Assembly: GCA_973895155.1 (NCBI GenBank)
Contig: OZ316894.1
Span: 8,456,234 to 8,520,233 of the forward strand
DNA: 64,000 nucleotides
Reading direction: 5' to 3'
From: Marsupella aquatica
Taxonomy: Eukaryota > Plantae > Marchantiophyta
The notes under the pieces: generated by a model
What the model saw: the letters and a program-made list of their open reading frames with translations, nothing else
What the model was told of the DNA's origin: nothing
Databases searched by the model: none
Made by a program: the position numbers and the translations under genes
In this document: positions 1-64,000 of the stretch, in pieces
How the letters are laid out: every line of letters begins with the position of its first letter
How positions within the stretch are numbered: position 1 is the stretch's first letter

Positions 1-711
1 AATAAGCTTGCATCAAACATTGACTCAGTCCAAGATTTCAACTCCCGTGCTTGATTTTCTCACTTGTAATTACTATTGATTTTATTATTTTTGAATCAAA
101 TCATGTAGAATGTTCTACGTTACAACATTTTGATGGTATGTTGACACTTCAATAAGCCCAACACTAGATTAACATCACTTGAAGATAATTTTTTCATAAC
201 CAGTTTCTATGATAATAAAAATACACAAAGATGGCCTAAATTATGAACTTGGCTTTGACTTAGTTGGCTTAATATGAAGTTGAAGCATTGTTTCATTTTT
301 GAACTTACCTTCAGGACTCCATATAAGTTCAATTTTTAACCACATATTCCCCTAGCTTTAATTTTTTATCTCTCAGCAATTAAAGATCAGCTCAACTGGT
401 TGAGTAGGGTGAAAATGAGCAAATTGCAGTCATTTGGCTTGATTTTGGATTCTTTACATAATGCTGTAACTTAGTCAATGTTTGGGTAAGATCGGGCTGT
501 AGGCTAAGCGGGGGCAACATTTTATTTTTAGCTCACTATCAAAACTCTGTTTGAGCTCAAAGTCTAAAAACAGCTTTTGTTCAATGCCCTAATATTTTCT
601 TAGCTCATTTGGTTGATTATGGAGAAAATGACAAATCACACAGATTTAGCTTGGCTTTGGCCCTGGCTTTGACTTTGACTAATCGGCTTTGGTAAATTTG
701 GCTTAAGCTAG

Positions 712-3700
712 TGTCAACACCTTGCAATGGGGCTTAACTCTCCCTTAGAGTTAAATTCACCACTTATGCCCTTTCTTATTGTTGTCCGGGTTCCTAGGAC
801 GGGCGAATAGTAGGACAGCAAGTCTATTCTCTTAGACTGACTCCCTTCTTCTCCACTCACACACCCAACTAGGTAGTTTTATTTCCACCGTTGGAAAGAT
901 AACCTTGAAGGGTGGTTATCACTCCCTTGCTTCCCCACTAGGAAGCACTTACACTACCTCGCTCCCGATCTCAACATGGCAAGCAACCCCACAAGCTATC
1001 CCCACAGACTCTTGCTATGGTCAATATACCCAGAGTTCCCTCGATCCGCTTCCTTCACCGAGAGCTTCAGGTTCGTCACCTCCTATCGCAACAAGGCAAG
1101 TGATCGAGTCTGAGCTCACTCCCAGGCTTCAAGCTTCACCCCTCTGGTGTCGAATCATAACAACGTCGGCATACACACTCACTGGATTCACATACTCACT
1201 AGACAGTGCTTCAAGACTGAGGCTTCAACACGAGTCTTTACTACAAGGCATAGTACAAGTTCAGATCCCAACACCTTCCTTGACTCTCTCCTTGCCTCCT
1301 ACCTAGTGGACTAGCTCACTATCCACCCTCCCAAGTACCTCAAACCAATGTTGCTGCCCTCTGAAAGTGAGAACCTCAGCCTCCAAGCTTTCAACCTTAC
1401 AAGAGAGGGTAGGAATGAACAAGTGAGGAGGCAGCTACCTGCTTCTCCCCTTTATTCAACACCCCAGGGCTCCAAACCAACCCAAGCCTAGGGTGCTAAC
1501 TTAGGTTAGTGGTTACCTTAACCCAAGTGTAACTACTTTCCGCTAAAGTTAACTAGGGTTAAGTTTCTACTTTTACTGCAGGTCAATTCAACTGCCACCA
1601 GTATTCTGGCTTTTACACAGGACATGAACAGCAGCAACCTCTAGGTGACATGAGTAATCAGGTAGCCCCTTGGTAACCCTTACAACCACCCAAGTTACAA
1701 CTCTCCATAAAATAACATTTCTCATAAAAAAAACTCTAAGTTTGGCCTACAACTGTGTGTCCGTACGCCACTGAATTCTGGGTTACCGCTGAGTCTCGGG
1801 TTTTGCCACTGAAACTCGGCTTACCACTGAAGTACAGGTCGCCATTTCCACAGTTCTAGGCTTAGTACTCAAAGAGTACTTCCGCTAGAAATGACCCTGG
1901 CAGACCGTTGGTGATACAACTAAGGTTATAGCAGCTTGTAAACTAAACTTAATGACTGTAACCCAGCTCACCAGCAGTACTATAACTAATTCTCATCTCC
2001 CAACTCTATCCACCAAGTGTCGGACTTTATACTAATCCAACTCTTATTACAAAGCCACTTTTAAAGTCAATAAAAAAAACTACTTAACATATTACAATGA
2101 CATTCAAAATGGTCTACTGGGCCTCTATGGAGTTGAGGCACCCTTGCTGGGTCCTCCCCTACTCGCCCTGGCCCCTCTCCCGGCCTCTCCCGGCCTCAAA
2201 GTCCTCCAAACAAACCTGTCAAAACGCTACCAAAAGTTCAACTAGAGTTGATGTGAACATCTTAAATGAACAACTTGGAAAGCTCCCTTGGTAGCACATT
2301 CAAATGCCTTAGCAGCAGCAGGTCGCGAGTTCAAAACTGGGTGCCGATGTTTCCTTCGCCATCAACATTTTGCAGCGCTATGCAGCATTAGGCAACTGCT
2401 GCACGAAGCAGCACCCGCGACGCTGCTTGCGGCAGCTTGAAACAACTTGATGCTTCTGCCCCCATTTTTTTCCCTTCAGCAGCGTTCTCTCCAGCTCTCC
2501 CCTTTCAATCCCCATAGCTCAGCAACAGTGAAGGCAACAACATTCCTCCATAGCTGCGAACTCTATAGCTCTTATCAACAACAAGCTCCAAGTAGAAGCT
2601 GGAGCAGCAGCACAACATAAACTCCTGAGTAAGCAGCAAGGAGCTCTTCTCCTGGTGCTCTTCATCGGCCCAAAGCTGCTACTTAGTCAAGCAACACGAA
2701 CTAGTCTGCTAATCCCCTTCCTGAGCCCCCATGGCAGCAATCTCCATCCACGGCTTAGGACCATCGGCCTTCAATGTAGCAGGTACGAGCTCCAGTGTAG
2801 CAGCTCCTCACGTCAGGCCAGCAAGCAGGAATCTCAATGTCGCAATTCCTAATTCCCTAGCTCTCAGCGGCATGCAACTATTCTCTCGATTCACACTGCC
2901 CAAAATTGTTCTACACTGCAATGCAGAGCTAACCCTCATTGCAGCAGCGACACTGCCTGAGAGGATTAAATTTCCTTATCTCCCTCAGCACCATAGATTT
3001 TCCCCCCATGGCAGCCTTCCGTTCATTAACCCTTCATGCCTCAATTTCAGCGAATTCCTATGTTCCCCCGGTTTTCACGAGTCACCTTTGTTGTCCATAT
3101 GGCAGATTTCAATTTCTCTTAATTGCACCCGGTTGCCATTCCTGAATTGCTGCTGAAATCCTGATGCCCTCCCTTGGCCATTACGTAGAGTGTCCCTGGA
3201 CTGTGCGTCCTTATGAGGAGAACCCCTATGGTGACACCTGGCTTCCAGGGAAACTCCCGTAGCACGGCTTGCTTTGTACTCAGAACCCACAATTTACCTC
3301 TACGGTACACCGTTTGAGTGTTCCTTTAACAAAATCCCAATTTTGTAAATCTCCAGTGTCGTGCTCCAACCTTCGTTTCCTCCAAAATTTTGCTGGTGTG
3401 TTCAGTGAACCTAAGACTACATACTGGCCAGGTTTCCAGGTTTAATTCTACTCGAAGACTTTTCTATAATTCCGCTAAGTAGGCCATCCGTTCAATTATA
3501 TACGAATTACTAAAACTACCAATGCTAACCTAATAAATGTTAACCTAACTTCATTGTACCTAAGTCCGCTTGACACTCCATGCTAAGTTGACTCGACCTT
3601 CTACCACTTACTATGCATCCGTTTTCTCCGCTTAACCCTACTTTATTTCTAACTGCGGTTACTTCTAACTATAGTTACTCCAATTTAACTCTAGTTAACC

Positions 3701-3726
3701 ACTACTTCCTAATTCGGCATCCGACA
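712..3726 (-). repeat. Putative 3' LTR (~3.0 kb) of Gypsy element 1
   Basis: On the minus strand it starts TGTCGG 3 nt after the PPT and plausibly ends GGTGTTGACA at 712 (780 is an alternative end). No partner LTR is available to confirm. Confidence 0.6.
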
Positions 3727-3729
3727 TAG

Positions 3730-3739
3730 CTCCCCTCTC
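3730..3739 (-). other. Polypurine tract
   Basis: GAGAGGGGAG on the minus strand, between the integrase stop (3765) and TGTCGG. Confidence 0.75.
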
Positions 3740-3764
3740 AAGTGTGCAGCGTCCGCGCAAACAC

Positions 3765-5279
3765 TCAGTCCACCTGTTCGAAATACTTCTTTAGTCGATC
3801 ATAGTGTACTCGGATCGGGTACACGTCCCCTGTAATTGTGGCCACTTCTACTGATCCGTTGTTGAAAATTTGCTTGACCATATAAGGTCCCAACCAGCAA
3901 GTATGGAGTTTCCCTGGAAAATGCTTTACTCTGCTGTCATACAGTAGCACCAGATCACCATTGACAATGTTCACAGGCCTCACCTTCTTATCATGGTACT
4001 TCTTGTTGCAGTCCTGCTGCTTCGCCAGTGTCTCTGTTGCTTCTTCTCTCGTCTCTTCCAATAGCTCCAACTGATAGGCTCGCTCCTGCTGGCTGCTGCC
4101 TTCTGGCATTCTGTCCTCGGACAGAGTTCTCCATGTTGGTATTGCAAACTCCACTGGTACAATTGCATTCTGGCCAAAAACAAGATAATACGGGGTCTTG
4201 CCTATTGTAGTCTTGAATGCAAGGTTGTACGAATACACAGCAGAATATAGCTTGTAGTCCCAATCACTCTTGTGATTGGCTACAGTGGTGTTAAGGATCC
4301 TTCCAATGATACCGTTCGCTCGCTCAGTTAGGCCGTTGGCCTTCGGATGATACGGTGTAGTCTTCCGGTGCTTCACTAAGTAATTGGCAGTCATCTCCTC
4401 AATTACCTAATTCAGAAAATGGGTTCCTCGGTCACTGACCAGTTCCAACGGTGGTCCAAATCGAGTAAAGATCTGTTCATACAGAAATTTTGCTGTAGTT
4501 GCGGCATCATTCTTCACAATCGGTAGAGCCTCAACCCACCTGGTAGCATAGTCTATGGCCAAAATGATGTACCTGCACCTTCTCCTTCGAGTCACAGGTG
4601 TGATGCGTCCCATGAAATCAATTCCCCACTTTTCAAATGGTGCTAGTGGCAAAATTGGATTCAATGGGTGATGTTGGGACATCTTGGGTTTGCCCACTCG
4701 CTGGCACGCATCACAGCCTCGAATGAACGTGGCCACATCACGGTGCAGTGTCGGCCACCAGTACCGTGCATCCAAGATCTTCCTTGACGTCACGACGGCA
4801 GCATAGTGCCCGCCTGCTTCCTCCTCGTGAAGTGCTCTCATCACCACATGGATCTGGTTCTCCTCCAAGCATCGATGAATGGTGCTGTCAGCTCCTTGCT
4901 TGTGAAGAACATTATTGAGCAGCATGTACGGTGCTGCCTTCCTCAAAAAAACAGCAGCTTCTTCTGCATTCAAGGTCTCCGGCACTCTGCCAGTCGTTAG
5001 GTACCTGAAAATATCAGTATACCAGGTTCGCTCCAAAACTGAAATCTGGTACAGTAAAGCTTCATCAGGGAACTGGTCAGTTAGTGGTTCCTCTGCAGGC
5101 TGTCCATCAATGCGAGAGAAGAAGTCAGCGTTCCCATGCTTCTTTCCTGGTCTCACTCGAACTTCATAGTTAAATCCCTGCAGCAACAAGACCCACCTAG
5201 CTATTCTACCAGTCAAATCAGGCTTGTTTACCATGTACTTCAATGCATTATGATCTGTATGGAAAATTACTTTGTACAT
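3765..5279 (-). pseudogene. Gypsy RNase H C-terminus and integrase (interrupted by a stop)
   Basis: HTDHNALKY; HHCC zinc finger (H..GGH..CDAC); WGIDFMG, SDRGTHF, YHPKANGLTERAN, WLGPY. Confidence 0.95.
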
Positions 5280-6745
5280 CCCAGCAGATAGTGTCTGAAC
5301 TTCTTACATGCGTAGATGATTCCTAAAGCTTCTCTATCAGTAGCTGAGTAATTCTTCTCTGCTGCCATGAGTAGTCTACTAGCAAAATAAATCGGATGAT
5401 CTCTTGCTTGCTCATCTAGTTGACTCAATACAACTCCAATACAGAATCCTGATACATCAACAAATACATGAAACTCCTTGCTCCAATCAGGTGCCTTTAG
5501 TACTAGGGTTTCCAACTACTTCTTCTTTAGCAGAGTAAAACTGTCAAGCCTCTCCGTGGTTGGCTCAAAATCAGCTCCTGCTTTCAACATTGAAGTGATC
5601 GGTAGTGCAATCTGTGCAAAGTCCTTGATGAATCTGCGGTAGTAGTTAAGGCATCCGAGGAAACCTTTCACTTCCGTGGTGTTAGTTGGAAACTTCACTG
5701 CTTGCCAAACACTCACCTTCTCGGGATCTACTTCAATGCCCCTTTTTGAAACTCTGTGACCAAGTAGCGTACCTTCCTGTACTCCAAAGATGCACTTTCC
5801 TGGATGCAGCTTGAGTCCGACTTCTCTGCATCTCTAAAAAGTGAGTCATAAATTCTCCACATGGTCCTGCTTCTTCCCATAGACGGCAAAGTCATCAATA
5901 AATACCTCTAGGAACTTCCTGAGAAAATCATGAAAGATGGTCATGATAATTCTCTGGAATGTCTCTGGGGCATTACATAGTCCAAACGGCATCTGCCTGA
6001 AAGCAAAGACGCCCCACTCCGTGATGAATGCAGTCTTCAATTGATCCTCTTGTCGAATCCAGATCTGATTGTAGCCAGAATAGCCATCCAGGAAAGTATA
6101 AATTTCCCAGCCAGCCACAATATCCAACACCATGTCAGTGAAGGGGATTGGAAAGTAATCCTTCCGAGTCGCTTCATTCAACTTTCTGAAATCCTGACAG
6201 ACTCGAATCTTAGTCTGTCCATCCAATCCAATTTTCTTGGGCACTATCACAATAGGAGACACCCAATCACTGGTAGCCACTGGATAGATGAATCCTGCCT
6301 CTAACAGTTTATCTATCTCCTCCTTCACCAGCAATGAGTACTTGGGATTCAACCGATACTGTCGTTGACGAGTGGGTTGAGCCTCGGGTTGAAGATCAAT
6401 GCGTAACTCTCCTAGCTTCTTATCTATGCCCGTGATATCAGTATATTTCCAAGCGAATATATCAGTATATTGACTCAAGAGTTCTTGGATTTCCTTCTCT
6501 TGATCTGGTTCAAAGGCATTACCAATGTAGAACTCCTTGGAATTTTCCAACTGAACTTTCATGAAATGTTCCTTCTTGACCATCTCCACGCGATTCCTGA
6601 GGGTCGGATCAAGAGTCTCTTCCAACTGGGCGAGTCTCAAACCTCCATGCCATTGAGGATCGATGACCTGCTGAATCTCCACTGGTGACTCCGGCTCTTG
6701 ATCACCATACTTGGGCAAATGCTCCTTGCTTAACATCTGCTTCAA
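5267..6745 (-). pseudogene. Gypsy reverse transcriptase and RNase H (stops and frameshifts)
   Basis: WVSPIVIVPKK, DFRKLN, LDGYSGYNQI, MPFGLCNAP, FIDDF, GFLGCLNYYRRFI, KNYSATDREALG. Confidence 0.95.
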
Positions 6746-7674
6746 TTCTCTCGTCCTTCCTTGCTGGGCAGCGGATGCATCTCAGGCGATTGGTTCTCAG
6801 GTAACTTCTGCTCCTGCTGTCCGACTGTGACAGGCTCGTGGTTATGGTTTAGCACTTCGCTGACTGGTTCCTGCTGCACCAAGCAAGTGGGCGGCACCTT
6901 TGGTCCAAACACGTCAGCCTCTGTGAGAGTGTTGATCAAGTTGATCATGTAGACCTCCTCCTCAGCACTGCTGATATCTGAATCATACTCCTCTTGCTCT
7001 TCTGTGGTCTCACCAAGATGCTCCTCCTTCCCCCATAGAATACACAGTGATTTCTTGCCCACACGGAATTCCTTCTTTCCCCAGTCCGAGATGACTTGGG
7101 CTCCATACAACCAAGGTCGGCCAATCAGGACTGGATAAGTACTTGGTCTTGCAGGTCGCAAAATGAGAAAATTCATCAAGAAGGTCTCCCCTTGAATGAT
7201 GGTGGGAATCTGAGTCAACGCTCCCACTGGTAGCACTCTTGATCCATTAGCTAACCTCATGGCTCGATCAGTTTGCTCGAAGGTGTTAAAACCGAGTTGG
7301 TGAGCTGTGGCTTCTATCATGATGTTGACTCCAGATCCTCCGTCCACCGGCTCAAATGAAAGTGCACATCCTGATATCTGAATGGTGATCTCTGGTGCTC
7401 CCAAGTCCTCCATTATCATCCTCACATCAGCAACAGTGCCTACTTTTGGTAGCCTCTTCCTTCTTTTTCCTAACAACATCTCCTTGAGCTGCCTTCGGTA
7501 GAGCGGGTTATCTTTCAGTAGTTGGCCTATAGTAGCAGTAATAGCACAGTTCCTGATATCATACGGCGGTTGACTGACCTCTGATTTTTTGACCTTAGCT
7601 GCTTTAGCTGTAGCTCCATTGGCTGCCTGCTCAAGAGTTGTGTTCTCCTTAGCTTGCTTGATGTCCTTCTGCAA
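6742..7674 (-). pseudogene. Gypsy aspartic protease region
   Basis: VDGGSGVNIM ... VLIGRPWL retropepsin motifs. Confidence 0.85.
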
Positions 7675-7683
7675 GCTGACTAT

Positions 7684-9311
7684 CTATTCCATTGCCTCCA
7701 ACTCCTCGAGTTGTCTCTTAACCTCCTCATTGACTTTCGGGTAGAATAGCTTAGGATGGTCTCTCCGGTAGTCACTATCCTCCAGTGGTGGTGCTTGATC
7801 ACCTCGTTCAGCAGCACTCTCATGTGAGTCCGATGTTAGTGTGGCTCTCCTTTCCTTGTTTGACTTCTTGGCTTGCTGCCTCTCCTTTCGCTTATGGTGC
7901 TTTGAAGCTCGGGTAGACACTTTGTAGCACTCGGCTTCCTCATCAGCAAGTTCCCCTACAGGCAGTGCCTGCCATGTTTCTCCCCCCTCTTCTCCAGAAC
8001 TTGCCCATTCAGTTTCCAGCAAGTGGATAGCTGCGTCCCCTGGTGCCTTAGGCACTGCCGGAGGAGTCTGCACTGGTTGCTGGGCTGTTGGTCGAGCCTG
8101 TTCAGGCTGTCTGGTCAATAGAGTAGGTGGTCTGGGTGCCCATTGAGGTGCTCCGTTACCTTGCTTCTTTGGCTCAGACAGTCTGGAGAATAGTGGCCTG
8201 GTTTGCCACAATTCCAACAAGTTGGCCCAGCTCCCCTACCATATCCTCCTTGTGACGGACCTGCTCCACCTCCTGGTTGAGGTCCATGTGCTGCTGGCAA
8301 GTAGGTCATAGCAGGTCGCCCCACATATGGTCGAGTTGGAGTCAGTTGGTACACATTTTCAGCGACCTCCTCATAGTAGTAGTTCTCTTGAGCGGGAAGC
8401 TCAGCTTGCTCCTCTCCCACATAGTGAACTCAAGCTGGAGCTCCCTGACACTCACTTGGGGTATGCCCAAAACCTCCACACCTAGTACACCACACATGTT
8501 CTCGGTGAACTGGTATTTTCTTCCTTGGAGGCTGTAACCCGGCCATATGTACAGACAGTACCTTCATCTGGTTGGTCAGCTGCTCCAAGAGAGCTTCGTT
8601 AGACTTGATCTCCTTGTTCTCCTTGACCTCCGTTAGTTGCTTTGCAGCAATTTCCAGCAGCTTTGGAGGTGGTACTTTCTTGCCCTTCTTCTCATGCTTC
8701 TTCTTAGCGGTCTTCTTCTTCTTGTGCTTCTTCTTCCGCTTGTTCTCCTCCTCTGACTCATAGTTCTCGGATGAGCTTGAATCAGATTCTGTTTCGGAGC
8801 TAGATGACTTCTCAGAATCACTATTGTTGGTAGAACTCTCCGACGAGCTAGAAGAATGATGTTTCTTCTTCTTCTTAGCCTTGCGACTAGTTCGTCCTGA
8901 GACTTCAGTATCTCTGTATGATTGAGCTGCTTCCACTGCCTCCTCCAGAGTTGACGGTTTCTCCTGACGGACAGATACTTGCATCAACTTCGAAAGGGCA
9001 GTCACGAACCACTTTCTTAGCATGCTGTCTGTTGGCACGGGATCAATCTTGCTGGCTGTCCGGTGAAACCTCTGCAGAAATCTCCGAACAGACTCCCTCT
9101 TTCTCATCATCATCTGGCCAATGCGAATGAGAGCTTCACTCTCCTCTCCAACCTTCCAGAACTCCTGCAAGAAAGCCAGCTTAAAAGCATCCCAATCAGT
9201 CCAGACAACGGCAGGTAAGGCATTGAACCATGGCCTTGCCTCCCCCTTCAACACACCCGCTAGGGTGTTAAGCTTGATGGCATCTTCTCCATTGGCTTGG
9301 GCTGTCCACAA
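7684..9311 (-). pseudogene. Gypsy gag (fragmented)
   Basis: LKGEARPWF..L gag motif; knuckles CTRCGGFGHTPSEC and CWNCGKPGHYSPDC; RDHPKLFYP shared with the gag at 24120-25778. Confidence 0.88.
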
Positions 9312-9663
9312 TTTCTTATAATGGTGCTCTAGAATTGATGGGCCTTGGAGTCGTTGTCAGTTCCCCTGCATTTTCTTTGTCACCACAATCTTCCTTGGAT
9401 CTTGCCTCTTCTTCCACCTCATTGGGGACTTCCGTCTCAATAGTTGATTTACTTGTTCAATCTCAGAATTCCAAACTGCAAAATGACCCTACAGCTCATT
9501 GCTTAGAGGCAACGGAAGCCTCTCCTGATCTGGTATGTGTAATGGATATTCCCCTCTCATCCAATCTGGCACTTCATTTTCATCACAGACTTCTGCCTCC
9601 ATCATGCTGTTCTGTTCACAAGTAGAAATTAGAAAGTGCACTTGGACAATCTCCTTGGAATTG

Positions 9664-10620
9664 ATTTTTTTATAAAAAGTTTTAACCCGCAAAAAACCCC
9701 ACGGGCAGGGCAAACAAGCCACACAGCAAAACAAGACAACTCCCTCTTGGGGGGGGAACACAAGGGGCACAAAAGAAGCCGTCACCAAGACAAACCAAAA
9801 CCAACAAGTCAGGAGAGAATAGCAGTAGCAAATGAGAAGAGGGGGTCCCATGTAAGGACCACAACTAAGACCTAATCACGCATTCTAATCCAATTGTGGG
9901 CACAGGGTCATCTACCAGTGGAAATACAGCCCCTGCCATCACTGAGCCAGAGCCTACGTAAACTGTCAATCCTATCTTTCGCCCGACACAACCGGGTGTT
10001 CTTTCTACCAGGGGGTGAGCATCTACTCACAACATTCAAGCTCTCAATAGCCTCAGAAAGCACTAGGCCCATATCAAATGTACGTCTACCACCTGCACTG
10101 AACATATGGGAGTTCCTGCCTAGCCACAACATCCATAAAATCTGTTGCAAGACAAATAGTTTGGCAATCTGCTCAGGGTCCCTCCCATAAGCAGAGTCCA
10201 ACAAAGTCAGTAGCCCCTGGCCGATAGGTAAGCCCAACTCACGTAAGAAGCAGTGGTAGAGTCCCCAGTACCTCACAGCAAATGCACACCCAAAGAACAT
10301 CTGGGGGATGGTCTCTAAGGAACCGCTACACACCTTGCAATCACCATTGCTCACACCAATTCTAAGTGCCCTAGCACCCGTGAATAGACCCCCAACAATA
10401 ATTCTCCAGATGAATGTCTTGCCCCTAGACTTGGACAATCTGTAGTGCGATGTTCAATTTTCAGTCTCGGGTGCCCTACAAGCTGTTCCTCTCCCCACAA
10501 CGCGCCTGCTGGATCACCGCAAATTGGAAGGCTAATTTTGGGTGAGCCAATGTTGGCTTGGAAACCCTTCTCCCCAACATGGGGCGGCAGATCATCAAGT
10601 AGCCTTCCAAAATCATGCAA
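9664..10620 (-). mobile_element. L1-type LINE 3' fragment (zf-RVT domain, 3' UTR, A-rich tail)
   Basis: ORF 9908-10438 KTFIWRII..GL.TG..CKVC..LETIPQMFFGC...RYW matches the RT zinc-binding domain. A-rich tail at ~9664-9677 on the minus strand. 5' limit is approximate. Confidence 0.75.
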
Positions 10621-10822
10621 CATAGAGCATCAACAACGCAGCTTCAAGTCCCGGTACAACTACTGCTCGATCATTGCATGTAGCCCTTAGCAGGAGCTGG
10701 GTCACCGCATGTAGCCCTTAGTAGCTCTCAAGAGCCGCATGTATTCCTTAGCGCCTTAGCAGAATGTCTAGAGAGAAAATTTGAACATTGAATGAGACCC
10801 TAAACTCTGGCAAACGATCCTC

Positions 10823-10857
10823 AACACAGTGACGGACCAAACGAGAAGTGTGACCAC
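10823..10857 (+). repeat. Left TIR of element A
   Basis: AACACAGTGACGGACCAAACGAGAAGTGTGACCAC, preceded by CCTC. Confidence 0.9.
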
Positions 10858-11168
10858 ACTTCTCATTTTGCCCACGGCGAAAAAAGTTTCTAAGGCAAAA
10901 AAGTCTTGGATATAGAATTAGTATTCCCCCTAAAAACTAGTTTTTCGGTTTCAAAAAATGGGAAAAATCAAAGTGAATATGAAGATGGGATACGGCATAT
11001 CCCATTTCGGATCCAACCGCGGAATTCCCCCCCAAAAAAACGAACGCAGTAAAAGTGCCAATATTGTTTTACCCATTAAGAATATTCTCAAACGATTCTT
11101 CTCAACGGTAACATTTAACTGACTGCGCTACAACTGCAGTCAAATACTAACCACGGTCAGGGAGAAAA

Positions 11169-11180
11169 CTATAAATAGGA
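11169..11180 (+). promoter_or_regulatory. TATA box of cargo unit 1
   Basis: CTATAAATAGGA followed by a pyrimidine-rich leader and donor AG|GTGAGA at ~11261; same layout at ~13390. Confidence 0.55.
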
Positions 11181-11289
11181 GATCCACGCTTGAAAATTTT
11201 CCGCTCATTTTTTCTCGCTCTGTATCCTCTTCCTCTCGACGAATGCCCACCATCTAACAGGTGAGAATCTTCATGCAAATGGCAAGGAC

Positions 11290-11945
11290 GAATCCTGAAT
11301 GGGATACAGCGTATCTCGTTTGGGATTCAACCTTCAAATGTCCAGTTTTTGTTTTTGTTTAGTTGAAAAAGGAGGTTGGATGCAAAGTGGGATACGGGGT
11401 ATCCCATATCGCATCCAACCTCCGAATATGAAGTATCTTGGCCTCCAAATGTCAAAACCTCAACGTTGAATGCGAAATGGGATACGGCGTATCCCGTTTG
11501 AGATTCACCCTTCAAATGTCCAGTTTTTGTTTCTCTTCAGTGAAAAAAGGAGGTTGGATGCAAAGTGGGATACGGGGTATCCCATATCGCATCCAACCTC
11601 CGAATATGAAGTATCTTAGCCTCCAAATGTCAAAACCTCAACATTGGATGCAAAATGGGATACGGCGTATCCCGTTTGGGATTCACCCTTCAAATGTCAA
11701 GTTTTTGTTTCTCTTCAATGAAAAAAGGATGTTGGATGCGAAGTGGGATACGGGGTATCCCATATCGCATCCAACCTCCGAATAATAAGTATCTTAGTCT
11801 CCAAATGTTAAAACCTCAATGTTGAATGCGAAATGGGATACGGCATATCCCGTTTGGGATTCAACCTTCAAATTTCCAGATTTGGTTTCTCTTTAGCTAA
11901 AAAAGGAGGTTGGATGCAAAGTGGGATACGGGGTATCCCATGTGG
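11290..11945. repeat. Tandem array of palindromes, 178-bp unit (90+88)
   Basis: GGGATAC-N3-(G/A)TATCCC cores at ~11301, 11389, 11479, 11567, 11657, 11745, 11835, 11923. Confidence 0.93.
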
Positions 11946-12102
11946 TATCTCCCTAGAGTTTTCTTGGCATGGGAAAAATCTTATGGATTGCTGATTGTTT
12001 CGTAGGCAAAGTTCAACTAAACACGCACTGAAGCTCTTGCTGCCTTTCAGTGACTCAAGCTTTTGCTTTCCTGGAAAAATGACATTTTCTCTTGTGAGTC
12101 TA

Positions 12103-12429
12103 ATGGCGGTCCAGAATCAAAACCGTGAGAAACGTGCTCGTCAATTGTATAAGCGATTAGTTGCACTCAAAGTTCTCCGTTTTGGATTAGGAGTGCTATG
12201 GACGGGAGGCGTGGATCCACATGATAGTTTGAATCCACTCCGAATAGAGTTTTGTGAAAAAAATGAAGACGGAGTTCCAATTCGGTCGAGGATATGTTTG
12301 AGTGGTTGTCTGCACTCTGTTAATTCTTCTTGTAATTATTGTCATGATGCCCGAAACAAATATCATCGATTAGCATATTTGTGTTGTCGGATTTGGAACC
12401 AAGATCCTTGGGTTAACTTATTGCGTTGA
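12103..12429 (+). CDS. Small Cys/His-rich cargo protein of unknown function
   Basis: Open frame after a TAG acceptor at ~12005; CLSGCLH..CNYCH..HRLAYLCC cluster. Confidence 0.4.
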   Translation: MAVQNQNREKRARQLYKRLVALKVLRFGLGVLWTGGVDPHDSLNPLRIEFCEKNEDGVPIRSRICLSGCLHSVNSSCNYCHDARNKYHRLAYLCCRIWNQDPWVNLLR

Positions 12430-12608
12430 ATCTTCTTGATTAGTGTGTAAGTGTTAGGTGAACGTTCTTGGTTCAAAAATTTTGTGAATATATTTTTCTT
12501 TTGATCAAAGAAATAAAATCAGTTTTTCCATCACTATTTTGTAGGTTGCTGAGAAAGTGCTCACCATCTCATTTATTACTCCAGGTATCCACTGTCTCTT
12601 ATTTTGGA

Positions 12609-13148
12609 ATGGCCGTCATTGAGAACCCTGTCTTTACAAGGTTAGCGATGTCATTCGACAAAGAGAAGAAACAAATTCAACAGAAAAGTGGCCAAAGGGA
12701 ATCCAGATTGCTTTTGGATGGACTTCCTGATGAGATTGTTGAAATGTTCATTTGGCCCATTTTGAAAGTTTGTTGTATAGAGGATGAATTTGATTCCTCC
12801 AAGAACCAAGCTGATGAAAGATTGATGCGATTAAAAACAATGGTGTGGCTTGGATGCACCTCCAAGAAATGGAACCAACTCGTAATTTGTACACGAGTCT
12901 GGGGTATTCTTAGACTAGCAAGAAGCCAGTTTGAGGAAGTAAATGAAATGCTAACAAGCATTCCCAATGGAAAATCCCTTCAGAATGTTCATATTGAAGC
13001 TTTTGTTAGGATGGAAACACCGAATCTTCCTCCAATCGATTTCTTAGGTTTATTTTCAAGGTCTGACCTAAATCGATTTCAAGAAGACTGGCACAATCTT
13101 GAGAAAGATGAGCAAGCAAGGCTCTTGGAAATGTATGGGGAAGCTTAG
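12609..13148 (+). CDS. F-box-like cargo protein
   Basis: LDGLPDEIVEMFIWPIL ... LGCTSKKWNQLV resembles the F-box consensus (L..LP.EI...I ... CK.W..L) with an insert. Confidence 0.55.
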   Translation: MAVIENPVFTRLAMSFDKEKKQIQQKSGQRESRLLLDGLPDEIVEMFIWPILKVCCIEDEFDSSKNQADERLMRLKTMVWLGCTSKKWNQLVICTRVWGILRLARSQFEEVNEMLTSIPNGKSLQNVHIEAFVRMETPNLPPIDFLGLFSRSDLNRFQEDWHNLEKDEQARLLEMYGEA

Positions 13149-13559
13149 AGCTTTATTTTGTGGCACAATTCCGGATGAATAAAGAGTTTTGTGATTCTAC
13201 CCTTACATCAACCCCATTCGCTAAGCGTAAAATCTATTTGGTTTAATCCAAGGACGTGGGGATATGCCTAATCTAAATCTAGTCAGAAACAAAGTCCTAT
13301 CAAGCAAAAAAAGTATAAATAGACCTCCAGACTCCAACCCTCCACTTTTGGATACACCTTATCGCTTGTGTATACGAAGGTGATAAAGTATAAATAGGAG
13401 TGCCTGGTCAGAAAGTGCACGCTCATTTCTTTTCCTTCTCAATTTTGTTTGCCTCCGCATTTTTCTCGGGCCGCAACATCTCTATAGCTTTTCATATTTG
13501 CTCGAATCAAAACAAAAACAGGTAAAACCTTAAGAAACTCTCCCCTCCTTGGCGTACTT

Positions 13560-14290
13560 CATTGTTGAATCCTGAGTGGGATACGCCGTATCCTCCTTTG
13601 CATTCAACTCTATTCTTTGCCCTTTTGTTCGAAGAATAGAACTTTTCAATGTTGAATACAAGATGGGATACCGCATATCCCATGTCGCATCCAACACCCT
13701 CTTTTTAGTATTCCATCGGAACCTCCTTGCTGTTTGTTGACTTTGAATACGAAATGGGATACCGCGTATCCCATTTCGGATTCAACTACATCTCTTTGGT
13801 CTTTTATTGTAGAGTACTAGAAATTCCTGATGTTTAGGGTTTAGCGCCTTTGCGGAGGATCATTGCACAAGGAGCCGCATTGGATGATGTTGGATACAAA
13901 CCGGGATACCCGTATCCCATTTCGCATTCAACTCCCTATTTTTTGTTGTTTGCATCAGACTAGGCAATTGTTGATGTTGGATGCGAAGTGGGATACCTCG
14001 TATCCCATTTCGCATTCAACTCCCTATTTTGCGTTCTTTGCATCGGACTCTGCAGTTGTTGATTTCGGATGCGAAGTGGGATACCTCGTATCCCATTTCG
14101 CATTCAATTCCCTATTTTTTGTGTTTTGTATCAGACTCGAGGCAATTGTTGATGTTGGATGCGATGTGGGATACCGCGTATCCCATTTCGCATTTAACTC
14201 CCTATTTTTTGTTCTTTGCATCAGACTCTCGGTAGTTGTTGATTTTGGATGCGAAGTGGGATACCGCGTATCCAATCTTGCATTCAACTA
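13560..14290. repeat. Array of palindromes (~87-91 bp spacing) in a probable 5' UTR intron
   Basis: Cores at ~13578, 13665, 13756, 13903, 13990, 14078, 14168, 14258. TATA at ~13390, donor at ~13522, acceptor TTTTACAG at ~14333. Confidence 0.9.
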
Positions 14291-14337
14291 CTTTTGTATG
14301 TTTACGCCTTGGTTTTGTGTCAATATTTTACAGGAAC

Positions 14338-14934
14338 ATGTTGAACAAATCAAAGTCGTCTGCTTCGACCAAATCTTCATGGACGTCTATCGTCGATGAG
14401 ATTTGGAAGAAGGACCTTTACACCGAGGAGAAACTCGTGAGGAATAGGTGGTACTTCAGGGATGCCCGGGCGATGGATATTCACAGAGCCTATGACGGTC
14501 TAGCGATGTGGTTGGTTATAGTTAAGGGTAAAGACCATTGCCATTATGGATTAGTCGTGGACACTGCGGAGGCAGATATCACCGACGCAAAAACCAAACA
14601 GTTGAAGAAGATTCCAATATACCTTTGCATTCTTCCGAACAATGACTTCATTGTAGTTGTCCTCAACTACGAGAAACTCGATCGGGTCTCGATGAACACA
14701 TTTCCTGATGACCCGATTTGCAAGCTAATTTTGGAAGTGTCAGAGATTGATGACTTTTCTTATTGGTGTTTGAAATTTGTCTTAAAGTCTTGGAGGGTTG
14801 TTGAGGATTTTACCAAGGTAGCATATAGGTCCGTCGTTGGAGCCGACTTTGGCGTCAAAGAGCGTTGTCCGGGTGACCGTGTTTTCTGGCAAGAGCATGT
14901 TGGCTCTTTTGAAGTTAACCTTGCATGCTCATAA
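14338..14934 (+). CDS. Cargo protein of unknown function (~198 aa)
   Basis: ATG just after the acceptor; uninterrupted non-repetitive frame MLNKSKSS... Confidence 0.55.
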   Translation: MLNKSKSSASTKSSWTSIVDEIWKKDLYTEEKLVRNRWYFRDARAMDIHRAYDGLAMWLVIVKGKDHCHYGLVVDTAEADITDAKTKQLKKIPIYLCILPNNDFIVVVLNYEKLDRVSMNTFPDDPICKLILEVSEIDDFSYWCLKFVLKSWRVVEDFTKVAYRSVVGADFGVKERCPGDRVFWQEHVGSFEVNLACS

Positions 14935-14937
14935 GTT

Positions 14938-15144
14938 CTACACTAAAATTAAAATGATAATTCTAGTAACAAGGGTAGTGGGTATTAAGAAAGGTTCAGG
15001 TGAAACTAAAATACTGTTAAACCCTACTTCACCATACTTGCGGACCAACACATCACGAAAATTAGTTTTCTTACGACATATGATCCTAATATCTCCAAGA
15101 GAAAATGAAACAGGAATATCATCCGGACTCCTATTCAGATCCAT
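14938..15144 (-). CDS. Small protein B (68 aa), homologous to 38541-38750
   Basis: PVSFSLGDIR...RKYGE.G...S.EPFL conserved with the element B copy despite DNA divergence. Confidence 0.8.
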   Translation of the reverse strand: MDLNRSPDDIPVSFSLGDIRIICRKKTNFRDVLVRKYGEVGFNSILVSPEPFLIPTTLVTRIIILILV

Positions 15145-15148
15145 GACT

Positions 15149-15364
15149 TCAATAAAGGACAAAGATAATGCACTCTAACTCCTCTCGGTACGACATCACT
15201 TGGTATATTATTGGCTCGTTAGAAACCATAACAACAGTTGCAAATTGAGCTCCAAAATGATAGGTTAGATGTTGCCTCATAGATGGTTTGTCTAAAAGAT
15301 GGACTCTAATCAAAAACGGATTACGAAGGGGAAGATCAGGGATAACTCTCTCTCTTGGATTCAT
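15149..15364 (-). CDS. Small protein A (71 aa), homologous to 38752-38985
   Basis: LPL.NPFLIR.H.L.K..M.QH.T.HFG..FAT.V..S.EPI.Y...C.IF.LY conserved with the element B copy. Confidence 0.8.
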   Translation of the reverse strand: MNPRERVIPDLPLRNPFLIRVHLLDKPSMRQHLTYHFGAQFATVVMVSNEPIIYQVMSYREELECIIFVLY

Positions 15365-15684
15365 GATGGCTCTCCTATTCCTTTGCTATCCGGGCCAAAG
15401 GACGCCCCACCCCTATATTCCCCAAAAAACCTTATTCCCTAAGGTCCCATCTATAAGTCTACCACTCATTCCTTTGCTATCCGGGCCAAAGGACGCCCCA
15501 CTACTATGTTCAAGGCACAAAAGAGCTTCACAACCTTGAATGATAAACACTGCGGAATGAGGAAAGAGTGTCACTCACCACTTTATTTATAGTGCACACC
15601 AAGAGGGCATGGATCAAGCCCAAGCACTTGGATGAAGGCCAAGTGGCAAACATCAAATACCTAAGAGTGTGCTAGTACTGTTCA

Positions 15685-15958
15685 TAGTTGGTGAAATTAC
15701 TTTTAGTAGGTGGAACTACCATGCATTGGTGGAACTACTGTGCGTTGGTGGAACTATTGTGCGTTGGTGGACCTATTGTGCGTTGGTGGACCTATTATGC
15801 GTTAGTGGACCTACTATGCGTTGGTGGTTCTACTATGCGTTGGTGGACCTATTATGCGTTAGTGGACCTACTGTGCGTTGGTAGAACTATTGTGCGTTGG
15901 TAGAACTACTCATATACATTGGTAGAACTACTCATATGAATTGGTGGAACTACTGTAT
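15685..15958. repeat. 19-20 bp minisatellite (GTTGGTGGA[A/C]CTA[C/T]TGTGC)
   Basis: About 13 visible tandem copies. Confidence 0.9.
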
Positions 15959-16141
15959 TCCGTTAATATAGCTAAAGAAGTTAATAAAGTCTAAATTTAA
16001 TAATCTAATTACTAAACTACTTATATAATCTATAACATATTAAAACAAACAATTTTTTTATAACTTAAGAGAAAATCACGACAGCGTCCTCTAAAGTTGA
16101 AAGTGACGAATCCTATCGATCCGGCTTCAAAGTCATGGGAG

Positions 16142-18743
16142 ATGTCTGGAACACCCTCGATAAAGGAGAAATCTGCCACAGTTTCTTTTAAGGAACCGGC
16201 AAAAAGGAAGCTTGCAGATCAACTCTCCGGGGAAGGTCCTAAAGCAGCGGTGTCAGGCGAAGCTGCTGGCAAGAAGAAACTGGATCGACGTAACATCCAG
16301 AAGCGAGCACCATCTGCACCCGAAAGTGTTGTCTCATCTTTGGTCCCAACAATTTCACAAACACCGTCTTAGATTCCTTCAACTTTGTCAGGTGGGCCTT
16401 CTCTATCATCTAGGGGTGCTGTGAAAGAAAAGAAAAACAATTCAACAGATATCACCACAGCTTTGCAGCGGGAAGAGACACTTGTGGTTCGTGAAGAAGT
16501 GTCTCAGTTGATGGAGACCAAGAGAGTTCAGAAGACAACTGTTATTCTGAAAACAACTAACCTGCTTCTTGTTGATGATTTTGACGACAAGAACTAAATG
16601 TTGGTTCGAACAGTAGATCGGTTGCATGTAGAGAACATCAAGACTTTGATGAAAATGAATCCAATAAATTTCACCACGCCATTTGTCTTGTTTGTGATCC
16701 CCAAAGATTGCCCGACAGTGACAGACTGGGACCCAGAAAAGGCAACGAGCTGGAGATATCGAGTGATTGGAGGTAATCACGGTGCTCGGGCTAAGAGAGA
16801 ATTGTATCAGGCTTATGGGAGAGAGATCTTCAATGAACTCCAAGCTTGGGTGTATGCTGGTCTCACAAGGGAGGACATTCAGAAACTTAGCATCCAACAT
16901 AATATTGATCAGGAGTACAAGAAAAAAATGAATAACATTGATCAAATCCGAACAATGCATAAGATTTTCCTTGCCAGAGGTATGGCAAAAACCAAGGAGA
17001 CTAGAGAAGCGTGTGCGATGGAGGTTTGCCTCGACGGGTTTTTTCTGGGGGACGCCACAAGCCTAAGGAAGCATGAACCTCTCTTCCAAATTGCGTTTAG
17101 GTTGGGTAAGGTCTGGGAACTCCAAGACCAGATCTTTGAGATGTGGAACAAGTTGGAGATCAAAGGGCAGAATAAGCAGAAGTCACCGATCAAGAAACTG
17201 AAGAAAAAAGGGAAAGCACAGTCGATTCCAAAAGCTTTGAATAAGCTTGTAGGGGGCCTTACCCTGACACCTTGGAGAGCAATCGAGGGAATTGAACACG
17301 ACCGATTTTTGGAGTCCCTTCTTCTACGAGTGAAGGACCGGATGATCTCTTTGGAGCAGATGGCAAAAGAAGCCGAGAGTTACAAGAAACTTGTGAAAAT
17401 CAACAAGCTTTTTGTTCAGTTATCAGGGCAACCAGACTGGGCGACTTGCAAACAAATGTTTCCGAAAGAAACAGAATCTGCCGAGCTTGAAAGATGGAGT
17501 GGGAAGTTGTCCGATGTGGTATGTTCTCCCCTTCCATTGATTGGACTTTTCTCGGATTCACTTGTGTTTATTTGACGTTTGTGATATTTCAATGAGGTTT
17601 TTGCTTGGTCAAATGCGAAGTGGGATACGGCGTATCCCATCTCGGATTCACTTGTGTTTATTTGACGTTTGTGATGTTTCAATGAGGTTTTTGCTTGGTC
17701 GAATGCGAAGTGGGATACGGCGTATCCCATCTCGGATTCACTTGTGTTTATTTGACGTTTGTGATGTTTCAATGAGGTTTTTGCTTGATCGAATACGAAG
17801 TGGGATACGCAGTATCCCATCTCGGATTCACTTATGTTTATTTGACGTTGGTGATGTTTGAATGGGGTTTTTGCTTGGTTGAATGCAAAGTGGGATACGG
17901 GGTATCCCATGTCGCATTCGTCGTCCAGATTTGATTGTTTGAATGCCCAAATGGTTCTCCCCATTGTCTTTTCTCTGGATTCTTTTAACAAGTTTGCGTT
18001 TGCAGTTGAAAGCTTTTTTGAAGAAGAAGAACAAGGATGCAATTGGTGCCGATGCGGTTGAGAAGCCTTCGGAGGAGCTGACTTTGAGTGTTATTCCCAC
18101 GGAGTTTAAGAATTATGTTCAAGAAGCGATTGAGAACTACAACCGTCGTCATGGGATTGAAACGGTTGAAGCGGAGTTGAGTGACCATCGATGGAAAAAC
18201 GCTGATGGAAATTTCATCAAATATACATTGCATTGTGGAGATGTCAGGGCGCTGGATAAGTTTGTAGAGAAAAGGAATTACACACTTGCAATTGCAGACA
18301 TTCCCTATGGATTCAATGCGCCTGGCTCTGAAAATGATGAGCTCCCATTTTCAGAGAGTGATATTGTAGATATGGTGAAGTGTTTTGCCAAGGTGACAAG
18401 TTCAAAGATATGGAGGTTTGTTGTGATTCACTCTTTGCAGCAAACTTGGTCTATGATGAATGCCTTGGGAAAAACTTGTAATGCAGGTGTAGAGGCTGGA
18501 ATTTGGGAGAAGCCAAATGTACATGCTCATCCTTCGGGGAATCGATTGGCTTGGGCTTTTGAAAACTGGTCAATCGGATATTATCACGAGAGTGGTATTA
18601 GGACCAGAGACATGTACAATTTTGAACATGATGAGAAAAGGGTAAACATCATAAAAGTCCCTTGTGTTACAAAGAAATGTGTAACACCATTGGGGGAAAT
18701 AGTGAACCCTTACCAGAAGCCGATAGCTCTAGCAGATTGGTTC
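16142..18743 (+). pseudogene. ParB/Srx-like domain fused to a beta-class N6A/N4C DNA methyltransferase (2 exons; two in-frame stops; 3' end lost to a Gypsy insertion)
   Basis: Exon 1 (16142-17518): VRTVDRLHVENIK..M ... YRVIGGNHGARA, ParB-like. A GT-AG intron at 17519-18005 joins the exons in phase 0. Exon 2: LHCGDV..L..., LAIADIPYG (motif IV), IWEKPN, NPYQKPIAL. Confidence 0.78.
17551..17915. repeat. 4 x 90-bp tandem repeat carrying the palindrome, inside the ParB-MTase intron
   Basis: Units start CTCGGATTCAC at 17551, 17641, 17731, 17821. Confidence 0.95.
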
Positions 18744-18857
18744 TGTGATGCCTAGCCAGGAATCACTCGGCCAGTTAAGTGGGTAAAGCAGGAGTGCACC
18801 CTAGAAACACCTTAGTATAGGGACAAACAAGGGAAATATAAACAATTAGGGGCGACT

Positions 18858-21800
18858 ATGGAACCCGGGCCGAGGCCGGAGGTAAGGACGCTGGGGGTGA
18901 AAATAAGATTAGGGTTAGGGCGCGCTAAGCGTTGGCGACTAGGAAGGATCAACGGGAGGAAGGACCGGAAGAGGAGAGGGGTAAGGAGCGCTTGCAGGGA
19001 ATGGTGGCTCATTTGCGAGCACGAACTAGGCAGACGACTACGGGAGGCCAACTACTGTCAACTGCTTAGGCAAGCACTCGGGGAGAGAGTAGATACCGAC
19101 GATGGACCTAAGGAGGGTATGAGCAACGTCAATCAAGCGGCACATTTCTGGGGATGCCTGTTCGAACGGGCAACTGAGTACATCAAGACTTACGGGGACG
19201 AAGAATCAGAAAGGGCAGCTCGAGAACGGCAGGAGCTCGCTCGATTGTGGGAGCTGCAGAAGACGGCTTTCTTAGGAGGCGAACTCATCAAGGCCGAGTT
19301 CTTGTGGACTCCTACTCCCAATCAGCTCGACGATCTTCTGTTTTGCGAAGATAGAGTCGTCGGCATCCGAGAAGCCATCAAACGCTGCAACAACATACAC
19401 TGGGAGTTGAAGGGTAGCACGGAGGGGTGGACAAAGGCAACCGTGCTAGGAGAGACATCCACGGGAACCAAAATGAAGAGGAAGGGAGCCGTCAACGATG
19501 AAACCACCCCGGCAAAAAGAACGAGGTCGGCGGCACCAAAGAAGCCAGCCGAGCAGCAGAGCAGGAGGCAAGGAGAAGCTGAAAAGGAGGAGGACAATCC
19601 CATCAATGCCATTCCAACCAGGGATGACACCTGGAAAGGCTGGGCGGCAACCCTACCAGAGGAGGTGCAACTACATTTTGCACGGGAGGAGAATGCATGC
19701 TTTACGGCCATGCAGACCAAGAAGTACCAAGGCTTCATGGCCGGATCCGGCTTAGAGGCCTTTGTAAGATTACCATGGCTGAAGCCGGAGGTGCCGGATT
19801 CAGACCTATTAGAATTCGTGGGGTCATGGGAACCCAAGACCAATTCCACGAGGATATATGGGAAGGATTTCTATCTTACTCCCAAGGTGATTGCCAAAGT
19901 GTTTGGCTTGCCGATAGGCAATAAGACCAAAGTTGATACCAGGAAGACCCTGCCTGACAAGGAGTTCCGGTCGTTCCCCGGGCCATCAACGAAGAATGGC
20001 TTCTTCCGGAACACCTGCACCAACCCGCACATAGGAGAGATGATCGACTTCTTGCAAGTGACCATGCATTGTAACTTGCCGAGGGCAGAGATCGGCAAGG
20101 CACAGGTCTATCTGGCAGAGAGGCCAGACCTAAGTCGGGACTAAAACGGGTACCTCCTCAACCAATTGAAGAAGATCTTAAAGGAGGAGCAGCAGGTAAT
20201 CGGCCTAGGGAGCGTGTCGCGGCTTGGCTATCACATGCCGCTGTTGTGCCGGTATGCCAAAGGTCAGACCTTTGCCCCAGTACTTCCCCTGCAGGTATGG
20301 GCACCCGAGGAAGCTCCAGCACCGAGGCCGGTAGCAGAGAAGCCTCAACCACCTGTTAGCCCTACGATTGAGCAGGTGTTTAGGCCAAGGAAGGAAGACT
20401 TGCCGATGCAGCAACCAAGCATGCAGAATTTGCTGAAAATGCTGGAGAAGGAAAAGACGGCACTGGCACCAGCTTTGGCAGCGGCACCAATACAGGACAC
20501 TGCCCCAGAGGTCAACCTAAGCAGACTTAGAAGGGAAAACCCCTTTACCAGAAATAAGGAGAGAATCAGGCCAGAATCCAAGCCGGGTGTTCGAACGTAC
20601 GTGGGAGTCTCAAGCTTTGAATCTGAGGCAGAATTGCCTGAAGCTCCTACCGGCGAAGAGGAGAGGGAGAAGCCGGAAGTCCAAGAGGTGGAGGCAGTGG
20701 AGGACTGCAGCCATGATAACTCCGGCTATGGGTCGGACCATCACGTTCCAGGAGTAAGGACCTGTGGCCGGTTTATCCCCACACTTCCAAGGGTAGTTCG
20801 AGGGGACCCCAACTAGCAGAGTAGCCCCGAGTCTCCCCCACCAGATGTTGCTCTCCCGAGCTTTGACGGCATAAAGCAGACGGCACAGGAATTTCAGGAG
20901 CGACTTAGGGAAGCAGAAAAGGCAGCCCTGGCTAGGGAAAAGGATTTGCCAGGAGGAGATTGGCCGGAGGACATCAGGCGGCTAGCCAAAAAAGGAAGCA
21001 AACCTCTAGCCACGATTGAAGAGATCCGCAAGACGGCTTGGGAGCAGAGGCCGCGATGGGCGATGCCGATCACTTCTACTTACTCCACCTACGCTAAGAA
21101 TAGAGCCATGGAGTATGGTGAGATATGTGGGGAACTTGCGCTCGGCATCTTTGGGGAGGAGTTGGAGGTAGGACCCTTTTTCCATAGGGAGCAGTTGGAG
21201 AAGCACCAATTAGAAGAAGCGGTGGCTTTAGAGAGAAGCAAGAAGGACGAGGTCATCCGGCGGCTTAGGAGGATGGAAGCCGAGATTGAAGATCTAAGGG
21301 CGGCCAAGAAAGCCCAAGATGAACTGCGGATTAAGCGGCATGAGCTGAACATCATGCAGGGGCAGTTGGACACCGCGCAGGCTGATAATCAGATTATCAA
21401 GGATAAACTGACTCAGACCCAGGGAGAATTGGCCGACGCAATCAAGGATAGGAAGAAATGGAAGAAGGAGCTGAGAGACGCAGAGGAGGCCCATATAGCA
21501 ATCAACAACCAGGTCACGGTGGAGACTCAGAGAAGGGCGAGGGCGCTGAAGGAAGAGCTCGAGGTCATCCGCAGAGCCCTTGAGCAGAAGGAGGCCGAGT
21601 TAGGGAAATCCTATCAAGGGATTGTTGCGCTACAGCAGGAGCTTGCGTCCCTGACGGCCAGCTTCAAGGCCGACCTGCGGGAGAAGGACGCCCAGTTCGA
21701 CCAGACTTATGCCAAGATGAATAACATGGAGTCTGAGGTTGTAGCGGAGCTCGACAAGGAGCTAAGAGCAACCCAGGAGGAGAGGGCTACCACCAAGAAG

Positions 21801-22199
21801 GAATTGGAGGAAGCCCACAGGGAATTGGAGGAAGCCAAAAACGAGCTGGAGGAGGCACGTAAGGACCTGGATGAGACCCAGGAGGAGTTGGAGGAAATCA
21901 CGAGGAAGATGGAGAACCTACAGCGGCGGGCCGACAACCAAACAGAGTCGCTGAAGAAACAAGCCGCAGTATTTAAATGCTTAGCTGCATCAGGTCCATC
22001 TCCCGTTGGGGCAAACCAGTTACCCAGGGTGGTAATTGCCGAAGGACCAGCCGTGACACACGGCCCGGTGCCGGACATTGGCGGCAAGGGGAAGGAACCG
22101 GCTATGGAGATAGTGAAGAAGAAGAAGCGGAACCTTCGGGGTCTGGAGGTTATTCGACCCCTCAAGCCGTACTCAAACCGGTACCAACCTCCGGCATGA
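18858..22199 (+). pseudogene. Long accessory ORF (~1100 codons, same frame, with stops): plant-mobile-domain-like region and coiled coil
   Basis: ORFs 18858, 20166 and 20946 are in one frame. GLEAFVRLPW...LTPKVIAKVFGLP, then heptad-rich EEA/ELE repeats. Confidence 0.7.
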
Positions 22200-23409
22200 A
22201 CACGACAATAGATCCCGCTATCACCAAAGGTGGGGATGGCGCGGCCCAAGCCGAACTACTCAGTAATGAGGCCGGTATCCCAGATCCATCTCTTGAGCAG
22301 GCCGGGGAGGCCGTGGCCGAAGCTGAGGCCGTAGCCGAGAATGATTTCTGAGCCGAGGCCGAAGCCGAGGGTGGGCCCAGTCAGGCCGATGAAAAGTTGA
22401 CTCGGTCAGAGGCAGGAATCTGTCAGAGGACGGACCAACAACAGTGGTTGCGGAGGGAGCGTTGGGGGCGCCCATTGAGGATCCACCACCGGTGTCGTGA
22501 CGGTGCAAGGGCGTCGTTCCTTTTAGGAAGGGCGGACGTGGAGGGAGGAGGCGTGAGTGGGCAGAGCGGGCTCAAATCTCTAAGTTTAGGATTAGGATCA
22601 GGACCAGGAGGCGGCCCTGACACTTAGCTTAGTGGGATTGCGGTTCCACTGGTAAGAGCAACACTTGTACTTCTACCTCGCTGTACATAGGTAGATCCAG
22701 TTAGGTAGATTAGGCTTACGCTGCAAAGGATTAGGCGGATCCACTACCAGGATAAGTACCTGGGCAGCGGGGAGCTCAGGGCCTCTTCTTTAGCAAGTTT
22801 TTAGTTGCACCAGCCGGGCTGGGATCAAGTAGTAAGAGAAGCTCTCGGTTAGTCATACAGTGACCTTTGTGTATATTCATGTTTCCTCATGCCTAAGAGC
22901 TGAATAGAGTTGGCCTCACGGCTTAGTTCGCAGAGCTTGTGTATGAGATGTACTGTTTGTATGGCAAGTGCATGGTATGACTCAGTCAGAAGGAGTCATT
23001 TTGCTAATTGTGTGTCGCATTAACTTGTGTGAAGAGTGCCCACATCAACCAATAGAGGAAGGAAAGTAAGCAGGGGAGTGAGAGTTGGATGTGTCGAGCT
23101 GAGAGAGGTCTTAGCGGCTTAACCAAGCCTATTGGGGATCATTATGGCGGCGGAATCCAAACATACCTAACAAGACGGAGGGGAAGACAAGGGAAGGCCT
23201 AGATTAGGCCGGCTACGTATCTCATGACCCGATGAAGGATCTGTCCAGTATATGTGTGTAAAATGTTAATAGTAGTAGTAGAAGGAGGTTAGCAGCGTCC
23301 CATGCCGCTAAGCCGCGGAAACGGCCTCGCCAAACGCGAAACCTGCGGGAATCAGCTTGCGCTGGGGGGGTTTCTTGGGTTTAGGGAGCCATGGGACGCA
23401 CCACATTTT

Positions 23410-23428
23410 TGGCACTAGATGGAGGGGG
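23410..23428 (+). other. Primer-binding site
   Basis: TGGCACTAGATGGAGGGGG 4 nt after ...CACA and ~50 nt before the gag ATG. Confidence 0.7.
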
Positions 23429-23474
23429 CATTTCTTAAGCCGTGAGATATGAAGTTAGAAAGGAAGCATAGGTA

Positions 23475-25760
23475 ATGACTGACCTTACGCCGAGGGAAGA
23501 AAGAGTGATTCAACGGGAGAGAGCTCGACTACAGCAGCTCGCCGGGTGGCATGATACACAGCGACTGAGAGGGGCAGAAAGAGCTGGTAGCTCCGTAGCT
23601 AGAAGTGGCGTTGAAGAAGACATACCAGAAGAAGAGTCGATAGGAAGAAACGAGTACCCAACCGACATGGGGGAACCAGAGGCACGGCCAGACGAGAGGC
23701 CAGGGACCAGACTGAGCCAACGGTCACGCATTCATTACAAGGCATTTCATGGGAGAGGAGATGAGGATCCGGACGAATGGTTGGATGATTTCGAGGGAAC
23801 CGCTGCAGCAAATGGAGAATCGGCCATCAAGATGCAGATTCTTCCCGGCCTGTTCAAGGGTGAGGCTAGGCCTTGGTACAGAGCATTGGATGTGGAAGAT
23901 CAAGCCATCTGGGATATCTTCAAAACACTATTTGTTAAGGAGTTTCGACCCATTGGAACTTCAGAACTAGCAGTGCTGAAATTGGGACGACTTCGGTTCA
24001 AGGAGAACAAATCCTTTAGGAAGTTCTTGCAACGCTTTCAGAAACTGGTAAGACGTACAAAGACCAATGCATCTGAAGGTATGCAACTTCAATGGTTGGT
24101 GAATGCTTTGCCATAGAAGATGAGTTTTGCAATTAGGAAGGAGAACCCGGAGACCTTGGCCGAGGCAATTAAGGATATTCAATTATACATTAATGCAGAT
24201 ATCACAAGCCGGAAGAAACAGCTTAAGTCTGAGAGTTCCTCATCAGAGGAAGGATCACCCCATAAGAAAAAAGATAAGAAGAAGAAACATTCTAAGAAGT
24301 CAAGAAGTGATAACTCAAGCTCGGATAGTGGAAGTAGCAAGAGTGAGTCATCTTCTAGTTCTGAAGAAGAAAAAACTAGGAAAAGAAAGGCCAGAAGGAG
24401 AGGGAAGATGAAAGTGAAGCTGGAGGCTAAGCCACCAGATAACATCGTGGCCCTTACCGAGCAACTTAAGGCTATAATTGCAGAGGTAAAGCCGAAGAAG
24501 AAGGTAGTACAGGAGGATAGCTCTGTATGGTGTGTCTTATGTTATAAAACCGGACACCATAAAGATGCGTGTCCTAAGCTCAATACTAGTCATGTTCGGC
24601 ATGTGGCCGAGATCAGACCATGTCAGGGAGAAGTAGAGTACTTTCTAGGAGATGCCGCTGATAGTGTTTTCGGCATCAGTGAGACTGGAGCACGAGACCT
24701 ATCCAACAGACCTGCATCTCTGTGGTCAGGATTAAGGAACAACCCGGGAGAGATGTATCCTCGAATTATTCAGGACCCGTCGGTACCTCCTAGGCCGAAT
24801 GTGCAAAGATTTGTGGCATGCTATAATTGTGGTCAACCTGGCCATTTTGCTAGAGAATGCCCGAATGCACGCAAACAAGGTGATGGACAACCAGCTCAGC
24901 TATGTATGGGATGTAGACAGGAGGGTCACATGCTAGGACAATGTCCTACTTGGTTGGTAGGCCTGGCCGCAAATCATAAGCTCTTGCCAGTTAAGGTCTT
25001 ACCGCCAGATATTACCCCCGGAGGAGTTCAAATCAACCACATCGAACTAGGATGGCAAGAGGATGCCGAGGCAGAGTTCGTACCATTTGATGATGAGGCC
25101 GAAGCCCTATCAACCTTCTCAGAAGAGGATTTAGATCATGATTGCTACCGGGTCTCTACTCGATCTACCAGAAGGAAGGAAAGGTGGGATGGGCTAGCCA
25201 AAAATAAAGGGAAGGTTAAGGAGGAAAAGATCGACTCTTCGTCAACATCAACGGAAGGAGAAGGAAGGGCTCCGGCAATACAGGTAAGCCATGAGCCCAC
25301 CAGTGAACCCAATCCTTCACAAGATAGCAACTTCAATCGAGATCATCCTAAGTTGTTCTACCCCTCTGTTACGGCTAGTGTTAAGGAACAACTGCGAGAA
25401 TTAGAAACCCTGGAGAGTACTGAAGCCATAGCCAAGGATATGAAACGAGCAAAAGCATTGTTTGCTTCGGAGGATCCAACAGCTGTGGGGACTAGCGTGA
25501 AAAAACAGGCCGAATCCAAGATAGAGACACCACTGGAGAAACCGATAGTTCCCTATGACCTGGCTAAAGATGTACTAGAATCTAGAGTCTCGGCAACAGT
25601 AGGTCAACTACTGAAAAATAGCCCGTACTTCCGGAAGCAATTAAGGAAGGCTATTCTCGGCAAGCCGAGATTACCCAAGGTAGCAACCAAATCCGACGTG
25701 CTGATGATAGAAGAAGATCAAGGAGCCCCAGCTTTACCATTAATGATTCAAGGAAGCTTT
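23475..25760 (+). pseudogene. Gypsy gag (one in-frame stop, truncated)
   Basis: FHGRGDEDPDEWLDDFE, FKGEARPWY and three CCHC knuckles; homologous to the gag at 7684-9311. Confidence 0.9.
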
Positions 25761-25799
25761 ACCATAACTTTTATTTAGTTCAATTATTAAACACTTTGG

Positions 25800-26024
25800 A
25801 CTAACTTTAAGATTCTTTCTCAAGTACCTCAACAACCAAACAATTCAGATTGTGGTCTTTTTGTTCTTCAAAATATGGACGAAATCAGAATTCAATGGCA
25901 TATTACACAATGCCTTGATGCACAGTCTTTATTTACCGAAAAATGGTACAACTCTAAAAGAGCATGTAACCTTAGAAAATTCATTCGAGATCAAATTCTA
26001 AAATTGATGCATGTACCTGTTTAA
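25800..26024 (+). pseudogene. ULP1/C48 SUMO-protease C-terminal remnant
   Basis: Manual translation (not in the ORF track): SQVPQQPNNSDCGLFVLQNM...KWY...NLRKFIRDQILKL*, the catalytic Q/C motif of peptidase C48. Confidence 0.8.
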
Positions 26025-26035
26025 GGACATCAATC

Positions 26036-28826
26036 TCAATCCTCTGAAGGTGAAGAACCTCGCTCTAATATAGCAGACTCTATAATCTTTTTAGTTTTTG
26101 CTGTTATTTGATTAGTACTTAAAAGCGCAAAGTTGTATGCATACACCGCTGTTGATGATAAAACTAGTTCATCTTGGAGAAGTCGATTAGATATATTATC
26201 TTTCTCTGGAAAATATTTCCCATCAATAGCAGACTCAGCACTTGCCTCAGTTGTGTACCATGTGATTTTGATTCTCTCAGGAATGTCTGCAGTTCTTGTC
26301 AAAATCTTTGACACCTTTGCCATCCAAAACAACTTGCCTTCTGGATCCTTGTGTGCCTCTACACATATCATGGACCACTTATTGTTAACTTCCATATCTC
26401 TGAAATCTCCAAATTTAGCTTGCTTTCGTCGAGGTCCGGAGTACATAATTCTCTATGGTCCAGCAACTTTGTCAACCAAAGTTGGATCAACACCTTCTTC
26501 AACAAGTTCATATTTCACCCTTCGAAGTGTTGCACCTTGATTTTATTGCGGCCAAACCCACTCAAATAACCACTCACCTTCCTCTAGGTGGTTTTTGATA
26601 ATATCTTTTTGTTTCTAAAAAAAACTCATCCACCAAAGTTTGTCTTCATTGTCAAAGTAATTGAAAGCTTCCTGAATAGCTTTTTCATATTTCACCAGAG
26701 TAGTTAACGCACCATCTGTATTGGAAGAATCATGGACATCATCCCTCTCAACACCTTTTGCTGACTTTAGTGACATTTGTGCAGCAACCCACATTCTTGA
26801 AGTTGGAATGTAATTAACAAACGTCACTGCATCTCCCCAATCCTGGGTCGTGGAAAGATGTTTCCCGTGAAATGTTGTCTGTTCGTTTCCATCCTCCATG
26901 ACTCGTTTGAATCTGAATTGCCTTTGAAAAGTTATGAGAGATCTCTCAAGACTCTACCTGAGACTCCCTTCTCATTTGGCTGGTCGGTTTCATTGACAAA
27001 TTTTCAAAAATTGGCTACTTCATCCACAAATATGATCAAAGCTTCAGGGGAATATGCTCATCGAATAATATCCTCAAGAGTCTCCAAGCGAAATGCTTTG
27101 TGCTTGTTTAACCTAGATGAAAATTTACTAAACATCTGATCTATCTGGTCATGTGTATGACCGACCAACAAGAAACCCACTTTAATCTTGTCAAAAATCT
27201 TCAAATCTACTAACATGTGAAGATAAGCCATCAAGAATTTATTCTTGTTTTCCCTAGTGGTATTATCTAATTGAAGATATAACACTCTTGGTAATGTCTC
27301 ATCCCATGTATTCAATACATTTTGAATAACATGTATTAATGGTCAAGTTTGCATCATTATGGATATTGGGATATGTCAAAAATACTTTTGCTGCAAGGTT
27401 CCTGTTGAAGATGAGACAACCTACAACATGTATTGGAATGAAATATTTTTCATCCATATTCTTCGGACAACGAAGAAAATGTGGTAGCTCTGTTTTCTTT
27501 TGATCCATACCATCTATACAAATATCCAAATACTTGTTGGGTTCATCATAGCATTTTTTACGATGGCTAACTTCATCCTTTCCAATGATTGTACTTTTCG
27601 ATGCTCCATAAGGGCATTGATGTACTTTCTTGAAATGATACAATAACAATGAATCAAAAATCAATAACTAAGGATAAACTTTGACAAATATTGAAGTACA
27701 TCATGTCATCAAATTAAAGTTGAAGGTTGTAGTTAGTGGTGCTTACTTTTATCCTCTTCAATTGTTGCTTTGTCCCGAAGAGCCTTGAATTCAGTACAAG
27801 GACCACAAGTAGAAAATCGACTCCTTTTAGGTATTCGTACATTTGGAAACTTTTTTTTTCCAAACACGCAAAAAAATAAGAATATGTAACTTGTTGTTCT
27901 TCTCGCAACATTGTTTCAGCTTCAAAGATTCCATGTATCTCTTGCTTTGTCCAATTGTCTGGCAAGTGATGAATCTCTTTATGGGGAAGACTATCCATAT
28001 TTTTTTGGAAAAAATATTTCAACCATTCCACCAGGTTTAAAAATGAAGGTGAGTCTTCCTTACAAAAGGTATCTTGTTCAATCCTTGTAAACATGTTTGC
28101 ATGGATTGTTGTCAATCTATTATTACCTAAAGAATATAGTTTCTTGAATCCTCCTCTACATATAGGTTGTCCATTTACACTATATCCACGAGAAGTACTA
28201 CTACTGTTCATGATACAACCTCGTAGCAAAATATTTTTCTGCAAGTGTTTAAGACCAAAATAATACTTGCATTGTTTTGAGCATTCCTCTAGACCCAGAG
28301 ACCTCAAACAAAACTTGTCACAACAGGGATACTTAAAAATATCTTTAATTTTGCATTTTCTTAGATTTGCAATGGTAAGTCTATCTTTTCTAATCATCTG
28401 ATCTCTGATTTTTTTGCTGGGTCTTGTCACCTCTACTCTATCCTAAATAGTGTCGGGAGAACTTACCCCCTCACTATTTTCTAGTGAATTAGAATTCAAA
28501 ACAAAAAGATCTTCTGTAGAGTTGTTTCCACTCTCCACATTTTCTATAACTGTTTCATGAACAATCTCACATCCCAGGATCTCTTCCACAACATTTGAGA
28601 TTATAGCAGTCTCTCTGTCATTTGCAGCCACCTCTGATCTCTCTTCAGAGTCTTCTGAAAATGTAATAGGTGTTCGGAGATTTCTAGTTTGAAATCTTCT
28701 AATGATATTCACATCTTCAGTCGCAGTACCGCCCACTTGTCTCTGAGACTGTAATCCCAGCCTAGGTGATTCTTCTCGACTTGAGGGCTCATCTTGACCA
28801 TTGAATAATCTTTGGACAAGTTTCAA
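26036..28826 (-). pseudogene. Sola-like (DUF7869-type) DDD transposase of element A, fragmented
   Basis: CCDKFCL, ICRGGF; CIDGMDQKKT (D1), LYLQLDNTTRENKN (D2), FLLVGHTHDQIDQMFS (D3). Confidence 0.82.
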
Positions 28827-29029
28827 TTTAGCATGTACCCTTGAATTTTTGGGCCCTCTCTCCGGCAGCTCACTTCACAACAATCTCCGAGGAATTTTTT
28901 GGACACTAGATATCTTCCCTCTTCGTTCTGCACTTGCGGTCCAATGGAAGATCCAAAAACCTCACACTGCATCCTCGCCAAAGGGCTTCGAAGCCCAATG
29001 TTGTTAGTTTGACCATTCGGTGAAATAAC

Positions 29030-29410
29030 AGATGGGAATACCGGTTGGGATTCATGGATCCCAACTCGTATTTGTCCTTCGGGACTTCGAAGTGAAAACT
29101 TTCCCACTTGCTATTCTGCGTCATGACTTGGCAATTTTCCATTGCGCAATACAAACTTGGATCCACGTATCCCATTTCGCATTCCACCATCAAAACTCGG
29201 GTTGGAAGTCCGCAAGACCGGTGACTCGGGCACAGGATTCTGCAAAATACCACGAGGGAATACTAAGTGGGATCCATGGATCCCACTTCGTATTTGACCC
29301 ATGGAATTTGGTATTGAAGGAGACAAAATAGGCAATTCGCGTTCACCGTTTCTCAACATTCAAGTAGGGAATACCAAGTGGGATCCCACTTGGTATTCGA
29401 CCCACCATAT
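29030..29410. repeat. Variant palindrome array (GGGATCCATGGATCCC-type, ~111-bp spacing)
   Basis: Cores at ~29047, 29158, 29269, 29380; more copies at ~30274, 30345, 30434. Confidence 0.8.
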
Positions 29411-29471
29411 TTGGCTCCGAGGCTGCCCCTCCCTGCAATTCCGGCACATTTGGACTCCTCATTCGCTCAAA

Positions 29472-29912
29472 CTATGATTGAACACTGGACACAGCTATCT
29501 TCACTCCCGGAGAATGAGACATTGGAAAAACCAACGGAGATCTTCGGGCGGGCCTACATGGTAACGTTGTTCTTGGCATTAAAAACCGGGGCCTTCGTCT
29601 TCGAAGATCTGTCGGGGTTCGCGGAGAACCAGGTATCTCTGTCGTAGGAACTACATTAGGCTTCTTTACAAGTAGACGTCGTTTAAGAGGTTTACTTGGA
29701 GAGACATAGTATGAAATCGGAGCACCCACAACACTCCTACAAGACTCTAAATCGGACTCTGATTTCTCAGATTCTGAGGAAAATGAAATCTCTGGCACTA
29801 CTCTCTGTGAGGCTGGTAATTCATTCATCAAACGAGATGGAATAAATTTTTGAACAACATCTGGCGAAGATGCATCTGAACTGTAAATTGATTCATCAAT
29901 TGAAGACGCCAT
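29472..29912 (-). CDS. Ser-rich ORF, probable first coding exon of the transposase unit
   Basis: ATG downstream of a minus-strand CTATAAAAG (~30064-30072); exon end uncertain. Confidence 0.45.
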   Translation of the reverse strand: MASSIDESIYSSDASSPDVVQKFIPSRLMNELPASQRVVPEISFSSESEKSESDLESCRSVVGAPISYYVSPSKPLKRRLLVKKPNVVPTTEIPGSPRTPTDLRRRRPRFLMPRTTLPCRPARRSPLVFPMSHSPGVKIAVSSVQS

Positions 29913-31000
29913 AGAGAATCAAACAAGGGTTGTATAGGAGTACGTATTCCTATCCAACAGAGATACTTCAGATTACAGTATTCTATGAAAACAACTACTC
30001 AATAGTGAACAAACCTCAAAGTAATCACGAGAAATGAAGATGAAAAACAAATGCGAGCTCTTCCTTTTATAGTTTTCGGGGGCATTGTACATGTGGCATT
30101 CCCTGATTGGTCCGTACGAGGGTTTTTTCAAGTGAGAGTCTATCTTTTCCAGGACTGCTGAAATTTAAATTGTAGATTATTGAGGAAGTCGCCGTGGATC
30201 CGAGTTGGTCTTCAAACTGGAATATCAAGGTATGCGATGCAAAACTTCAAAATGTAGAGGTTGAATACTAGATGGGATCCATGGATCCCATTTGGTATTC
30301 ATCCTCCTGTTTTCCCGATGAGTTTTTGGACTTGCGAAAAAAATGGGATCCATGGATCTCAGTTGGTATTCATGTCGAAAGATCTCCTGATACAAAGTTG
30401 CAGGTGGAAAACATTGAGGTTGAATACGAGAGTGGATACTTGGATCCTGTCTCGTATTCATCATGCGCTATGGGCTAAAAAAATTCCGAACATGTCGTCG
30501 GGTTAACTTAACTAACTGTGTGGGTCGACTATAGTCTGCGGTTAGTTTTTTGCAGTTTTCCGGTTTACCGCAGTTAAAAATTCAAATATTTTTAACCCGA
30601 GGTTAAATGGAAGCATCAAGAGAATGATTTGGTGTGGTTTTCGTCCACGTTCAATAGTTGAATCCGAAATGGGATACGCTGTATCCCAATTTTAGTTTGC
30701 CATTTTGAAGGCAAAAATGAAATCTTGTGTTTTCTTCATTTTGTTTGACTCTCGGATTTAGCTTTTAGAGGATCACGTGAAAAGCATTGTTTTTCTAGGT
30801 TTTGGAATTTGCCCTTTTTTTAGATGAAGTGTATCAGAATTCTGGATTGTAACAATTCTTTGTTTTTGTGTCGACAGTATCTCGATTTGAAATCCGATGT
30901 TGGATGCGATTTTGGATTCATCCTCAAAATAGCATTTTCGATCTTAATTTTAGTGTTTTTTTGCCATTTTTTGCGAAATTGAAAACACACTTCTCGTTTG

Positions 31001-31035
31001 GTGGTCATACTTCTCATTTGGTCCGTCATTGTGTT
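31001..31035 (-). repeat. Right TIR of element A
   Basis: Reverse complement AACACAATGACGGACCAAATGAGAAGTATGACCAC, followed by CCTC. Confidence 0.9.
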
Positions 31036-32227
31036 CCTCTTGTCGCAACATTTACCAGCGCACAGTACAACCTAAACCCAAGACATTGTCCTCAGCATGT
31101 CTGAACATCCTCAGCATCACTCTCGATGATCCTCTCCTCTCAATGCAGTGTAGCACAGCTTTGATTCCAATCAACCACAATCTATCAACATTGGGTGCAA
31201 TGGCTCCCTAACTTGTTTCCAGGGAAATCATGAGCCTCGCCTCGCCTCCCATCAGCGATGCAGTGGGGTCCAGATAATGGGTACGCTTCGCCTCCCATGA
31301 GTGATGCAATGGGGTCCAAATAATGGGTACACAATAAGTTCTCCCTACCCTCACACCAACGTAGAGTTTTTCTGTTCTATAATCGGGTAAGGTGTCAGGC
31401 ATGTGCAGTGCCAGCAAAGTCATACTAAACCCGGTCCCTCATAGGTTTGAGGTCCCACCAAGTCATTTTGGACTTTTTGGGACTTGTTAAGTCGGTAGCT
31501 TTCAAGCGAGACCCCACCAAGCAAATGCCTCGGATTCAACTTAGTTTGGGTTTCTTGAGTTTGATTTAGTCAGCCTAGTTAAAGTAGGCTAAAGGTAAGT
31601 TTGGCTTAAGACAAAGGTAGAGTATCATTCTATTTTCTCTCATGATTTGGAACACAATTTGAGCTCAAACTTTAGCTCTAGATTTCCTTTATCTCATAGC
31701 AAATTTTCAGCCTATTTGGTTTAAAGAGGGACAAAATGAAAAGCACCAAATCATAGTATTCATTAAAACTAGAAATTTAAAAGTCCAGATTGTGATCCTC
31801 AAATTTACATTCTTGTCTCTAAAAAGTCCATTAATTTTGCTCCAAATAAACAATTTTGCAAGACTAAATATACACTCTTTTTGGTTTAAAATTACACTTT
31901 TGCGCTCCAAAATTTGATTTTAATCAATTAATCATAATACAGAAAATATTGATATTAATTATATTTGAAATTAAATAGATAAGTGACACACATGTATCAT
32001 TTGGTCAAAACTCATGATTAAATTCAAAGTGAGATTAATCATCTCATTTATCATAACATATATTCAAGGTTGGCTAGCCATAATGTCGATCCTACTCCAA
32101 TGGTCAAGCTAGTATAAAGTCCAATGTAGTTCTATGACCTGTGAAATAGAAAAATGATTGCATGACTCCAATCTTGTGTCCTACAATGTACAGAAACATA
32201 ATGATTAATCATCTAAAATTTCAAATT

Positions 32228-33232
32228 CTATGCCTCCATGAATATGTCTACATGACTGATTTGAACAAGTGAGTCGCTCTCCATTTGGGTCATATAGTCT
32301 GTCACGAGTGCAATGTCTTTGGGATAACGGTTTTTAAACTTAGAGGTGAGATCCCTAGTCTTTAGAACTTCCCAGACAAATCGACGAGGGACCTGCATAA
32401 GACTCGCCCAAACAATTGTTGACCACAACTTTCATATCATCTTCGGTCAGGTTCTCAAATGTAGGGTAGGATTGTACCATATCCCTCACTTCCCAACATA
32501 TCTCATCTCCAGTGACATCCAAGATGGTATACTCAATCTTGGAACGCCAAATCTTACTTCCCCACTTATGGGAAAGTAAAGCATAGATTGCAGCATTACT
32601 TTCACGGTCATCATTTATATTAACAAATGACCAAAGTGGATTGTTGACAAATATATATTGTCGGATGTCATAAGCCTTCCACAATTTTCTAAGGAATGGC
32701 CAAAGTATCTCTGGTAGAAAAGTGTCACTCTCGGCAATGTGTGAGAAGGGAGTTGGGAACAAACCACTATACTATGGATTTGCAAAAGCCTTCACTGGAG
32801 AGTCATCAATAAGTAGAGTGTTTGTATCATCATACTTGTCTCCAAAACGACTCCACACCACACGCATATTTGCTTTCCCATCTGCTACGTCCGGTCTTTT
32901 TATGCCAATATCAAAAGCATCTTCTTGTGTGAAAACAAATTTAAATTGCCTCCGCTCCTCTTCTTTGAAAATCAAATTCATCATTTCATTAGTTCTTGGC
33001 CTCCCCGCACAAGTCCACAATGCGACATCAAAACCTTTGAAAGCCACCTCCAAAAATTGGTGCAACCCTGGCCTTTCCACGTACATGAAATTGAATCCAC
33101 CCCGTCTCCCCCAATGCACACCCACATAGTTGTTGTAGATCTTAACGGTCCCGAGATTTTTGTTTTGACGCAATCCCAACAAATTTTGTTCAGGTCCAAA
33201 ATCAAGAGTTTTCTTCTTATATCAGAGTGCAA
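32228..33232 (-). pseudogene. FCP1/NIF-like HAD phosphatase domain (frameshifted)
   Basis: RKLLILDLN; RPGLHQFLE..F..FDVALWT; FVFTQE; NTLLIDDSPVKA..NP..FP.PF. Confidence 0.82.
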
Positions 33233-33558
33233 TTTAGGAGTGAAATCTGCAAAGATCCAAATGAATCAAAATTATATCTAAAAGCTAATAAAGAAGAACT
33301 TAGGATCAAACCTGGATCGACCCGACCTAATGGGGAAAACAAACATATCATTTTTGAATGTCAAAGCATTTTGATATATCAATGTAGAAGTACCTTGCTC
33401 AAATGTTTTGTCTTGGACCAGGGTACCGCTTGCTGAAGGTAGACCAATAATATCCTTCAATGGAAGAGATGCTATGACAAAACTTTGGTCTGTCCTATAT
33501 GATTTCCAAACATAATATTTTAGATTATTGTGAAAAATAGAAGAACGAAACCATAGTA

Positions 33559-36500
33559 TTAACCTCCACTACTAAATGACCCATATTCATCTATCATTTT
33601 ATCACCTAGATCACTTTGGATATCAGAATTGACGCCAATAGGAAGCTGCTCCACCAACGTTGGCGGCGCAAACACTGGACTCAATCTCAATTTGTCTATT
33701 ATGTAATCAGGTTTGACCATTAACTTAGGCGCATCCTCCAATGTTTCTTTCAATCCAACTTTAGGTCCATTTCCCCAAATGAAATGAGTTGCATGACGAA
33801 CTGTCTTCATATATCCTGTTCTACCTATCTCAGAACCAGACTTTTGAGACAAGCGTAATATTATGGGGCTTCCGCTTGACATCCTTGTGAAGACCAATTT
33901 ATTTCCTGACGAACAAAATTGAGGAGACTCAGAACAAGTTGAAGCACCTGCCTCTTCAGCTTCAACATTTGTTGTCTCTCCAAGTGGAAGGTTGTCTTCA
34001 ATCGCTTGTGCAATACCAACTTGTGGGTCCGTGGTGGGTGTAGTGGCCCCAATATTCTGCCAACCTGCATCCAATGTGGACGATACCTGCGGTCTCTCGG
34101 GATGCAATTTTGATACTTCAGGGTTGAGAGGATTTGTTGGAGGGTCGCCCTCAGGGCGACCCGACATCACTACGTCAAGTTGAGGTAGCCCTTCAACACC
34201 GTAGGTAGTAATGCCAACCATTTCTGTTGCTCGAGCATCCCAATTTCCGCCAAAATCCTCCTCTACCATAGGACTTGAACCTCCATCATCATCCTGCAAC
34301 TCACCATCCTCAAGGTCAACTCGCTGAGGGCCCAGTTGGGGGTTGTCCATAGGCCCGCAAAGAACACTTAGATGAGCTCTACTAGGACCATGTACTCCCA
34401 TCTGCTCTTTCATAAGGGAGGGAATCCTGTTGCACAAAACCCTTGCATATATGCTTGGGTGAAATGGTGTTCTTGCAAAGTGTCTGAATAGACAAAACAA
34501 TCTCGGTATGCCAACAAGGCCACCTTCAAAACCTGTCCTCCTGAAAAAAAATTGAGGACAATCTCCCCCTCACCGGAAAACATTCAATAATATTTTTGAG
34601 CATGTGTCGGGGTTTGGCATGCGGATTGACAAATCCTCCTCGACTTCTGACCATCTCAAACATTGGAGCTTGCCACAATAAATCTGCCATATCAAATGCT
34701 TTTCTCTTGCTTGTCAGCCTTCACTTCAATATTGAAATCACAGTCTACATCAGGGTGAAAACTAAATTTTGAATTAAACTCCGACTTAAACAATTGATTC
34801 CAATCAAAATTGTCTTCACCTGTAATTCCAGCAAAAATAACTTGCTCAATAGCTCCTGTAAAAATTAAACCCTGCGGATTTGGGGGATCTTCCCGATCAT
34901 AACTCCCGTATTCGACATGGATGGCCAAACGCTTTTCATGTCCTAATTTCCTTAGGGCACTCAAGATGTTGGCTGGAAGTGGCCCTGGATGAGTAGTCAT
35001 GACAACTACAATGGTTGTATTCCTTGGCAACTTCACAATATATTGGAGCAATACAAAAATTTCTGAATCTGTCCATTCATGTTGTTGTGCCCTACTAAAA
35101 TCAACAATTGCAAGTGGACACATTGGCGTCGCCTCTTCCAATAACTCTGGCGTGGTTGTCTTCATTAGATTCTCACTGAAGAATGTCAAGAAAGGCTCTG
35201 TTTGTGTGCGCCCAACTCCACCAAATTGTTTGCAGTACAACCCGTCTAATCTCACCATTAGACTTTGAGGGAAAGTCTCCTTCACAATGTTCTTCCTTAA
35301 TAAACTGCTAAGGTAGACCTCCCCAGTTGCTCTTCGCAATTTTGTCATCTCAAGTTGAGATCCCAAGGCCGGCATGATGTTGACCACCGAAGCCCACGAT
35401 GTCCCCCCGGGAAACTTCTCCTTGTGCTTCTCAACAAAGTACTCAACAATGACTTGCTTCAATTTAGTCATTACCTTGATGGTATGAGCCATATCTGGCA
35501 TTGACACCAGATCCATCTTGTTGGAGGCATATTTCTTGAGAAGTGCTTTCTTCTCATAAACCGCGGTCAATATATCAATGATATCCTTAGGACTGATCTC
35601 CCCTTCAAAACATCTAAAAAGAGTTGGCGTGACCAACTTTAGTGGCTGTGGCCCACAATACTCTCCTGCGCCGTTAGGGAGCTTCCCTACCAACCAATCC
35701 CAACAAACTGTTTGCCATAAATGGAAAAGATTATCCTCAGCAAAGAGCAACCAAAAAATGGCTTTCATCATTGATTTTGCTATCTCTAAGGCATGAGCCT
35801 GGTTGAACATCCGATACACAAAAACTGCAGAAGGTGGGAGAATACATTTAACCGGGATTTCAAAAACCTCCCTGATTCCAAAAGTGTAGTATTGCGATGT
35901 TCCGCAAAGCTTTCTGCCCCTCCAATACATCTCGTTCCTCTGGTGCATCTATTGGGCATGTATCATCCTCCAGATCCAAGACCAACCTTGCTTTTGACGC
36001 TGACATGGGCTTTGATTTTCCAATCTTGGCCTTCTTCTTGGGCTTCTTGGCGGAGTCCTTATCTTTCTCCTTCAACACCGCCTTTTCTCCTCTAGTACTT
36101 CCTTCACTCCTTGGCTGTCTTTGCTTTCTCTTCTTCTGTGTTTCAGCCGGCGTCATTTCTTTGGCCTTCATCTTCATCTTCCCCTTACCTCAATGCTTTT
36201 CTTCCTTCTTCTTTTGAGTTGAAATCCACTTCATGCAAGCATCTTTGTCAAACTCGTCAGAGAAAATAAAACTCTTATCAATTGCTTGCTCATATGAAAA
36301 GCGTGTTGTTTCAATCATCCGCTGGACAACCCATGTGTTAGGAAGATTTGTAAGGTCCGGATGATCATGCATGTACCTCTTCACAGAGAGGAATCCAAAG
36401 ACAACATCAACCCCATTCAATTTGAATTTTCCATGCCTCTCAAGAACATCCTCTGCAGTGAACCCATCTGGAAGAAATCCCATTGAACAAATACTAGCCT

Positions 36501-37294
36501 CCAAGCGTGCTATCCACTCCACGTTGATAATTGAGGAGTACATCTTAATTCATTGGCAAGTAAAGTCTCATCCACTAAGATCTTTCTCTGGATTCAATAA
36601 TGATTGTAACATTGCGGTTATCACTGCAATTTACAAGGACCATAGGGCCCAACGCAACTATCTTCTTGTCGTTCATTGTCTCAGCAGTGATTGCCTTGAT
36701 ACAAATCATCGACAAGTCATTCTCCATGATCCCTACTTCAAGTGCCCACAAAAATCCGGCCTTATCTTGTCCAGGGAAAATAAAGTCCTTGACATCCTCG
36801 TCCATAATATTTAACTCTAGGGATCCAAGTTGTTCTCTTGGCAAAACAAATTGAAACGAAACACATTAAAGCAAGAGATCTTGTGTGTCACCTCGCCCCT
36901 AGAGCGAGCTGGAGACAAGGTCTGCATCTGTTAGACAAAGTTTGAAACTAACATGTGGGTTGGGTCGCTCCTGGAGCGACCCTAGGAAAACTTAAATCAA
37001 GGTCCAACCAACAACAAAGTTGGGTCGCTCTTGGAGCGACCCATGACAAATTTGAGGCAAGATAGGGTCGCTCTAAGAGCGACCCTTCGAAGACTAACTA
37101 GCATCAATTGTTGAATAATACTTACATGGAATTGTGATATGAAATCCCTTTGAGGCGGCCAAAGCGGATTCCACTGACAGCTTTAGTAAAGTGTCTTGAG
37201 AATCATACTCAAAGATTTTACTAGAATCAAAGTTCAGGGACTGCCTAGAACTAGAAGTGCTAGTAGAATCATCAGAACTAGAGGAAGTGGCCAT
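33559..37294 (-). pseudogene. Large fragmented gene: ParB-like N-terminal remnant, degenerate beta-class methyltransferase fold and low-complexity tail
   Basis: EIPVKCI...YRMFNQAHALEIAKSM (ParB-like start); LAIVDFS at the motif IV position; manual translation of 34500-34690 gives FVNPHAKPRHMLKNII..(frameshift)GEIVLNFFSGG (motif I-like), matching IVNPYQKP in element A. Confidence 0.6.
36890..37087. repeat. Palindrome cluster GGGTCGCTC-N3-GAGCGACCC
   Basis: Three copies at ~36962, 37022, 37065, plus CTCGCCCCTAGAGCGAG at ~36892, lying between coding segments (probable intron). Confidence 0.85.
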
Positions 37295-38540
37295 TGAAAA
37301 ATGCCTGACAAACGTTTAGATGACACGTGGCAGCCTAGGATACAAGAACGCCTATAGTTGGACCACACCACGAAGCGAGGCTACAGAGCGAGGAAAAAAA
37401 TCTACTATGAGTGAGGCAAAATCTATAGAGCGAGGCAAGAAAATCTACTATGAGCGAGGCAAGGAGGAGGGAAACCAGGGCAGCCGGGCAAGAAGACGAT
37501 GGAGGAGGAGATGGATGCAAGAAGACAATGAGGCAAATGAGATACTGTCTTTGCCTTTTGCCTTCCTATACCCTCATTGCCACGGCCGATCGTACCTTCG
37601 ACCCCCAGCCACGGCCGATCGTACCTTTGCCTTACACAACCCTGCCACTTGCTCCCTTCCACGTGCCTGTGAACTCGCAACCCTCATAATGACCTAGTTG
37701 TACGGGTATCCATAGATTTTGAATAATGATGTGGTCGTACGGGTGTCCACAAAATGCCAATCAGAGTAATCAGACTTTCAGCCGCTCAATGTTGTGAACC
37801 CCTGAGAAACTTGGCTAAAGCCTGCTCACAAATGGTATAAAGCTCTATAGTTCCAATCATTTCTCTCTTTTGTATGGCGCGTGCGTTTCTGGTCATTGCT
37901 CACTCTCGGTCTCGCCCTTCGGCCCTTGTCTATCTTGCTTCTATTCGATGACTGACTCGACTGACTTGGACATTTATGGTTACAAGAGTTTGTGCAAGGA
38001 AAGTCCTGTTTCAAGTACATTGCATTAGTTTTGGTGTCCTTGGTTGGCGACACGCCTTCTACAATCCTTAAGAGAGGTATTACTTCATCTACCATTCTCT
38101 TAATTTCTTGACAATGATATCCACCAAATATTTGGCCCTAGCTTTATCTTAATATATGGACCAAACTAAGCCCTAGATAATGTAGGGTTCCTAATTACAC
38201 ACTCGTCTACCCACATGTCTACACACTTCAATGGTCTAATTTAGCTTAATCATTCCCATGATTTATTCATTTCCATATTTTCTCTTTTCCTTCACAATTC
38301 TTGCTTCTCCAGGAGTGTGCTCGTCTTTTCTTGCTCTCCCCTTGCCTCGCTCCAAGAGCGTCATACACTTACCTTTCATCAGGAGCATCCTGCCCTTTCT
38401 TTTCTCCAAGGGCATCCGCCCTCCATTGCCTCGCCCCTGGAGCGTCCCTCCATCGCCTCGCCCCTAGAGCATTGTCTCGGGGGAAAAATGTGGTTCTTGA
38501 GGAAGCACCGGGCCTATGGCTGCTAGTGTCAAGAGAGAAC

Positions 38541-38750
38541 TTAAGTTAAGATCATGATTACTATTCTAGACTGGGTAGCAGACACCACAAGGAACGGTTC
38601 CGTGGATGAAAGCAAAACATCATAACCCTTTTCTCCATACCTACGGACTATTGCCTCCTTGGCAGCTACCTTGGGTCGAGTTACAAAACGAATATCTCCC
38701 AACGAGAAAGAAACAGGAGGCTCATCGGAGGGAGGTTTGTTGAGATTCAT
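38541..38750 (-). CDS. Small protein B (69 aa) of element B
   Basis: Homologous to 14938-15144; intact frame. Confidence 0.8.
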   Translation of the reverse strand: MNLNKPPSDEPPVSFSLGDIRFVTRPKVAAKEAIVRRYGEKGYDVLLSSTEPFLVVSATQSRIVIMILT

Positions 38751-38751
38751 C

Positions 38752-38985
38752 TCAATACAAGATAAAAATTGTGCAAGCCCAATCCTGCCCGTAAACTACA
38801 TAAGGGTATACAATTGGCTCTATTGAATTTAATACCGCAGTTGCAAATGCTTCTCCAAAGTGAAAAGTCATATGCTGGCACATTATCTCTTTTTGGAGTA
38901 CATGAATTCTAATAAGGAAAGGATTAGGGAGAGGAAGAATAGGTACTGGTCTGGGCATTATCGTACTATCAAATATTCCATCCAA
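38752..38985 (-). CDS. Small protein A of element B
   Basis: Homologous to 15149-15364; its stop lies 1 nt before the ATG of protein B. Confidence 0.8.
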   Translation of the reverse strand: MDGIFDSTIMPRPVPILPLPNPFLIRIHVLQKEIMCQHMTFHFGEAFATAVLNSIEPIVYPYVVYGQDWACTIFILY

Positions 38986-39132
38986 CTAATTTTCATTCTA
39001 ATGACAAGAGATAGAATCATTCAACAAAAAAATCATTCATTTCAAACAAATATCATGCATTGAGTTAACTCTAAGTATATACATGCATATATTTATCTTA
39101 ATAGGTTGATCTTCTCTTGAATGAAAATACTA

Positions 39133-39395
39133 TCTGAAGGTCCAACTCATACAAAATACCTCTGGCCGAGCCGAAGCTCTAAGCAAGAGTGCATGAGTGG
39201 GTCTACTTCATAAGGATTTCACCCAAAAGGGAGCATATGATGTCAAGGCATTGTTGAGCACTTTCCAACTCTTTAGAACTTAATAACCATCTCCTATCAA
39301 ATGACAACAGTTTCTGAAGGTCCGACTCATACAAAATATCCCTGGCCGAGCCGAAGCTCTAAGCAAGAGTGCATGAGTGGGTCTACTTCATAAGG
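39133..39395. repeat. Two ~83-bp direct repeats 180 bp apart, each a long stem-loop
   Basis: TCTGAAGGTCC...CTACTTCATAAGG at 39133 and 39313. Confidence 0.85.
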
Positions 39396-39614
39396 GTTAT
39401 ATTCATAGAAGAGATCATCAAGTCCAATGGATTTTTAAGACTTCACAACTTAGTTGATGAAAAATGGGGAGTGAAGGGAGAGAGCCCCTCTCCTCTTTAT
39501 TTATAGTGCTCACACCTCAAGCACACGGATCAAGCATGGTACACGGATGGAAGCCATGTGTCACACATCCAAGGCAAGTAAGTGTGCTAGTACTGTAGTT
39601 ACGTGAGTGGAGCA

Positions 39615-39960
39615 ACTGTAGACAGTACACTGTAGCATGCACACTATAGATAGTACACTATAGCATGCATACTGTAGATCGTACATTGTAACATGCACAC
39701 TGTAGATCGTACACTATAGCATGCACACTATAGATCATACACTGTAGCATGTACACTGTAGCATGCACACTATAGATCGTATACTGTAGCATGTACACTG
39801 TAGCATGCACACTGTAGATCGTACACTGTAGCATGCACACTATAGGTCTTGCAGTGTAGCATGCACATTGTAGATCGAACAATATAGCATGCATACTGTA
39901 GACCGTGTACTGTAGCATGCACACTGTAGGTTGTGCACTGTAGCATGCACACTAAAGACT
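39615..39960. repeat. 14/28-bp minisatellite (ACTGTAGCATGCAC / ACTGTAGATCGTAC)
   Basis: More than 20 tandem 14-mers. Confidence 0.92.
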
Positions 39961-40049
39961 GCATATGCGAGAATTTAAACTACTATCCTATACTACTAAG
40001 CTATACTTAGGAGGAACTTACTAAACAAAGAATCCCCACGACAGCGTCT

Positions 40050-40300
40050 CTCCATCGCCTTGCCCCTAGAGCGTCCCTCAATCGCCTCGCCCCTAGAGCA
40101 TCCCTCCATCGCCTCGCCCCTAGAGCGTCCTCTATCGCCTCGCCCCTAGAGCGTCCCTCCATCGCCTCGCCCCTAGAGCATCCCTCCATTGCCTCGCCCC
40201 TAGAGCGTCCCTCAATCACCTCCATCGCCTCGCCCCTAGAGCGTCCCTCAATGGCCTCGCCCCTAGAGCGTTGTAACCTTGCCTCGCTCCAAGAGCGTTC
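40050..40300. repeat. 26-bp tandem repeat ATCGCCTCGCCCCTAGAGCGTCCCTC
   Basis: About 9 copies; the same motif recurs at ~38340-38470 and, inverted, at ~37370-37460. Confidence 0.92.
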
Positions 40301-40479
40301 CTAACCTTAGAATCTTGTTGTGTAATGCCAATACACATAAACTCCCAAATATTTTTTTTTCCTTTCAATAGAATTCAAATGTTTAGATCTAAAATTGTAA
40401 TATAGAGTAGTGCTTATCAGTATGCACATCAGCTGAACAAGTTTTAAATGTTTTTGGATGTAGAGATCCTTTCGCTACC

Positions 40480-43400
40480 ATGAGTAAATTTATGCGAGGG
40501 GATGAAGTTTCATTGATAATTGATGGTTTTGAAGTGGCAATTGGGACCATCCAAAAGGTTGATCCCAAAGACACTATACACAATATTTGTCTTGGGAAAA
40601 TCGAATAGGGATCCTTATCAAGAGGTGTTTTGAAACATCTTTTCCACTACCATTTCCATCCAAAACATCATCGAGCCTAGGTGATGCAGTTGACTCGTGT
40701 ATGATCTGGGCTTCTTCCTTGGCATATTTGAGGTCTTCAACATTGCCAAAAAGAACCATTGTGGATGGTGTTCCTACTCCAGTGGACGGGGATGAAGGAT
40801 GTTCCGAAATGGACGTTGGTGGTAAAGGAGGCAACCTTGCTGAAGGAGAGGAGGTTGAGATGTTCATTTAAGATGAACTTGTATCAAAAGGAGTTGTCTT
40901 CAATACCAATCCAATGGACACTTGTCATAGTGAACGACTCGGTGTTGGCCGTGTCAGTATACAAATATCAGAGGTTGTTCAGGGAAATAGAAAATTACCG
41001 TATCCGCATCCTGGAGCTGACATAGTGCAAGAGGCAATGCAGACTTGGGTAATGTGGGATGTTGCTGATGTTTCAAGAAAAGGCTATATTTGAGGTTCTG
41101 GTGTGTTTGTTGGTGCAAACCCGGGTGCAAACCTGTTTAAGGATCTTCCATTGAAAGATTTTACAGTGCGTTCCAACTGGATGGCAGAGGAAGTTGACTT
41201 GTATGATGTTTCTCGTTGTCGTAAGGTTGCGAAAGGGTTTATCACAGTTCCTTTTGAAGCAGGTGCTGTTGATGATGAACTTCTTGGTCCAGAGCATGTG
41301 GATGTAGCTGTTGTGAATATCAACGATCCCGCATTATTTCCGAATATCCGTGCTGGTACTCCAGGTTTGGTGAGGTGGGAAATCAAATCTTTGTTGTTGA
41401 TTTCATCTCAAATGTTTCTTGGGGATATCCTTGAGAAAGGTTCACATGTGTGGATGGAATCGGGTCGAAATGAGAGCGACCCGGATTTGGATGGTGATGG
41501 GAAACCTCCAAAAAGACCATATAATTTCATTAGGAGGACCAAAGTGGATCTGGAGGAGAAAAAAAACATTTGCAATCAAGGGCGCTTTTGAAAATCACCG
41601 AGGAGTCCATTGATTCCATCCAAAGAGAAGGTTGTTGCAGGTTAAAGTGTTGCTTGAACATGCCAAGAGAGGACTTGGAGGCAATGAGGAGGGAATTACA
41701 TGGAATGTCAAGTGACAACAAAACAAGTCATATCTTCAGTCTTTTTGGGTGTAGAGAAGACCAAGTCAAGAGAAAAGGATTTTTTGTTCTAAAGGGACGT
41801 GTGGTTTGTAAGGATGCGTTCATAAAAATGCATGGGTTTAGTACGACAAAGTATTATGATTACAAAAATCAGTACGAAGCTGGGTGCACAGTTGGTTTCC
41901 ATGGAAATCAAGGGCAACATAAGACACGATCAAGCACCTTGCATGCTCGTGCATTGTTGGAGTCCATTTTAATCCAAAATGGAGAACCAATGCCACATCT
42001 TCCCTATGGTGGGTCCAACGGCACCGATACTGTCGAATATCGACTCCCATCATGTTTCACTAAGAAGGAGATTTTTCAAGAGGTATTTGCAAAGATGGAA
42101 TTGGACGGCTACGCTAAGGTTACTGAAGTTACTATGTACAACATCTGGAAAACTTCTTTTGATAATTTTGACTTTCACAAGGGCAGTGCATTTTCCAAGT
42201 GCACATTTTGCACTGAGTTCAAAGATCAATTGATGCGGGAGAAGAGGAAAAAAGAGCGTGTAGAGATTGAAGAGGAAAGAGCACGACATCTTCGTGAACA
42301 AATGTCAAGGAAATATGTTTACTATGCTCATAGGGTTCTTGCAAAGAAGGATCCTCAAAACTATCTTTGCATTATTCATGATAAGATGGACCAAGCCAAG
42401 ACTTGGATCCCCAGATTGGTCCCCATTGACTCCAAAATCTCTCTCTGGTAGTGGTCAACCTCTGCCCATTGCTCTTACTGGGATGTTAACCCATGGAAGG
42501 GATCCAGGAGTGTATGCACACTTTAGTTTGACTGGCCTTTGGCCTGGAGATGCAGACTTCACTGTGACATCTTTGACCAAATGCCTTCGAGATTTGGAGG
42601 ATTACACTGGAGACATGCTTGAAGCTTTCAATTGGAACGCAACTAGGCCAATATTTCAGTCTCTTTTAGACTTTGAAGCATTTCAAGCGGGTTACTTGGA
42701 ACCCAAAAATATTTCAATTCTCAAGTTTCAAGGCCTTGATGACGGTCAGGAGAGCCAAAAAACCAGCACAACTGACCAATGTAGGTTCTAGAGTTGATCC
42801 TGAGACTACGAGCTCTTTCAAGCCCTTACCAAGGCACCTAACACTGCAGATGGACAATTCAGGAAAAGATAATAAAAATCAATATGTGATGGCATTTTGC
42901 AGCGAGCTTGTTAGTAGGGGGTGTTTGAAACTGTGCAAATGTCATTCCTCATGGGCCCGGGGTCCTCACTTCTTTTCTTCCAACCCATCACGCACGAATA
43001 AGTATAGGGTTTTTTTATTGGGTTTAGTGAAATACTTTTAAATTTTTGTTGAAGAACATTAGGGTTATTTTAATCCAATTTTCAGAATTATAAGAATCAT
43101 AGGGTTTTTTAAAATCAAATATGGGAATATTCTTGGAATATTCCATTAAGTTAGGGGTAAAACAATTCCTAAAAAAAACTTTATTGACTTAACTTTTAGG
43201 GTGTTTATTCCCCCAAAACTTCGAGCGTGATATGGGACACCCCTTGGATTGAGGCCCCCGAGCTCATGGGTGGCCACACCCATGAGGATGTGGATGCACT
43301 ATTTTCTCAAGTATCCAAACAGGTCAGGTACAAAGAGGTTGCTACCCTCCTTGCGTTGATGGCTGAGGTTTGGGAGTGTGAAAGCATCCATCCCGTGCCA

Positions 43401-43483
43401 CGATTGATTCAGGAGGTTGCATCTTACAAGCAGTATTTGAAGACTTTCCAAGTGAAAGAGATTGAAGGTCACTCAAAACCAGT
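40480..43483 (+). pseudogene. Sola-like (DUF7869-type) transposase of element B, frameshifted and interrupted by insertions
   Basis: CCRLKC, VCKDAF, FSKCTFC; IIHDKMDQAKT (D1), LQMDNSGKDNKN (D2), FLM.GHTHEDVDALFS (D3). Confidence 0.85.
42956..43262. mobile_element. 307-bp MITE with 8-bp TSD (hAT-like)
   Basis: TSD CTCATGGG at 42948-42955 and 43263-43270; 13-bp termini CCCGGGGTCCTCA / rc CTCGGGGGCCTCA (11/13); AT-rich interior. Confidence 0.85.
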
Positions 43484-46400
43484 TGTGAGATAAGGATGTT
43501 TATGAAAGAAGGGTTAACAAACCATAAATTTTAGAATTTTTACGTTTAAGATCTCAAATGAGGTTGAAAAGGGACCTGAAGACTACTTTGAAGTGTTATG
43601 AGACTTTCAAGCCCATCTGAGGTCAACCCGGATTGATATTAGAGAAGGAGGATCGACCCGGAACTTTTTACTATAAGCCTTGAATGAGATATAAAGCTTA
43701 TACTGAGACTCTACTCAACAACAGCTGTCCATTGCCAAAGTTTTTAAAACCATAAGTCAAACACAGGCACGACCACAGCAGAATCCGGATATAAGGAAGG
43801 AGAGTCGATCCGGCCTCTCACACCTCTCAAAGCCGAACTTAGTAGGTTTTGAGCTCCCGAGCGCATTAGGCTGTTTAAGTAGTAGAGTGAGGAGGCTCTA
43901 CCCTTTTGGTAGAGGATCTTGGGTCCGGATTATAGGACCAATCTTGCATTGCATGATGAGAGCCTGGATATGAGGGTACTGACTGATTCGTTGTGAGGGG
44001 AATGCCTACTCCACCGCTGGAAGTGAAGGCAGGAAGTTTGAGATCCTGATCGTGGATACATCGGTTGTGAGAAGGGAGGCCAGGTCGACCCGGACATCAC
44101 CATTGCAGGCCCGATTGAGTCCAGCTTTTCCCCATGTTAGATGACCCTGCATTGTGGTTGACAAAATCTTGATGCAATTCTTCCGAAACGATTTTCAGTT
44201 GATCAAAAACGATGCAGCCAGGTCGACCCGAACATTTCTACCATTGGTCGACACCGAAGTGATTGAATATTCTGAAGTCGCATCATTGTAGAGCTTGCCG
44301 TAGAGGAGGCAGAACATTTACCAGAAATCAATTTTCTGCTTCCAGAAATCCTATGGAGCAAGGGGCGGATCCAACCGGAATGTCCACTTCTCGCGTCTCT
44401 AAGGGGCATTCAACCTCAACATCACCTGCACCTACTCCGGTTAAAGCCCCTGTGAGACGATCGAAGAGAAAGGAGGTCCCTATTGCCATGAAAATTCTGA
44501 GGCCAGCTATTCCGGACAATGAAGCTGAGAAGGTCAAACTGAGGGAGTCTTTGCTCAGGATGGGCTGTGAGTCTTTGATGGAGCTACCCTGGAGTTATCA
44601 GAGCAAAGATATGATCAGAGAGATCCGATCCAAGAAGTGTCCGGCTGAGTTTAAGGATACCTCCAGAGGCCGACCTGAGCGATAGACTCAGATGATGATT
44701 GCAGGAGCTTTTGTATTGGAAGATGAAGGAGAAGGTCCAGTGGGGAGAGCTGTCAACCTAATCCTTCCTTACTTCAAAGGAGCCATCAACAGTAAGGACG
44801 GGTTCAATGTTTCTAAGTGTTTGGATCCTGATCTGAGACGAGTCTTCAGCTTTCTGCTACCCCTGCTGTACCCTGAGAAGCCAAGAAGAGTTACTGTTGG
44901 AGTTGGCTCTACCATTGTTGCTGCTTACAAGGGAGAAAGAAAAGTCAACTGGGCTAAGCTTATCTTTGATTTGATAAGGAAGTTGGTACAGAACCTATCC
45001 AACAAGAGTCCTACTCCCCTCTCCTGCTACCTGGTACATCTATATAGCTTTGAAGGAGTTTTGTTCAGAGAGGAGAAGAAATTACTATTGGCCAAGTTCA
45101 ACTTCATAAAGTATGGAGAGACAGATCCAGATATCACCCAGGCCACCTCTGATGACAGTGAGGATGAGGAACCAGCAGAGACAAATCCTCGAAAGACCCG
45201 GTCTGCTGCCCGGAACCTCGACCCGGACTTTGCCGACCCAGCCTTTGTCGACCCGGCTGAATTTCCGGATGCACCCGGCCATGCCTCCCTAGACACCCTA
45301 GCTGATTTCCAGATCATCTCAGACACATTCCAGAAGGTGAAGAGGAAGACCACTCTGATGGAGAAGGCCATCACTGATATTTCTCAGAAGTTAGGAGTGA
45401 AACCAAGGCAGATTCTTGAGAAGATCTCCACCATGAGTGATGCCACAGATAAGAGGAAGTTAGAAAAGGAGAATGAGTTCCTCAAGAAGAAGGTATTTGA
45501 ACTCAAACAGCAGTTGGAAAGGAGTAAGAAGAAGAATGAGCTTGAGCATACTCTCCAACTCAGTATCACTCAATCTTTGGATCTGATTGAGCCTTTGACT
45601 AAGATAGCTTCTCTGGATCTTCTTAAGGCCCAAATTTATGATGAGTATTTGGCCAAGAACACCACACCCATCCTTTTCTCCAAGATTAACCATTTAGTGG
45701 TAGATGTGAGTACCAAGGTGGATGATGCACTTACAGGCCTCTCAAAGACCTGTGAAGCCTTAAGGGAGATGAGTGACTTGACTACAGAGGAGCTATTAGC
45801 TGATACTGAGATTCCTGCCTTTACTACCAGATCTTTCTCTCCTAGTCCTCATGAAGGAGTCTATTCCACTGGCCCCTCATCACCCCTCAACCCTCCTGGT
45901 TTCCCCACTCCCAGTACACACTTCCACTCCCATTCTTACACTTATTCTCATGACCCAAGTGCCCATCAGGAGAACATGGATATTGACCTGTCCATCCCTT
46001 TTACCACTGGCCAGCAGGGAGTTTTCCTTCAACCAGAACCCCTTGCCATGGCTAACCCTGAGGAGGTTCCTTCCCAAAAGCCAGGACCAGAATAGAGTTA
46101 TATTTAGAGAGTTAGAGCCACATTAGTTTAGACTTAGAAATAGCTATATAGATTAGTATATGAGTAAGTAGACTCCAGTATTTTGTTGATGTATCCATTG
46201 GAGACTCTACTCCATTTTTGACTAGGATAGTTCACTTTTATTTACATATTTCTTTAGACTTGGGTTTTGAAGAGGCATGTCTTCTAAATTCAAGAGATGG
46301 AGAAGAGTTGCTACGAGAAATCAAAAATCATAGAAAATGTTGATTTCTGAATCTTAAATTAGGCCATAATCCTTATTGAAGGAGTGGTGATGGTCAAAAA

Positions 46401-46740
46401 TTCAATTCCCTTGCACTTTGAAAACTCCTATCTACTCTCCCTCTAGTTTCAATCTTTATTAATTCTAGTCTTTATTATTGCACTGTGAATCCTAAGGATT
46501 ACCCACTTGAGTTGTGGTTAAACACTTATGTTAAGGAGATCATTAGAAATCTCTCCAACCTAAGAATGTTGGTGTAAACTTCTCAAATCGTGTTAATTAG
46601 GTCTTTTCGATCTTATCCACTCCTAACGGGAACGAAATCGAGTTGTTAAGGAGTAAATAGTCATTTATTTCTTTATCACCTTGCTACATATTACACTCTT
46701 TTTGGCGCCGCTGCCGGGGAGTAACTGAGATCGGGAGACC
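43484..46740 (+). mobile_element. LTR-like segment (43484-46695) and PBS of a third Gypsy element; internal region missing
   Basis: TGTGAGA starts where transposase similarity ends; ends ATTACA; PBS TGGCGCCGCTGCCGGGGA at 46703-46720 (Athila-like PBS sequence). Confidence 0.72.
44353..46095 (+). pseudogene. Retroelement accessory ORF (plant-mobile-domain-like region and coiled coil), one in-frame stop
   Basis: ORFs 44263 and 44692 are in one frame. MGCESLMELPW...KDGF..SKC....RRVFSFLLPLLYPEKP...RKVNWAKLI; distantly similar to 19700-20150. Confidence 0.7.
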
Positions 46741-49700
46741 TGCCGCGACAGTGGATGTCAAAAGGAGATCAACAAAAACAAGTCAAGAAGTAACGGCCAA
46801 AAAGGTACTTGATTAAGGAAAAGAGGCTGGAACCTCCTAAGTTATGGTGAGGAGAAGTCGACCTCATAAGAGGGAGAGAGCCCAAATCAAGTCAAAAGAG
46901 AACCAAACCAAAATATCAAAGATGCTACTACACATTCAAGAGCAACAATTGTGAGAAGTAGTGGAGGAAGTTACTTTTGGGGAGGAGAATTGATTAAAGT
47001 TGATTCATGGGACACGAATGTTTTTCTTGATTGTTTGTTGATTTTTAGAAGATTTGTTAATGGTAGATTTGAATTGGTGGAAGCCACTTATGATTCTATG
47101 GTTGTCCGGGTGGTTGTCCAACCATCAACTTGTCTATGTTGTACTCTAAACTCTCAAATAGTGTAGTGTGGTGGGTACCATACACTATAAACAAGAAACC
47201 AGTTAGGCACTATTGGTTGCATGTTCAAGGCATTCTCTACCTTGCTTCACAGGTCATTGCCTGACTAGATTATTTCCATAAAATGGAGGGGAATTGAGCC
47301 AATGGCAACTCACAACTTATTTTCTTGGGCTCATGGCCTCAATGAAGAAGTAGAGGTGACCTTCACGATAGGTCACTTGAATGCAAAAGAGTGGGACATT
47401 GAACACCTCAGGATTGGACTTAGTACAGGATTTTCATGGTTCCATGATAATGATAGAGTAAAACAAATACAAACTACATCCCAGTCGTTCTTCAAAACAA
47501 GTACTTAACAATACCTTTAGCTATTTTATGGGGAAAAAATTAAAAGTGCTATTGTTTGGGAATACACATGTACCAACTGCTTAGTGTAGCAATTAGAACA
47601 TGCCACATGGCACCAAATCCCTAATTTTCTTAGACAACTTCATGGAATATGACCATTTAATGAGGGTCTATTGTTCTTTAAGGTGGACCCAAAAATTTAA
47701 CTGACCTTATTTTTCTTCCATAAAAATGTGCAAGTCTTGCTTCAGGACCATTTAAATGACCCTATACTTTGTTGCATATGATGTGGCACTTCCATGGAAG
47801 TGACACCCGGGCCAAGGTTGATCAGGGAAAAAAAGTAGCCAGGGGCTGATCAAACAAAAGTTTTCTGTTTGGGGGTCCACCAAGCATATCCCTTCAAATA
47901 AAACCCAACATATATCAACTAATTGATGAGGTAGAATTTCTCCAAATTTACAATTATGCAAGATTCCAACTAGACCCGTAACCAGAATTATAAGGAATCA
48001 GGGCCAATTAGTTCTCTTTATATTGGTTAGAAATGGTACGTGCCATGCATAAACACTATAGTAAAGGATTCTGCCAAAAATGACATGCCTACAACCCACC
48101 TACAAAATGGCGAGCAAATTGGAGAAAAGATTGATGGGTGCCAATCTTGGCCATTCATGAGTATATGACGCTATTTGCATTGTCAGAATTATCCATCACC
48201 CCTCCTGCCTCACCTATGTGCCTGAGCCACCCTGTGCCTGTTTGCGATGGAAATAATTATATTAAAAAATTTAATTTCATGACCGTTGATTATAATTTTG
48301 ACAATATTGGAAAACATTGAAAAATATTATACACTTATTAAAAGAGTTCAAAACAAAAGAAAAACTAGAATTAAAAAAAAACTTAATCCTCCTGAATTTT
48401 CCAGGATGTGCTTGGACTCCACCATGCTGTACCCACCGTCATGCATCTTGCATCCCCTCACATTGTCCTTCCCAACAAACACTTTCACAATTTACAATAA
48501 CATTGACCAAAATGATAACATTTCCGCAACAGCAACCACCCAACCTTGAGGTCCTCACTTATTTTCTTCTAAAGCATCACGGACGAAGAAGTATAAGATT
48601 CTTTGAATGGTTTAGTGTAAGACTGATTAATTTTGGAAGAAGATTAGGGTGTTTTAATCCAATTCTGAGAAAGTTAAGGATTGAATACATGATGAAATTC
48701 TTTATTGAACATGACTGAAGATTATTGAACTCTCTTCAATTTATGATTATATTTTCATTACTTTGTTTATATCTACCCGTGTAGTCTCCTTGCGCATAGT
48801 TAAGGTTTGCATTGTGTGGGCGTTGAATAACATGGCCTCACATGTGTATTTAAGCCTCGATTTAAGCATCTTACTCAATATGTCTTTGACTATTCTATTT
48901 TCTGACATAATTGTATACCAGTAAGCAATTGCATCTTGAACATCATGTCTTTTACTACTTTCTGTGCCCTAAACCCCCAAAAGCTTGTCAAAAAGGGCAT
49001 ACAATTTTGCCAGAATTGGTGAGATTTTAACAAATTAGTTCAAGGACCCCTTGGTTACGTAAGCTTGTTTTATTGAACTATTTTGAGTTACAAAGAGTTG
49101 TTCATTGGAATAGATAAATGAGAGGACAAAGATTCAATTGAGTATTCTAAATGAAGTGAATTGGTAGTTAGGCCATATTTCATTGAAGACAAATAGGAGT
49201 AGTACATTAATTCAGGTAATACCAAGGGTAACTCTCCATGCAAAATGTTTCCCTTAGTACCTCTATGTCTACACAATACATGTAACATTCCATATAATAG
49301 TTGAGATATGCAAAATATTACTTTGTCCATAGTAGTTGAAAGTTCTTAGAGTCTCTTTGTATTCTTCTACCTATAGTAGTTATGGTGTTTCTTATCTTTG
49401 CTTGTTACTCCTCTACCCATATATAGTACCCAAAGGGTTTCTTAAGTTACTCTTAGAGAAGTTGAAAAATTATTGGGTTTCTTATGTTATCTTGGAAATG
49501 TTAGAGTAGTTGAAGAGTTTCATTCTACTTGTCATTATTTCTAAATGTGTTAAATAGAAAATTGAAACAAATTATCCAAAAACACCGATACATCAATCAT
49601 AATTCATCCAAAGATTATGTTTGTTCACCTTTATTTTACCCTTTCCTTTGTTTACTTGAAATGTTACTTTTCAGTTTTTCATTGTTTTTACAGTTACAGG

Positions 49701-51639
49701 GTCTAACTATTTTTCTTTGCCTTGCTTCAAAACATAACTAGTCCCTGAATTTGGTTCTTCTTGCATAACTAACGGTTCTTGTGTGTGACAAATCATGCTG
49801 ATGTGGCTGCATGTGCATCCAGGAATTTTGGAAGGAACTTCCCATGGGGGTCCGTAATGATAAAACCTTTTAGTCCCATTTGAGATCAAAATCAGGATTC
49901 CAAGCAAATGCCCGGAAAAACTGTTTGTTAATAGCACAAACCCAAATTTGACAATATGTCAATTTTGTTGACTTCCAACATAAAACCAGGAAAAAGACGA
50001 AAACAAAGGTCCCCAAAATGGATTGCTAGTTTGTTAAAAATTGTAATTAGAAAAGACCAAAGCAGGCCATTTCCAAAGATTCACCATATGACAGGGAAAG
50101 AGTTCCCGAATGAGTTATGCCATGGTTGACCAGAAGTTACTTCACAATTCAACTCAGTTATCTCATAGTTACTCAAAGTTAGCTCAACGATGTTACTGTG
50201 ATAGGGGTAACATAATAACAATGGGCAACCATGAAATAGCTAAGTGTAACTTGATAACTGTCCATGAAGGTGAATAATTTGTTTTGTAAAATAAGCTTTG
50301 TATATGTTTAATATTAAGATATTTGTTACTCATCAGATCGTTTCCTGCTGAGTATGGATGTCAATGACATTGAATTTTTGACTGACTTTGCAAGTGAAGA
50401 AAGGGTCTGAACCAACGTGTCAGGACTCCCATTTCATATGACACTAGCCCAATGTCTGCACATTGCACAAATGAATTGTTGTTGGGGAAGCATGTTTGCA
50501 CAAAAACTTTGCCACTGTGGAGAGTTTGTCCTAGTGGAAGGCGTTGTTTTTGTGAAAATGTTGTCATTTGATGTGGATATATGGCTGCAAGGTGAAAACA
50601 TGTAGAGGTTGTCACATGATGCAGAGGACTGCAAGTTATAAACAAGGGACAAAACCATAAATGGCAGAAAGCAATTTCATGAACCCCACTTTTTTCTTAT
50701 CTCCCCGGCCTTCGATTTTTTTTCCTTCCCTTCCCATGTCCCCTTTCTTACCTTTTCAGCTCGTCTTTCCTCAGTTCCCCTCCCTGCCACCCCTCCTGCT
50801 CCTACTCTGGACAAAAGAAAATATGGAAACTGGGTGCATGCAACATGTTGTCTACCTGCAATGTGGCAGTTGACATAGAAGGATGTGGGTCACCAAAAGT
50901 GTCAAGTGCCAGTGCATTGCAAAAGGGTCCAATAACCCCTAGCAAAGGGAGGGCAAAATCATCTATTAGAACCAACAGTAAAAATAAAACTCCATGCAAT
51001 AGAAGAATATGTCAGGTAATGCAAAATAGATAAATTGAAGATAACAAAAAGTAAATTTGGAATGGGGGCCAAAAAGATAACGTGGGAGGTATAATCACCC
51101 ACCCTCGCCAATTTGCTACCACCCCAATACGCAAAATAAAATTCCACCCACCTCCAAGAAAGCAGGCACCGTCGGAGGGGGTAAAAAGCTGAATTAACCA
51201 AAACGAAACCCCACCTAGCCAAACATCTCTCACTCTTGCTATATACTAGGGTAAACTACAATTAGCTGCACTAGAAAGTATGTATCCAATGGCATACAGC
51301 ACACGGCATATAGTAAAGCAAGCAAGTGTACCTTGGAAACTAGAAGCGAACACATCCCCTAGGACACCGCATTTCAGTCAATTTAAAATGTAGAAAAAGA
51401 CTGTAAAAAAGCCAAAGGGGGTCGGAAAACCTGGAGTGTAATTTTCTTCTCAGAATTTAAACGGGTGTCCACCAACAACTAAAAGCTTAGCAAAGCCATT
51501 GATTGGAACGGGTCTCCTTCCTCGTTCCCCAAACTCATTTGCTTGGCCTTTACTCTTTTCCTTGTTGGCCACTTGTTTGGTCTCTTTGATTTTGTACTTC
51601 TTAGCGTTTTTCTTTGCGGTTATTTCACGTCAGGCTTTG

Positions 51640-51960
51640 TCCTTTCTCTTAAAGTGCCACTAGCCATATACAAGGGAAGTGTCCAAGACTTCCTTTTTCA
51701 CATTCCACTCATTTTTGTCCCTTTCTCTTAAAAGTATCCTTTCTCTTAAAGTGCCTACCCATATAAAAGGGTGAAGTGTCCAAAACTTCTCACTTTTTAA
51801 CATTACACTCATTTTTGTCCCTTTCTCTTAAAAGAAGCCTTTCTCTTAAATGGCCACTAGCCATATAAAAGGGGCAATTGTCCAATGAATCTGACTTTTT
51901 CACATTCCAGTCATTCTTCTCCTCTATAGTGCCATTTTTCTCCACAATTTTGGGAAAATA
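51640..51960. repeat. Three degenerate ~100-bp repeats, with a further partial copy near 52930
   Basis: TTTCTCTTAAA..GCC..TAGCCATATA.AAGGG...TGTCCAA repeated. Confidence 0.6.
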
Positions 51961-54735
51961 GTAATGTTTATGGTGAAACTTGGTGGCTCCAGATTTTGTC
52001 ATGCATGGCTAGTGGTAAAAGAAGCCTAGATAAACCTCCATGTTTGCCAAAATGCTCAAATAAACTCTTGCAAGTGAGATGGGCTGCACAAAAGTAACCT
52101 TTTTCTGGCCAGATGATACAAATTACATTGGGAAGTGAAAAGTAAAAAGACCAAGATACTCATCTGGCGGCACGTCTGAATTAGAAGGCCTTACACTATT
52201 TATTACCCTGGCAATCATTTCTACCCATTTGCATGTAGGTTTTTGGGGTGCTACACCCCGTCTTTGACCACTTCTTATGATCTTGTGCGGTTCTTTATGT
52301 CCAGCAGAGGCCTTATCCACCAGTGCCCATCAGCACCACCTTTTGTTGACAGCAGGTGTGGGTTGCACTCCAATGAACTCAGCCATTTACTATTCGTCCT
52401 AGGGGTGAGGCAGTTGGTGTAGAGCACCTAGTCAGGTTCTGGTCAGGTTCCCTATGCACTTCACTCCATGATAGCTCTACCAGGCTCTTCAGTTATCCTA
52501 AAGATAGGGTCAAATGGCCTTTTTCTTTGTTGGGTTTTTGGTGGCCTCCCCTTGATTGGGCCTTATGCATGTGGGACCCTGTTTGGGTGCACCTCTTGTT
52601 CTTTTGCAGTGTAATAATACATTCTACTAGCTCTCTCAATCTTTAATACAAGTTGATTATACCAGGCTTGATTGACAGACTTTTTCATGGGACTTCTAGC
52701 AAAAAACTCTCAATTCTTCATGAAAGCTGGCTATATTAGGGCGTCTCAAAGCCTGGCCTTAACAATATAAAGCTCTCCCGTAACTGACATGGTGATGGTT
52801 GTTGCATTTGAGGTGGAGGCTGATCAAGAATCAAGGAAAAATGAAATTTGCTATGAAACAGAGGTGAGGCCATACTCCTTCCTTATGGGGCAGGTGCTAC
52901 ATTTTTAAAATTTCCTTAAACCACAACTTCCCCTATATAAGGGGAAGTGTCCAAGACCTCCTACTTTTTCACATTTCAAATCATTGTTCTCCTCTAGCAT
53001 GCTAGTTTGCTCCACAATTTCAGGAAAAATTTACTTTTAATGGTAACTACGGGTAACCCGTAGCTTTTGAAGGGCAGTTGTGCTTTACCTAGGTCCCATA
53101 ACCAAAGTTACATGATGGACCACAAACCCATAACTTTTAATAATGACTGGGCTTTGAGACGCCATACTAGACTACAGTAGTTGGCAAGAGCTTTCCAGGG
53201 TGCTTCTAACTAACTTTCGAAGAACACATTCCTTTGCATAACTATAACTATAACTGTATAATGGCATTAGAAAACTACTCTCATGACTTTATTGTCTATA
53301 GTGAAACCTCTAGACCCAGATTCTGGGGGTAAGGGTGCATGCAGAAAACAAGGATTGCAGGCAATTCATTGATGAAAACTAGAAGTAGATATTATTTTTT
53401 GGCAAAGTTTTTTTGTCTTCACTTCTATTTGCATTCAAAGATTGGAGTCAGGCTAATCAAGATGGAAATTGAAGATCTTTGATGATAAAAATTATAGGAA
53501 ACTAGAAAGATGTGAGTGAATGACAGTGTACAGGGTGTCAAGTCCGTGGAATTGTGTGGTTCACAAGCTCGGTCCATGCTGGCTTCAGATTCGTCCTTGC
53601 AGTAAGCTATTGGTCATTGGAAAGAAAATAAAACGGAAGGGAATAATAGTTTGTCTTATCAGGCATTCTTTCGAGCGGCCAGCAACTCGCTTCAAATCAG
53701 TGAAAGCCTTCATGCTTCGGTTCAAAGACATGATGCAACTGGACGAGATTGCCGAGGGACAAGATTGCATTGCGGGAGGTTGAGCGCCCACTGCAATCCG
53801 CCCACTGCTTGGGCGCCACGCCCACTGTCGACCCACGCCAAAACTCGACTTTCTCCAGCAGGAGGCGCTTCAACTTGGCGGCGAAGCTTTCACTAAGTAA
53901 CACTTGGCGCGTCGCCAACTGATCTCCAATCCAATCCGTGGCGAAACGATGCAGGTATTTAATTTAAGAAGGTGATACATAGTCAGCGCCTACCGCAGTC
54001 CGACAGATTCCCCGTCCCGTTTTTATGGTGCGCCTCGCTCCTCACGTGCAAATTTTGGTCGTGGTTTTCTTTCTGCCCTGTCCGAGGAGACTAGGAGAGA
54101 CTACTGTAGGTCTCACCGAGAACAGCGGACAACAGTAGTAGTAAGTAGTGTAATACGTATCTCGGCCACAAAGAAATGCGTCAATTTCTTTCACACACAC
54201 TTTCGAACTCCCGGGGCCCGGACAGGTTCGGGCTCGGGTTCGGGCTGGGGTGGGACGGGACGGGAGTCGGGAGCAGATCCAAACGTGATCGAGGGGACAT
54301 CCCTGCGACCCTGACGTAACGCAAATCAGATAGACCCCTAGGAGAGTGTGTAGTGAGTTGTGTAGCAAGATGTTCTTATTCCGGATGGAGGAGGCGGGGC
54401 CGGGGCATTATTAGGACTGATGAGTGACCTTCTCGTCTTGTCGTCGAGGAGGCAGGCAGGCAGGTCAGGTGATCATGGTTGGACGGTTCGACTCCTTTCT
54501 TTGCTCTCTCAGGATGGAGAAAGGAAGTGCTCAGCACATTGAGGTCGACGCTGGTTCTGAGGAGGCCGCACGAGCAGCAGCAGCATCGGACGGGAAGAAA
54601 TGCAGTGGTAGTCCAGCAGTAGTAGGGCAGCGGGCGCATGGAACGAGCGGAGACGAAGACTGAACGCCTTAGATAGAAATCATGGAGATCGATAGTAGCC
54701 ACAACGGTTGTGGCGAGGTATAAGCTCGTGGAACT

Positions 54736-57566
54736 ATGAGAATCCGGAAACGCCATGCACTGGTTGTGGACGCTCGTCCCCAACCGACGAGGTCTCCTCT
54801 CTCGGCTGTGAAGAATGGCAACGAGGACGAGCATTTTGTAGGTCAGCAGCACAACTGTACATGTTGCTCCCGGTTGAGGAGATTGGAGAACGGGGAGCTT
54901 GAAAATGCGTTCGAACGAGAGAGTGGCGAAGCGAGCAATCGATTTGCGAATGCAGTGCCGCTCGCCGATAAGAATCGGGTAGGTCGCAGGGATCGATTGT
55001 CTGCTTCAGCACACCATAGACCTGACCGGGAATGACGGAGTCTGTTGCATGCCGATGAACTGCACTGTCTAATTTACCAACAGTTTCACAGCTTTTTACG
55101 ACGATAAGCGAGAAACCTGAACTTCTCACTTTAGAATGTACGAGTCAGTTGCCACGCTGGAGGACATTCCTTTGAATATTTCAGAACGATCGGGGTAACG
55201 ATATCTACCGACCATTCGTTTGCAGGTTCCTCTTCCCGCAACGCGATATGTGCGAGCGGAAACGCCATCGTCACACGGAGAGAGGTTCCGGGGACGTTCG
55301 GGGAGTGCTTCTCCGGAAGATTGCTACCACTCAGAGGTTTGGAACGATTGATTATGTGCTGGGATCGAAGTTAGGTGATTTGAGTTTTATGCATTTCTGT
55401 GGAGGCCATCGTTTTTCAATTAAACTATTTCACAGTGTCATCTCTCGATGATTATCTCAATTTTGAGCCAACTGCCTCAGTTTTCACTGTCTCCACCGAG
55501 AAGCCCAAGGGATTGCACAATTATGCAACAGTGCTCCAAGTATGTTTAATGTATTTACGGTGTTCTAGATCGTGGAAAATTCTTCCGAGAAGCGTGATGT
55601 AGGACACATTGTAAATGGAATTGTCTCTGACCAAATCACGCCTGTGTCCCCTCATACACGATTCCATCAGTTGAACATCGCGAATAGCTGTGCATTACAT
55701 TCTTATTTTCATCTAGCTTTAGTCATCTGTAACTTTACATCAAACCCGCTGTCGTTGAATATTCTTACTGCTAAGTTTATCGTACCCTGAAGAGTCAAGG
55801 TTGCAAGCTGTGTATTTATGAGGGACTTGCACACCTTAAATATATTCCCTTAGAAGAGCTTTTGGAACTCTCGTACAGTCATTGTAGTTTTGATCATCAC
55901 AGCTTAATCCAAGAGCAACAGCCGTGCACATATATCTGACCTGACATATTTTTGCTCAGACGAGCTCGTGGAACTTTCGTACAATCAATCGTAGTACTTT
56001 TGACTATCCAGGGTTGATCCAAGGGTGATGGCTATGCAGATTTGGAAGGAGTGTAAATACTGAGAGATTGTTTGGAAAAATATCTAATATGAGATTACGC
56101 CACTATTAGTAATTGTGGCTAGTTCTATTCCTCACAGGTCATTGATGCTGAGGAGAAGGAATCAAATGCAGCCACGACAATGGACCTGTTGAGAAGCTTG
56201 GGGAGGTACACTGGCTTGCTACCGTCTGTACGTGTGTGCTGTATTGATCCAAAAGCATGCTTAATTGAGTATTTGTTTTGATAACCGAAACCTTTGGCTC
56301 ATGAAAGCTTGCTATCAGCTACTGTAGCGAATGGTAGGATTTATATTGTTTAGCACCGCTCAGCAGCGCGTCACATTATCTATCACACAAGAGTGGTCGA
56401 CGACAGGTGCACTGAATCTGTTAGCGTTCTTGAATGTCCTTTTGGACCGATGACTGTCGGAGAATACGGTTATTGAAGACTATATCATTGAGTGCTACTG
56501 ACGAGCCGTTCCTTTCCCGAAGCATTTTCGCCCGCTTTTTCATTGTTTCATTCCCACATTAAGGTATGCTGCTAATCAGTTATCGTCTTTCAGGGTTCGA
56601 AGCACCGAACCAATTATTACGGCTAACGGTACACGGGAATATAACAATGGGCAACTCCATGGTTCGGAGGGAGACGTGAATCATCCGGGTAACAAACCTA
56701 AGGAGTCCCTTCTCTACTCGCTGTACTGTGTATTCTCAAAACTCTCCGGCAAGGCGGTGCTTACGGCAAGGGAGGCCCTCTCTAGAATTATAGACGAGCG
56801 CCTTCCCGGATTGGATGAGGAGACAGGGCTCCCGAGTGTTCAAGTTGCTAGAGTCATGCGAAGTAATCCTTACTTTGTGCATCTCGAATGTGGAAAATTC
56901 TTCTTATGCAGTGCTCCTTCTTCTTCGGATAGTAAAGTATACCCTGACTCGCCGGAGGATTTCGTAGACAGCGAGCAGCCAACGAGATCTACGAGTCCAG
57001 TCTTCCAGTCGAAGATTATCCGTCGGAACTCCTTCACCAAGGCGGAGGGTTCGAAAGAAAAGCATCACCATCAACAACGGCGCTCTAGCAACATCGAAGC
57101 AAAACGGACCAAGAGACCGAGGAGCAAGGATGTGGCTATCATTAACGTGGACGGAACTGTTGGGAAGACGAAAAGTAGATCCAGCGGTTCCCAACCATTA
57201 CGGCAACAGAAGGCTCTGAAGGCGCAGAATTACACTTCCGAAGAAGGCAATTATGGTACTGATCCAGTTGAACACATCTGCAAGAGATATGACGGACGGG
57301 GTTGGAAATGCCACGAGATTGCTCTGCCAGGATATTCAATGTGCCGTCACCACCATGATCTTATTGTCAATCGTTTGGCTCGGCTTAGAAGCAGTGGCAG
57401 ATTAGGGTCCACAAAGTCCGGCAAGAGGCGGAAAGACAGTGCTAAGCCATTGAAGGAAGGGCCCGCTGTGATCAATGAAGGGGAAATCTCCGTTAACAAC
57501 GAGCAGAATGAGGGATACTGGTTTAAGAATGTCAAGGCGCGTTCTCTAAAGTCCATAAATAACTGA
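54736..57566 (+). CDS. Host gene: WRC zinc-finger protein with a winged-helix-like domain (predicted exons ~54736-54978, 55226-55336, 56138-56205, 56594-57566)
   Basis: CKRYDGRGWKC..ALPGYSMCRHH fits the WRC C3H motif; LTAREALSRIIDERLPGL..VARVMRSNPYF resembles a HARE-type HTH. Splice phases are compatible; the 5' exons are less certain. Confidence 0.72.
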
Positions 57567-58129
57567 CAAGGCGCGCTCTCTAAAATCCATTGATAAATAA
57601 CTGACATTCTTTTCTATACCACCGCACCGGGATGACGTTTAATTTTCGATCTTTTGTTAGGCATGATTCTATCAATATTCAATCCTTCAGCACACATTGC
57701 GAACGAATCTCTGAGTGAATAAGGTTACCGGGTCTTCGTCAGGGAGCTTGGGAAGAGAGAATCGATGCCAAGCTAATACTCATCGGGAGTATGCATCGTC
57801 GGCAATCTGTTCTTTTTGGAAGTTGAGGGTCTAAACTTTGAATTAATACCCCGGGTAAGGAGAAAAAGATAGAGCCAAGGCTAGTATGCTTGATTGAAAC
57901 GCTCTTCCGAGAAACTCATGAGTAAAATGATTTATGCGAGTTAAGTGATTTATGTTTCTAGTTGAGTACAATTTATTTCGAATCGTAGTTGGAGGAATCA
58001 ATACAAAAATTTACGTGCTTTAATTTATAAATCTTTTCTCTTTTACAAGTGTCCATTGGATAATGCAAAACTTGTTCTAATTCATAAATCTTTTCTCTTT
58101 TACAAGTGTACATTAGATAATGCAAAATG

Positions 58130-59150
58130 TTTTTTTACTTGTTTCTATTATTTTATCAATATAATAAACTAATTTTTATGGTTTATTTTTAGATCTATAA
58201 TTTTTTAATCTTTGATAATAATCTAAAATAAATAAAAATATATTATTTTAATTTATAATTATTTTAAAAGTTTATTTTAAAGTTTATATGTAAATTTTAA
58301 ATTATTTATATATTTTTTTCTTTTAATTTAATTAAAAATAAATAAAAATATATTATTTTAAATCATAATTATTTTAAAAATATTTATAAATTATTTTAAT
58401 TTATTAAATTATAATATAATTATTAAATTATATTATTTTGATTTATAATATATAAATTATTTTAATATAAATTATTTTAATTTATAATAATATAATTTTT
58501 TTATATATTAATTTATAATTATTTATTATTTATTAATTTATAATTATTTATTATATATTAATATATAATTATATTTTAAATCTTTCAAATATAAAATTTA
58601 ATTTTTTATAAATATATTTATTTAAAATTATATAAAAATTTGAAAGATTTTTTGAATATAATTTTATATTTATATTTTAAAAATTTATATAATAATATTA
58701 TAATAAATGATAATTAGTTTTTAGTAAATTTATTTTAATTTATTTAATATAATTACTAGGAAAAAAGTAAAAATTTAATATTATTTATTTTTAATATAAA
58801 AATTTATTTTTAATATTAAAAATTGTTTATTTTATTGTATTTAAATATTTTAATTTTAATAAATTTAATAAATTTAATAATCTTATTATTAATAAATTAT
58901 TATATAAAAAATTAATAAATTAAAAAAATATTTTTAATTAAAAAAATTAGATAGATTGTATAATAAATTGAATAAATTTTGATATTTTAAATATTTAAAA
59001 AATTAATCAAAAATTTTTATAAAATAAAAATTGTTTCTAAAGAAAAAAATGCATTTCTAAATTGACATTTGAATACCATCTATCTATAATTTATGATATT
59101 CAAAAATTAAAAAAACTAAATTTTAACACTCTATTAAAAAACAAAAAACA
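58130..59150. repeat. Extremely AT-rich low-complexity block
   Basis: About 1 kb almost devoid of G/C, with degenerate TTATTTTA/ATAAT repeats. Confidence 0.9.
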
Positions 59151-60627
59151 CAATTCTGTCACAAATTAACATTTGACTAACACAATATTCCCTATAGGTT
59201 ACAATAGTCCATCCTAACATCATCATATCACACTTTTCAGCCTATGAGAGTTTTGGTTTCACAATGGCCCATTAAAGTTCAGAATAATAATTTTAGGAGA
59301 GGGATCTGAAAAGCAAAATGCTTAGATGGCCCCAACGTGCGGGAAGTCGAGAAGTCGGAGAGCATTATGGCTCATTTTAGTGCGTCAGATTTGTTGTTTC
59401 GAGGACGTCAGCGGTTCGGCGGAGTCACAATAATCTTACTGACGAGAAGTTTTTGCAGATCTTCACCGCCATGGATGCACATACAGCAACGTCTTCCTCA
59501 TGCTTCACAATGGAGGAACCCATTCTTACGCCCACTTTTTTGCTTCCGCGATCCATTTCAACGACAGGAAAGTTGGTCTGAAGCCTGAAATGTAGATTCA
59601 GATCAAGTGACTTGAAGTGCGTCGAATGATGTCTTTTGAGCTCGGGTCAGTGAGATTACTTGAGTTTCGTGAGTTCAAGTGACTTGCATTGAACAGAATT
59701 GAGCGAGATCGGTGAGACGAGTTGAGTGAGTTATCAAATGACTTGAATTGAATGAGCGCAATGGAGTTCATTGAGTTTGAGTTGAGTTGAGTTAATTTGA
59801 GCTTTACAGTTTGTGGGACTTACGACGACTTTGATCAGGTTTAGACTGGAATCCCTGATAATCACGAAAAGTTGAAAACGATCCGTCTTGAATGAGCAGA
59901 GATCAGCGGTGGGCTCGCACTTACACAATGCTTTAGCAGAAATGTATAAAAGCAATGCAGTACAATCTAAGGAAAGTAACATGAGCGCTGCCCAGATTGG
60001 TGGAGTTGTTCGACTCCCGAATGGAGTGCGGCACGTTCGAGAAAGACCTCTACAACTTGCCTGAGATCGACCGTGGGACAGGGAGGACTTGGTCGCCCCA
60101 GCAAGCGAGGTAGCCTATACTGTCTCCAATCTGATGGTTCCGGATGATTGATTTGATTTGCTCCAACTCAGCCTTGTTGACGAGTGTGCATAAATGGCTG
60201 ATCATGCTGACTCGTTTGTAGTACTGTTAATGGCTCACTGAAGAAGAGTCGAGTTGTATGGCAGCTACATCCAATAGTGTTGCGCACTTGGCTGACTGGG
60301 AATTCAGGGAGCGTTAGGGTCTATCGGCCCCGAGGATGCAAGAATAGGCTGATGTAAATTAAAGTCCAGTCGCTTTCGTTTTTGCCTTGAAACTTCAGCA
60401 CAAAGAAGTCCACTCACTTCTGTACTTAATGCCAGTCATCCTTTCGGACAGTTTTTATACTCGTTATGAGTAAGTGTTCTCCTTAGAACTCGTCTAGTTT
60501 ATCTCCTTCTATCATGAACCTTTCGTATCTCCGTGGCTGTTTTATTCAATTATTGGCTCAGATTGCCCTTTTGGATCCCCGTGGACATTGATTTATTCAT
60601 TGCTACTCCTGGAGGTTCTTCACAACT

Positions 60628-63541
<2,914 letters not shown>

Positions 63542-64000
63542 TAGAGTTCCACCTCCAAAAAACTTCTAATTTCTTTGCTGCAAAACATACACACAAACAT
63601 TTATTCGGAACGTCCAATAGGATGCAATCGTTTTTTGGCAATGTGTAACCTTGGTAAATGCTTTTCAAAAAGTAGATTCCCAAGTTCATTATTTGTTTAA
63701 GATGTTTGTCATTGATGCCATATAAATGGTTGCTAATATGAAAACTTGAAACTGTGGAACCATCATTCTCTGTCTGTATGAAATAAAAGGTTCTGATCTA
63801 GAAGATTGTATGGAGCCGTAACTATGTCCTTCAAATTTTCAATTCTACATTTTTATGACTGGCATAATAATTCATTTTTCAGCAGATCGCACAGTAAATA
63901 TAAATCAGTAGGAGATATGCTCCTTTCAATACGATTTGAGTCTCGAGAACGACTTCCTATTGTGACGGCAGAGTCTCAGCTAAACAAAGCAGCTCCTATG

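Follow-up and report, generated by a model that had tools for sequence, protein, structure and literature searches.

A decayed Sola-type transposon of Marsupella aquatica with a ParB-like/methyltransferase fusion gene and phased palindrome arrays

The window analysed here is a stretch of 64,000 nucleotides of Marsupella aquatica DNA, and it contains a Sola-type transposon with several genes in addition to its transposase. This raises the question of whether the extra genes are passengers, or whether some of them belong to the transposon family and act on the DNA that carries them.

A dead copy of a large cut-and-paste element

The element is genuine but dead and decayed; it belongs to a large Sola-type DNA transposon of the cut-and-paste kind that occurs in multiple copies. 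Its main parts are as follows.

10819..10822, no strand: left target-site duplication (TSD), CCTC
10823..10857, plus strand: left terminal inverted repeat (TIR), starts AACAC; same terminus in relatives
~18746..25754, plus strand: nested high-copy LTR-retroelement fragment, not native; gag, zinc knuckle
26036..29911, minus strand: DUF7869 DDD transposase gene with stops and frameshifts; BAH-like C-terminal domain
31001..31035, minus strand: right TIR
31036..31039, no strand: right TSD, CCTC

A reading of the sequence alone had described 35-bp TIRs, a CCTC duplication and about 13 kb of native DNA around a 7-kb nested insert, and these features are all borne out. The TIRs are alike at 32/35 bases, CCTC is found on both sides, and native DNA amounts to ~13.2 kb once the insert is subtracted. 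The insert has a long broken ORF, an LTR-like end, a PBS-like site at ~23405, gag and the start of a protease. The deletion of further native sequence, also proposed earlier, is marked in run X2, where loose ends occur at 25754 and 25766. Native parts of the element are repeated ~10–15 times in the run contigs as near-identical copies, which agrees with the earlier picture of a large, multi-copy Sola-type element with several extra genes. At the right end, seven contigs of run X2 exit the window, with flanks unlike one another. No empty allele was seen in runs X1 and X2, and in both the right junction is filled; the alignment of one X1 contig breaks off at 10819 and leaves 26 letters without explanation. 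There is no open frame across the in-silico join of the two flanks, and positions 10700–44000 have no Rfam match.

The terminus AACA[CT] is present at both ends in four relatives, and at the right end of many more with varied flanks. A 4-bp TSD match was found in one of the four complete relatives (L040, AACA); the other three (L013, L015 and L056), which may be collapsed or old, show no match. The TIR length of 35 bp falls within the 11–1124 bp reported for Sola elements in a review. A target preference for AWWT is a hallmark of Sola1 (PMC3845634). The TSDs seen here, CCTC and AACA (two cases), do not show it, and the element is not classed as a strict Sola1.

The DDD transposase recognized earlier from its motifs is confirmed, in a broken gene. 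Three Asp motifs are read from the minus strand (DGMDQ, QLDNTTRENKN and GHTHDQID), and 27061–27342 matches DUF7869 (E 1.4e-35). The structural model of a 60–70% relative (P0004) matches the Mos1 and integrase cores (Z 8.1), which points to a DDD enzyme of RNase H fold, and its C-terminal domain matches BAH folds with middling Z of 6.0–6.7. By eye, KIKVGFLLVGHT of the transposase fits the end of the Sola1 profile (..I.l.fl..gHs) in the available part of its publication. The 5′ part at 29472–29911 is probably the first exon, and a TATA box is predicted at ~30070. In the Atlas, the transposase falls only in clusters labelled DUF7869 or hypothetical, and trees place the window sequence on long, unsupported branches. 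Neither DUF7869 nor N6_N4_Mtase occurs among the literature matches listed.

One core gene and a set of later additions

The cargo named in the sequence-only reading maps as follows.

12079..12429, plus strand: Cys-rich ORF, 116 aa, multi-copy; no Pfam or PHROG family match
12609..13148, plus strand: ORF of 179 aa with a weak F-box-like motif, multi-copy; Pfam F-box E 0.51, below cut-off
14338..14934, plus strand: ORF of 198 aa, multi-copy; no Pfam or PHROG match, no homologue found among proteins of 109–349 aa
14938..15144, minus strand: small ORF B of a two-ORF cassette, 68 aa; 50% identical to 38541–38750
15149..15364, minus strand: small ORF A, 71 aa; 55% identical to 38752–38958; stops 4 nt before ORF B
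15365..16050, minus strand: cassette promoter and 19-bp tandem repeat; 15521–15681 against 39437–39596, 73% DNA match
16064..17518, plus strand: ParB/Noc-like exon, two in-frame stops in this copy
17519..18005, plus strand: phase-0 intron with palindrome array (4 copies, 90-bp units)
18006..18745, plus strand: beta-class amino-methyltransferase exon (DIPY, NPYQKP), ends before motif I
25766..26009, plus strand: C-terminal remnant of a ULP1-type protease, multi-copy; Peptidase_C48 E 1.5e-5, collapsed contig

All the ORFs exist, including the Cys-rich ORF, the 198-aa ORF of no assigned family and the adjoining pair of ~70 aa. The ULP1 protease is present but as just a 73-aa remnant, and the F-box label goes further than its match allows. 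The claim that such cargo characterizes the family stands for one gene: since only the ParB-methylase gene recurs in relatives, the cargo is two-tier. The ULP1, F-box-like, Cys-rich, 198-aa and two 70-aa ORFs were matched at 0/83 related loci and appear to be later additions limited to the subfamily of this element. The two-ORF cassette is common to the window element and a neighbouring element (ORF B, dN 0.50 and dS 2.56; ORF A, dN 0.41 and dS 1.28), and its promoter and repeat reach ~10-fold the depth that the remainder of the element has in the run contigs. Small ORF A has no match in the Atlas.

The ParB-like/methyltransferase fusion predicted earlier is real. Its two exons join in phase over a GT-AG intron (17518/18006), the break falls at the same position in homologues, and one Adiantum protein aligns with both halves (32%). 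In the window copy, the SAM-binding motif I was lost at the insert junction, and the methylase exon alone gives no Pfam match; full-length homologues keep motif I. At the family level, the motif order IV ... X-I is found with D/S-x-P-Y and the FxGxG-like motif of PF01555. Most homologues in which motif IV is seen have D-x-P-Y there (DIPY 29, DAPY 9, DVPY 8, SPPY 0), the first proline of DPPY being mostly replaced; one Adiantum copy has AEAPY. The best solved relatives of the methylase are the adenine methylases MboIIA and DpnA.

The other half is predicted to combine a ParB/Srx fold with a helical DNA-binding region that comes after it. The model is that of a relative, L013, which is 37% identical to the window exon; it resembles Noc and ParB (Foldseek, Noc E 7.7e-6) and both domains of KorB (Z 8.7 over model residues 256–546; Z 5.0 for the KorB DNA-binding domain). 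The ParB CTP site has a GxxR arginine motif. At this position G-x-H-[S/G/T/C/Y] is found in 22/27 rows and arginine in none, the motif not being found in 5/27. Because the arginine is replaced in 22/22 rows with the motif, CTP-driven spreading seems doubtful, and the protein is best termed ParB-like rather than filed as a ParB CTPase.

ParB-methylase matches occur at 16/83 related transposase loci, and beside the transposase at 14 of the 17 loci with at least 3 kb upstream. Of the 16 loci, 14 were contributed by a single assembly series (11 DNA clusters), and loci that are kin do not count as independent cases. Orientation is head-to-head in 13/14; the closest relative, L001, is tail-to-tail, like the window element. 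Over 15 loci, protein distances of the fusion and of the transposase correlate (Spearman 0.84, 0/5000 permutations), and dN/dS of the methylase exons is 0.02–0.11 in the 7/53 pairs with measurable dS, the other pairs being saturated. With this linkage, co-divergence and purifying selection, the ParB-methylase gene is a core gene of the family, a fixed second gene and not stray cargo. Among the homologues seen in Riccia and Adiantum, the locus tags of methylases and transposases are not adjacent. No relatives of the fusion or the transposase were found in viral contigs. Three GTDB matches are probably eukaryotic contamination in MAGs.

Palindrome arrays and the possible role of the fusion

The earlier reading did not include the phased palindrome arrays, which are the best clue to mechanism. 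Besides the array in the methylase intron, there are four groups.

11290..11950, no strand: array of 7 GATAC-N3-GTATC in 88/90-bp units, predicted 5′-UTR intron; splice sites and TATA predicted from sequence
13560..14290, no strand: array of 6 N3-type palindromes, predicted 5′-UTR intron
29000..29420, no strand: variant palindromes, GATCC-N2-GGATC type, 5′ part of the transposase gene
30250..30700, no strand: palindromes upstream of the transposase TATA box

The palindrome GATRC-N3-GYATC, which contains GAT..ATC on both strands, is found 18 times in the window, always in native element DNA (0.2 expected), and 144 times across 29/83 related loci (0.6 expected). The N3 spacer fits; an N4 spacer gave three matches only. 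The 29 distinct spacings follow a period close to 10.2 bp (0/2000 random sets). Each of the 144 strict motifs is upstream of the transposase; in complete relatives they sit mid-element and not subterminally. In the window, arrays are in introns and promoters, away from the TIRs and also ahead of unrelated accessory genes; in compact relatives they lie within the promoter region common to the two divergent genes. CpG observed/expected is 0.81–1.39 in the arrays against 0.40–0.62 in the two main genes, and the high values may stem from the motif itself.

That the cargo could modify the element's own chromatin state, as proposed earlier, would still be the best reading. In the form favoured here, which we give an even chance, the fusion loads on the phased palindromes of the element and methylates element DNA, thereby shielding it from host silencing. 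The ParB/Noc-like module would probably load on the helically phased GATRC-N3-GYATC sites, and the methyltransferase would then probably methylate the element's own DNA, 6mA being more probable than 4mC. With this mark, the promoters and introns of the element would escape 5mC silencing by the host. The folds are predicted, and we infer that the protein binds and is catalytically active, which base it modifies, and that silencing is opposed. A self-marking role has also been proposed for Sola1-1_Ec32 (available text of PMC12477816), and the same role, with inverted-repeat arrays as the sites of a ParB, in parts of bioRxiv 2025.02.11.637652. Retrotransposon DAM enzymes, which belong to a different class, showed no activity in E. 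coli, and this counts against methylation. So do the mostly replaced first proline of DPPY and the AEAPY of the Adiantum copy noted above.

Two observations were likewise counted against this reading. At the distant loci L081–L083, GATTAC-N2-GTAATC palindromes lie on both sides of the transposase, and no methylase is seen on these contigs of 3.6–6.3 kb. In the neighbouring element, the methylase-like gene has a degenerate motif IV without D-x-P-Y, and the fusion profiles do not match it.

This degenerate motif IV and the palindrome TCGCTC-N3-GAGCGA, by which the neighbouring element differs, together with the non-canonical DPPY of the fusion and the placement of arrays in introns and promoters as described for VANC targets (excerpts of PMC5735166), would suit a protein that binds the palindromes and acts as a VANC-like anti-silencing or activating factor, the methylase fold being a scaffold only. 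We regard this as fairly unlikely: motifs IV, X and I have been retained without exception, the methylase exons are under the selection noted above, and D-L/I-P-Y is common in phage methylases. Methylation could instead be repressive self-control that damps the transposase promoter or couples jumping to replication, for which Dam on IS10/Tn5 is a precedent. The promoter arrays of compact relatives, the GAT..ATC content of the motif and the modest copy numbers point this way, but the window arrays also precede unrelated accessory genes and sit in the methylase intron, not at TIRs, and self-control is judged unlikely.

It may also be asked whether it is the transposase, with its BAH-like domain as reader, that binds the palindromes, and the methylase acts elsewhere, for instance on element ends, on new copies or on RNA. 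The BAH resemblance, the L081–L083 palindromes and a preprint whose listing reports that transposases activate cognate copies (10.64898/2026.08.24.746577) argue for this. The mid-element position of all strict motifs argues against it, and it seems quite unlikely. Palindrome binding is, moreover, established for ParB/Noc folds. Passive capture as in Pack-MULEs would make all extra ORFs functionless host-gene fragments. The absence of the ULP1, F-box-like, Cys-rich and 198-aa ORFs from relatives and the broken state of the window copy fit; however, linkage, co-divergence and selection make capture impossible for the ParB-methylase gene, and dN/dS of 0.2–0.3 excludes it for the 70-aa pair. As a general account it is highly improbable, though it may apply to the other ORFs.

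An extension of the self-methylation reading, which is tentative, is that the family is widespread in non-flowering plants and writes a private bacterial-type methyl mark on its own DNA via a ParB/parS-like system, in which reader and palindrome co-evolve by clade, as the other palindrome of the neighbouring element would suggest, and cassettes are swapped between clades. Abundant 6mA is thought to be absent from non-flowering plant genomes. If the extension is true, it would place next to VANC a second anti-silencing strategy that is chemically orthogonal to it, and the system would also be a module for sequence-specific epigenome editing. In view of this family, it would be wrong to write off every local 6mA or 4mC signal in plant repeats as noise.

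Relation to known elements

The earlier reading, which took Sola elements as usually described as compact and knew of no description of such a family, needs correcting here. A review gives some Sola elements as exceeding 15 kb, the available parts of PMC12973397 list Sola elements of ~10–11 kb in mosses and a fern, and PMC12477816, published in 2025, describes in its available text a 21.5-kb Sola1 with a ParB-like and N4/N6-methyltransferase gene, Sola1-1_Ec32 of Ectocarpus. The present element is thus a new land-plant variant of a recently described transposon design. Compared by description, both are giant Sola elements with the fusion on the strand opposite the transposase, both have nested insertions, and self-marking was proposed for the algal one. 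The host of Sola1-1_Ec32 is a brown alga, whereas the present element belongs to a land-plant/streptophyte lineage with 5mC silencing. The available text of PMC12477816 gives no motif, phasing, selection or co-divergence analysis ('palindrom' occurs 0 times in its main text) and mentions neither ULP1 nor a two-ORF cassette.

In the fern Cibotium barometz, Sola cluster 4009 has a TIR that starts AACAC and resembles that of L013, a 4-bp TSD and 19 recent copies, and is scored as Sola1 (PMC12973397 Table S2, in part). Moss clusters 4006–4008 have TIRs starting GGGTG, unlike those of the present element. These clusters and 4009 span 9.9–11.2 kb, in a table whose sequence column seems shifted by one row; the part of Table S2 available does not give gene content.

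According to excerpts of bioRxiv 2025.02.11.637652, Bostrychia Plavaka (EnSpm) elements with PAG2/PAG3 are likewise giant DNA transposons with PF01555 methylase and ParB-like genes, and tandem inverted repeats are proposed as the sites of the ParB-like protein. They differ in transposase superfamily and in having ParB-2OG oxygenase and methylase-SET in separate genes. The algal ParB-methylase cases are predictions. According to the same excerpts, no DNA transposon other than VANDAL is known to bind its own sequence and modify it. Between them, VANDAL/VANC and the Kaonashi ULP1 Mutator elements parallel the present element in encoding a chromatin factor, here a putative one, whose short target motifs lie in tandem repeats of introns and upstream regions, and in ULP1 cargo (PMC5735166 and PMC13317346, in part). 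In contrast, they are non-TIR Mutators, VANC is not a methylase, the motifs are not palindromes, and function was shown experimentally. The DUF7869 transposase, TIRs and 4-bp TSD rule out that the present element is itself a VANDAL. To these systems the family adds a defined target word with a rule for its spacing, numerous intact relatives, and hosts that use 5mC silencing.

MpDN4MT1, bdelloid N4CMT and retrotransposon DAMs are, like the fusion, prokaryote-derived amino-methyltransferases in eukaryotes, some on mobile elements, and 'ParB' has 0 occurrences in the main texts on them. DN4MT1 and N4CMT differ in being host genes with an SPPY motif, and the DAMs, of their separate class, in having an NPP motif and residing on retroelements. 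Bostrychia Table 6 (bioRxiv) and the Ectocarpus TE library may already contain families related to the present element.

Element mobility and transposase

The element at window positions 10823–31035 of Marsupella aquatica is real, and it is a mobile unit. Its TIRs (10823–10857 and 31001–31035) share 32 of 35 bases and are each flanked on the outside by CCTC, in keeping with the 35-bp TIRs and CCTC TSD proposed from the sequence-only reading. Contigs from public sequencing runs were aligned to 10000–19500 (four runs) and 25700–31700 (three runs). In run X2, seven contigs exit at exactly 31035 into dissimilar flanks (agreement 0.48), and depth drops just past the right TIR. Unique flank contigs of X2 have depths of 19–23, and single contigs reach 264 for the ParB exon, 289 for the ULP1 remnant and 214–320 for the transposase, i.e. 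10–15 times the flank, a rough ratio of depth and not of copy number. Run X1 gives the same ULP1 ratio. No empty allele was seen among the run contigs covering the element ends. Several stops and frameshifts of the window copy are missing from most aligned contigs, and the family therefore had open genes.

The minus-strand transposase has the DGMDQ, QLDNTTRENKN and GHTHDQID motifs of the DDD enzyme originally described, and the gene is interrupted by stops and frameshifts. One piece matches DUF7869 (E 1.4e-35). From 251 candidates, 78 homologues were obtained, the best at 63–71% identity; those of Riccia and Adiantum are ~50% identical to the window transposase, so that the homologues by themselves make a non-flowering plant the most likely host. 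A model of a related transposase (pLDDT 80) predicts an RNase H core, and its C-terminal domain resembles BAH readers with middling Z. This BAH-like end (26036–26450, minus strand) is possibly a chromatin reader; 25 of 26 aligned homologues conserve it. By its DDD transposase, TIRs and TSD, the element fits the Sola superfamily, as first proposed, and PMC12973397 lists a Sola from a fern that has AACAC ends and a 4-bp TSD. Neither of the TSDs seen (n = 2) shows the AWWT target preference of Sola1.

A retroelement fragment at about 18746–25754 accounts for the 7-kb nested insert first noticed. X2 contigs depart from the window sequence at 25754 and come into it at 25766, which locates there the suspected loss of native sequence; this deletion removed the methylase end, the ULP1 start and anything between. 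The retroelement has a single long frame of ~1130 codons with two stops (18816–22199, plus strand), upstream of an LTR-like end; the frame shows coiled-coil only, without a family match, and its depth in the runs is very high. Elsewhere, zf-RVT and gag pieces (9908–10453 and 8430–9356, both minus strand) represent older retroelement debris hosting the element, and 58000–59100 is 1 kb of AT-rich repeats at 7% GC.

The ParB-methylase gene and a two-gene core

The exons of the ParB-like/DNA methyltransferase fusion, at 16064–17518 and from 18006 onward, join in phase. A search with the methylase exon gave 123 proteins with E of 0.001 or lower, and 15 of these match the ParB exon as well; sources were named for 10 of 20 homologues looked up (Chara 5, Riccia 2, Adiantum, Ginkgo and Cymbomonas 1 each). 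Full-length homologues match PF01555, the methylase alignment profile ranks MboIIA, DpnA, CcrM and RsrI first in PDB, and matches to phage methylases are at 23–29%. Motif IV is DIPY in 29, DAPY in 9, DVPY in 8, DPPY in 2 and SPPY in none; these D-x-P-Y forms, with SPPY absent, favour adenine as the probable target base. A model of the ParB exon from a related locus, L013 (pLDDT 73.6), resembles Noc and ParB, and it resembles KorB across both domains. The CTP-motif arginine is substituted in the fusion, and the protein is thus termed ParB-like. L013 (3500–3900, minus strand) and kindred compact loci have an extra N-terminal PH-like fold (Z 5 or less) on the ParB-methylase; the window copy has none.

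Among 83 loci with related transposases (the best 80 of 113 metagenome loci, plus three MAG contigs, from a transposase scan), the fusion gene is present in 16, and in 14 of the 17 that have at least 3 kb upstream. These 14 all derive from a single assembly series, in which they fall into 11 DNA clusters; two further linked loci, L001 and L075, are from other samples. In L001, whose transposase is 63% identical, the methylase and transposase genes lie tail-to-tail, the arrangement of the window, and no ULP1 separates them. Four of the loci are complete two-gene elements, 6–7.8 kb long with AACA[CT] ends, a matching TSD being found only in L040; many further right ends carry the same terminus next to varied flanks. 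Transposase and ParB distances are correlated (0.84, 15 loci; L042 and L043 are the exception), and dN/dS is 0.02–0.11 where measurable (7 of 53 pairs). The window's other ORFs have no match in any of the 83 loci. Since the fusion gene recurs and these ORFs do not, the core consists of two genes, and the window subfamily is an expanded form of it. Of the cargo first described, only the ParB-methylase gene recurs among these loci.

Palindrome arrays and possible self-marking

The window contains 18 copies of GATRC-N3-GYATC, always in native element DNA (shuffles, 0.2), and 29 of the 83 related loci contain 144 (shuffles, 0.6). The window copies lie in predicted 5′-UTR introns, in the intron of the methylase gene and on the promoter side of the transposase; all 144 in relatives are upstream of the transposase, and in loci that show both divergent genes they lie between the two. 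The spacings are concentrated at 31, 41, 51, 62, 72, 81, 92 and 102 bp, and the 29 distinct spacings are phased more strongly than all 2000 random sets, which points to a protein that would bind one face of duplex DNA. Rfam gave no match in 10700–44000. In the first array (11298–11941), 88- and 90-bp units alternate as a 178-bp dimer, near nucleosome repeat length. Three DUF7869 contigs with GATTAC-N2-GTAATC arrays (L081–L083) lie within bacterial MAGs and are probably eukaryotic contamination.

The simplest reading, whose chances we consider about even, has the ParB-like part binding the arrays and the methylase marking promoters and introns of the element itself, which would protect these from 5mC silencing. 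VANC acts in a comparable way on VANDAL repeats, and a Bostrychia preprint ties ParB genes to inverted-repeat arrays (bioRxiv 2025.02.11.637652). CpG retention is higher in the arrays, which agrees with protection but is confounded. In the distant loci L081–L083, related palindromes flank the transposase on either side and no methylase was seen, which counts against a sole ParB role. Binding of the arrays by the transposase, non-catalytic anti-silencing and repressive self-control jointly take up most of the remaining probability.

Self-modification of chromatin by the cargo is a reasonable idea, but the design had already been published from algae. According to PMC12477816, the 21.5-kb Sola1-1_Ec32 has a ParB/N4-N6-methylase gene opposite the transposase, the same pairing as in the plant family, and self-marking is proposed for it. 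In the searchable literature (outside Repbase and most subscription papers), nothing was found that describes the methylase gene, the motif or the phasing of the land-plant family. What is new is the plant lineage of this design, the evidence that selection maintains the ParB-methylase gene as part of the core, the putative target word and the rule that its spacing follows, and the extra cargo of the window subfamily.

A neighbouring element and a shared cassette

At 32300–43500 there is a further element, distantly related and similarly organised, whose ends were not found.

Features of the second element
32300–43500 (within): FCP1/NIF-like ORFs, E 7e-7
about 33900–36800, minus strand: methylase-like gene with NPHAKP and FFSGG motifs, without D-x-P-Y
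about 36960–37090: palindrome GGGTCGCTC-N3-GAGCGACCC, 3 perfect copies
about 40500–43500: divergent DUF7869-like transposase

Its palindrome differs from the GATRC-N3-GYATC of the first element. Both elements contain a two-ORF cassette (14938–16050 and 38541–39960) with common promoter DNA; the ORFs are 68–71 aa, 50–55% identical between elements, with a stop-to-start gap of 1–4 nt. The two transposases are only about 35% alike, and cassette depth in the runs is about tenfold greater. Possibly the cassette is a swapped module or a separate small element.

Follow-up and report, generated by a model that had tools for sequence, protein, structure and literature searches.

The 64-kb window of plant DNA analysed here contains a 20.2-kb transposon, element A, which extends between terminal inverted repeats (TIRs) from 10823 to 31035 and is flanked at both ends by a 4-bp target duplication, CCTC. 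A related element, element B, lies nearby. Element A carries many copies of the palindrome GGGATAC-N3-GTATCCC with a 3-base centre (N3 sites) and some variants with a 2-base centre (N2 sites). Its features are the following.

10823..10857, + strand: left TIR, preceded by CCTC, with 32 of 35 bases identical to the right TIR
10987..11003, no strand: isolated N3 palindrome, lying 164 bp inside the left end and upstream of the first TATA-like box
11261..12005, + strand: predicted 5'-UTR intron of cargo gene 1, with array 1 (eight palindromes at 11301-11939, alternating 88/90-bp units)
12079..13148, + strand: cargo gene 1, open reading frames with broken frames; an F-box-like stretch recognised by eye only
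13522..14333, + strand: predicted 5'-UTR intron of the ParB-methyltransferase gene, with array 2 (eight palindromes at 13578-14274, including 13903)
14338..17518, + strand: first coding exon of the ParB-methyltransferase gene, broken here by an insertion and two stops; ParB-like part at 16598-17518
14861..16082, no strand: nested insertion, missing from some related copies; element B contains a relative
17519..18005, + strand: predicted phase-0 coding intron, with array 3 (four palindromes at 17622-17908, 90-bp period)
18006..18755, + strand: amino-methyltransferase exon with a DIPY motif, truncated here ahead of the SAM-binding motif
18756..25760, + strand: nested fragment of an LTR retrotransposon (gag, zinc knuckle); element A DNA is missing there
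25791..26021, + strand: remnant of an Ulp1-type protease gene (PF02902, E 1.5e-5)
26039..29915 (limits approximate), - strand: DUF7869 transposase gene (PF25273, E 1.4e-35), frameshifted in this copy
29047..29284, no strand: three N2-variant palindromes with a 111-bp period within the transposase 5' region, in a likely (predicted) intron
30274..30448, no strand: three N2 variants, located upstream of the TATA-like box of the transposase gene
30671..30687, no strand: isolated N3 palindrome, lying about 350 bp inside the right end
31001..31035, - strand: right TIR, 35 bp, followed by CCTC

Both boundaries are confirmed by the mixed flanks of related contigs, of which 29 from run X6 stop at the left TIR end (agreement 0.41) and 11 from run X1 plus 32 from run X6 at the right one. 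DUF7869, which was named in no paper found by our literature search, may belong to a Sola-clade transposase. Two Sola features, the 4-bp target duplication (described for this superfamily in the available text of PMC10741241) and terminal inverted repeats, are present in element A. Element A is a broken copy of a many-copy plant transposon; this copy cannot supply the ParB-methyltransferase protein, which intact sister copies would. The joint 14860-16083 was seen in three of four runs of related contigs and the reading frames agree across it, and given this we dropped an annotation of 14338-14934 as a separate third gene.

The palindrome is far too frequent for chance: in the 64-kb window, 15 exact N3 matches face 0.00 expected and 21 with at most two mismatches face 0.09 expected (100 shuffles). 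Together with a copy at 13903, whose centre has two bases, this bears out the original observation of about 22 copies, and single sites near each end were also found as described. Furthermore, 20 of the 22 lie inside the three predicted introns, in line with the claimed arrays between a GT donor and an AG acceptor; each array is bounded by GT and AG in a splice-like context, splicing being predicted, and the third intron is supported because homologues carry both flanking exons in one protein. The earlier list missed the six N2 variants near the transposase start (29047, 29158, 29269, 30274, 30345 and 30433), which bring the total to 28 sites and have mostly GGGATCC half-sites with outer arms as in the N3 sites. 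A collapsed fourth unit of the 29047-29284 array lies near 29380, and the full half-site at 29158 is present in most related contigs. That no copy lies outside the TIRs held for all 21 N3 sites in the window; one armless N2 match with two mismatches, at 42689, is at chance level (0.31 expected in 64 kb). The inverted repeat of about 45 bp proved to be partly idealised: arms are present, but the perfect version is a composite, and in the actual copies 336 of 441 arm positions are paired (19 of 21 in the best one). In metagenomes, the extended motif gave no match; in viral contigs, eight loci have the motif with one site each and no arrays, which we take as chance.

Identity between arrays is 1.00/0.93 for the cores, 0.71/0.65 for the arms and 0.28/0.34 for the spacers, which agrees with the claim that the palindrome is conserved while spacers differ. 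The spacers fall into seven types of 40-44 nt, with z no higher than 3.1 in 20 of the 21 pairwise alignments, and 16 of 17 intervals between neighbouring sites measure 87-91 bp. One could assume a neutral origin, in which a small fold-back sequence spread within the element and was amplified by slippage, as the array units are tandem repeats with 85-93% identity and their copy number differs among related contigs. However, the cores are near invariant between unrelated spacers, the period is kept and specific arm columns are kept symmetrically, and we regard such an origin as quite improbable. Even less credible, and in our view very improbable, is that the palindromes function at the RNA level, forming hairpins in spliced introns, as a small-RNA source or in splicing control. 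Their intronic location and the excess of G-T over A-C pairs on the sense strand of the arms (39 versus 25) would suit this idea, but arm pairing (321/440) equals that in shuffles (321.5), also when wobble is allowed (363 versus 363.1), and this lack of covariation argues against hairpins. Moreover, copies are also located upstream of promoters and near the element ends, and an Rfam search gave no match.

Our candidate for a protein reading these sites is the product of the ParB-methyltransferase gene, for which structure prediction suggests an N-terminal domain folded like ParB and a helical domain resembling the DNA-binding domains of ParB and KorB. The ParB-like part was modelled with pLDDT 87.6, and the best 17 Foldseek rows listed were all ParB-family chains (best E 1.3e-3, none reaching E 0.001; TM 0.57-0.58 by target for ParB 6t1f). 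With VIA, PadC gave a modest Z of 6.5 (rmsd 3.2, 80 aligned), the DNA-binding domain of KorB a Z of 4.6 (rmsd 3.9, with 109 aligned residues in the stretch 98-268 of the model) and the SopB and ParB DNA-binding domains Z 3.5-3.6, all below 8 and in a range that VIA calls common; a profile match to Spo0J 151-195 had E 1.2. The predicted recognition helix covers approximately residues 146-166 of the model. At the GxxR position the protein reads GGNH, and His occupies the column in 0.97 of the rows covering it (43-row alignment). In ParB the GxxR Arg is needed for nucleotide binding, according to the available text of 10.1101/2025.10.10.680097, and the family-wide GxxH therefore makes CTP-driven loading as on parS doubtful. 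In the atlas, the ParB part resembles fungal DUF3723 clusters (0.94, 164-169 shared features), which is a lead only, and the N-terminal part of the protein had no usable match there. A single protein query in metagenomes found no relative in 101 candidate stretches.

The methyltransferase exon itself had no Pfam match (46 ORFs scanned). By BLAST, it matches P0018 (E 7e-33) and P0020 (E 3e-29), both of which carry PF01555 (N6_N4_Mtase). Its catalytic motif IV position reads DIPY, that of homologues DFPY, DIPH, DMPY or DPPY, and the second residue is not the canonical Pro. The SAM-binding motif I is absent from this copy, which is cut at 18755; the pattern was matched in 6 of 40 long homologues, and two contigs of run X5 continue at 18743 with letters that we read by eye as the run-up to this motif. 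Among longer proteins, none of 640 candidates was a homologue of the exon, and the PDB sequence search returned only teneurin (E 0.046).

A possible footprint of such a protein was found in the CpG content, taken here as an indirect methylation proxy from one copy. With motifs and array spacers masked, CpG observed/expected is 0.81 (163/200.3) within 500 bp of the sites and 0.46 (49/106.8) beyond 800 bp (p 3e-4). In coding DNA only, the values are 0.88 near and 0.46 far, and for the mid-gene array alone the gradient has p 0.04. A shift control was borderline, as 9 of 236 shifts match the observed gradient. These values might simply reflect promoters, if the ParB-like protein bound its sites as a plain transcription regulator or transposition scaffold, acting in autorepression, end looping or copy-number control. 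In favour of this, KorB, a ParB relative among the fold matches, is a transcription regulator (10.1101/2025.10.10.680097, available in part), most sites lie close to where transcription is inferred to start, a separate class of N2 sites accompanies the transposase, and element B has no CpG gradient (near 0.45, 44/98.5; far 0.46, 93/203.9). However, more than 1 kb from the inferred starts CpG is still higher near palindromes than far from them (0.76 versus 0.47, p 0.007), and within 1 kb of these starts it is 0.51 where palindromes are distant. Hence, we judge the plain regulator unlikely.

We rather propose, giving this reading about even chances, that the palindromes are double-stranded DNA binding sites of the ParB-like methyltransferase predicted from the element itself. 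This protein would protect the promoters and introns of the element from CG methylation by the host. A probably family-specific, two-fold word is found close to either end, within three predicted introns and ahead of the transposase, and the predicted ParB-like and helical domains are similar to those of the palindrome readers ParB and KorB. One dimer would read the inner half-sites TGGGATAC, a second dimer may read an outer box, TTGRATNC, 12 bp further out, and the period of roughly 89 bp would space the bound complexes. Judged from the indirect footprint, binding or a nearby N6-adenine/N4-cytosine mark may hold off 5mC over approximately 500 bp, and CpG would be kept near the sites because of this. 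Since two of the arrays lie inside the protein's own gene, the loop would be self-sustaining and could act in trans on sister copies. The earlier idea of self-recognition sites in a self-marking or anti-silencing system, with this protein as candidate, is thus supported in part: conserved cores, arms without hairpin covariation, the predicted fold, the N6_N4_Mtase homology, the CpG kept near sites and the different palindrome of element B speak for it, whereas the missing CpG gradient in element B, the GxxH and the fact that in other systems a transposase alone can serve as sequence-specific activator speak against it.

This last point leads to another reader with the same anti-silencing outcome, namely the transposase, as for AtMu1, or cargo gene 1, as for VANC or TnpA. 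Cargo gene 1, the transposase or cargo lost in the deleted middle are possible readers too. The AtMu1c transposase alone and Spm TnpA bind clustered, family-specific motifs and hypomethylate CG in their own families (10.64898/2026.08.24.746577, available in part). The single sites close to the element ends would fit such a reader, and cargo gene 1 is uncharacterised, with no Pfam match and no homologue among 38 candidates. However, in that source the TnpA and AtMu1 sites are terminal and the readers transposase-derived, while the sites here lie mostly in internal introns; the TIRs of element A hold another repeated word, ACCAAACGAGAAGTGTG, distinct from the palindrome; and a two-fold site fits a ParB-type dimer. 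We therefore consider a different element protein rather unlikely.

Element B carries its own N3 palindrome, which differs from that of element A and does not overlap with it anywhere in the window. The 3-base centre is the same and the period differs (26-27 bp), which suits an element-specific reader. It also stands against the assumption that the sites work as intronic enhancers, either by attracting a host factor or by positioning nucleosomes, with 178 bp for two units; the conserved 87-91-bp period, A/T tracts in the array spacers and the first-intron location are consistent with this assumption, which we nevertheless regard as improbable.

A ParB-like transposon protein that binds and modifies its own element has already been proposed for algae, and element A would be a plant case. 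Sola1-1_Ec32 of Ectocarpus, a 21.5-kb Sola1 element, has a gene for a 1104-aa protein with ParB-like and N4C/N6A methyltransferase parts on the strand opposite the transposase, and its authors propose that the protein binds and modifies its own element (PMC12477816). This element is from a brown alga, and the main text, as far as available, names no target motif and lacks the word 'palindrom', whereas in element A, from a plant, the motif is defined, its arrays lie in predicted introns and CpG content shows a footprint. In the red alga Bostrychia, Plavaka elements PAG3/PAG2 of the EnSpm superfamily encode a ParB-like accessory protein beside tandem inverted-repeat arrays, and self-binding with modification was proposed as well; there, the ParB part is joined to a 2OG oxygenase, a distinct SET fusion provides the methylase, and the arrays adjoin the gene instead of lying in introns of several genes (10.1101/2025.02.11.637652). 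The same paper calls VANDAL the only transposon known to bind and modify itself, and a binding test was found in the available text of neither algal proposal (PMC12477816; 10.1101/2025.02.11.637652). The VANC protein recognises motifs within tandem repeats of introns and reduces CG methylation (PMC5735166). VANDAL elements share with element A a family-specific motif in intronic, intergenic or terminal tandem repeats, a motif that differs between related families, and a local loss of CG methylation, which for element A would be indicated by the indirect CpG footprint (PMC5735166; PMC10398659); such a motif in non-coding tandem repeats, different between elements A and B, is present here. In contrast, VANDAL belongs to Mutator, its motifs have 8-9 bp ('palindrom' is absent from the available text of PMC5735166), and VANC function is established by experiment, whereas that of the element A protein is predicted. 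The VANC domains DUF1985 and DUF287 were not among the 46 ORFs scanned, and element A has the 4-bp duplication and DUF7869. With ParB/parS and KorB, element A shares the predicted ParB-type fold, a putative helical DNA-binding domain and palindromic sites, and ParB-methyltransferase fusions occur in phages and bacteria (10.1101/2025.10.10.680097, available in part). It differs in its GxxH, in that no ParA was seen, in belonging to a eukaryotic transposon and in a 17-bp site with free centre and long arms. In the open-access articles and preprint main texts searched, no description of such a plant element was found.

With element A, the proposal can be put to a direct test in a plant, since the site is defined and comes in two classes, there is a candidate for its reader, and the zone of protection is predicted to span 500 bp. 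Should the proposal hold, it would add a bacterial-derived anti-silencing system, perhaps with a DNA mark other than 5mC, to plant genomes and provide a tool to shield transgenes from silencing. More tentatively, and with clear doubts, one may imagine that giant plant transposons defend themselves epigenetically with an operator system of bacterial style. In this picture, a reader derived from ParB, which GxxH would have released from control by CTP, would dock on phased four-box palindromes in its own introns and write N6-methyladenine/N4-methylcytosine that blocks host 5mC; each family would have a private palindrome with a matching recognition helix, and the 3-base and 2-base centre classes would tune cargo and transposase separately. 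If this joint reading were true, it would represent a second, independently evolved plant anti-silencing system and offer a programmable means, independent of CRISPR, of protecting DNA from silencing.

Regarding the protein of element B, BLAST of the element A methyltransferase exon against the element B ORF was not significant (E 0.09). A weak link of this protein to the ParB-methyltransferase family was found (E 9e-6, domains 0.0025 and 0.59). Its homologue P0152 gave a profile match with E 2.8e-35, which may owe much to low complexity and is given no weight here.

The word GGGATAC-N3-GTATCCC was found in 15 exact copies in the 64-kb window (0.00 expected by chance) and in 21 when up to two mismatches were allowed (0.09 expected). 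Together with a copy at 13903, which has a 2-base centre (N2), these near matches amount to exactly 22, where the original prediction had about 22. The core has no match in the window with a centre of 1, 4 or 5 bases, and eight with N2:

13903: N2 palindrome in element A, the inverted-repeat (TIR) element with a DUF7869 transposase; counted toward the original 22
29047, 29158, 29269, 30274, 30345, 30433: six N2 palindromes in element A, on the start side of its transposase
42689: N2 match outside element A, with 2 mismatches and without arms (the outer inverted repeat around the core), at chance level

The total in element A is 28 sites; the earlier inventory was right in its 22 copies and overlooked the six near the transposase start. 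Within the window, confinement to A holds for the N3 word, which is absent from the neighbouring second DUF7869 element, B, and the one outside match qualifies it for N2. The perfect 45-bp inverted repeat described earlier turned out to be a composite; in the actual copies the arms match each other at 336 of 441 positions. The transposase-side sites follow each other at intervals of 111, 111, 71 and 88 bp. At 29047-29400 they belong to a 111-bp repeat, equal to 37 codons, at whose fourth position, near 29380, there is a perfect 30-bp palindrome with collapsed centre; this repeat may lie in an intron or may be read in frame as part of the transposase N-terminus.

Element A spans 10823-31035; its 35-bp TIRs agree at 32 positions, and a CCTC duplication flanks it at either end. 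It belongs to a multi-copy family, because contigs of public sequencing runs stop at its left (29 of run X6) and right border (11 of X1 and 32 of X6) with mixed flanks, and contigs of each run examined, listed under three organisms, cover 29-30 of its 30 bins. The transposase gene lies on the minus strand and is frameshifted (DUF7869, E 1.4e-35); DUF7869 is a putative Sola transposase domain. A 4-bp target duplication, such as CCTC, is a Sola feature (PMC10741241, in part).

This copy of A is broken by two insertions, one at 14861-16082 and the other a fragment of an LTR retrotransposon (18756-25760), in whose place element DNA was also lost; its native sequence comprises 11,986 bases. A Ulp1 protease gene remnant remains at 25791-26021, hence intact copies likely carry further cargo in the missing middle. 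The first insertion is related to another at about 38465-40040 in B, and both contain short ORFs on the minus strand, which are 50-55% identical, as well as a TATA-like box and a tandem repeat of 19 bp (A) or 14 bp (B). Both appear to have entered at the target AGAGCGT and terminate in CACGAC, and they have no Pfam match. The target in B is a unit of its palindrome array, which the insertion splits, and in runs X2 and X3 the summed depth of the A insertion is several-fold above the rest of A. The pair possibly represents a site-specific mobile element.

Three arrays of sites lie in A, each in a predicted intron:

11301-11939: array 1
13578-14274: array 2
17622-17908: array 3

Between arrays, core identity is 1.00 and 0.93, compared with 0.71 and 0.65 for the arms, 0.47 for the centre and 0.28 and 0.34 for the spacers; cores are thus not as divergent as spacers, and the claim of a conserved core among differing spacers was borne out. 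The period is retained although the spacer sequence is not, because 16 of 17 intervals within the arrays measure 87-91 bp, whereas 20 of the 21 pairs among seven spacer types align at z <=3.1 (the remaining pair at 6.0; same-type spacers, as control, at about 10). Neutral repeats, weighed against these conserved cores, appear very improbable, and that the sites serve a host factor or nucleosome phasing is quite improbable as well.

When the two arms of each copy were folded together (42 arms), the inner box was TGGGATAC, with GATA invariant in 42/42, and 12 bp beyond it the outer box TTGRATNC retained its A, T and C in 41/42, 40/42 and 39/42 arms. Among the 20 distinct copies, an arm pairs with its own partner no more often than with arms taken from other copies (321/440 vs 321.5; with wobble, 363 vs 363.1). 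Each half-site hence keeps its own consensus, which is what a protein-binding site in duplex DNA, but not a hairpin, would show; RNA hairpins are extremely improbable, even if G-T pairs exceed A-C pairs (39 vs 25, among non-independent copies).

The ORF from 14338 and the ParB-like ORF form one gene, because contigs connect 14860 directly to 16083 in three of four runs and the flanking reading frames agree. Arrays 2 and 3, which hold 12 of the 22 original sites, therefore lie in predicted introns of this gene itself (13522-14333 and 17519-18005). The exon after array 3 matches N6_N4_Mtase-type proteins (E 7e-33), which supports the array-3 intron. The translation of 16598-17518 has 156 relatives at E <=0.001; an N6_N4_Mtase match was present in 10 of 36 scanned, one below the curated cut-off. 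Ten homologues were looked up, seven were named, and the six with an organism included Chara, Riccia and Ginkgo, which makes a plant the likely host of the element. By language-model similarity (0.94), the neighbours of this translation are fungal DUF3723 clusters. DUF3723 is an accessory gene of Starship elements, and our literature search found no text linking it with ParB.

The predicted fold of the ParB-like part (43 sequences, pLDDT 87.6) had only ParB-family chains among the best 17 listed Foldseek matches, none reaching E 0.001; VIA matched model residues 1-110 to PadC (Z 6.5) and 98-268 to the DNA-binding domain of KorB (Z 4.6), and all its matches stayed below Z 8. Residues 146-159, assigned by eye to the turn and the first part of the recognition helix, vary strongly (top residue 0.16-0.41), next to a scaffold that is conserved. 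This fits a changing specificity, though loops vary in any case. The catalytic motif is DIPY, and the SAM-binding motif is truncated away in the A copy. The phosphate motif reads GxxH in place of GxxR, and those ParB-fold proteins that were tested no longer bind nucleotide once the GxxR arginine is lost (10.1101/2025.10.10.680097, in part). That the same ParB-like reader acts as a plain regulator or scaffold is unlikely. A different element protein reading the sites is rather unlikely, even if TnpA and AtMu1 are others able to do such a job (10.64898/2026.08.24.746577, in part).

CpG o/e reflects past methylation indirectly and was read here from one copy of A. After motifs and array spacers had been masked, it is 0.87 within 300 bp of a site and then 0.71, 0.50, 0.48 and 0.46 with distance; GpC is 0.74-0.79 in all bins except the nearest (0.94). 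The near/far contrast (163/200.3 vs 49/106.8, p 3e-4) persists in coding DNA with approximate exon limits (68/77.1 vs 49/106.7, p 5e-4) and beyond 1 kb from three inferred start sites (53/69.5 vs 66/139.4, p 0.007). Under stricter controls the contrast is weaker: 9 of 236 circular shifts match or exceed it, and for the mid-gene array taken by itself the counts are 25/32.9 vs 23/52 (one-sided p 0.04).

The sites, their conservation, spacing and location, the CpG pattern and the homology are observed, whereas introns and fold are predictions and binding, protection and any methyl mark are inferences. The leading reading, to which we give about an even chance, is that the sites are docking places for A's ParB-like methyltransferase, which would keep nearby DNA free of CG methylation. 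The docked protein may write a methyl mark itself, and its own gene, other cargo and the transposase would stay expressible in sister copies. A family-private operator combined with a methyl-mark system that blocks 5mC seems doubtful. ParB-HTH fusions to adenine methylases occur in chlorophytes and chytrids (PMC4738411, in part); Marchantia possesses 4mC writers (10.1101/2021.02.12.428880, in part, with no mention of ParB), and some retrotransposons bring adenine methylases with them (10.64898/2026.05.21.726589, in part, with neither ParB nor Sola mentioned).

Element A resembles VANDAL/VANC in its proposed working without being a member; there, motifs lie in intron tandem repeats and differ between families (PMC5735166; PMC10398659; both in part). 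Its build matches Ectocarpus Sola1-1_Ec32 (PMC12477816, in part), and red-algal Plavaka has inverted-repeat arrays adjoining a ParB-like accessory gene (10.1101/2025.02.11.637652, in part). Self-binding is a proposal in the available parts of both these papers, and A's design is a variant of this kind already proposed in print. Our literature search, which left out most subscription journals and supplements, found no description of such a plant element.

Element B covers about 32-43.5 kb, its exact ends not having been located. A palindrome of its own, TCGCYC-N3-GRGCG, recurs in it at 13 positions (34145-40298; 0.02 expected) and nowhere inside A. These private motifs support element-specific docking; the lack of a CpG gradient in B (0.45 near vs 0.46 far) does not. 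B looks more decayed than A. Its large minus-strand gene bears a weak likeness to the ParB-methyltransferase family (E 9e-6; 40% over 45 residues), and P0152, a homologue of the product, has SGQH at the GGNH position (E 0.1). A 26-27-bp array of the B palindrome lies ahead of its transposase, and an ORF at 32775-33221 is NIF phosphatase-like (PF03031, E 7e-7).

Three LTR-retrotransposon pieces were seen (3765-9356, 18756-25760 and about 43490-46750), and in the last of them CpG o/e comes close to 0 between 45.5 and 46.5 kb. A repeat of about 100 bp with TATA-like boxes occupies 51640-53044, with another copy 1070 bp off. The ORF at 56502-57566, possibly a host gene exon, encodes a WRC domain (PF08879, E 7e-9) and is followed by an AT-only tract at 58-59 kb (GC 0.07).

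Follow-up and report, generated by a model that had tools for sequence, protein, structure and literature searches.

A transposon-borne gene joining ParB-like and predicted beta-class amino-methyltransferase domains in the liverwort Marsupella aquatica

A gene in which a ParB-like half is fused to an amino-methyltransferase half raises the questions of what carries it in a liverwort, what its product would bind and which base it would methylate. In the available part of one survey, adenine methyltransferases are said to be few in land plants (PMC4738411). The gene lies in a 64,000-nt stretch of Marsupella aquatica DNA, hereafter the window, to which all coordinates refer. In this window the fused gene stands within an element that has matching ends, a transposase on the opposite strand and palindromes confined to the element, and both folds are seen in the predicted model of a homolog, P0019. 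We propose, with a probability of roughly 0.55, that the intact protein binds the palindromes of its element and writes 6mA there, a mark that would identify the element as self.

The fusion gene and its homologs

The preliminary description of the locus recognized a ParB-like/beta-class methyltransferase fusion with an in-phase splice, and this assignment stands. All five of its motifs are found on the plus strand (IGGNH at 16766, CGD at 18234, ADIPYG at 18294, IWEKP at 18501 and NPYQKP at 18705), and the two exons that carry them are separated by a predicted phase-0 GT..AG intron (17519..18005, plus strand), whose donor GTG/GTATGT at 17518/17519 and acceptor TTGCAG/TTG at 18005/18006 are predicted from sequence. 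The window contains a single DxP(Y/F)..QKP frame, and 0 of 100 codon shuffles contain one. The family profile A1 matches exon 1 at positions 38-380 (E 2.5e-106) and exon 2 at positions 369-597 (E 1.2e-63). Because exons 1 and 2 were themselves rows of A1, the independent test of the splice is whether a single protein matches exon 1 and then exon 2, which was the case for 21 of the 187 proteins compared (two of them form one cluster). Eight of 11 donor-side homologs, a set selected for matches ending near the donor, stop at query residue 305-308, and Val stands at the donor column in all 8 homologs printed in full. This selected set suggests that the intron position may be conserved across homologs, and we infer from these matches that exon 1 is spliced to exon 2.

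The frame is longer than first described: it begins not at 16142 but at 14338 and, with an interrupting solo LTR discounted, 900 codons run on. Its 5' part (14338..14865, plus strand) encodes an N-terminal region with no Pfam match and is in frame with the sequence from 16088 onward once the LTR is removed. The LTR itself (14866..16083) has TG..CA ends and a 4-bp duplication, GCGT, and contigs skip 14861-16082 in 4 of 4 runs. The remainder of exon 1 (16088..17518, plus strand) encodes a low-complexity linker with stops, the ParB/Srx-like domain and a helical region, while exon 2 (18006..18743, plus strand) covers the predicted beta-class amino-methyltransferase as far as QKP, starting at its CGD strand and including motif IV (DIPY), and ends just before motif I.

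This copy of the gene is dead, as was stated at the outset: the exon 1 frame has premature stops at 16370 and 16595, the solo LTR interrupts it and motif I is missing from the window copy by deletion. The loss of motif I had been ascribed to an insertion. Motif I is indeed gone, but a deletion probably took it together with the 3' part of the neighboring nested Ty3/Gypsy-type LTR retroelement (18744..25754, plus strand), which starts with TG and encodes gag with a zinc knuckle. The retroelement breaks off near 25754, its 3' part missing, and the C-terminal fragment of a ULP1 (Peptidase_C48) gene follows (25794..26024, plus strand, E 1.6e-5), so one later deletion probably removed this part along with the end of the methylase. 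At 18743, contigs of run X3 diverge from the window and stay in frame toward motif I, with sequence that resembles the stretch preceding it in the homologs; motif I itself is present in full-length homologs, as had been anticipated for intact copies.

Searched alone, the window exons gave no relevant sequence match in Pfam, PHROG or PDB, and a single-sequence fold of window exon 2 was poor (pLDDT 36). Exon 2 alone also had no PF01555 match in Pfam, so that homologs, structure and a language-model search are the grounds for calling it a methylase. When exon 2 was used to look for longer proteins, an indexed search returned none; exhaustive search did recover fusions, and exon 1 used in this way gave 156 matches with E up to 0.001. 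A species name was attached to 19 of the 30 homologs looked up, and the named ones include the streptophytes Chara braunii (4), Riccia sorocarpa (4), Adiantum nelumboides (4) and Ginkgo (2) as well as the animal or amoebozoan genera Exaiptasia, Actinia, Ptychodera, Branchiostoma and Clastostelium. Eight further Chara loci were found beyond these four. No angiosperm or Marchantia protein was among the 19 named homologs, a small sample, and contig scans of viral and metagenome collections found no relatives.

Most family members are truncated or degenerate. The PF01555 cut-off is passed by 8 of the 27 long homologs scanned, and of the 42 rows of the family 8 combine DxPY, QKP and motif I; these come from Chara, unnamed contigs and a gene model of a fern. 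No animal or amoebozoan member with a species name has DxPY; together with the many degenerate members, this indicates that the methylase can go while the gene persists. The gene model of P0007 (Chara braunii GBG86584.1) comprises two tandem ParB-methylase units, the second with the full motif set.

The element and its palindromes

The element is 20.2 kb long (10823-31035), with 35-nt inverted ends and CCTC on both sides. The left terminal inverted repeat (10823..10857, plus strand) starts with AACAC and agrees with the right one (31001..31035, minus strand) at 32 of 35 positions; the target-site duplications CCTC stand at 10819..10822 and 31036..31039 (both plus strand). Tail to tail with the fusion gene lies a broken DDE-type transposase gene (26036..28874, minus strand, extent approximate) with a DUF7869 domain at ~26992-27463 (minus strand, E 1e-36), which may correspond to the Sola transposase. 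The inverted ends, the CCTC duplication and the transposase on the opposite strand bear out the earlier suggestion that the gene is transposon-borne. Terminal inverted repeats and a 4-bp target duplication are present as in Sola1 transposons. The target preference given for Sola1 in the portion of the source at hand is AWWT (PMC3845634), from which CCTC, a single site, differs; because this one target site lacks AWWT, the element is called Sola-like here and is not filed as Sola1. Many differing contigs span all 30 bins in 4 runs from 2 studies, which fits a multi-copy family and implies no copy number.

Between the left end and the fusion gene, the element contains a short ORF (11995-12429, plus strand) with a Cys/His-rich C-terminal end and a 228-aa cargo ORF (12462..13148, plus strand), both with no Pfam match. 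A LINE remnant (zf-RVT, E 6.6e-7) lies on the minus strand of the left flank at 9900-10822. The right flank at 31040-31400 (minus strand) had no Pfam match; it may be the upstream part of this LINE, which the element may have split.

Three arrays of the 17-bp palindrome GGGATAC-N3-GTATCCC, with a spacing of ~90 nt, stand near the left end (10987..11939, 9 matches, mostly 88-90 nt apart), upstream of the fusion gene (13578..14274, 7 matches, ahead of an acceptor-like AG that precedes the ATG at 14338) and in its intron (17622-17908, 4 matches). Near the right end, 29047..30687 holds variants of 16 bp, GGGATCCATGGATCCC, together with a single 17-bp copy at 30671. With the pattern GGGATNC-N3-GNATCCC and 1 mismatch allowed, all 21 of the 21 matches in the window fall inside the element, vs. 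0.12 expected by chance, and half-sites number 48 inside the 20.2-kb element vs. 6 in the other 43.8 kb. By analogy, the palindrome is a candidate binding site of the ParB-like half.

Predicted folds, target base and competing readings

Both folds were predicted for the homolog P0019, which is 31-32% identical to the window protein and was modeled full length from a 95-row alignment (pLDDT 82). Residues 525-766 of the model align with CcrM at Z 23.1 (rmsd 2.8, 219 aligned), and a Foldseek match reaches E 2e-12. For exon 2 of the window, the top match in the ESM Atlas is an N6_N4_Mtase cluster (score 0.95). The motif order in the homologs is permuted, i.e., IV, QKP and then I, so the catalytic motif does precede QKP and motif I, as had been read from the incomplete window copy. 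Judged from the model, the C-terminal domain of the homolog is a beta-class amino-methyltransferase with a permuted Rossmann fold.

The N-terminal part of the P0019 model matches PadC at Z 9.7 (rmsd 3.2, 100 aligned), with further Z-scores of 8.5 for KorB, 8.2 for SerK, 7.7 for sulfiredoxin, 7.0 for SbnI and 5.5 for Spo0J; the match to a Pnob8-like ParB (Z 9.2, rmsd 5.2, 209 aligned) covers residues 91-440. ParB Z-scores of 8-10 are modest, as the typical background of the tool is 7-8; six ParB/Srx-fold proteins (Z 9.7 to 7.0) nevertheless occupy ranks 21-26, directly behind the methylases. These modest yet coherent matches predict a ParB/Srx fold for the N-terminal part of the homolog, and with the Rossmann methyltransferase fold both halves proposed in the preliminary description are recovered in the P0019 model. 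The helical region aligns loosely with the central parts of ParB/Spo0J proteins (rmsd 5.2-5.3; KorB 9.7). An ESM Atlas row for PF02195 at 0.92 is a lead only, and no ParB family is among the 25 Pfam families listed for members of alignment A2. Conservation in this half is high (G in 112 of 121, G in 114 of 121, H in 113 of 120 and N in 115 of 119 members). ParB proteins bind double-stranded DNA, and in ParB CTPase clamps the Arg of GxxR belongs to the nucleotide motif. The motif in this family is GGxH(S/G/T), GGNHG in the window copy, and Arg follows His in 5 of 117 members; because this arginine is mostly missing, the ParB half is probably not a CTP-hydrolysing clamp.

Based on these folds, we propose that the ParB-like half and its helical neighbor would bind the 17-bp palindromes of the element, in analogy with ParB-parS, and that the beta-class methylase half would methylate adenine at or near them. 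The adenine mark would label the copies of the element as self, and its purpose would most likely be to shield the element from silencing by the host or to control its transposition.

The preliminary description held that the element may deposit 6mA or 4mC. The fold cannot tell these enzymes apart, because the Z-scores of the P0019 model are alike for PvuII (19.6), N4CMT (19.2) and RsrI (19.5), and in the accessible part of one report the methylase domain is said to have switched specificity repeatedly and domain structure not to fix specificity (PMC8885841). Motif IV begins with D in 38 of the 41 members and never with S. Of the canonical pattern (D/N/S)PP(Y/F/W), for which the window copy reads DIPY, the family has P2 in 8, P3 in 34 and Y in 20 of 41, and the scarcity of the second-place Pro weighs against the proposed activity. 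N4C enzymes are described, in the portion of the source available, with S at this position (PMC4738411), and Marchantia DN4MT1 has TSPPY and clusters with N4C enzymes (bioRxiv 2021.02.12.428880, available in part). The family profile matches the 6mA enzymes RsrI (5.9e-15), CcrM (4.6e-13), DpnA (1.1e-12) and MboIIA (7.9e-12), vs. 3.4e-4 for N4CMT and 0.05 for PvuII, so that both N4C enzymes trail each of the four best-matching 6mA enzymes by 8 or more orders of magnitude. Because motif IV starts with D in nearly all members and with S in none, 6mA is favored over 4mC as the predicted product. It is accordingly improbable, in our judgment, that the enzyme makes 4mC and that plant N4C enzymes, DN4MT1 among them, arose from this family or were carried by it, as had been suggested: the beta-class fold is common to PvuII and N4CMT, several viral structural neighbors are annotated as N4C methyltransferases and the family does occur in a liverwort, but these points face the motif IV and profile results and the lack of Marchantia among the named homologs.

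A different possibility, which we regard as real though rather unlikely, is that the protein is mainly a DNA-binding helper. It would bind the palindrome arrays and hold together or protect the two distant ends of the element, and its methylase half would be a dispensable or dead dimerization module. The residues of the ParB half are well conserved while motif IV is degenerate in many members, the palindrome arrays stand near both ends as well as in the intron, and a second paralog, also in the window, reads DFSR and NFFSGG where the motifs should be and yet occurs in other copies. The full motif set is nevertheless kept in the 8 of 42 rows noted above, and in full-length homologs motif I retains D in 18 of 25 and its glycines in 18 of 24 and 25 of 27, more than would be expected of a long-dead enzyme. 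Least probable of all, and very improbable in itself, is that the gene is a passenger without a role in the element or that its product methylates single-stranded DNA or RNA and not the duplex of the element; it would have to be squared with the double-stranded DNA binding of ParB, with the confinement of the palindromes to the element and with the same cargo in the same orientation in a brown-algal Sola1 element. DpnA-type enzymes are found among the beta-class relatives, and eukaryotic acquisitions are described as having often moved to RNA, in the part of the source available (PMC4738411), both of which would suit such a role.

A bolder reading, which we consider doubtful if worth stating, is that an old 6mA writer carried by transposons runs through the streptophytes, from Chara to Ginkgo. 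Each element would encode a ParB-guided methylase that recognizes its own palindrome and methylates adenines on its own copies, and land plants would thereby harbor a self-marking epigenetic system for which host methylases are not needed. Matched pairs of ParB and palindrome would then diverge by family, and the window would contain two such pairs, one with a dead enzyme.

Known systems and a second locus

The novelty implied by the preliminary description is overstated, since the same cargo in a similar element has been published for Ectocarpus and related cargo for red algae. In the available part of its description, Sola1-1_Ec32 of Ectocarpus is 21.5 kb long with AACCG ends and a 4-bp duplication and encodes opposite its transposase a 1104-aa protein with ParB-like and N4/N6 methyltransferase domains; the proposal made there is that this protein binds and modifies the element that encodes it (PMC12477816). 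The M. aquatica element, likened to it by description, is also a ~20-kb element with terminal inverted repeats, a 4-bp duplication and ends starting with AAC (AACAC here), and also has a fused ParB-methylase gene, of more than 900 codons, opposite the transposase. The host is a liverwort and not a brown alga, the inverted repeats are 35 nt here vs. 282 nt there, a ULP1 fragment and a further ORF are part of the cargo, and palindrome arrays are mapped here. As far as that description reaches, the design is already published and the present element would work like Sola1-1_Ec32. New here are the streptophyte homologs of Chara, Riccia, Adiantum and Ginkgo, known as protein sequences, the members with complete catalytic motifs and the mapped candidate binding site. 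A literature search found the cargo undescribed in land plants or Chara, a weak absence because most subscription papers were outside its scope.

PAG2 and PAG3, accessory genes of Plavaka elements in red algae such as Bostrychia, are in the part of the preprint at hand PF01555-SET and ParB-2OG oxygenase genes (bioRxiv 2025.02.11.637652). Their elements too are giant DNA transposons that combine a PF01555 methylase and a ParB-like domain with arrays of inverted repeats, which are proposed there as binding sites; in contrast, ParB and methylase are two genes there and one protein here, and the transposase is of the EnSpm/Plavaka type there and of the DUF7869 type here. Like DN4MT1 of Marchantia and N4CMT of bdelloids, the family adds a prokaryote-type beta-class amino-methyltransferase to eukaryotes (bioRxiv 2021.02.12.428880; PMC8885841; both available in part). 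Those are, by the same accounts, host genes shown to make 4mC, and N4CMT is fused to a chromodomain, whereas this family has DxPY, the ParB fusion and, here, a transposon location. The permuted fold and motif order are shared with CcrM, M.BceJIV, M1.HpyAVI, M.RsrI and M.MboIIA; unlike in bacterial and phage 6mA enzymes, the first Pro of motif IV is mostly replaced and the gene is spliced. Phage methylases are about 21-29% identical to the family in the rows shown, and one phage match is a ParB-annotated gene near a terminase. Since the phage sequence matches, including this ParB-annotated methylase, cover the methylase half alone, descent from a phage fusion is not supported.

A second, distant gene with ParB-like and degenerate methylase-like parts lies at about 34418-36300 on the minus strand. 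It contains DFSR, NPHAKP and NFFSGG, of which DFSR and NFFSGG stand at motif positions, is broken by indels and has apparently lost part of the ParB domain by deletion near 35761. Its region (~31770-36990) is spanned by long contigs of run X2, and the gene is present in other copies. A homolog of this gene matches the ParB half of the family by hhalign at E 9e-5 (probability 59), and the motif IV and QKP regions of the gene itself match the family weakly; HMMER with A1 or A2 did not detect the gene, and P0186 had no significant match to A1. Near it is a different palindrome, GGGTCGCTC-N3-GAGCGACCC, with 5 matches (36962-37085, 34142 and 41462) and 0 expected, and related half-site repeats, GCCCCTAGAGCG, are found at 36895, 38433-38460 and 40062-40259. 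A second broken DUF7869 transposase (41534-43400, plus strand, E 1.4e-18) may be paired with this gene in a divergent layout; a search of the window for the ends of such an element found none.

Adjoining the second ParB-like gene is a NIF-type phosphatase gene with a stop (32355-33221, minus strand, E 7e-7), which is probably cargo. A probable second solo LTR (38473-40042), related to that at 14866-16083, ends with CACGACA ahead of GCGT, and both solo LTR insertions are in a GCRT-like context. The sole likely host gene recognized in the window encodes a WRC domain, which is plant-specific, at 56502-57566 on the plus strand, and a 1-kb stretch at 58001-59000 has a G+C content of ~7%.
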